A stretch of DNA of 19,326 nucleotides, taken from assembly GCA_008932965.1 (NCBI GenBank), contig WBXG01000032.1, forward strand, positions 1 through 19,326. Direction: 5' to 3'. The translations under genes and the position numbers were made by a program. Shown one piece after another: positions 1 through 19,326 of this stretch. Within the stretch, counting starts at the first letter, position 1. Each line of letters starts with the position of its first letter. The notes under the pieces are model-generated. The model saw nothing but the letters and a program-made list of their open reading frames with translations. It did not search any database and had not been told where the DNA came from. Origin of the DNA: Verrucomicrobiota bacterium (lineage in GTDB: Bacteria > Verrucomicrobiota > Verrucomicrobiia > Chthoniobacterales > UBA6821).

Positions 1-254
1 AACGATGTTAATTCATCATGAAATATTTTAACGATTTGCTGGCCAGGGCTAATACTTTGGAGGACCTCTTGACCAAGTGCCTTCTGTTTGACTTGAGCGA
101 TAAAGTCTTTAGCAACTTGAAAATGAACATCAGCATCTAATAAAGCGAGGCGCACTTCACGCAGTGCGTCATTGATATTCTCCTCCGTAACACGTCCATG
201 ACCGCGAAGATTCTTAAAGGTTTTTTGAAGTTGTTGAGAAAGTGTGGAAAACAT
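1..254 (-). CDS. ffh: Signal recognition particle protein Ffh, N-terminal 84 codons (gene continues beyond the window start)
   Basis: Reverse complement from ATG (252-254 = cat) reads MFSTLSQQLQKTFKNLRGHGRVTEENINDALREVRLALLDADVHFQVAKDFIAQVKQKALGQEVLQSISPGQQIVKIFHDELT. This is the canonical Ffh N-domain start (MF..L...L......L.G.G..TE.N). It is absent from the ORF track only because no stop lies in the window. Confidence 0.85.
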   Translation of the reverse strand, partial: MFSTLSQQLQKTFKNLRGHGRVTEENINDALREVRLALLDADVHFQVAKDFIAQVKQKALGQEVLQSISPGQQIVKIFHDELTS

Positions 255-261
255 AAATAAT

Positions 262-277
262 AATATTCGGGTTAAGG
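262..277. repeat. Possible orphan right terminus of the palindromic element family (aatattcgggttaagg)
   Basis: Matches the right ends of other copies (gaaatattcgggctaaag at 14384-14401; gaaacatacgggttaag at 9244-9260). It lies in the 24-bp spacer between the yyaL-like stop (279) and the ffh start (254). The match is only about 15 nt. Confidence 0.3.
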
Positions 278-278
278 A

Positions 279-2624
279 TTATAGAGTTACTTGCTCACAG
301 CAAAAATTTTCACAGCGATAGAGGACTGCTTTTCCCTCTTTAAGTTTCATCCCACTGAGTTCCACCTTGCGTGCTGCTAGCCATTCTTGACCGACATCCC
401 CTTCTGCCAACATGACAATTTGTTCTGGATGAAAACCTTTGCGTGCTTGAGCAAGTAGAAATAATGTGCTTGGCCATGAAAGCTGCCCTGCAATCACCAT
501 CTGGCGTAAAGGAGTGAGTGAATACCAGAGTGCCACGAGTAGTTGAGGTAGAGCTGTAGGCATTGTTTCTAGGATGGAAGCTGAAAGATGAAAAATTGCT
601 AGCGCGCTCTTTTCTGCAATAGGATCATTGAGCATTCTAGAAAAACGAAGATGATTGAGTGCTGCTACAGAATTGGCTGAAGGTTCCGCACCATCATACT
701 CCTCCTTAAGGCGCAGGAGCACGTGAGGATCACCTTTTGCGCTACTAAAATAGCCTCCGTGCTCAGCATCCCAGAAAAGTGCATCCATTTTCTTTTGTAA
801 TATTTTAGCCCACTGTAACCAAACCACATCAAAAGTGGCTTCGTACAAATCAAGCAATCCTTGAATTAAAAAGGCATAATCCTCAGCAAAACCTTGTTCT
901 ATCACTTGCCCGTGACACCAGCTGTGGCGCAGTTCTTGAGAGGAGTTATTATAGAGATGTTTGCGAATAAAAAGAGCCGCACGCACAGCCTGATCCGTAT
1001 ATGCTTGAGAGGCAAATGCCGCTCCAGCACGTGCGTAGGCCGAGATCATCAACCCATTCCAAGCTGTTAATATTTTATCATCCCGTTGAGGACGAGGTCG
1101 TTTTTCTCTGGCTTGAAAAAGTTTTTTTTTAGCAGAGGCAAGTGTCTCTTTGTTGCAATCACTTTGGTTATTATATTCTCCAAACATCAAAATATTTTTA
1201 CCATGAAGCTCTCCATGAGGATCCAACTCATGAGGAACATTCCCCTCCTCGCGTAATTGATAATACTGCTTCATGAGAGAAAACTCTTCCGAGCTAAGAA
1301 GTGTCTCTATTTCCTTCATGGACCAAACATAAAAAGCTCCCTCACTTTTGATACCCATTGTATTGAGGCTATCAGCATCCTCAGCACAGAAAAATCCCCC
1401 CTCGAGCGACGTCATGTCACGTTCCACATAAGATAAAATAGAGTGAACGACCTCACCATACTCGTGAGCACTAAAACTTAACCGGGATATTTCATACTGA
1501 TCCTGAGGAGGAAGCTGCAAAGGCTGATTAGGTAAGGCAGGCGATGAAGGCTGACGACGGCTCTGTGCGTACACACTGCCTGAGGAGGACTTCAAGCTTA
1601 ACTCAGCATCCATCTGGCTTACCGACTTCCCTAGGTGATCAGTATGAAGCACCTGGGTTAACTCACTCTTCCAATGTTTTAAATTAGATAGAGAAGAGGG
1701 AGTCGATGGAACGATCGTCGGGGCAATACAGTTATTTGCTGTTTCATGAGACGTTGAAGAGAGGATTTGATAGGCTTCAAGATAAGCCATGGTAAGCTGT
1801 GCCTGATCGTAGAGCATTTTTTCGAAATGAGGCACCTGCCAGAGGCGATCAACCGAGTAGCGATGAAAGCCTCCCCCTAACTGGTCATGGAGACCACCAG
1901 CAGCCATCTTACGAAGTGTAAACAATGCCATTTTGCGAGCATCCTCTCCTTGCTCATTCTGATGATGATGGGCATAGCGAAATAAAAAAAAGAGTACTGA
2001 AGGTCTTGGAAACTTAGGTACCATACCAAAGCCACCCCAGACTTTATCAAAACTTTTTGAAAATTGTTTGCAGGCACTCTCTAGTGGCATTTCTTTCTTC
2101 TTAGAAAAGAGTGCTGATTTTTTTTTCACGGACTGTTCTAACAATTCCATAGTACGGAGAGCCTCTTCTTCGAGCTGATTTCGATTTTCTTTCCATAATT
2201 GTGCAAGCTGCCGAAGCACTGAGGGAAATCCAATACGACCAGAGATATCGTGAGGAGGAAAATAGGTCCCTCCAAAAAAGGGTTTAAGTTCTGGAGTTAA
2301 CCACACACTCATCGGCCAACCTCCCCCACCTGTGAAGGCTTGTATGTAGCTCATGTAGAGACGATCCACATCGGGACGCTCCTCACGGTCGACTTTGACA
2401 GAAATAAAATGGGCATTGAGAAGGGCTGCAATCTCATGATTTTCGAAAGATTCATGGGCCATCACATGGCACCAGTGACAGGTTGAATAACCAATCGATA
2501 AAAAAATCGGCTTCTGCTCCGTGCGTGCACGAGAGAAGGCTTCATCACCCCAAGGATACCACTCCACGGGATTGGAAGCGTGCTCCTGCAAGTAGGGAGA
2601 GGAGGAGTTTACAAGGTGATTCAT
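279..2624 (-). CDS. Thioredoxin-domain (DUF255 / YyaL, COG1331-type) protein with an (alpha/alpha)6 barrel-like C-terminal part, carrying an in-frame repeat-element insertion
   Basis: N-terminus [55 protein letters not shown] is the hallmark of the family. Downstream motifs are [54 protein letters not shown] and [12 protein letters not shown] place the start at ATG 2624. The track start at 2654 is a TTG that adds 10 non-conserved residues. Confidence 0.9.
1478..1661. mobile_element. Palindromic MITE-like element, copy 1 (176-bp core flanked by TTAA/TTAA), inside the YyaL-like CDS
   Basis: Left end ttaaCCGGGATATTTCATACTGATC (1478-1502). Right end GATCAGTATGAAGCACCTGGGttaa (1637-1661). The interior aligns with copies at 6086, 8507 and 9076. 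It is translated in frame as [14 protein letters not shown]...[13 protein letters not shown]. Confidence 0.9.
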
Positions 2625-2626
2625 AT

Positions 2627-2651
2627 TGAGTAATGAGTAATGAGTAATGAG
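2627..2651. repeat. Heptamer tandem repeat (TGAGTAA x3.6) directly 5' of the yyaL-like ATG
   Basis: tgagtaa tgagtaa tgagtaa tgag is read directly, 3 nt upstream (gene sense) of the ATG at 2624. Related inverted copies ttactcattactta / cattacttcc occur at 2794-2827. Confidence 0.8.
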
Positions 2652-2819
2652 CAAAGGGCAACGAATTTTTTAAGATCAAAAATAAATTAGATTTTGGAAA
2701 TACTTCGAAACATCACATTCAAAACAGTAGCTCAAAAAGGGAGGGCATAAAGCAAGAGTAGCTCGTTAACCACCGCTCTACAGGCTTTACCGTTTACTCA
2801 TTACTTATCTTGTTACCCA

Positions 2820-3827
2820 TTACTTCCTAGGCATTGGCAATCCCAATTTGGCATAAACCTTTGGAGTTGCAATACGGCCTTGTGGGGTACGTTGAAGATA
2901 GCCCTGCATGATCAAGTAGGGCTCATGAACCTCCTCAAGAGTTCCAGCCTCTTCTCCCACAGCTACGGCAAGGGAATGGAGACCCACAGGTCCTCCAGCG
3001 AATTTATGAACAATGGCTTCAAGAATACGCTTATCCATTTCATCAAATCCTTCCTCGTCGATATCAAGCATGGTGAGTGCTTGGGAAGCAGATTCTTGAT
3101 TAATGACTCCATTGGTACGAACTTGAGTAAAGTCACGCACCCAACGCAATAAATTATTAGCAATACGAGGAGTACCACGTGAACGACGTGCAATTTCAAG
3201 CCCTCCTGCATCATCAATCTTAACGTTAAGCAAGCGTGCTGTGCGCATCACTATTGTTTTTAATTCTGAGGCTTCGTAGTAATCCAGACGACAATTCATT
3301 CCAAAACGGGATCGCAACGGCGAGCTAATCATTCCTGCACGTGTAGTGGCTCCAATGAGCGTAAAACGGGCTAGATTAAGACGAACACTTCGAGCATTGG
3401 GACCCTGATCAATCATGATATCGACACAAAAGTCCTCCATGGCAGGATAGAGATATTCTTCAATAACGGGTTGAAGACGATGGATCTCATCAATAAACAA
3501 AATACCACCTCGAGGCATGGTGGTTAGCAGACCTGCAAGATCTCCCGCTTTTTCAATGGCGGGACCACTCGTGGTTTTCACCTCTGCTCCCATCGCGTTT
3601 CCAAGAATATAGGCTAATGTTGTTTTACCAAGACCTGGTGGGCCACTAAGTAAAATGTGTTGTAAGGTATCTCCTCTTTGAGAGGAGGCCTCTACTAGTA
3701 GTTGCAAACGCTCAACCGCCCGAGCCTGACCACAAAATTCTCCAAAAAGAGGAGGCCTTAAGGAAACATCAAAGGGGCTATCAAGTGGTTCCGATTTTAA
3801 ATTGTAGGAAATAGTTTCAGCAGACAT
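2820..3827 (-). CDS. ruvB: Holliday junction branch migration helicase RuvB
   Basis: Motifs [12 protein letters not shown], Walker [10 protein letters not shown], Walker [11 protein letters not shown], sensor [20 protein letters not shown], and [16 protein letters not shown]. The start is set at ATG 3827 (MSAETIS...). The track start at 3914 would overlap cutA by 40 nt and add non-conserved residues. Confidence 0.92.
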
Positions 3828-3874
3828 GAAGAATGAATCTAGATTTGGGAGAGAAGAAGATGAAAAGATCTTTT

Positions 3875-4210
3875 CTATGGGAGCATTGTAGCACAAAGCA
3901 CATCCTTGACCCATTGTGCATAATTAGAATCAACGGAGGTTGGTTCGATCGACATTATCTCTGGCACGGAGTACGGATGAAGTTCTTTTAATCTTTTCAT
4001 GCATGCTTCAATAAGATGATGAGAGGTTTTCAGTAGAACCATGCATTCCTGGACTTCGTTGAGCTTTCCTTGCCAACAATAGATTGAGGTGGCTTTAGGA
4101 AGAATAGTACCACACGCCACCCAATGTTCCTCAACTAAAGAGCGAATTACAGCAATCGCATCAGCCTCAGCAGAGAAGGAAGTGAGCAAGAGAGTGAGCG
4201 AGGTTTTCAT
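3875..4210 (-). CDS. cutA: Divalent-cation tolerance protein CutA
   Basis: 111 aa. [32 protein letters not shown] ... [14 protein letters not shown] matches the CutA1 signature (SIY.W.G ... HPY..PE). Confidence 0.85.
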
Positions 4211-4226
4211 TTGAGATGAGAGGAAA

Positions 4227-5672
4227 TTAAATTAGTAATTTTAAGACATCTAACAACGAGAAAACAATATCGAAAGCGTAACCACTATGAGTTATCCAAT
4301 CCATGAGAAAAGAGCAGAGGGTGAGTAGTAGCATCACAGAAAAAGAAATCTCCCCTATTGAAAACAAAAGTGCAAATAGAGGAACCTTTAGAAGTACGCT
4401 CGCAAAAAGCTCTGGACCTAATAGCAAAAGAGTCATCGAGCAGAGCAGACCTCCAAGCATTGATACCAGCATGGTAATATCTACAAAAAACAAACCCCAC
4501 TGAATGATGTCAGCAATGATCTTTAAGTCATGATTCTCTATTTTTTCAAACGTATCGGTTGTTTTGATAGAAGGTTGCATAGAGGATCTGTTTTTTTTTG
4601 AAAAATTATTTCCGAGTGTTGCAATACGAAAGCCAATGCATTTATTCCCAAGCGCTGCCTCCGATGCATCCAAGATTCTTCCAGGATCAGTGCGTTTGGA
4701 GTCTTCAGGAAATGGAGAGGCCCAAGATCCCCCACGAGTCAAAGGAGACAGAGTGTTGGGATGAGCTGGATCACTCCTCGTGATCCATTCGGCAACATTA
4801 CCTCCCATATCACAGGTCCCATACGATCCTTGAGATTCCTCATAAAAGTTAACAGGCTGGGGCCCAGGGTTCATGAGAGGGAGTGTTGCAATGTTGGAAT
4901 AACATGATCCTGTCTCCACAATCATATTTGTAGGATCTCCGCTATTGGGAGGAAGATCATGTTGTGTGGGATAGAGCCAATACTTATTGTAAAGCCCCCC
5001 TCCAGCGTAGTAAGCTGCTTTTATCCATTGATCCTCACTGGGTAAAAAGTAGAGGGCGTTATTACTCCATTCAGCTTGCTCCTCTCCATTGGGTGATCGA
5101 GTAATAGCATAAGAACCATGCTCCGTACTTGCTTTGATGAGGTCATCGCCCTGCAATTGATTGGGTTGACCATTCTGCAACCAATTACAAAATCGTAATG
5201 CGTTGAAGTAGCCTACATATGTTATCGGGTAACATTCCTTCCCAGGAATCGGAGTGTAATGATAGGTCCCATCATCACGGAGCGAACGCTCGATGGAGGG
5301 AGCCATAGAATCCAGACTCATTCTTTCATCATAAAGACCATGAGGATCCTCTTTTGTAGCGACGGCATTAAGAAAAAAAGACCATTCTGCAACAGTAATT
5401 TCGTATTTGCCGATTTGGTACTCAAGAGCAACAGCTCCAAGATGAGTGATAGCATCAGAACTATTTCCAACATCTCCAACTGGAACAAAAGCAATGGTGA
5501 GTGACGCAGAATCCTGTGAGTTTGTTTTAGGGTCGGGTACAACTTCTGATACACCGTAACTAATCACTACTAATAAACTGAGGATTAAAAAAAAAGTCTT
5601 TAGGAAGGTCATCAAGGAATCTGGAGGGAGATCTTCAAGCAAGGAAGTGATGTATTTCCTAACTTGGGTCAC
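4227..5672 (-). CDS. FGE-sulfatase (SUMF1/EgtB/PvdO-like) domain protein with an N-terminal signal anchor and a C-terminal multi-TM segment
   Basis: YQIGKYEITVAEWSFFLNAV, YFNALRFCNWLQNG, CDMGGNVAEWI and TRGGSWASP are characteristic FGE-sulfatase domain motifs. A hydrophobic N-terminus (FLKTFFLILSLLVVISYGV) and 3-4 hydrophobic helices fill the last ~100 aa. The start is either GTG 5672 or ATG 5612. Confidence 0.8.
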   Translation of the reverse strand: MTQVRKYITSLLEDLPPDSLMTFLKTFFLILSLLVVISYGVSEVVPDPKTNSQDSASLTIAFVPVGDVGNSSDAITHLGAVALEYQIGKYEITVAEWSFFLNAVATKEDPHGLYDERMSLDSMAPSIERSLRDDGTYHYTPIPGKECYPITYVGYFNALRFCNWLQNGQPNQLQGDDLIKASTEHGSYAITRSPNGEEQAEWSNNALYFLPSEDQWIKAAYYAGGGLYNKYWLYPTQHDLPPNSGDPTNMIVETGSCYSNIATLPLMNPGPQPVNFYEESQGSYGTCDMGGNVAEWITRSDPAHPNTLSPLTRGGSWASPFPEDSKRTDPGRILDASEAALGNKCIGFRIATLGNNFSKKNRSSMQPSIKTTDTFEKIENHDLKIIADIIQWGLFFVDITMLVSMLGGLLCSMTLLLLGPELFASVLLKVPLFALLFSIGEISFSVMLLLTLCSFLMDWITHSGYAFDIVFSLLDVLKLLI

Positions 5673-5785
5673 TTAAACTAAAGTATCATGAACCGACGTA
5701 CAAGGCTTATTCACTCAGACCGGACGAAGGATGGTGAGGCCGAACTAAATATAATAAAATTAAAATGAAATATCCGGGCTTGCAC
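5673..5785. repeat. Degenerate or internally rearranged copy of the palindromic element
   Basis: The right end aaaATGAAATATCCGGGCttgc (5762-5783) matches the terminal consensus 14/14. The left part ttaaactaaagtatcatgaaccgacgtacaaggcttat resembles a decayed left arm (ttaacccggatatttcatactgatcgtgac...aaggcttat). Confidence 0.4.
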
Positions 5786-5826
5786 AAAAATCACATTGTT
5801 ATCTGCCTAATGATATTTGAAGATGA

Positions 5827-6051
5827 ATGATTAGTTCTTCAATAAAGCTCATCATGAACATTCCTTCATGCTTCTCTATTCCTCAAAACAGGCTTGTTAA
5901 TCCAAAAACAGAATATGAACGCTCATGTGAAGAGGCCTTTATCAATGCCTCTTTGCCTCCTTTGAAAAAAAAGCCTGTTCTTCGGGAGCCTTCCAAACCC
6001 AAGAAAAAGAACATTGATATTTTTTTAGACGGCAAGCCTCATTTCAATTGA
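5827..6051 (+). CDS. Hypothetical small protein (74 aa), doubtful
   Basis: This is only an ORF in an otherwise long intergenic gap, with no recognisable motif and a lysine-rich tail. Confidence 0.2.
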   Translation: MISSSIKLIMNIPSCFSIPQNRLVNPKTEYERSCEEAFINASLPPLKKKPVLREPSKPKKKNIDIFLDGKPHFN

Positions 6052-6085
6052 GTAAACTCTAGAAGAGCGCATAGAAAACGGTGAG

Positions 6086-6270
6086 CTAACACGGATATTT
6101 TATACTGATCGTGACGAGGAAGCCGCGAAGGCTGATGGGGCAAGGCAAGTGATGAAGTCTGACAACGGCTGTATGAGTCCCTACTGCCCGAGGAAGACTT
6201 CGAGCTTGGGCGCAGCATCCATCTGGCTTCCCGGCTTCCGTAGTAGATCAGTATGAAATATGCAGGTTAA
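6086..6270. mobile_element. Palindromic MITE-like element, copy 2 (177-bp core, flanks CTAA/TTAA), intergenic
   Basis: Left end ctaaCACGGATATTTTATACTGATCGTGACGAGGAAGCCGCGAAGGCTGATGG. Right end CCATCTGGCTTCCCGGCTTCCGTAGTAGATCAGTATGAAATATGCAGGttaa. The arms are mutually reverse-complementary. Confidence 0.92.
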
Positions 6271-6294
6271 CATATGGTTTTTAAAAAATATTAT
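6267..6294 (+). promoter_or_regulatory. Candidate sigma70-type promoter using the element terminus as its -35 box
   Basis: TTAACA (6267-6272), a 16-nt spacer, then TATTAT (6289-6294), 50 nt upstream of the ATG at 6345. The TTAA of the -35 box is the tetranucleotide flanking copy 2. This is pattern-based only. Confidence 0.3.
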
Positions 6295-6344
6295 GCTACT
6301 CTCTGCTAAATAGATTTTTTAACATAATTAACTTATACTTTTTA

Positions 6345-8141
6345 ATGAATTCACCGGCCCTAACTCGATGTGCACAAGAGCATAAGTACTTAAAATGTAC
6401 GTTTTTTTACAACTGTTTCCCGCTTGTTCTAATTATTTTTGCTTTTTTTTACTACGGCTCTTATTACTGCTGTAGCCTCTATCCATCAGGAGAAGGAGGT
6501 GTCGAAGGAGTTACAGCATTACGCTTACTCTCGGGGAAAATCCCTATCATTGATATTGCCCTTAACTACAACCTGCTTTGGTTTTATCCTATTGTCTGGC
6601 TTTTTAAAATGGTGGGCCCTAGCTACACGGCCCTGAGGATCTATTTTTTTACGATCTCCACAATAACAGGATTGCTTAGTTTTTTTATTGTTAAAAAGAC
6701 GACCCATCAAAGCTGGCTTGCCTTGCTAGCTGGTATCTTAGCGCTTCTTCTTCCAGGTCAACTATTCAGAAATTACATGGCTTTTACAGTCCTACTGAAT
6801 ATGTTCCTATTTTTAAAAATATTTCTTCTTCCCTGCCGCAATCTCAAAACGCATCTCTTATGGATGGCCGCCACAGGAGGCGCTTTAGGGGTGACTTTTT
6901 TAATTCGAATCGATCTTGGATTTTTTTTGAGTCTCATATTTTTAGGATCTGTTCTGATGTATCCATGGATTAGAAATGAACAATCAAAAAAGTTTTCATT
7001 TCCAAAACGTTGTTGGCTCTCTCTTGCAGCTCTTTCATTAGGCATCACCGGATTTTTACTACTGCATCTTCCAATATATTTTCATGCAGAGAAAAAAGGC
7101 TTTGTGATTCCTTTTGTCACCCAATATGTGCAATGGCCACGGATGATCGTCAGTCAAGGAACCCATCTCCTCAAAACGATTTTTGAAGATCCAGGATCTT
7201 CTCACCACCTGGCAGCCTATGTCTCTACATCGAGTGCTCCTGCAAATAATGCATCTATAACACAAAGCAACCTTCTGCGTCCTACGTTAGATTCAGCAAC
7301 TATTCGAGAACGCATTACCACACTGAATATCTATCTCCCAATTATTTGTATAGGGCTTCTTCTGCTTTTGACTGCTCTTTTTTTATTCCTTAGTAGAAGA
7401 AAAAAAGAATGTAACTTGAGTCATGGAGCATGGATTTTCTCACTGATGCTGGGGTGCTCCCTCACCCTTTTTCCGCAATATTTTTTCTGGCGTCCCGACA
7501 TGATTCATTTGAGTGAATTCATGGTCCCCATGACAACCACGCTGCTAGTAGCTCTTTATTTCGTATGGATGGTGAAAGAAAAAATAGCACCACTTCTACA
7601 GCCTTTACTCCTAGCTTTTTCAATTTTTGCGATCCTCGATCTCACCCTTTATTTTATCAATGGGTGTCAGTCTCAATCAACCGGCGGAATCGCCATTAGC
7701 CAAGGGAGAACAAAAGAGTTTCTCGGAGCAAACGGAGTATCTGTTAAGCTAGCCCCTCATGAATTTGAAGAAGCCACTGCTATTTCCAAGAGCATCCTTC
7801 AACATTCCCAAAAGGGAGAATATGTCATTTGTTTTCCCTATAATCCCGAAATTAATTTTATGACCGACCGTCCCTCCTATCGTCGGGATCTTTATTGCGA
7901 TGACATGACGGCTTCTAGCAACTTCAATGAAAACGCAATTGCAGAAATTGAACATTATCAACCTGCAGTCATTGTCATCACTGATTGGCCGATCAATGGA
8001 ACAGAGCATTCACGTTTTAGCAATTGGGCTAATACCACCTATCGCTATATTCAAAGCCATTACCAAGCTGATTATGATCATGGAATCATTCACGTTTTTG
8101 TGAACCCCAAAAAAGCAAGTACTCCTCCTAAAAATTTATGA
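6345..8141 (+). CDS. Polytopic inner-membrane protein, probable GT-C superfamily (ArnT/PMT-like) glycosyltransferase with a C-terminal periplasmic domain
   Basis: 598 aa with roughly 12 hydrophobic helices. There is an early loop (SGEGGVEGVTALRLLSGKIPIIDI) where GT39/GT83-type enzymes carry the DE..Y..A..l..G..PY.D motif. A ~150-aa soluble C-terminus follows. The CDS call is confident. The family call is tentative. Confidence 0.75.
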   Translation: MNSPALTRCAQEHKYLKCTFFYNCFPLVLIIFAFFYYGSYYCCSLYPSGEGGVEGVTALRLLSGKIPIIDIALNYNLLWFYPIVWLFKMVGPSYTALRIYFFTISTITGLLSFFIVKKTTHQSWLALLAGILALLLPGQLFRNYMAFTVLLNMFLFLKIFLLPCRNLKTHLLWMAATGGALGVTFLIRIDLGFFLSLIFLGSVLMYPWIRNEQSKKFSFPKRCWLSLAALSLGITGFLLLHLPIYFHAEKKGFVIPFVTQYVQWPRMIVSQGTHLLKTIFEDPGSSHHLAAYVSTSSAPANNASITQSNLLRPTLDSATIRERITTLNIYLPIICIGLLLLLTALFLFLSRRKKECNLSHGAWIFSLMLGCSLTLFPQYFFWRPDMIHLSEFMVPMTTTLLVALYFVWMVKEKIAPLLQPLLLAFSIFAILDLTLYFINGCQSQSTGGIAISQGRTKEFLGANGVSVKLAPHEFEEATAISKSILQHSQKGEYVICFPYNPEINFMTDRPSYRRDLYCDDMTASSNFNENAIAEIEHYQPAVIVITDWPINGTEHSRFSNWANTTYRYIQSHYQADYDHGIIHVFVNPKKASTPPKNL

Positions 8142-9064
8142 AACAGCGTTGGAACCATATCTTTTTTCTTCATGCAAAAATTGCACCAGATTTATTACAA
8201 CCCTACCTCCCTTTCAAATTAGATCTTCTAGATGGAATGGCTATTCTTTCAATCGTTCCTTTTAAAATGGATATGATTCGACTTTGGAATCTTCCTCCAG
8301 CACCCTTCTTCTCACATTTATGGGAAATTAACCTCCGAACTTATGTCAGGGTCGGTGGAAAACCTGGGGTTTATTTTTTTACTCTTGATACTGATAGTGC
8401 TCTGGGTTGTTGGATTGCTAATCACTTCTTTCACCTTCCCTACCGACTTGCAAAAATCAAAGCTGTTGTGAGAAAGGAGCACTTCTATTTTGAGAGTCGA
8501 CGCTCCCTAGCCCGGATATTTCATACTGATCGTGACAAGGAGCTAGCGAAGACTGATGGGTTACCGCCGGCGGCCGGAAGACCGCGGGAGAGACTACCTT
8601 TGGGCAGCCCTGAAAAGGAGAGACGAGTGGGAGCGAGTGAGTCAACGCAGACGAGTATTTTGACACAGGGCTGTATGAGTACACACCGCCCATGTCAAAA
8701 TGGAAGTCTAACGCAATATCCATCTGGCTTCCCGGTCTTCGCAGGTGATCGGCATGAAATATCAGGGCTAGCCTCTTTTAAAACCTCCTTTTGTATTACT
8801 GGAGAAAAAAAGAAAAAAACGATTTTGGATAGATGGACTACAGACCGAGATCGGCTCTTTACTCTCAAACGTGGAGAAATCTACGAAGGGAGAGTGCACC
8901 ACGACTCATGGCCCTTAGAAAAGATAGAGAATCTTATTTTTGAGGATCATTTTTCAACTCAAATTCCCATTAAGTGTCATTTCGACCCTCAAGAATCAAG
9001 CTACGCCCCCTTACTTAATGTCAGTTTCGAAACCTTTAGAAAAACAGGTAATACCATCTCCTAA
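8138..9064 (+). CDS. DUF2071 (B. subtilis YqjF-like, COG3361-type) protein carrying an 87-codon in-frame repeat-element insertion
   Basis: N-terminus WNHIFFLHAKIAPDLLQPYLPFKLDLLDGMAILSIVPFKMDMIRLWNLPPAPFFSHLWEINLRTYVRVGGKPGVYFFTLDTDS...HLPYRLAKI, and C-terminus LDRWTTDRDRLFTL..G.IYEGRVHHDSWPLEKI, both fit the DUF2071 pattern. The start overlaps the upstream stop (ATGA, 8138-8141). Confidence 0.85.
   Translation: MKQRWNHIFFLHAKIAPDLLQPYLPFKLDLLDGMAILSIVPFKMDMIRLWNLPPAPFFSHLWEINLRTYVRVGGKPGVYFFTLDTDSALGCWIANHFFHLPYRLAKIKAVVRKEHFYFESRRSLARIFHTDRDKELAKTDGLPPAAGRPRERLPLGSPEKERRVGASESTQTSILTQGCMSTHRPCQNGSLTQYPSGFPVFAGDRHEISGLASFKTSFCITGEKKKKTILDRWTTDRDRLFTLKRGEIYEGRVHHDSWPLEKIENLIFEDHFSTQIPIKCHFDPQESSYAPLLNVSFETFRKTGNTIS
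8507..8771. mobile_element. Palindromic MITE-like element, copy 3 (257-bp core flanked by CTAG/CTAG), inside the DUF2071 CDS, with a nested 81-bp GC-rich extra segment
   Basis: Left end ctagCCCGGATATTTCATACTGATCGTGACAAGG. Right end CCATCTGGCTTCCCGGTCTTCGCAGGTGATCGGCATGAAATATCAGGGctag. The interior aligns with copy 4 except for extra sequence at about 8564-8647. Confidence 0.92.
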
Positions 9065-9075
9065 AAATATCCGGG

Positions 9076-9259
9076 TTAACACGGATGTTTCATACTGATC
9101 GTGACGAGGAGGCCGCGAAGGCTTATGGGGTAAGACAGGCGAGCATTTTGATGCAGGGCTGTATGTCTACATACTGCCCAAATCAAAATGTGAGTCTAAC
9201 GCAGCATCCATCTGACTTCCCGGCTTTCGTAGTAGATAAGTATGAAACATACGGGTTAA
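9076..9259. mobile_element. Palindromic MITE-like element, copy 4 (176-bp core flanked by TTAA/TTAA), intergenic, preceded by an orphan right end
   Basis: Left end ttaaCACGGATGTTTCATACTGATCGTGACGAGGAGGCCGCGAAGGCTTATGG. Right end CCATCTGACTTCCCGGCTTTCGTAGTAGATAAGTATGAAACATACGGGttaa. The palindrome centre is gtatgt-ct-acatac at 9161-9174. Immediately 5' (9066-9079), aaatatccgggttaa is a right-end fragment sharing the same TTAA. Confidence 0.92.
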
Positions 9260-9276
9260 GACCAATTGGGGGGTAA

Positions 9277-9294
9277 AAACCACGATTGTGGTTT
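9277..9294. terminator. Weak hairpin between convergent genes (aaaccac-gatt-gtggttt)
   Basis: A 7-bp stem with a 4-nt loop. On the minus strand it is followed by a short T run (tt, from the aaaaa at 9275-9279). There is no convincing U-tract on the plus strand. Confidence 0.25.
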
Positions 9295-9374
9295 ACCGAC
9301 ATGACAGTGGAGAGAGCGACTAATACTATTACAAAAAATAGCACTCATCCAAAAAAGCAGACGCGGTATAAAGC

Positions 9375-10448
9375 TCATAATCGATCTAATTGTTGCAGCC
9401 GGGAATCTAATGTGGGGATAGGGTGAAAAATAGTTTCTATGTAGGTTGATGTCTTATACTCACTATTGTTAAGATTTTGTAATTTATTTAATAAAGCAGA
9501 ATATTCTTGTTTATCAACCCCATGGCGAATCACCTGGGCATCGGCAAGAAAATGTTTTTTTCTTGAGTAGGAAGGCAGGAGAAAGAGTGCTAAAAAAAAC
9601 CAGCTACTCAAGAGAGAAAGCAATAGCAACCACTGACCCCAAAAAAGAGGCAGTTTCATGTTAAAAACTACACAGTCAGCTCCAACAAGACCCACTACAC
9701 AATAGATCCAAGAACAGTAAAAATGTTTTCTGATTTCTTGAGATCCAATGATTTTTTCATCTCGCCAGATAAGAAGCGCTAACTCTCTTGGGTTAAGTAA
9801 TGCAGCCGATGCTGAACTAATCATATAGCGCCGTTGAGCACCCCATCCAATACTACCCCCATTGACACTCACCCCATCTTCGCTCTCATAAAAATAGAGA
9901 ATCCCTTCCTCAATCATCTTTTGAAGCCCCAGTGAAAAAAGCTCTTGTGATAATTGAGAAAAATATTCATGACTGAGGGAATAAGACTTTTTTAATAAAG
10001 AGGGTATGAGAAAGAAATGCCAGCGTTGAACTACTACCGCAGCAACGATCAATAAAAGTATACCTATAAAAAAACCATAGCCGGCCTTTGCAAGCATGAA
10101 GTATAGGAAGCAACCACCAACTGTTTGCAAAATGATAAAAACAAAGGAGCCTGCGAGCCATTGGGATATCCATTGTTGATAAGAATAGGAATAACGCCTT
10201 GATTTCTTTTCTAACAACAAACCAGTTATAAAATCCAAGGGTCCGTTCACGAAAAAAACAAAGCAAAAATAAAATAGAATTGTTAAAAAAATAGTTCCAA
10301 CCGATTCCCCAGGAGGCGATATAACCTTAAAAGTAATCAGAAAAAAAATAATCCATGGAAGAAACAAATTAAAACCTATCGAGCTAATACCGCACCAAAT
10401 TCTGATTTTTGGATAAAGAGGACATGTTAAGTAAGATGATGAATTCAT
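9375..10448 (-). CDS. Polytopic membrane protein with M48 (HtpX/Ste24)-like architecture but no HExxH motif
   Basis: It has 4-5 N-terminal TM helices. The segment ILYFYESEDGVSVNGGSIGWGAQRRYMISSASAALLNPRELALLIWRDEKII is collinear with M48 (v.v.....NAf..G.....ivv...ll..l...El.avlaHElgH). Two further TM helices follow. The tail LADAQVIRHGVDKQEYSALLNKL...IFHPIPTLDSRLQQL resembles aD..a......l..aL.kl....HP....Ri..l. No HExxH occurs anywhere in the protein. Confidence 0.7.
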   Translation of the reverse strand: MNSSSYLTCPLYPKIRIWCGISSIGFNLFLPWIIFFLITFKVISPPGESVGTIFLTILFYFCFVFFVNGPLDFITGLLLEKKSRRYSYSYQQWISQWLAGSFVFIILQTVGGCFLYFMLAKAGYGFFIGILLLIVAAVVVQRWHFFLIPSLLKKSYSLSHEYFSQLSQELFSLGLQKMIEEGILYFYESEDGVSVNGGSIGWGAQRRYMISSASAALLNPRELALLIWRDEKIIGSQEIRKHFYCSWIYCVVGLVGADCVVFNMKLPLFWGQWLLLLSLLSSWFFLALFLLPSYSRKKHFLADAQVIRHGVDKQEYSALLNKLQNLNNSEYKTSTYIETIFHPIPTLDSRLQQLDRL

Positions 10449-10464
10449 AAAAAAATCTCTAAGG

Positions 10465-11595
10465 TTACACTTTTTTACAACTTTCTAATATTTTCTCATA
10501 GGCATCAATAGAACGACTCCATTGAAAATCTTGTGCTTTTCGAAGAGATACTTTTTTCATATTATCAAGGTGACTGAGATCTTCTATTAAAGATTGTATC
10601 GCATTTGCCATTCCAGAAGGACCCTGATCCAGATCAAAAAAGCAGCCATTCTGACCTTCATCAATAATATCTTGAAGTCCTCCAATGCGACTTCCCAGAA
10701 TAGCAAGTCCCTCAGCAAGAGCTTCAACTCCGACCATAGGAAGTCCTTCTGAAAGTGAAGGAATGAGTAAAACATCTGATTGCTCCATGATTTTTTGAAT
10801 CTCATCTGAAGCCAACCAGCCAGAAAAATGAATCTTATTTTCCAAGCTAAGGGACCTCACCTCATCTTGTGCAGCAGCAAAAAGTGGTCCCTCTCCCACC
10901 ATATTTAATATCCATGGCAGCTCTCGTATTAGGGATAGAGCTCGAATAGCAAAAAGTGGATTTTTTTGGATGCTAAAACGTCCTACGAAAAGAAGCCGTG
11001 TCATTGATGAAGATAAATGAACTTGCCGAGAAGGAAGGTTCACTCCATTCAAAATGACTGTTGGCATTATTCCATAGGCTTTCTGAGCTAGCTTAGCTAC
11101 AAAACTACTAACTGATGTAACATGAGCAGCAGAGGCCCAAATAGGCACAGTAAGAGGTTTGATCAATTTAAAAAGATGATCGGTTTGCTGCGGAACTCCA
11201 CCAGGAACATCTCCCAAGTGTGCCGTTAAAACATACGGAATCCGTGTGAATTGATGAATAATCCAAGCAACAACTCCAGTAGGAACAGCAAAGTGAACAT
11301 GAATAACATGTGGCCTCCAGCAGCATGACTCTTTTAAAGATACCGGCACAACCCTCATGATCCAAAGCATCATTTCAAAAATACTACAAGTATCCTCTCG
11401 ACGTCGTCTGGAGCGAACACGAATCACTTCTACTCCATCAATGAGGGAGCTATCAGGCAAATGAGGCATTCCTGCTGTGACAAAGCGAACTTGATGACCT
11501 CGCTTCACCAAAGCTGAAGCAACTTGAATAGCTACTCGTCCTCCCCCACCCCCAAGAGGTGGACATTCATAACAGAGAACTAGAATTCGCGACAT
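10465..11595 (-). CDS. GT-B fold glycosyltransferase, family 4 (Glycos_transf_1)
   Basis: N-terminus RILVLCYECPPLGGGGGRVAIQVASALVKRGHQVRFVT. The C-terminal E-x7-E region is IPSLSEGLPMVGVEALAEGLAILGSRIGGLQDIIDEGQNG. A 16-bp gap precedes the downstream M48-like gene. Confidence 0.9.
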   Translation of the reverse strand: MSRILVLCYECPPLGGGGGRVAIQVASALVKRGHQVRFVTAGMPHLPDSSLIDGVEVIRVRSRRRREDTCSIFEMMLWIMRVVPVSLKESCCWRPHVIHVHFAVPTGVVAWIIHQFTRIPYVLTAHLGDVPGGVPQQTDHLFKLIKPLTVPIWASAAHVTSVSSFVAKLAQKAYGIMPTVILNGVNLPSRQVHLSSSMTRLLFVGRFSIQKNPLFAIRALSLIRELPWILNMVGEGPLFAAAQDEVRSLSLENKIHFSGWLASDEIQKIMEQSDVLLIPSLSEGLPMVGVEALAEGLAILGSRIGGLQDIIDEGQNGCFFDLDQGPSGMANAIQSLIEDLSHLDNMKKVSLRKAQDFQWSRSIDAYEKILESCKKV

Positions 11596-11718
11596 GATCT
11601 GAAACTAAAGATAATACTCCATAAAAGGGAAGCTTGGAGTGGTTTTTTATTGATATCGGAGGGAGCAATGATGATGATTCGCTCAGATCCGTAATAAAAA
11701 TCAACCAAAAAAAAACCT

Positions 11719-12249
11719 ATGGCTGCTCCTTCATCTGTTAGTGGCAATAACAGTCCAACAAGGCCTGTAACTCCTATACTCTCGGAAAATTACGACGGTA
11801 AGAATCCTCTCTCAACACAAACAAGTGGAAATGCAATTACAGCAAAAAAAAGCAGCCGTCCTAATTACACTAAAGCAAATACAAGCATTCAAAATAAAAA
11901 CTCTAATGCTGCTGCCATCCTTGCTTCGAGAAAACATCTCCCTAAAAGTCAAAATGGATCAATGCCATTAAGGCCCGATCAACATCCTGGTACCATTCCT
12001 CTTTTTAATCCCAATTCTACTCAAGGGAGTGTTAATGATAGACAAGTCAAAAATGCTAAAGCGAGCAGCAATCCAAGTACACAAGGTTATAATCGCTCAG
12101 CAAATTTTCATTTGCTTGTAGCAGGTTTTAACTACAACTTGCAACGGCAGAGCAGGGCTTTTGGGCAGCAAGAAAAAAAACAAGTCCAAACATTAGAGAA
12201 TAATAATTCGGAGAATAATACTAAGGTTAACCCGGATATTTCATACTGA
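11719..12249 (+). CDS. Hypothetical low-complexity N/S/Q/P/K-rich protein (176 aa), coding status uncertain
   Basis: The ORF has no hydrophobic core or signal peptide. Its last 7 codons and stop (KVNPDISY*) are read from the left terminus of a mini-element. Confidence 0.35.
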   Translation: MAAPSSVSGNNSPTRPVTPILSENYDGKNPLSTQTSGNAITAKKSSRPNYTKANTSIQNKNSNAAAILASRKHLPKSQNGSMPLRPDQHPGTIPLFNPNSTQGSVNDRQVKNAKASSNPSTQGYNRSANFHLLVAGFNYNLQRQSRAFGQQEKKQVQTLENNNSENNTKVNPDISY

Positions 12250-12284
12250 AGCGTCATGATTCATCATGAAAAATCTAGATTTAA
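12227..12284. mobile_element. Mini (internally deleted) palindromic element, copy 5
   Basis: The left end ttaaCCCGGATATTTCATACTGA is identical over 23 nt to copy 7. A degenerate right end gattCATCATGAAAAATCTAGAttaa follows. It lies between two convergent stop codons (TGA 12247-12249; tta 12281-12283 = asnB stop). Confidence 0.6.
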
Positions 12285-14149
12285 GAGTTTTGAATTCTCG
12301 CTAACACATATTGAGCCCAAAGAAAAAGCCGTTCGTCACTTCGGCCGCACTGATGTTCCTGTAGTGAGTGATAAAAAAACTTCTTTCCTATTGGTGAAAC
12401 GGGCTCATTAGGAGTGATAGCACCGCTTTGAAACCATCCTCCAATAGGCATTCCAAAGCCTTTTTTCTTTCGATAGATAATGTTGTTAGGAAGAAACGGC
12501 TCGAGTGCTTTTTTCAAGATCCATTTAGTCACACCCCCTCGTAACTTTACCGTATGAGGAAGTCGTCGAGCAAAGTTCACAAGCTCAATATCTAAAAATG
12601 GAGATCGCACCTCCAATGAATGAAGCATACTAACACGATCAATCTTAGCTAAAATATCATCTTGCAAGTAAAGAGATGTAAAAAAATGAAGAGCACGATC
12701 CACTAAACTAGCAGAAGCCCCAGGGCGCTCCCAGGCTTCAATTGCCTCACTATAAATTTCCTCAGGATTATTTTTATCTCCAAAAAAAGAGTCAATTTCT
12801 TGAATATTGAGAGGCCCCATCCAAACGGGCATCCAGAGAGGTTGAGGAAAGAAAAGCCCGCGCAGTGTTCGTTTGATTTTAAAATCAAGGCTGATATTGC
12901 GGTGCGATACGGGAAGATGGGCTGCAAGAAAAGAAAGTGCAGGATGCAATACCTTTGGAACCATTCTAGAATAGAGCTCTGCAGCATGGAGTGCTTTCAA
13001 TGGATCATATCCAGCAAAGAGCTCATCCCCGCCATCGCCACCCAATGCAACGGTAACATGGTCTCTTGCAAACCCAGAAAGTAACCATGTGGGAAGCAAG
13101 GAGCTATCAGCAATTGGTTCATCCAATTGACTCAAGAGTTCTGGTAAAAGATGAACAGCTCGATGAAGATCTAGAATCTCTTCGTGATGAGTAGAACCGA
13201 GATGCAAGGCCATCTGTTGCGCAAAAGGAAGTTCATCAAAAGAAGGATCAGTAAAACCAATGCTAAAAGTTTGAAGCTCTCGTGCCGGAAGATAGCGTGA
13301 AGCCACAGCCGCTATTGCTGAAGAATCGATCCCCCCACTCAAAAAAATTCCAATGGGGACATCCGAGATAAGACGCCGCTTTACTGCTCGATCCAGGAGC
13401 TCCATGAGTTCCTCCGACCATAATTTTCCCCCATCAGCTGGCAGGTCAGGTTGGGATGGCTCTAATCGATATTCCCAATAACGCTGAACTTGAAATGTTT
13501 TATCTTGAAGATCTAGTTTTCCAAAATGGCCTCCAGGGAGTTTATAAATCCCCTCAATCAAAGAATGAGGAGCGGGAATATATCCATAAGCAAAATATTT
13601 TTTGAGTGCTATGGTGGACTCATTTCTAGGGGCTTTGGGATGTTGCATTAAGGCTTTTAGCTCCGATGCAAAAGCAAAAAGATGACCCTCCTGATCCTGA
13701 TGCTGAAAATAGTAGAGTGGCTTCTTACCAAAACGATCTCGTGCAATAAAAATAGTATTCTTTCTTCGATCCTCAATTACAAAGGCCCACATTCCATTGA
13801 GTTTGTCTAGCATCCCTTCACCCCATTCTCGGTAGCCGTGAAGTAGGACTTCGGTATCCGAGTGGTCAGTCTGAAATTGATATCCTTTGGTAATAAGCTC
13901 TGCACGTAGTTCTTTATGATTGTAAATTTCACCATTAAAAATAATCACTAGAGCTCCATCAACTGTTGCCATTGGTTGAATGCCATCACCCAGATCTATA
14001 ATCGAAAGACGTCGATGACCTAAGTAGATCCTTCTTTTTTCTTCAATAAAAAAACCCTCTTGATCAGGACCCCGATGCACAAGGGCTCGTGTCATTTTTT
14101 CAATTACCTCACGATCTCCAGAGCCAATAAAACCAGCTATACCGCACAT
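12281..14149 (-). CDS. asnB: Asparagine synthase (glutamine-hydrolysing) family amidotransferase, AsnB-type
   Basis: MCGIAGFIG N-terminal nucleophile Cys, HRGPD, RRLSIIDL..G.QPM, and the PP-loop SGGIDSS. 622 aa. Confidence 0.9.
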   Translation of the reverse strand: MCGIAGFIGSGDREVIEKMTRALVHRGPDQEGFFIEEKRRIYLGHRRLSIIDLGDGIQPMATVDGALVIIFNGEIYNHKELRAELITKGYQFQTDHSDTEVLLHGYREWGEGMLDKLNGMWAFVIEDRRKNTIFIARDRFGKKPLYYFQHQDQEGHLFAFASELKALMQHPKAPRNESTIALKKYFAYGYIPAPHSLIEGIYKLPGGHFGKLDLQDKTFQVQRYWEYRLEPSQPDLPADGGKLWSEELMELLDRAVKRRLISDVPIGIFLSGGIDSSAIAAVASRYLPARELQTFSIGFTDPSFDELPFAQQMALHLGSTHHEEILDLHRAVHLLPELLSQLDEPIADSSLLPTWLLSGFARDHVTVALGGDGGDELFAGYDPLKALHAAELYSRMVPKVLHPALSFLAAHLPVSHRNISLDFKIKRTLRGLFFPQPLWMPVWMGPLNIQEIDSFFGDKNNPEEIYSEAIEAWERPGASASLVDRALHFFTSLYLQDDILAKIDRVSMLHSLEVRSPFLDIELVNFARRLPHTVKLRGGVTKWILKKALEPFLPNNIIYRKKKGFGMPIGGWFQSGAITPNEPVSPIGKKFFYHSLQEHQCGRSDERLFLWAQYVLARIQNS

Positions 14150-14329
14150 GAGAGAGGAGTGTAGGCAATAAGGTATACTTTATCCTGATTCGCAGTGAGG
14201 CATGTCAAAGCCTGATGCAGATAGCAAAAGCCTTTTAAAATATCTGTTCGATATGCAAGGTGATGAATCATTCAAGGAGTATTAAAAAAAAAATCTTTTA
14301 GGCCAAGCAGATTAGAATGATTGAGAATG

Positions 14330-14399
14330 CTAGCCTGGAGATTTCATGGTGAATCTATTACGGCTTCTGCAAGTGATGAAGATGAAATATTCGGGCTAA
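14330..14399. mobile_element. Mini (internally deleted) palindromic element, copy 6 (flanks CTAG/CTAA)
   Basis: ctagCCTGGAGATTTCATGGTGAATC ... CGGCTTCTGCAAGTGATGAAGATGAAATATTCGGGctaa. The right half aligns with the right arm of full copies (cggcttccgtagtagatcagtatgaaatat). It lies in the 270-bp gap between the sulfotransferase stop and the asnB start. Confidence 0.75.
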
Positions 14400-14419
14400 A
14401 GCTGCGCGGCTACAACTTT

Positions 14420-15343
14420 TTATGAAGGGGAGTTGGAATTCATTAATTCCATATGAAGGTCTACGAGTCTTGCAATTGTAAATTCATGCATCTCTATGAT
14501 TACAAGCAAACCTTGAATAGAGCGTAGTTTTTCGGACCACTGCTCCATAAGGTGTTGGATCTCTTCAATAAATATCTGATCCTGAGCCACGGCAAGTAGC
14601 TTCTCATACATTTGCAGTGCCAGCGTCAAACATAAATCACTATTAGAATAATGCTGTTTCTCTATCATCACATGCCTTAATGCAGGGTCGATAAAATGTT
14701 GAGCATATCCTTGAAGGAGCTCTGGATCGATCTTGAGATGAAGCGCGGAAGCAATGCGTTCCATTTGACGTGAGGGATTTTGGAGTAGCTCGTCGTAATC
14801 CACAAGAACGTAGGAATACCCTTGAGTATGCTGCAGTGATGTCACCAAAGAAGAGATCCAAATCCAAAATGATTTTTCTTGAAGGTCTTGAAAGCTCCTC
14901 TCCACAGAAATGGCAACACTGATAGGATGTCTGATTGCAATGACAATGCTTAAATGAATTTCAAGCACCTCACATATCTTTTTCCAAAATGGAATCAAGA
15001 GTGAGGCGGTTGGAACCTTGAGAGCCAGGGGTCGATCTTGAGGGATTTTTTTTAACAATAACTCTGAGGCACGTAAAAAATATTCACTGTTCAACAAAAA
15101 ATCTTTCTCTGTCTCTGAGAGTGGGACAATCCTGCGAGCACGATTTTTGGCACACGCTTTTAACATTTGGAAATTTAATTCATGGAAATCCCAATCCTCC
15201 CAATATCCCGTCTCATTAAATTCATTAGGAGGCATGAGATTGTCTCCTAAGGAGACCCCCATTGTTTCAAGCCCCTTAGTTAGCACACTTGTTCCGCTTC
15301 GCTTCATCCCAAGTACTAAAATGAGGTTTTTTTTTGGCTGCAT
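14420..15343 (-). CDS. Sulfotransferase family protein (PAPS-dependent type)
   Basis: 5'-PSB-like loop LILVLGMKRSGTSVLTKGL. 3'-PB-like segment AIRHPISVAISVERS (R.P...a.S). 307 aa. It starts 10 bp after the upstream GT2 stop. Confidence 0.75.
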   Translation of the reverse strand: MQPKKNLILVLGMKRSGTSVLTKGLETMGVSLGDNLMPPNEFNETGYWEDWDFHELNFQMLKACAKNRARRIVPLSETEKDFLLNSEYFLRASELLLKKIPQDRPLALKVPTASLLIPFWKKICEVLEIHLSIVIAIRHPISVAISVERSFQDLQEKSFWIWISSLVTSLQHTQGYSYVLVDYDELLQNPSRQMERIASALHLKIDPELLQGYAQHFIDPALRHVMIEKQHYSNSDLCLTLALQMYEKLLAVAQDQIFIEEIQHLMEQWSEKLRSIQGLLVIIEMHEFTIARLVDLHMELMNSNSPS

Positions 15344-15353
15344 TGCACCTGAT

Positions 15354-16322
15354 TTATCTACTCATCTGTGAAGGAGCTTGCTGAATCACATTGCATGTTC
15401 TTTTAACAAGATAGATTGATTTACCCTGTGACTCATAAAAGGTGCGCGTGATCATCTCTGCAAGGAGCCCCATGAGAAAGCTCATGACTCCCATCAAAAA
15501 TGTAAAGACAGCCATAAGTGGGAGTGGTGTGGTGATAAGTGGCTTTCTCATCCAAATCAAAAGAGCGAGTGCCCAACAGGCAAATCCCAAGCTCCCTGCT
15601 AAACTAATGAGACCACAAGCACCAAAGACATACATTGGCTTTTGGGCATGCCGATCGAGAAATTTAACAACCATTAAATCGAGAATAACTTTGAGTACAC
15701 GTTCAAGGCCATACTTAGAATGGCCCGTAGTGCGGGCAAAATGATTGACTGGCAACTCTGTAATGCGGGCTCCATGCCATTTGGTATAGATGGGAAGGAA
15801 GCGGTGCATTTCACCGTAAAGCCTCACCCCTTCAATCACATCACGACGATAAGCCTTGAGTGAACATCCAAAGTCATGCAAGCGCACTCCAGAAATCGCA
15901 GAAATCAATTTATTAGCCATCATGCTAGGAATATTTCTTTGCAGTGCATTATCTTGTCGATCCCGACGCCAGCCAGAACAGACATCATAGCCCTCATCTA
16001 GCTTGAGCAACATTCTGGGGATATCCTCGGGATCATTCTGGTAGTCCCCATCCATCGGAATAATGATCTCTCCTGAGGCATAATCAAAGCCTGCCATCAT
16101 GGCTGCCGTTTGACCAAAGTTACGCCGAAAGTGGACAACTTTGGCCACAGGATAATGGAGGGCAAGGTCCTCAAGAATCTCTCCACTTTGGTCGGTACTT
16201 CCATCATTAACAAAAATCACTTCATACTCTTTTCCAAAACAATCCATGACTTCACGGATTTTAGTAAAGAGCGGGATGATGGCCCCTTGTTCATTGTAGA
16301 TGGGAATGGTAATGGAAATCAT
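15354..16322 (-). CDS. GT2 polyprenyl-phosphate sugar synthase (GtrB / ArnC / DPM1-like) with two C-terminal TM helices
   Basis: MISITIPIYNEQG...EVIFVNDGSTDQS...RNFGQTAAMMAGFDYASGEIIIPMDGDYQNDPEDIP...GWRRDRQD...ANKLI, plus two C-terminal hydrophobic helices. The start is set at ATG 16322. The track start at 16415 is a TTG inside the repeat element. Confidence 0.9.
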   Translation of the reverse strand: MISITIPIYNEQGAIIPLFTKIREVMDCFGKEYEVIFVNDGSTDQSGEILEDLALHYPVAKVVHFRRNFGQTAAMMAGFDYASGEIIIPMDGDYQNDPEDIPRMLLKLDEGYDVCSGWRRDRQDNALQRNIPSMMANKLISAISGVRLHDFGCSLKAYRRDVIEGVRLYGEMHRFLPIYTKWHGARITELPVNHFARTTGHSKYGLERVLKVILDLMVVKFLDRHAQKPMYVFGACGLISLAGSLGFACWALALLIWMRKPLITTPLPLMAVFTFLMGVMSFLMGLLAEMITRTFYESQGKSIYLVKRTCNVIQQAPSQMSR

Positions 16323-16372
16323 GGTAACAGCTGGGTAAGGAGTAATGGTTAATCTATAACGAGTAAAGAATT

Positions 16373-16543
16373 TTAACCCGGATATTTCATACTGATCGTG
16401 ACGAGGAGGCCGCAAATACTGATGGATACTGCGTCAGGATTCGTGGCGCCTCGCGAAGAACCAGTATGAAATATGCGGGCTAGCGCAGCAGCCATCAACC
16501 TTCCCGACCTAAGCAGGTGATTGCCATGAACTATTCATGCTAG
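16373..16543. mobile_element. Composite palindromic element, copy 7: a 111-bp short form (16373-16483, TTAA/CTAG) plus an extra right arm (16484-16543, ending CTAG)
   Basis: ttaaCCCGGATATTTCATACTGATCGTGACGAGGAGGCCGC ... GGCGCCTCGCGAAGAACCAGTATGAAATATGCGGGctag. Then gcagcagccatcaaccttcccgacctaagcaggtgattgccatgaactattcatgctag aligns with the right arm of full copies. Confidence 0.85.
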
Positions 16544-16633
16544 AATCGAAATCACAATTGCTTCTCTTCCTTTTCGTAATCAGACTGTGCGTCGTCTTAA
16601 GACATATCAGTATGCAGCTTTATTTCTTTCTCC

Positions 16634-18211
16634 ATGTCGTCGATAAAAAATAGTCTTGTCGTGAAACTCCGTTCGGTACCGCACCGACCAGGTGTTTATG
16701 TGATGAGGGATCGGTTACATCGTATTATCTATGTTGGTAAAGCACGTGACTTACGCAAGCGACTTGCCAATTACTTTACGCCATCACGCCTCACACGCTC
16801 TGACTTGAAGACACGAGCTCTCATTGAGAGCATTCACGATTTTGAATATCACTTGGTTAAGAGTGATGCAGAGGCAGTTCTTTTTGAAGGGAAACTGATT
16901 AAAGAATGGAGACCAAAATATAATGTGAGTTTTCGTGATGATAAACGATTTCTTATGGTCCGAGTGAGGCTCATAGATCCCTTTCCCCGCTTTGATTTAG
17001 TACGGCTTCGCAAGGAGGATGGAGCACGTTATTTTGGCCCTTTTCCTAATGCGGGTGCACTGCGTATTACCTTGCGAGCTATGATTAAAAGTTTTGGCAT
17101 TCGCTCCTGCCACCCTTTGATTCCTGGTGAAAAAGATTTCAAGCATTGCCTGGATCATATTATTCAAAAGTGTTCTGCCCCATGCATTGGAAGAGTGACC
17201 CGTGAGGAGTATCATCAAAGAGTAATAGCAGCCTGTGAATTTCTGGAGGGAAAATCTCGCTCTATGACAGAGGATATTAGAGAAGAGATGGAAAAAGCTG
17301 CAGCAGCTCTTGACTTTGAAAAAGCGACCTCGTTGCGCAATCTTCTTACCGATTTAGAGGAGACCACAAAACCAACCCGGCGTTTCACACGCAAATCACT
17401 TCCCAACAGTATCGATCCTGAGGCAGATCTCATCGAGCTTCAGCAACTACTACAACTGCCCTATGAGCCGCGGGTGATGGAGTGTTTTGATATTTCAAAT
17501 CTCTCAAAAACACATTGCGTTGCTTCGATGGTGCAATTTAAAAATGGTGTTCCCGAGCGCAAAAACTACCGTCGTTATCGCATTACTAGTACCCAAGGCC
17601 AAGATGATTTTGCAGCTATGGCAGAGGTAGTACGTCGCCGTTACAAGAGGATCCTAAGTGATGCAGGGGTCGATCTTGAAACTACCCAATCACAGGAATC
17701 CCACTCAGAATGTTTGCGCCGATATTATCAAGGGCAAAGCAAACGATCTCCTCTCCCAGATCTTATTATCGTCGATGGAGGCAAAGGACAACTCAGCGTT
17801 GCCTGTCGTGAACTTCAACAATTAGGACTCTACGACATTCCTATTATCGGACTTGCAAAAGAATTTGAAGAGATCTATCGCCCTGGAGAGGAGGCCCCAA
17901 TAAGACACCATAAAGACAAAGGATCCTTACGTCTATTACAGCGTATTCGTGATGAAGCGCATCGCATCGCCAATGGATATCATGAACTTTTACTCAAACG
18001 TCGCATCTCCGAGAGTGCTCTTGATATGATCCCAGGAATAAGCCAGGCAAAGAAAAAACTCATCCTGAAAAACTTCGGTAGTGTCCGTCGCCTCCGTCAG
18101 ACAAGCCTTGAAGAGCTGACCAATACCCCCCAGGTCGGCTCCAAATTAGCACACCTTATTAAAACTGCGATCGGGGATCAGCCCCAAGATCCCAGGACTT
18201 TTGTACCCTAG
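16634..18211 (+). CDS. uvrC: Excinuclease ABC subunit C (UvrC), compact 525-aa form
   Basis: GIY-YIG (PGVYVMRDRLHRIIYVGKARDLRKRLANYF...EWRPKYN), UVR motif (MEKAAAALDFEKATSLRNLLTDLE), the C-terminal endonuclease region (ECFDISN...IIVDGGKGQL...LAKE.EE), RIRDEAHRIANGYH, and an HhH tail. Confidence 0.92.
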   Translation: MSSIKNSLVVKLRSVPHRPGVYVMRDRLHRIIYVGKARDLRKRLANYFTPSRLTRSDLKTRALIESIHDFEYHLVKSDAEAVLFEGKLIKEWRPKYNVSFRDDKRFLMVRVRLIDPFPRFDLVRLRKEDGARYFGPFPNAGALRITLRAMIKSFGIRSCHPLIPGEKDFKHCLDHIIQKCSAPCIGRVTREEYHQRVIAACEFLEGKSRSMTEDIREEMEKAAAALDFEKATSLRNLLTDLEETTKPTRRFTRKSLPNSIDPEADLIELQQLLQLPYEPRVMECFDISNLSKTHCVASMVQFKNGVPERKNYRRYRITSTQGQDDFAAMAEVVRRRYKRILSDAGVDLETTQSQESHSECLRRYYQGQSKRSPLPDLIIVDGGKGQLSVACRELQQLGLYDIPIIGLAKEFEEIYRPGEEAPIRHHKDKGSLRLLQRIRDEAHRIANGYHELLLKRRISESALDMIPGISQAKKKLILKNFGSVRRLRQTSLEELTNTPQVGSKLAHLIKTAIGDQPQDPRTFVP

Positions 18212-18286
18212 AAAAAAAGAAAACTACCCATTTCCATTTCTTAAACTTTTGCCGAATCCCTTTTTGAATCTACCATTCTCACCTTC

Positions 18287-19326
18287 ATGAAAAACCTTAT
18301 TGTTATTTTAAAAGATCAACTCTCATTTTCCCTCTCCTCTCTTAAAGATGCTCAACCAGCTACGGATGTGCTCTTTTTTTGTGAAGTGGGAGAACCCTCC
18401 ATTTCCCATCATCAAAAGAAAATTGCCTTTCACTTAGCCTGCATGCGCCACTTTGCCCAAGCCCTCAAGGCGAAGGGATTTCATGTAGTGACTATTCCTC
18501 TCATAGATTCTAAGCGCTCCCCTATTCTCATTGATGAAATTCTTAAAGAAATCCAAGCAGGGAGTTATCAAAAAATCATCATGACTCAACCCAGTGAATG
18601 GGGTGTTTTTGAAGAATTAAAAAAACTCTCTACTCACATTTCTATAGAGTTTTTGACGGACGACCGATTTCTGGCTACGCAAGAGGACTTTCGCTCTTGG
18701 GCTCAGGGGAAAAAGCAACTTCGGATGGAATATTTCTACCGTGAGATGCGTCGCAAATATCATCTTTTAGTTGATGGTTCAGGAGAGCCTGAGGGAGGCA
18801 AGTGGAACTTCGATCAAGAAAATAGAAAAACTTTCTCGAGGCAACACTCCATTCCCAAACGACTCCAGCATCAGAAGTCACCGATTTTACAGGAGGTCTT
18901 ATCGCTTGTTGAAAAAAAATTCTCCCATCATTTTGGAAATTTGCATCCCTTTCACTATGCAGTCACACGAGAGCAAGCGCTTCTGGAGTTGGATGATTTC
19001 ATTGCACAGGAGCTTCTTTTTTTCGGGGATTATCAGGATGCGATGGTCGCTGGAGAACCGTACCTTTTTCACTCCTTACTCTCTTCCTATCTCAATATTG
19101 GGTTACTCCTTCCACTAGAAGTTTGTGAAAAAGCTCAAGAGGCCTACTACCAGGGAAAAGCTCCGTTAAATGCTGTAGAAGGATTCATTCGTCAAATCTT
19201 AGGATGGCGTGAATTTATCAGAGGTATTTATTGGCATTTTATGCCGCAATACGGCGAACTCAATTTCCTAAAAGCAAAGCGAGCTCTCCCCTCTTTTTAT
19301 TGGAGCGGTTCTACCAAAATGTTCTG
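18287..19326 (+). CDS. Cryptochrome/photolyase-family protein of the photolyase-related (COG3046, PhrB/CryB/FeS-BCP-like) type, 5' part (continues past the window end)
   Basis: My translation from ATG 18287 reads MKNLIVILKDQL...HHQKKIAFHLACMRHFAQALKAKGF...GKKQLRMEYFYREMRRKY...GGKWNFDQENRK...YLFHSLLSSYLNIGLL...VEGFIRQILGWREFIRGIYW. It has no stop through 19326, so it is absent from the ORF track. Confidence 0.85.
   Translation, partial: MKNLIVILKDQLSFSLSSLKDAQPATDVLFFCEVGEPSISHHQKKIAFHLACMRHFAQALKAKGFHVVTIPLIDSKRSPILIDEILKEIQAGSYQKIIMTQPSEWGVFEELKKLSTHISIEFLTDDRFLATQEDFRSWAQGKKQLRMEYFYREMRRKYHLLVDGSGEPEGGKWNFDQENRKTFSRQHSIPKRLQHQKSPILQEVLSLVEKKFSHHFGNLHPFHYAVTREQALLELDDFIAQELLFFGDYQDAMVAGEPYLFHSLLSSYLNIGLLLPLEVCEKAQEAYYQGKAPLNAVEGFIRQILGWREFIRGIYWHFMPQYGELNFLKAKRALPSFYWSGSTKMF

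Follow-up and report, generated by a model that had tools for sequence, protein, structure and literature searches.

One palindromic repeat recurs through the window, a stretch of 19,326 nucleotides from a Verrucomicrobiota bacterium (contig WBXG01000032.1). Repeat search, MAFFT alignment and nhmmer using a family profile of 93 copies recover four full copies and one composite, together with two mini forms and the remnants of three ends (Table 1). The terminal motif AATATNCGGGYTAR, with at most one mismatch, occurs 13 times in the window versus 0.07 expected, a count reached in 0 of 200 shuffles, which confirms as genuine the right end at 5769-5782 and two orphan ends (262-275 and 9066-9079). 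These searches bear out the dense MITE-like palindromic family described in an initial annotation made from the sequence alone, including its orphan ends at 262-277 and 9066-9079, both of which are exact matches to the terminal motif. Two of its assignments stand in part. The degenerate copy proposed at 5673-5785 has a right end, the remainder being without statistical support, and the stretch at 16373-16543, read as a short or composite form, does contain an element, but this is 111 bp long (16373-16483) and is abutted by the orphan right half of another copy. The window copies recur at ~99% identity in independent assemblies (ENA, NCBI, JGI).

Table 1. Copies and remnants of the palindromic repeat in the window, with the two genes that host full copies
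Feature	Position	Strand	Details
Orphan right end (AATATTCGGGTTAA)	262..277	+	Exact terminal motif; between ffh start and YyaL stop
Host gene, thioredoxin-domain protein YyaL/DUF255 (791 aa)	279..2654	-	Pfam Thioredox_DsbH 1e-75
Full 184-bp copy	1478..1661	+	TTAA both flanks; nhmmer E 3e-47; in YyaL/DUF255 ORF
Degenerate copy	5673..5785	+	Right terminal repeat 5765-5782 alone recognisable; motif with 1 mismatch; nhmmer E 0.045, end only
Full 185-bp intergenic copy	6086..6270	+	CTAA...TTAA; upstream of ORF 6345-8141; nhmmer E 2e-54
Host gene, DUF2071/YqjF family protein	8138..9064	+	308 aa versus about 220-247 aa in relatives
Long 265-bp form	8507..8771	+	CTAG both flanks; in DUF2071 ORF; nhmmer in 2 pieces, 4e-14 and 4e-31
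Orphan right end	9066..9079	+	Exact terminal motif; overlaps DUF2071 gene end
Full 184-bp copy	9076..9259	+	TTAA both flanks; convergent intergenic spacer; nhmmer E 4e-55
Mini form, 58 bp	12227..12284	+	Left terminal repeat good, right degenerate; nhmmer E 2e-5 (12227-12259)
Mini form, 70 bp	14330..14399	+	CTAG...CTAA; exact terminal motif; nhmmer E 2e-4, right end (14359-14398)
Short 111-bp element	16373..16483	+	TTAA...CTAG; nhmmer left arm 2e-14 and right end; inverted repeat
Orphan right half of another copy	16480..16543	+	Profile positions 120-183, nhmmer E 7e-8; adjoins 16373..16483 at CTAG

The nhmmer match to the long form is split by an additional 81-bp internal module, giving a net gain of 261 bp (87 codons), while the 70-bp mini form has a short core between two terminal repeats and the 58-bp mini form contains the stop codon (TGA, 12247-12249) of the ORF at 11719-12249. 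The orphan end at 9066-9079 adjoins the neighbouring full copy, with one TTAA common to both, an abutting layout also seen in other genomes, and the 111-bp element sits in the divergent spacer between a GT2 gene and uvrC. The orphan end at 262-277 is below nhmmer detection size, and gene callers annotated a spurious 63-aa ORF (P0015) on the 9076-9259 copy.

All large window copies fold into long hairpins (z-scores -3.6 to -7.6), as anticipated from their palindromic sequence, for example at 6086..6270 (MFE -84 kcal/mol, z -7.3) and 9076..9259 (z -7.5); the 70-bp mini form at 14330..14399 has z -3.6, and the expected central dyad is present at 9157-9179. The uniform left-to-right orientation described in the initial annotation also holds, the best profile score lying on the + strand for every large copy. 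Family-wide, hairpin stability is very high (about -90 kcal/mol). In 61 of the 62 copies folded, the + strand form is more stable than the - strand form, and element orientation is correlated with local GC skew; the strand-neutral count of wobble asymmetry is modest (640 versus 471).

The ends are terminal inverted repeats of ~25 bp (5'-CCCGGATATTTCATACTGATC), in agreement with the initial annotation, to which the alignment of 104 full copies with their flanks adds a target duplication. Flanking 4-mers were compared in 95 copies and are identical in 69, as TTAA (38), CTAG (21) or the non-palindromic TTAG (10, including three different sub-types), with no CTAA/CTAA pairs versus the 10 TTAG/TTAG pairs. 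In 13 of the 95 copies the 4-mers are unequal with complementary inner bases, as in TTAG...CTAG, and a central TA is present in all flanks. As TTAA and CTAG are palindromic, any single such site is compatible with a 2-bp TA duplication; statistics over the 95 copies show the target duplication to be the 4-bp YTAR (TTAA > CTAG > TTAG). In addition, one of three strain-level assemblies (L002) has a 261-bp copy at a TTAA site that is empty in the otherwise near-identical L001 and L003, although this single empty/filled polymorphism could reflect precise loss, for example by slippage between the 4-bp repeats, instead of a new insertion. The repeats constitute a genuine family of small hairpin-forming MITEs that has moved recently. 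Three strand asymmetries fall outside what simple cut-and-paste movement of double-stranded DNA would predict: the + strand hairpin bias, the occurrence of TTAG/TTAG without CTAA/CTAA and the correlation with GC skew.

The genome-wide occurrence foreseen from the local density was confirmed in five other Verrucomicrobiota species genomes (Kiruna_bin-02438, Tobar2m-G38, Deming_bin.170, SMAG_U8253 and a LacPavin MAG), where an 18-mer scan followed by nhmmer gave 233 non-overlapping matches, 124 of them full length. The family occurs among certain Verrucomicrobia of fresh water and soil and is very probably specific to a Chthoniobacterales clade. Ten loci outside the Verrucomicrobiota proved to be chance 18-mer matches with no element present. 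The family consensus had no match in plasmids, phages or Rfam (to E=1), so that no known structured RNA family, an identity initially considered, was matched, nor did the element match Pfam or the searched literature.

Of 125 terminal-repeat pairs, 63 give a net insertion of exactly 180 bp (60 codons), and in 64% the net length is divisible by 3. Among 62 copies, 45 have frame 0 open on the + strand and 47 on the - strand, and the remaining four frames are closed in every one. The single stop-free frame in each orientation reads the duplicated YTA as leucine. Long open frames contain 24 of 111 elements (22%), versus 51% of random intervals; 22 of these 24 are in frame 0, and their orientations split 12/12. 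The host proteins match Dxr, MurD, GlnD, LMW-PTP, PyrF, PheA, RnpA, LivM and AroD, with the profile split around the insert, which encodes a peptide of ~60 residues (LTRIFHTD...DQYEISGL) whose termini are conserved across unrelated hosts. Reading in opposite orientations gives different central peptides, and those of both orientations matched no Pfam family. If all intergenic insertions and only frame-0 genic ones survived, the expected in-ORF share would be roughly (0.51/3)/(0.51/3+0.49) = 26%, and the 22% observed suggests rough consistency with frame-0-only survival in genes.

Within the window, the 1478..1661 copy is read on the opposite strand as 61 in-frame codons of YyaL (frame-0 peptide LTQVLHTD...DQYEISRL), and the alignment of this protein to PDB 7tkv falls into two stretches flanking the insert, with query residues 289-406 set against only 22 residues of 7tkv. 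Similarly, the Pfam DUF2071 match is broken into two stretches around the in-frame 8507..8771 copy. DUF2071 orthologues carry inserts of 87, 60, 60 and 56 aa at one site, whereas orthologue P0038, with flanks 92% identical to those of P0036, is without an insert and has RS directly joined to LASF. The AlphaFold2 model of the DUF2071 host has pLDDT >=95 at residues 1-122 and 212-306 and 30-67 in the insert, between two strands; in this one model the fold is intact apart from the insert, which is a disordered loop. The in-frame siting of the copies at 1478 and 8507, as opposed to an intergenic one, and the 4-bp YTAR duplication were both absent from the initial annotation.

IS630 elements prefer CTAG and duplicate TA, and the repeats could be a Correia/ERIC/Nezha-type MITE served by an IS630/Tc1-mariner-like transposase. 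In that case TA alone would be duplicated, and target preference plus the element's terminal bases would account for the outer Y and R. The central TA of all flanks and the 13 unequal pairs whose inner bases are still complementary fit this proposal, which we nevertheless consider unlikely. It expects no dependence of the outer bases on the bases at the element's ends, yet outer and inner bases on opposite sides co-vary, 69 of 95 copies have matching 4-mers, and ten TTAG/TTAG pairs across sub-types are the mark left by direct duplication of 4 bp. It is quite unlikely that the repeat works mainly as a structured RNA or DNA signal (terminator, mRNA stabiliser, RNase target or small RNA) whose hairpin is under selection, with mobility secondary. 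Hairpin stability is in its favour, as is an enrichment in convergent spacers, which hold 20 of the 66 intergenic copies and make up 15% of all spacers, and the near-universal + strand advantage could reflect selection on one transcript, but the wobble asymmetry is only modest and orientation relative to transcription is unbiased, both in ORFs (20 same, 23 opposite) and in co-directional spacers (15 and 19). Moreover, copies lie within coding sequences and divergent promoter regions, Rfam was negative even at E=1, the element showed neither a promoter nor a terminator signal (no T-tract signature), and target duplications and insertion polymorphism indicate placement by transposition.

The conserved termini of the 60-residue peptide in unrelated hosts, and the slightly closer fit of in-ORF copies to the consensus (profile score 158 versus 139 for others, p 0.03), would suit a selected protein module, such as a domain or linear motif, in place of a selfish-DNA passenger. 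However, the higher score is also expected from a ban on indels or from younger age, the same DNA is mostly intergenic, both orientations are read with differing central peptides that match nothing in Pfam, and the insert is of low pLDDT (30-67) and missing from close orthologues, making such a module very improbable. A local segmental duplication or assembly artefact at one locus, for which high local density and nothing else speaks, can be virtually discounted, being refuted by copies with differing flanks on >80 contigs of the five other species genomes and by the ~99% identical window copies in independent assemblies.

The family thus very probably represents non-autonomous cut-and-paste DNA transposons (MITEs) of a Chthoniobacterales clade that are tolerated in frame within genes. 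The window ORFs contain no transposase domain, which upholds the non-autonomous character originally claimed, and a search of 33.5 kb contiguous around the window and 707 kb of related loci turned up neither a transposase nor an autonomous parent bearing the family's terminal repeats; we therefore infer mobilisation in trans. The putative enzyme, which the ends (TTAA-CCC…GGG-TTAA) suggest to be IS1380/piggyBac-like or of the IS5 group, would recognise the ~25-bp terminal inverted repeats and insert the element at a YTAR tetranucleotide, with preference in the order given above, duplicating those 4 bp. The rest of the element is a near-palindrome of interchangeable arm and core modules, folding to a ~90-bp hairpin. 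With a net gain of 180 bp (dominant unit) or 261 bp (long form) and one stop-free frame per orientation, roughly one-third of genic insertions would keep the reading frame, the sole change being the added ~60-residue peptide. In-frame copies persist in housekeeping genes, and intact ORFs, essential host genes and the single AlphaFold2 model suggest that they are translated and that the peptide is tolerated as a disordered surface loop. Out-of-frame genic copies are presumably purged, and intergenic copies build up, frequently abutting older ones or nested within them.

Among known systems, the IS5 group (IS5 family) likewise duplicates a 4-bp YTAR-type target, but its ends typically begin GG or GA, in contrast to CCC here, and no IS5-like transposase was found in the searched sequence. 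The ends of IS1380 elements are CC, with repeats of 4-5 bp. The family shares with piggyBac/IS1380 a TTAA-type tetranucleotide target, a 4-bp duplication and CCC...GGG ends that adjoin TTAA, as in piggyBac (...GGG TTAA CCCTAGAAAG...; PMC7351741), of which IS1380 transposases are distant prokaryotic relatives (PMC10140906). The family has a looser target, YTAR, which admits CTAG and TTAG besides TTAA, and no piggyBac/IS1380-like transposase was found near any copy. This resemblance is a lead and not a test.

Of the three families to which the repeats were initially likened, Correia and ERIC are poorer analogues because they are flanked by TA and not by a 4-bp repeat (PMC3184786), and only the Rickettsia palindromic elements are a good functional analogue. 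Correia/NEMIS elements of Neisseria resemble the family in their ~26-bp terminal inverted repeats, length of 100-160 bp, hundreds of copies, mosaic end sub-types, internally deleted forms and strain-to-strain insertion polymorphism (PMC3184786). They are intergenic, however, with a TA duplication and with IHF sites and promoters of their own, whereas the unrelated sequences described here duplicate YTAR and are in frame in genes in about 22% of cases. ERIC/YPAL-type MITEs (Delihas 2007, 2011) are also imperfect palindromes (127-168 bp), with some intragenic copies containing ORFs (PMC10969869, PMC3184786), yet they are TA-flanked, restricted to enterobacteria and only exceptionally intragenic, compared with about one-fifth of copies here. 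RPE-1 to RPE-10 of Rickettsia (Ogata et al. 2000, summarised in PMC10969869, PMC3184786) belong to the Rickettsiales, gave no evidence of sequence relatedness to the Verrucomicrobiota family and differ from it in that the latter has MITE hallmarks (25-bp terminal inverted repeat, 4-bp YTAR duplication, strain-level polymorphism), a longer unit (net 180 or 261 bp) and one defined frame in either orientation. Both are short palindromic hairpin-forming repeats (about 105-150 bp in the RPE type) that lie very often in frame in unrelated housekeeping genes and encode a conserved peptide (PMC10969869, PMC3184786) thought compatible with the host fold, and an autonomous parent is known for neither. 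Like the Rickettsia elements, about one copy in five of the present family lies inside a seemingly working gene, to which it adds a 60-amino-acid loop.

The palindromic repeats of the window belong to a real, uncatalogued and recently mobile MITE family that tolerates coding sequence in the manner of the Rickettsia palindromic element (RPE). A family profile of 93 aligned copies, run with nhmmer, located the copies listed in the table below, a repeat search placed both direct and inverted families of repeats at the annotated positions (1478-1661, 6086-6270, 8507-8771 and 9076-9259 for the full copies), and MAFFT aligned five large copies. The 14-nt terminal motif AATATNCGGGYTAR occurs 13 times in the window with no more than one mismatch, against 0.07 occurrences expected by chance, and its matches bear out both orphan ends proposed in the initial annotation, together with the right end of what had been described as a degenerate copy. 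Hairpin-forming palindromes of uniform orientation had also been described, and both properties hold: every large copy is predicted to fold into a long hairpin (z-scores -3.6 to -7.6), and all large window copies lie in one orientation in the profile search. Two of the elements are better described otherwise. The sequence at 8507-8771 belongs to the family as a long form, whose interior holds an additional module of 81 bp, rather than as a plain full copy, and 16373-16543 does hold element sequence, which is not one composite but a short element of 111 bp with an orphan right half abutting it. The contiguous stretch of ~33.5 kb around the window holds about ten copies or fragments.

Positions of element copies and associated features. 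L numbers denote DNA loci fetched for comparison; L001-L003 are near-identical assemblies at the window's locus.
Feature	Sequence	Position	Detail
Element copy	window	1478-1660	nhmmer E 3e-47
Element copy	window	6087-6269	nhmmer E 2e-54
Element copy, two pieces	window	8508-8563 and 8637-8770	nhmmer E 4e-14 and 4e-31
Element copy	window	9076-9258	nhmmer E 4e-55
Element copy	window	12227-12259	nhmmer E 2e-5
Element copy	window	14359-14398	nhmmer E 2e-4
Element copy	window	16373-16542	nhmmer, three pieces
Orphan end	window	262-275	terminal motif
Orphan end	window	9066-9079	terminal motif
Right end of degenerate copy	window	5769-5782	terminal motif
Tandem heptamer (GAGTAAT)x3	window	2629-2650	inverted partner at 2785-2808
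ORF without Pfam match	window	11719-12249	176 aa, Ser/Asn/Gln-rich
Open frame called as hypothetical protein	window	9085-9276
PDDEXK_2 family gene	L001	18709-19557	PF12784, E 3e-38
Polymorphic long-form copy	L002	17911-18175	261 bp
Copy nested in 81-bp module's TTAG	L036	6767-6950
Copy nested in 81-bp module's TTAG	L068	2798-2981
Copy nested in 81-bp module's TTAG	L095	98-281
Host ORF with common N-terminal motif	L086	3285-6020
Host ORF with common N-terminal motif	L084	172-1233
Host ORF with common N-terminal motif	L006	1244-3841
Host ORF with common N-terminal motif	L093	5624-7999

Two further features of the window adjoin its genes. The tandem heptamer lies directly upstream of the start of the YyaL gene and is a length-variable tract in the 5′ region, with one 7-bp unit fewer in related strains (L100 and L101). 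The Ser/Asn/Gln-rich ORF takes its TGA stop codon from the mini element at 12227, in whose left terminal repeat this codon lies, so that the element sets the C-terminus of the predicted protein.

Elements are most often 184 bp long, within a range of 58-380 bp, and their ends read CCCGG...CCGGG (end sequence CCCGGATATTTCATACTG). The terminal inverted repeats have arms of ~25 nt that are 80-95% complementary within and between copies and are conserved in the 93 aligned copies. When 104 full copies were oriented, each was found to be bordered on both sides by a YTAR tetranucleotide, and in 69 of the 95 copies whose 4-mer pairs were compared the two flanks were identical (TTAA 38, CTAG 21, TTAG 10). 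The non-palindromic TTAG/TTAG pairs occur in copies of different sub-types, so the TTAG flanks derive from the target rather than from the element. A TA-duplicating (IS630-type) mechanism predicts the same sequence as a 4-bp duplication at individual palindromic sites, where the two models are indistinguishable, but is disfavoured by the flank statistics; the co-variation of the flanks, including the ten TTAG/TTAG pairs, favours duplication of 4 bp.

Evidence of mobility comes from the window's own locus. In L002, some 5 kb past the end of the window on its downstream side, a long-form copy stands between two TTAA tetranucleotides and adjoins an old orphan end (TTAATCCGATATTTTATACT), where the two assemblies without the copy, L001 and L003, otherwise near-identical to it, have a single TTAA (~17910). 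This presence/absence polymorphism represents either recent insertion or seamless loss. Abutting and nested copies with one 4-mer in common are frequent, and arms and cores of several types are recombined mosaically. The 81-bp module of the long form holds a TTAG of its own (GGAGACTGCCTTTAGACAGCCC), and the occurrence of nested copies there in three independent loci marks it as an insertion hot spot inside the element.

The family is dispersed across species. The window is ~99% identical to 70-76 kb contigs assembled independently from ENA, NCBI and JGI metagenomes, and a scan of one genome per species with the 18-mer GGATATTTCATACTGATC returned more than 96 stretches. In the 707 kb of sequence fetched, nhmmer gave at least 233 non-overlapping matches (at least 124 full-length copies), spread over more than 80 contigs from five other Verrucomicrobiota genomes: Kiruna_bin-02438 (at least 103 matches), Tobar2m-G38 (at least 94), Deming_bin.170 (at least 9), SMAG_U8253 (at least 7) and a LacPavin MAG (at least 1). 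Among the matches listed, all true copies are in Verrucomicrobiota MAGs; ten loci of other phyla contained the 18-mer by chance, with no element inside. One Tobar contig (L064) is syntenic with the window, its AsnB being 80% identical. The genome-wide dispersal anticipated in the initial annotation is therefore borne out, and local duplication, which would have produced the copies within this region, is ruled out by their spread through other Verrucomicrobiota genomes. The consensus had no blastn match among plasmids and phages, the 18-mer none among viral contigs, and the literature searched yielded no account of a MITE from Spartobacteria, Chthoniobacterales or Verrucomicrobia. With terminal inverted repeats, a duplicated target, small size without a transposase gene, many dispersed copies and polymorphism, the elements merit the designation MITE-like that they were first given.

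Length and reading frame follow a rule. In each orientation the consensus can be read without a stop in exactly one frame, which starts TTA/ACC/CGG, encodes LTRIFHTD...DQYEISGL and corresponds to frame 0, in which the duplicated YTA forms a leucine codon. Of 62 copies, 45 keep frame 0 open on the + strand and 47 on the - strand, and in every copy the remaining four frames are closed. Among 125 terminal-repeat pairs, 63 give a net insertion of exactly 180 bp and 64% one that is divisible by three; the long form adds a net 261 bp. Elements lie inside long open frames in 24 of 111 cases (22%), versus 51% of random intervals in the same loci, and 22 of these 24 in-ORF copies use frame 0, with orientations split 12:12. 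By a rough calculation, a survival model in which frame-0 genic insertions alone and all intergenic ones persist predicts 26% of copies in ORFs, which fits the 22% seen.

The hosts include conserved genes identified by NCBIfam, namely Dxr, MurD, GlnD, a low-molecular-weight phosphatase, PyrF, PheA (which holds two tandem copies), RnpA, LivM and AroD, and in such host proteins the insert interrupts the match to the profile. The phosphatase contains the insert in Kiruna and is 149 aa without it in Tobar, while a protein of ~1000 aa has one insertion common to both genomes and one specific to Kiruna. Several long element-hosting ORFs have in common the N-terminal motif F/YYD..M....RLG.PG.Y.Y and may represent a clade-specific secreted protein family unusually permissive to insertions.

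Two window copies also lie inside ORFs, a feature unremarked in the initial annotation. The copy at 1478-1661 is within a 791-aa YyaL/DUF255 gene, on the opposite strand, and alignment of this protein with PDB 7tkv gives two aligned stretches between which 118 query residues stand opposite 22. The copy at 8507-8771 is within a 308-aa DUF2071 gene, where the predicted host-insert junction reads ...ESRRSLARIFHTD... in the peptide. Orthologues of DUF2071 (P0034-P0038) carry inserts of 87, 60, 60 and 56 aa, all at one site; P0038 is insert-free, 92% identical to P0036 in the flanks, and reads RS/LASF there, corresponding to an intact CTAG. Sister lineages with 95%-identical flanks differ in sub-type at this CTAG (87-aa versus 60-aa inserts), and the insert-free lineage is nested among insert-bearing ones, pointing to repeated insertion, conversion between copies, or precise, seamless loss. 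An AlphaFold2 model of the DUF2071 host, from a 119-sequence alignment, has pLDDT of at least 95 in both flanks and of 30-67 in the insert (residues 124-210), which is placed between two adjacent strands. In this one modelled case the insert is compatible with the host fold as a surface loop, and more generally inserts would be translated and tolerated as loops in their host proteins.

In Verrucomicrobia and Chthoniobacterales MAGs the element's open frame has been called as 'hypothetical proteins' of 49-107 aa (P0001-P0033, and once in the window), which are spurious genes made by the repeat. A search of the protein database with the element peptide gave 33 such short spurious ORFs and no long host proteins among 41 candidates retrieved, and among the matches listed the database entries of element copies are short 'hypothetical proteins'. 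Copies thus create spurious annotations, and they also break MAG assemblies and inflate orthologue lengths in the element's clade.

That the element peptide is a selected protein module is unlikely: most copies are intergenic, the element is read in both orientations, neither consensus peptide gave any match to Pfam families, and the insert is modelled as disordered. An RNA-level function as the primary nature of the element is likewise unlikely. Copies have no orientation bias relative to transcription and no enrichment of promoter or terminator signals, and hairpins are not weaker in the copies inside ORFs. Rfam gave no match over the whole window at the gathering threshold and none over 5900-9400 at E up to 1; a known structured RNA family was an alternative that the first reading had raised. 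Because the arms are mosaic, the RNAalifold consensus across all sub-types is poor (-10 kcal/mol).

The hairpins are asymmetric between strands. Under RNA parameters the profile's '+' strand forms the more stable hairpin in 61 of 62 copies (-89.6 vs -74.3 kcal/mol), and under DNA parameters it does so in 97 of 104; in the family alignment common terminal-stem variants on this strand give G:U pairs and almost never A:C. TTAG/TTAG flanks occur ten times and CTAA/CTAA not once. Mutation bias was rejected as the source of this asymmetry, the rare-variant spectrum being strand-symmetric. A strand-neutral count of arm against arm gave a modest excess (640 vs 471), and for this reason the main explanation is not built on hairpin asymmetry. 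By local GC skew across all loci, with the window copies at 1478, 6086, 8507 and 9076 among them, the '+' strand lies on the C-rich genome strand in a ratio of 88:37 (Fisher p 9e-6; locus-flip permutation p 1.5e-4). Kiruna_bin-02438 lacks this correlation (26:24), which is strong in Tobar2m-G38 (48:11) and there does not depend on gene-strand bias. Hairpin stability, TTAG flanks, GC skew and the DUF2071 sub-types together leave room for a replication-linked or single-strand step, though they are insufficient to assert one.

As initially annotated, the element encodes no transposase, its only open frame being a 61-aa peptide without a Pfam match. No autonomous insertion sequence with the same ends was found in the 707 kb of loci or the 33.5-kb contig stretch, and all-against-all blastp of the 588 ORFs of the loci yielded no multi-copy transposase-like protein. 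Terminal-repeat pairs 450-4300 bp apart were considered as an autonomous parent and rejected, as they enclose only host genes (e.g. LMW-PTP, a DinB-like polymerase and a 565-aa membrane protein). Nearby, only a PDDEXK_2 family gene is annotated as a transposase; it lies past the window, at the contig end, and was rejected as a partner since no element end adjoins it. Three independent assemblies break off inside this gene or immediately beyond it, suggesting that it is itself a multi-copy repeat.

Mobilisation would depend on a transposase supplied in trans. The TTAA/CCC...GGG/TTAA end structure is as seen in piggyBac (PMC7351741), of which the IS1380 family are distant prokaryotic relatives (PMC10140906). 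The element resembles these systems in its commonest duplication, TTAA (38 of 69 identical pairs), and in its CCCGG...CCGGG ends, with the target relaxed to YTAR; the 707 kb of loci yielded no gene for a DDD/DDE transposase of that family. Members of the IS5 group generate 4-bp YTAR duplications but have GG/GA ends. IS1380/piggyBac-like and IS5-like enzymes are the two leading candidates. A more specific proposal, which we regard as improbable, is that the element is the non-autonomous partner of a bacterial TTAA/YTAR-specific, IS1380/piggyBac-related transposase with seamless excision, adapted in its 3n length and frame for reversible coding residence and perhaps passing through a strand-specific hairpin stage. 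A 3n length with one open frame per orientation would suit a reversible life inside coding sequences, and a single-stranded, strand-specific hairpin stage linked to replication may aid propagation. Were this true, bacteria would possess a piggyBac-like system making reversible, in-frame protein insertions.

Bacterial MITEs, sometimes intragenic, are a kind of element already well known. The present family shares with Correia elements its size, the length of its terminal repeats, its mosaic ends and its strain polymorphism, and is unlike them in its duplication and coding residence (PMC3184786). Its flanks favour 4 bp in contrast to the TA duplication of Correia and ERIC elements. It is also unlike REP/BIME sequences, which are 20-40-bp palindromes with a GTAG or CGTC head, in being 180 bp long with different termini, and no RAYT-like gene was found in the window. 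For 25 years RPEs have been the paradigm of selfish DNA within protein-coding genes; to our knowledge, they lack clear transposon hallmarks and their movement is no longer observed. As in RPEs, in-frame copies with a conserved peptide occur in unrelated genes (Dxr, MurD, PyrF, RnpA and GlnD), whereas the host phylum, Verrucomicrobiota, and the clear terminal repeats and target duplication differ. The family therefore works like the RPE, its functionally closest analogue, without being a member of it, a distinction drawn from phylum and hallmarks. RPEs are the paradigm for high-frequency in-frame insertion (PMC10969869), and the present family, about one in five of whose copies sit in frame within genes (dxr, murD, pyrF and rnpA among them), provides a second example of the phenomenon. 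It goes beyond the RPE in its intact terminal repeats, 4-bp target duplication, length and frame rule for tolerance and strain-level polymorphism, and is a tractable second model in which to ask how coding sequence comes to be colonised by palindromic elements and whether new protein segments arise from them.

What the first reader, a model, noticed from the sequence alone, without database searches (positions are those of the whole stretch)
1478..1763. Element inserted in frame into the conserved YyaL/DUF255 thioredoxin-domain gene
The CDS reads through copy 1 without a stop. The 176-bp core plus one flanking TTAA is 180 nt, which is exactly 60 codons. These are translated as [62 protein letters not shown]. 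Family-typical sequence lies on both sides (MAYLEAYQ upstream and [24 protein letters not shown] downstream). In relatives this interval is short, roughly 15-20 residues by my recollection of the family. The protein is about 95 aa longer than the ~680-700 aa typical of COG1331 proteins. A further ~34 S/T/P-rich codons (1663-1763, [33 protein letters not shown]) next to the element also lack family counterparts and may be an older decayed insertion. This is the RPE-like situation of a selfish palindrome tolerated as a peptide insert in a housekeeping protein. The gene could instead be inactivated at the protein level while its ORF stays open.
Basis: partly seen in the sequence, partly recalled or inferred. 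Interest (0 to 1): 0.7.

Follow-up and report, generated by a model that had tools for sequence, protein, structure and literature searches.

The report
Mobile palindrome translated inside yyaL gene
A small, transposase-less mobile DNA palindrome (a MITE) has jumped into a conserved thioredoxin-domain gene of a freshwater verrucomicrobial bacterium without breaking the reading frame, so it is most likely read as a 60-residue floppy loop; its family does this in many housekeeping genes, as the palindromic elements of Rickettsia do.

Summary
The yyaL/DUF255 gene (window 279-2624, minus strand, 781 aa) carries a 176-bp palindromic MITE (core 1482-1657) flanked by a duplicated TTAA. The net gain is 180 nt, or 60 codons, with no stop. 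An 81%-identical orthologue in another Chthoniobacterales MAG has the exact empty site (GAG TTCA GTTTC). The neighbouring 36 S/T/P-rich codons (1660-1767) are a diverged copy of a second MITE family ("B"). In relatives, B sits at three different places in this gene.

In 98 of 104 homologues this loop is 6 residues; here it is 102. AlphaFold places both inserts in a low-confidence loop between two confident barrel helices, and the rest of the model matches PDB 7TKV. The host part is under purifying selection (dN/dS 0.11), while the inserts evolve nearly neutrally.

Family A is common in a clade of freshwater Chthoniobacterales. Of 134 full-length copies sampled, 38 lie inside long ORFs (GlnD, MurD, Dxr, PyrF and others). 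All 38 use the one stop-free frame (TTA-ACC...), in either orientation.

This is a phylum-distant analogue of Rickettsia palindromic elements: a new member of a known kind. The transposase partner and proof of translation are missing.

The parts
279..2624 (-). yyaL/DUF255 (COG1331) gene, 781 aa: thioredoxin-like domain with CHWCH motif plus an (alpha/alpha)6-barrel domain. It hosts both inserts.
   Evidence: ORF and translation. Pfam PF03190 E=1e-75. The PDB 7TKV sequence matches in two blocks that skip residues 279-396. The AF2 model matches 7TKV with a target-normalised TM-score of 0.82-0.85. dN/dS is 0.11 against the L001 orthologue.
1482..1657 (.). Family-A MITE core, 176 nt (copy c1). Termini are CCGGGATATTTCATACTGATC ... 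GATCAGTATGAAGCACCTGGG. It is read on the minus strand.
   Evidence: Repeat family and terminal inverted repeats. Absent from orthologue L001. Identity is 75.5% to the family consensus and 82.6% to the nearest subfamily consensus. Decayed hairpin: -63 kcal/mol against -106 for the consensus.
1478..1481 (.). TTAA target-site duplication, copy on the gene's 3' side (codons TTA AGT, giving L S).
   Evidence: Across the family, identical 4-mers flank 69 of 93 copies. The non-palindromic direct pairs TTAG/TTAG (7) and CTAA/CTAA (1) occur, but mirrored pairs never do, so the duplication is 4 bp of YTAR.
1658..1661 (.). TTAA target-site duplication, copy on the gene's 5' side (codons TTA ACC, giving L T). 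The target straddles the end of the older B element (..GAGTT) and host sequence (AA..).
1660..1767 (-). Older, diverged short-form copy of MITE family B (108 nt, 36 codons: [36 protein letters not shown]). Boundaries are approximate.
   Evidence: Shared with L001/P0002 at 68.5% nt identity. It aligns to the B family core TCTACTG..GCGAA..GTCGCGCCGGTGCTCG..CATCGAGTA. B copies lie at the same loop in P0004, in reverse orientation there in P0010, at two other sites of yyaL in L006 and L007, and in MurD and another Mur ligase. dN/dS is 0.64.
8507..8771 (.). Family-A copy c3 (265 nt including CTAG flanks, with an 81-nt internal extra segment), in frame inside the DUF2071 gene 8138-9064 (+). Net gain is 87 codons.
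   Evidence: Pfam DUF2071 is split into two stretches. The L001 orthologue carries an A copy at the same codon. Host dN/dS is 0.12 and insert dN/dS is 0.875.
6086..6270 (.). Family-A copy c2, intergenic.
9076..9259 (.). Family-A copy c4, intergenic, 92% identical to the consensus.
12226..12249 (.). Solo family-A terminus. It supplies the last codons and the stop of ORF 11719-12249.
16373..16543 (.). Truncated or composite family-A copies upstream of the GT2 gene.

Best explanation
**What it is.** A non-autonomous DNA transposon (MITE, "family A") sits inside the gene. It is 176 bp long, palindromic over its whole length, has about 25-bp terminal inverted repeats (CCCGGATATTTCATACTGATC...), and duplicates a 4-bp YTAR target, usually TTAA. 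It inserted by cut-and-paste or copy-in at a TTAA lying in codon phase TTA|A. That site is in the yyaL/DUF255 gene of a freshwater Chthoniobacterales (Verrucomicrobiota) bacterium, exactly at the edge of an older insertion of a second MITE family (B).

**Why the frame survives.** The element plus one TTAA is 180 nt. The element has no stop codon in this phase in either orientation. The gene therefore stays open.

**Inferred consequences.**
- The mRNA is translated straight through. This adds 60 residues (plus 36 from B) as a disordered surface loop between two helices of the (alpha/alpha)6 barrel.
- The protein stays functional and the insert is neutral filler. Selection removes insertions in other phases or at structurally intolerant sites, so only this kind persists.

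**Shown here:** repeat family, TIRs, TSD, empty site, in-frame read-through, loop position, constraint on the host part, near-neutral inserts, and the generality across genes.

**Inferred, not shown:** the transposition enzyme, actual translation, and retained protein activity.
For: - **Mobile element and empty site.** The window holds six copies or fragments with shared TIRs. The orthologue L001 (about 81% nt identity) reads GAG TTCA GTTTC where the window reads GAG TTAA[176 nt]TTAA GTTTT.
- **Family distribution.** More than 94 genomic and 84 metagenomic stretches carry the TIR, nearly all from freshwater Chthoniobacterales MAGs. Of 93 full-length copies with usable flanks in the genome set, 67 are exactly 184 nt, and 69 of 93 have identical YTAR 4-mers on both sides.
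- **Palindrome.** The consensus folds as one hairpin of -105.9 kcal/mol, z = -11.5.
- **Genic copies.** 21 of 94 and 17 of 40 full-length copies are read through by ORFs extending at least 150 nt on both sides. All 38 are in frame 0, in both orientations. Pfam confirms ten hosts: GlnD, MurD, Dxr, OMP decarboxylase, prephenate dehydratase, DHquinase I, RNase P protein, LMW-PTP, a BPD_transp_2 permease and a PMT-type glycosyltransferase.
- **Loop position.** 98 of 104 homologues have 6 residues here against 102 in the window. 7TKV spans the interval in 22 residues. In the AF2 model (pLDDT 79, pTM 0.85), residues 293-381 score below 50, between helices 271-294 and 386-404. The model matches 7TKV.
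- **Selection.** Host dN/dS is 0.11, B insert 0.64. In the window's DUF2071 gene, host is 0.12 and A insert 0.875. Against the 99%-identical L004, the host shows 8 changes in 2055 nt and the inserts 8 in 291 nt, p = 2.7e-4.
- **ORF maintenance.** Copy c1 has diverged 17-25% from its family. At only 5% neutral divergence the 781-codon ORF stays open in 0.3% of simulations.
- **Independent assemblies.** A Logan assembly (L004) carries the same insert.
Against: - No transposase partner was found in about 1.5 Mb of fetched loci, so the mobilising enzyme and IS family are unknown.
- There is no transcript or peptide evidence, so translation through the element is inferred only from frame conservation.
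- The post-insertion comparison (window against L004) has too few substitutions for a dN/dS estimate in the host part: 3 synonymous and 5 non-synonymous.
- The higher substitution density in the inserts could partly reflect cross-copy assembly noise or gene conversion.
- The age argument assumes c1 was near its subfamily consensus when it inserted.
- Fresh copies form hairpins of -90 to -105 kcal/mol that would sit inside mRNAs. How ribosomes and RNases cope with them is unknown.
Confidence: 0.85

Rival explanations
1. The gene is dead at the protein level. The insert or inserts destroy folding or activity, and the ORF is open only because too little time has passed.
For: The window-against-L004 comparison of the host part gives 3 synonymous and 5 non-synonymous changes, which cannot be told apart from neutrality. 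The function of yyaL is unknown, so dispensability cannot be excluded.
Against: Host dN/dS is 0.11 against L001. The host part changes about 7 times more slowly than the inserts between the two insert-bearing genomes, p = 2.7e-4. c1 is 17-25% diverged from its family and is the most decayed hairpin among genic copies, yet 781 codons stay open; simulation gives 0.3% open at 5% divergence. The CHWCH motif and all columns invariant across 104 homologues are by construction also kept in the window protein. The insert lies in a loop between helices. The same loop tolerates inserts in four other lineages.
Confidence: 0.06
2. The palindrome is removed or skipped after transcription, by RNase-mediated excision and religation, intron-like splicing, or translational bypass of the hairpin. 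The mature protein would then lack the 60 residues.
For: Consensus copies form a hairpin of -90 to -106 kcal/mol spanning the whole element. This is an obvious RNA-processing or ribosome-stalling substrate.
Against: If the element were removed, nothing would keep it stop-free, 3n long and in one phase. Yet all 38 genic copies that were detected as read-through use the single open frame. Old genic copies stay open while their peptides drift neutrally. There is no Rfam intron or ribozyme match in the window. Copy c1 has lost much of its hairpin. No precedent is known to me in bacteria for such excision.
Confidence: 0.03
3. The inserted peptide has been exapted as a functional module, for example an interaction or regulatory loop, rather than being neutral filler.
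For: The conserved end peptides (LTRIFHTD / DQYEISGL) recur in dozens of proteins. Insertions persist across species splits, as in DUF2071.
Against: The end conservation is explained by the TIRs at DNA level. Insert dN/dS is 0.64-0.88. The insert has low pLDDT and no stable fold. Either orientation, encoding different peptides, is tolerated. Intergenic copies carry the same 'ORF'.
Confidence: 0.04
4. The apparent insertion is a metagenome assembly artefact: a repeat collapsed or chimerically joined into the gene.
For: The source is probably a MAG or metagenome, and repeats are error-prone in assembly.
Against: An independent Logan assembly (ERR4869735) has the same insert at the same site with 8 private differences in the two inserts. 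The junctions are exact, with a TSD and in frame. The P0001 cluster has 8 member sequences.
Confidence: 0.01

Closest known systems
Rickettsia palindromic elements (RPE-1 and related; Ogata et al., Science 2000 and Genome Res 2002, as summarised in the review PMC10969869)
   Same: Both are short (about 150-180 bp), whole-length palindromic, multi-copy selfish repeats. In both, a large fraction of copies is inserted in frame into unrelated housekeeping genes and read as extra peptide, and the inserts are predicted to be compatible with the host fold. Several families coexist in one genome.
   Different: - The host is a different phylum (Verrucomicrobiota, Chthoniobacterales) and comes from freshwater metagenomes rather than an obligate intracellular alphaproteobacterium.
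- Sequence similarity to RPEs was not tested, and none is expected.
- The ends here are classical MITE ends: about 25-bp TIRs and a 4-bp YTAR/TTAA target duplication, with a demonstrable empty site.
- Both orientations are stop-free in the same phase and both occur in genes (17 copies read in the orientation of my consensus, 21 in the opposite one). From memory, RPE copies in genes share one orientation and frame; I did not verify this.
Generic prokaryotic MITEs with occasional in-frame insertions (ERIC/RU elements, Coxiella QMITE1/2, Anabaena MITEs; PMC2759123, PMC5896051, PMC10969869)
   Same: Non-autonomous, with TIRs and a TSD, multi-copy, and able to extend or fuse ORFs.
   Different: In those systems genic in-frame copies are sporadic. 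They are mostly at gene ends or in hypothetical ORFs. Here 28% of full-length copies lie inside long ORFs, ten of which were confirmed by Pfam as conserved enzymes or other recognisable proteins, and single genes carry two or three copies.
IS families that duplicate a 4-bp YTAR/TTAA target (IS5-group elements; IS1380/piggyBac-like elements with CC... termini). Recalled from memory as a lead only.
   Same: A 4-bp TSD with the YTAR preference (TTAA > CTAG > TTAG). The element's termini begin CCC and end GGG next to TTAA, as in piggyBac-type ends.
   Different: No transposase with matching TIRs was found, so no assignment is possible. The TIR sequence was not compared with ISfinder.

Membership tests
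MITE (miniature inverted-repeat transposable element) | Small size and no transposase coding capacity | tested here: met
   The core is 176 nt. The only open frame encodes a 61-aa low-complexity peptide found in 229 of 1.84e9 cluster representatives, mostly short spurious ORFs.
MITE (miniature inverted-repeat transposable element) | Terminal inverted repeats | tested here: met
   About 25-nt TIRs that are 80-95% complementary within and between copies. The whole element folds as a hairpin.
MITE (miniature inverted-repeat transposable element) | Target-site duplication | tested here: met
   Identical YTAR 4-mers flank 69 of 93 copies. Non-palindromic direct pairs number 8 and mirrored pairs 0.
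MITE (miniature inverted-repeat transposable element) | Multiple dispersed copies and presence/absence at orthologous sites | tested here: met
   More than 130 full-length copies. Empty yyaL site in L001.
MITE (miniature inverted-repeat transposable element) | A cognate autonomous IS with the same TIRs | tested here: not met
   No TIR pair encloses a transposase. The candidates enclose AsnB, a YidC-like ORF, an Nth-like ORF and a PriA-like ORF. No long repeats occur among the loci. MAGs often lose IS copies, so absence is weak evidence.
Rickettsia palindromic elements (by descent) | Sequence homology to RPE-1..10 consensus, and Rickettsia/Rickettsiales host | not tested
   No RPE sequences or models were available, and Rfam gave no match in the window. 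The host is Chthoniobacterales. I treat this element as an analogue, not a member.
RPE-like behaviour (protein-coding palindrome) | A substantial fraction of copies lies in frame inside unrelated conserved genes | tested here: met
   38 of 134 copies, all in one frame. Ten hosts were verified by Pfam.
RPE-like behaviour (protein-coding palindrome) | The insert is compatible with the host fold (surface loop) | tested here: met
   Tested for yyaL only: a low-pLDDT loop between two confident helices, with the rest matching 7TKV.
RPE-like behaviour (protein-coding palindrome) | The insert is actually translated | not testable with these tools
   Needs proteomics or ribosome profiling.
YyaL/DUF255 (COG1331, SSP411/SPATA20-like) host protein | N-terminal thioredoxin-like DUF255 domain with the CxxC motif | tested here: met
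   PF03190 at 253.7 bits. C49-H-W-C52-H is invariant across 104 homologues.
YyaL/DUF255 (COG1331, SSP411/SPATA20-like) host protein | C-terminal (alpha/alpha)6-barrel domain | tested here: met
   The AF2 model matches 7TKV with a target-normalised TM-score of 0.82-0.85. More distant matches are AGE/cellobiose-2-epimerase and GH76 barrels.

The most novel reading that the evidence does not exclude
The two palindromic MITE families of this Chthoniobacterales clade may be adapted to live inside coding sequence, not merely survivors of insertions there. Their properties would then enlarge their niche in gene-dense genomes: 3n net length, a TTAA/CTAG target whose only viable codon phase matches the element's single stop-free frame, and openness in both orientations. 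The effect would be a steady supply of disordered loops to essential enzymes. That would be an independent, phylum-distant re-invention of the Rickettsia 'protein-coding palindrome' strategy, possibly in free-living bacteria.
Probability: 0.35. Interest if true: 0.7.

Novelty: new member of a known kind. Interest (0 to 1): 0.55.

Why it matters
Protein-coding palindromic repeats have been treated as a peculiarity of Rickettsia. The 2024 MITE review (PMC10969869) still presents RPEs as the case with an unusually high frequency of in-frame insertion and speculates that similar MITE-mediated protein evolution may occur elsewhere.

Here is a second, unrelated lineage with a cleaner mechanistic signature: TIRs, a TTAA duplication and empty sites. 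Two families are involved, genes are hit recurrently, and a large share of copies is genic.

It offers three things:
- A natural experiment on which loops of conserved enzymes tolerate 35-90-residue disordered inserts.
- A test of whether selfish elements evolve 'coding compatibility'.
- A practical warning for annotation. Intergenic copies are being called as hypothetical proteins, and genic copies inflate protein lengths and break domain models in MAGs.

Tried and rejected
- **Autonomous partner.** I scanned about 0.71 Mb of genome loci and 0.77 Mb of metagenome loci for TIR pairs 400-4000 bp apart. All candidates enclose ordinary genes: AsnB in the window at 12232-14394, a large repeat-hosting ORF, and YidC-like, Nth-like and PriA-like ORFs. 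None is a transposase. An all-against-all megablast found no IS-sized repeats.
- **Viral contigs.** The TIR pattern gave no hits.
- **Rfam at gathering thresholds.** Nothing in the window, so no intron, ribozyme or known RNA explains the insert.
- **TA duplication versus 4-bp duplication.** I considered an IS630-like TA duplication within NTAN. I rejected it because the non-palindromic flanks are direct repeats (8 cases), never mirrored (0 cases).
- **Word-indexed peptide search.** It returned only short spurious ORFs, so it was not a useful census of host proteins. The exhaustive profile search gave counts and lengths but no annotation.
- **First AF2 model.** With 16 sequences it reached pLDDT 64, which was too weak. 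I repeated it with 104 sequences.
- **Hairpin stability.** Genic copies are not weaker than intergenic ones (median -93 against -91.5 kcal/mol, p = 0.38), so there is no general selection against the hairpin in genes. c1 is simply old.
- **Family B ends.** I could not define B's target-site duplication or exact ends.
- **Ogata 2002.** The paper is not held in the library, so RPE features come from the 2024 review and from memory.
Full report
**1. The observation**

- The gene lies on the minus strand at 279-2624. Its ATG agrees with the MNHL... start of all homologues. It encodes 781 aa with a DUF255/Thioredox_DsbH domain.
- On the plus strand TTAA lies at 1478-1481 and again at 1658-1661, enclosing a 176-nt core.
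- The ORF reads through as ...[78 protein letters not shown]....
- The same element recurs in the window at 6086-6270, 8507-8771, 9076-9259 and 16373-16543, with a solo end at 12226-12249. The copies share roughly 25-nt terminal inverted repeats, TTAACCCGGATATTTCATACTGATC.

**2. Empty site and comparison with orthologues**

- The closest homologue without the 60-codon block is P0002, 721 aa, from the Chthoniobacterales MAG Tobar2m-G38. It sits in the same ruvB-yyaL-ffh-rpsP context.
- At the DNA level it reads AACGAG TTCA GTTTCAGT where the window reads AGTGAG TTAA [176 nt] TTAA GTTTTAGT. This is a clean 180-nt insertion with a 4-bp duplication.
- A Logan assembly from another sample (L004) is 99.2% identical over 3.87 kb and carries the same insertion. 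That excludes an assembly artefact.
- Among 104 homologues, 98 have exactly 6 residues between ...AYQ and Y(A/G)xVV. The window has 102.
- The solved Brucella homologue 7TKV aligns in two blocks, query 2-278 and 397-653. It spans the interval in 22 residues.

**3. The "older" segment is a second element**

- The 36 codons at 1660-1767 are shared with P0002.
- P0004 has a longer related insert in the same loop, NLSSHSTEAANGCVAPVL....
- P0005 has the same kind of peptide after EDADS, and P0009 has it at a third site.
- Their DNA forms a dispersed family ("B"). It has 142-nt and roughly 100-108-nt forms and inverted termini AACCTRTYTTCA...TGAARAYAGGTT. Its conserved core aligns with the window copy.
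- B copies also lie in frame in MurD (twice) and in another Mur ligase. They occur in reverse orientation in other ORFs. By peptide similarity, a reverse-orientation copy also sits in the same yyaL loop of P0010.
- The TTAA used by element A straddles the junction between the end of B (..GAGTT) and host sequence.

**4. Nature of family A**

*Distribution*
Almost all are from freshwater Chthoniobacterales ("Spartobacteria") MAGs: Kiruna_bin-02438, Tobar2m-G38, Deming_bin.170, SMAG_U8253 and a Lac Pavin MAG.
- A metagenome scan gave 84 more stretches. Viral contigs gave none.

*Size and target*
- Of 93 full-length copies with usable flanks in the genome set, 67 are exactly 184 nt including both flanks.
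- The flanking 4-mers are TTAA/TTAA in 45 copies, CTAG/CTAG in 16, TTAG/TTAG in 7 and CTAA/CTAA in 1.
- Non-palindromic flanks are always direct repeats and never mirrored. The duplication is therefore 4 bp of YTAR, not TA.

*Palindrome and reading frames*
- The consensus is an imperfect palindrome over its whole length: -105.9 kcal/mol, z = -11.5.
- It has no stop in frame 0 (TTA ACC ...) in either orientation. It begins LTRIFHTD and ends DQYEISGL both ways.
- Among the 67 copies, 46 are stop-free in frame 0 in one orientation and 51 in the other. None is stop-free in any other frame.
- For a palindrome of this composition, the chance of an open frame 0 is about 9%. The 3n length adds a further factor of one third. 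This is suggestive of adaptation to coding sequence, but it is not proof.

*No transposase*
- No transposase-bearing copy was found.

**5. Generality of in-frame insertion**

- In the genome set, 21 of 94 full-length copies are read through by ORFs extending at least 150 nt on both sides. In the independent metagenome set the figure is 17 of 40.
- All 38 use frame 0. Relative to my consensus orientation (set by window copies c1, c2 and c4 on the plus strand), the host ORF reads 17 copies in that orientation and 21 in the opposite one. The consensus is open in frame 0 in both.
- Pfam confirms these hosts: GlnD, MurD (one A plus two B copies), Dxr, OMP decarboxylase, prephenate dehydratase (two tandem copies), type I dehydroquinase, RNase P protein, LMW phosphotyrosine phosphatase, a BPD_transp_2 permease and a PMT-type glycosyltransferase.
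- The window holds a second case. Copy c3 adds 87 codons in frame to the DUF2071 gene at 8138-9064. The Tobar2m orthologue has an A copy at the same codon.
- The one-frame rule has a simple explanation. TTAA or CTAG in phase 3 is itself a stop codon. Phase 2 meets stops inside the element. Only phase-1 insertions leave an intact protein for selection to keep.

**6. Is the host protein still working?**

- Host codons of yyaL give dN/dS 0.11 against L001. The B insert gives 0.64.
- In DUF2071 the host gives 0.12 and the A insert 0.875.
- Between the two insert-bearing genomes (window and L004), the host part has 8 changes in 2055 nt and the inserts 8 in 291 nt, Fisher p = 2.7e-4.
- Copy c1 is only 75.5% identical to the family consensus and 82.6% to its nearest subfamily consensus. 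It and its L004 counterpart have the weakest hairpins of all genic copies. It is therefore old.
- A neutrally evolving 781-codon ORF stays open in 0.3% of simulations at only 5% divergence.
- The AF2 model built from 104 sequences has pLDDT 79.2 and pTM 0.85. Residues 293-381 score below 50, between confident helices 271-294 and 386-404. The remainder superposes on 7TKV with a target-normalised TM-score of 0.82-0.85.
- Together these results favour a functional protein carrying a disordered, neutrally drifting loop.
- Caveats:
  - The post-insertion branch alone has too few changes for a dN/dS estimate.
  - Repeat copies in metagenome assemblies can exchange reads.
  - No expression data exist.

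**7. Comparison with known systems**

- The behaviour matches Rickettsia palindromic elements as summarised in PMC10969869. The review describes RPEs as about 150 bp, in several families, with roughly half the copies in frame in unrelated genes and compatible with protein structure.
- It differs in several ways. The host phylum and habitat are different. It has explicit MITE ends with a TTAA/YTAR duplication and a demonstrable empty site. Both orientations are used.
- Sporadic in-frame MITEs are also known in Coxiella and enterobacteria.
- Full-text searches found no report of such elements in Chthoniobacterales or Spartobacteria.
- I therefore rate it a new member of a known kind. It is not an RPE by descent.

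**8. Verdict**

There are two MITE families. The same permissive loop and the same gene have been hit repeatedly in different lineages. About 28% of copies across the clade are genic and in frame.
- Open points are the transposase partner, direct proof of translation, and whether coding compatibility is an adaptation of the element or only a survivorship effect.

Noticed in passing
window 8507-8771 (gene 8138-9064, +): A second in-frame family-A insertion: 265 nt including CTAG flanks, with an 81-nt internal extra segment. It splits a DUF2071 protein. The L001 orthologue carries an A copy at the same codon. Insert dS (0.31) is lower than host dS (0.78). That hints at gene conversion between copies or independent insertions at one site.
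   Followed up: partly
window 12226-12249: A solo family-A terminus provides the last seven codons and the stop (...NPDISY*) of ORF 11719-12249, which has no Pfam match.
   Followed up: partly
window 16373-16543: Truncated or composite family-A copies (TTAA...CTAG...CTAG) lie just upstream of the GT2 glycosyltransferase gene 15354-16415. The listed TTG start of that ORF lies inside the element, but the real start is probably downstream of it.
   Followed up: partly
window 2633-2660 and 2785-2808: A run of three to four TGAGTAA heptamers lies immediately 5' of the yyaL start codon (TTACTCA repeats on the coding strand). An inverted partner lies about 130 nt away at the end of ruvB. Function unknown.
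   Followed up: no
relatives: P0004/L005 10859-11000; P0010; L006 1122-1221; L007 4236-4377: The yyaL gene has been hit independently by family-B elements at three different positions in different lineages. The AYQ|YxxVV loop carries B forward, B reverse (by peptide similarity) or A+B in different lineages. It is a repeatedly used permissive site.
   Followed up: yes
L079 2375-4273 (MurD); L074 6638-7507 (PheA); L082, L090, L019, L092 ORFs: Single genes carry two or three element copies in frame: MurD has one A and two B, and prephenate dehydratase has two tandem A copies. Several ORFs of 900-1200 aa with no recognisable domain host multiple copies.
   Followed up: partly
NCBI MAG annotations (P0121-P0182): Intergenic family-A copies are annotated as stand-alone 45-107-aa 'hypothetical proteins' because the element is stop-free. 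An exhaustive profile search finds the peptide in only 229 of 1.84 billion cluster representatives, which indicates a narrow clade.
   Followed up: yes
L005 8339-9967: In a relative, the gene next to yyaL has a weak Pfam hit to ubiquitin C-terminal hydrolase (UCH), a eukaryote-like domain. Together with the repeat load, this raises the possibility of a host-associated lifestyle for the clade.
   Followed up: no
window-wide: The element consensus is 50.5% G+C against 42.3% for the window. About 1 kb of the 19.3-kb window (5%) is family-A sequence.
   Followed up: partly
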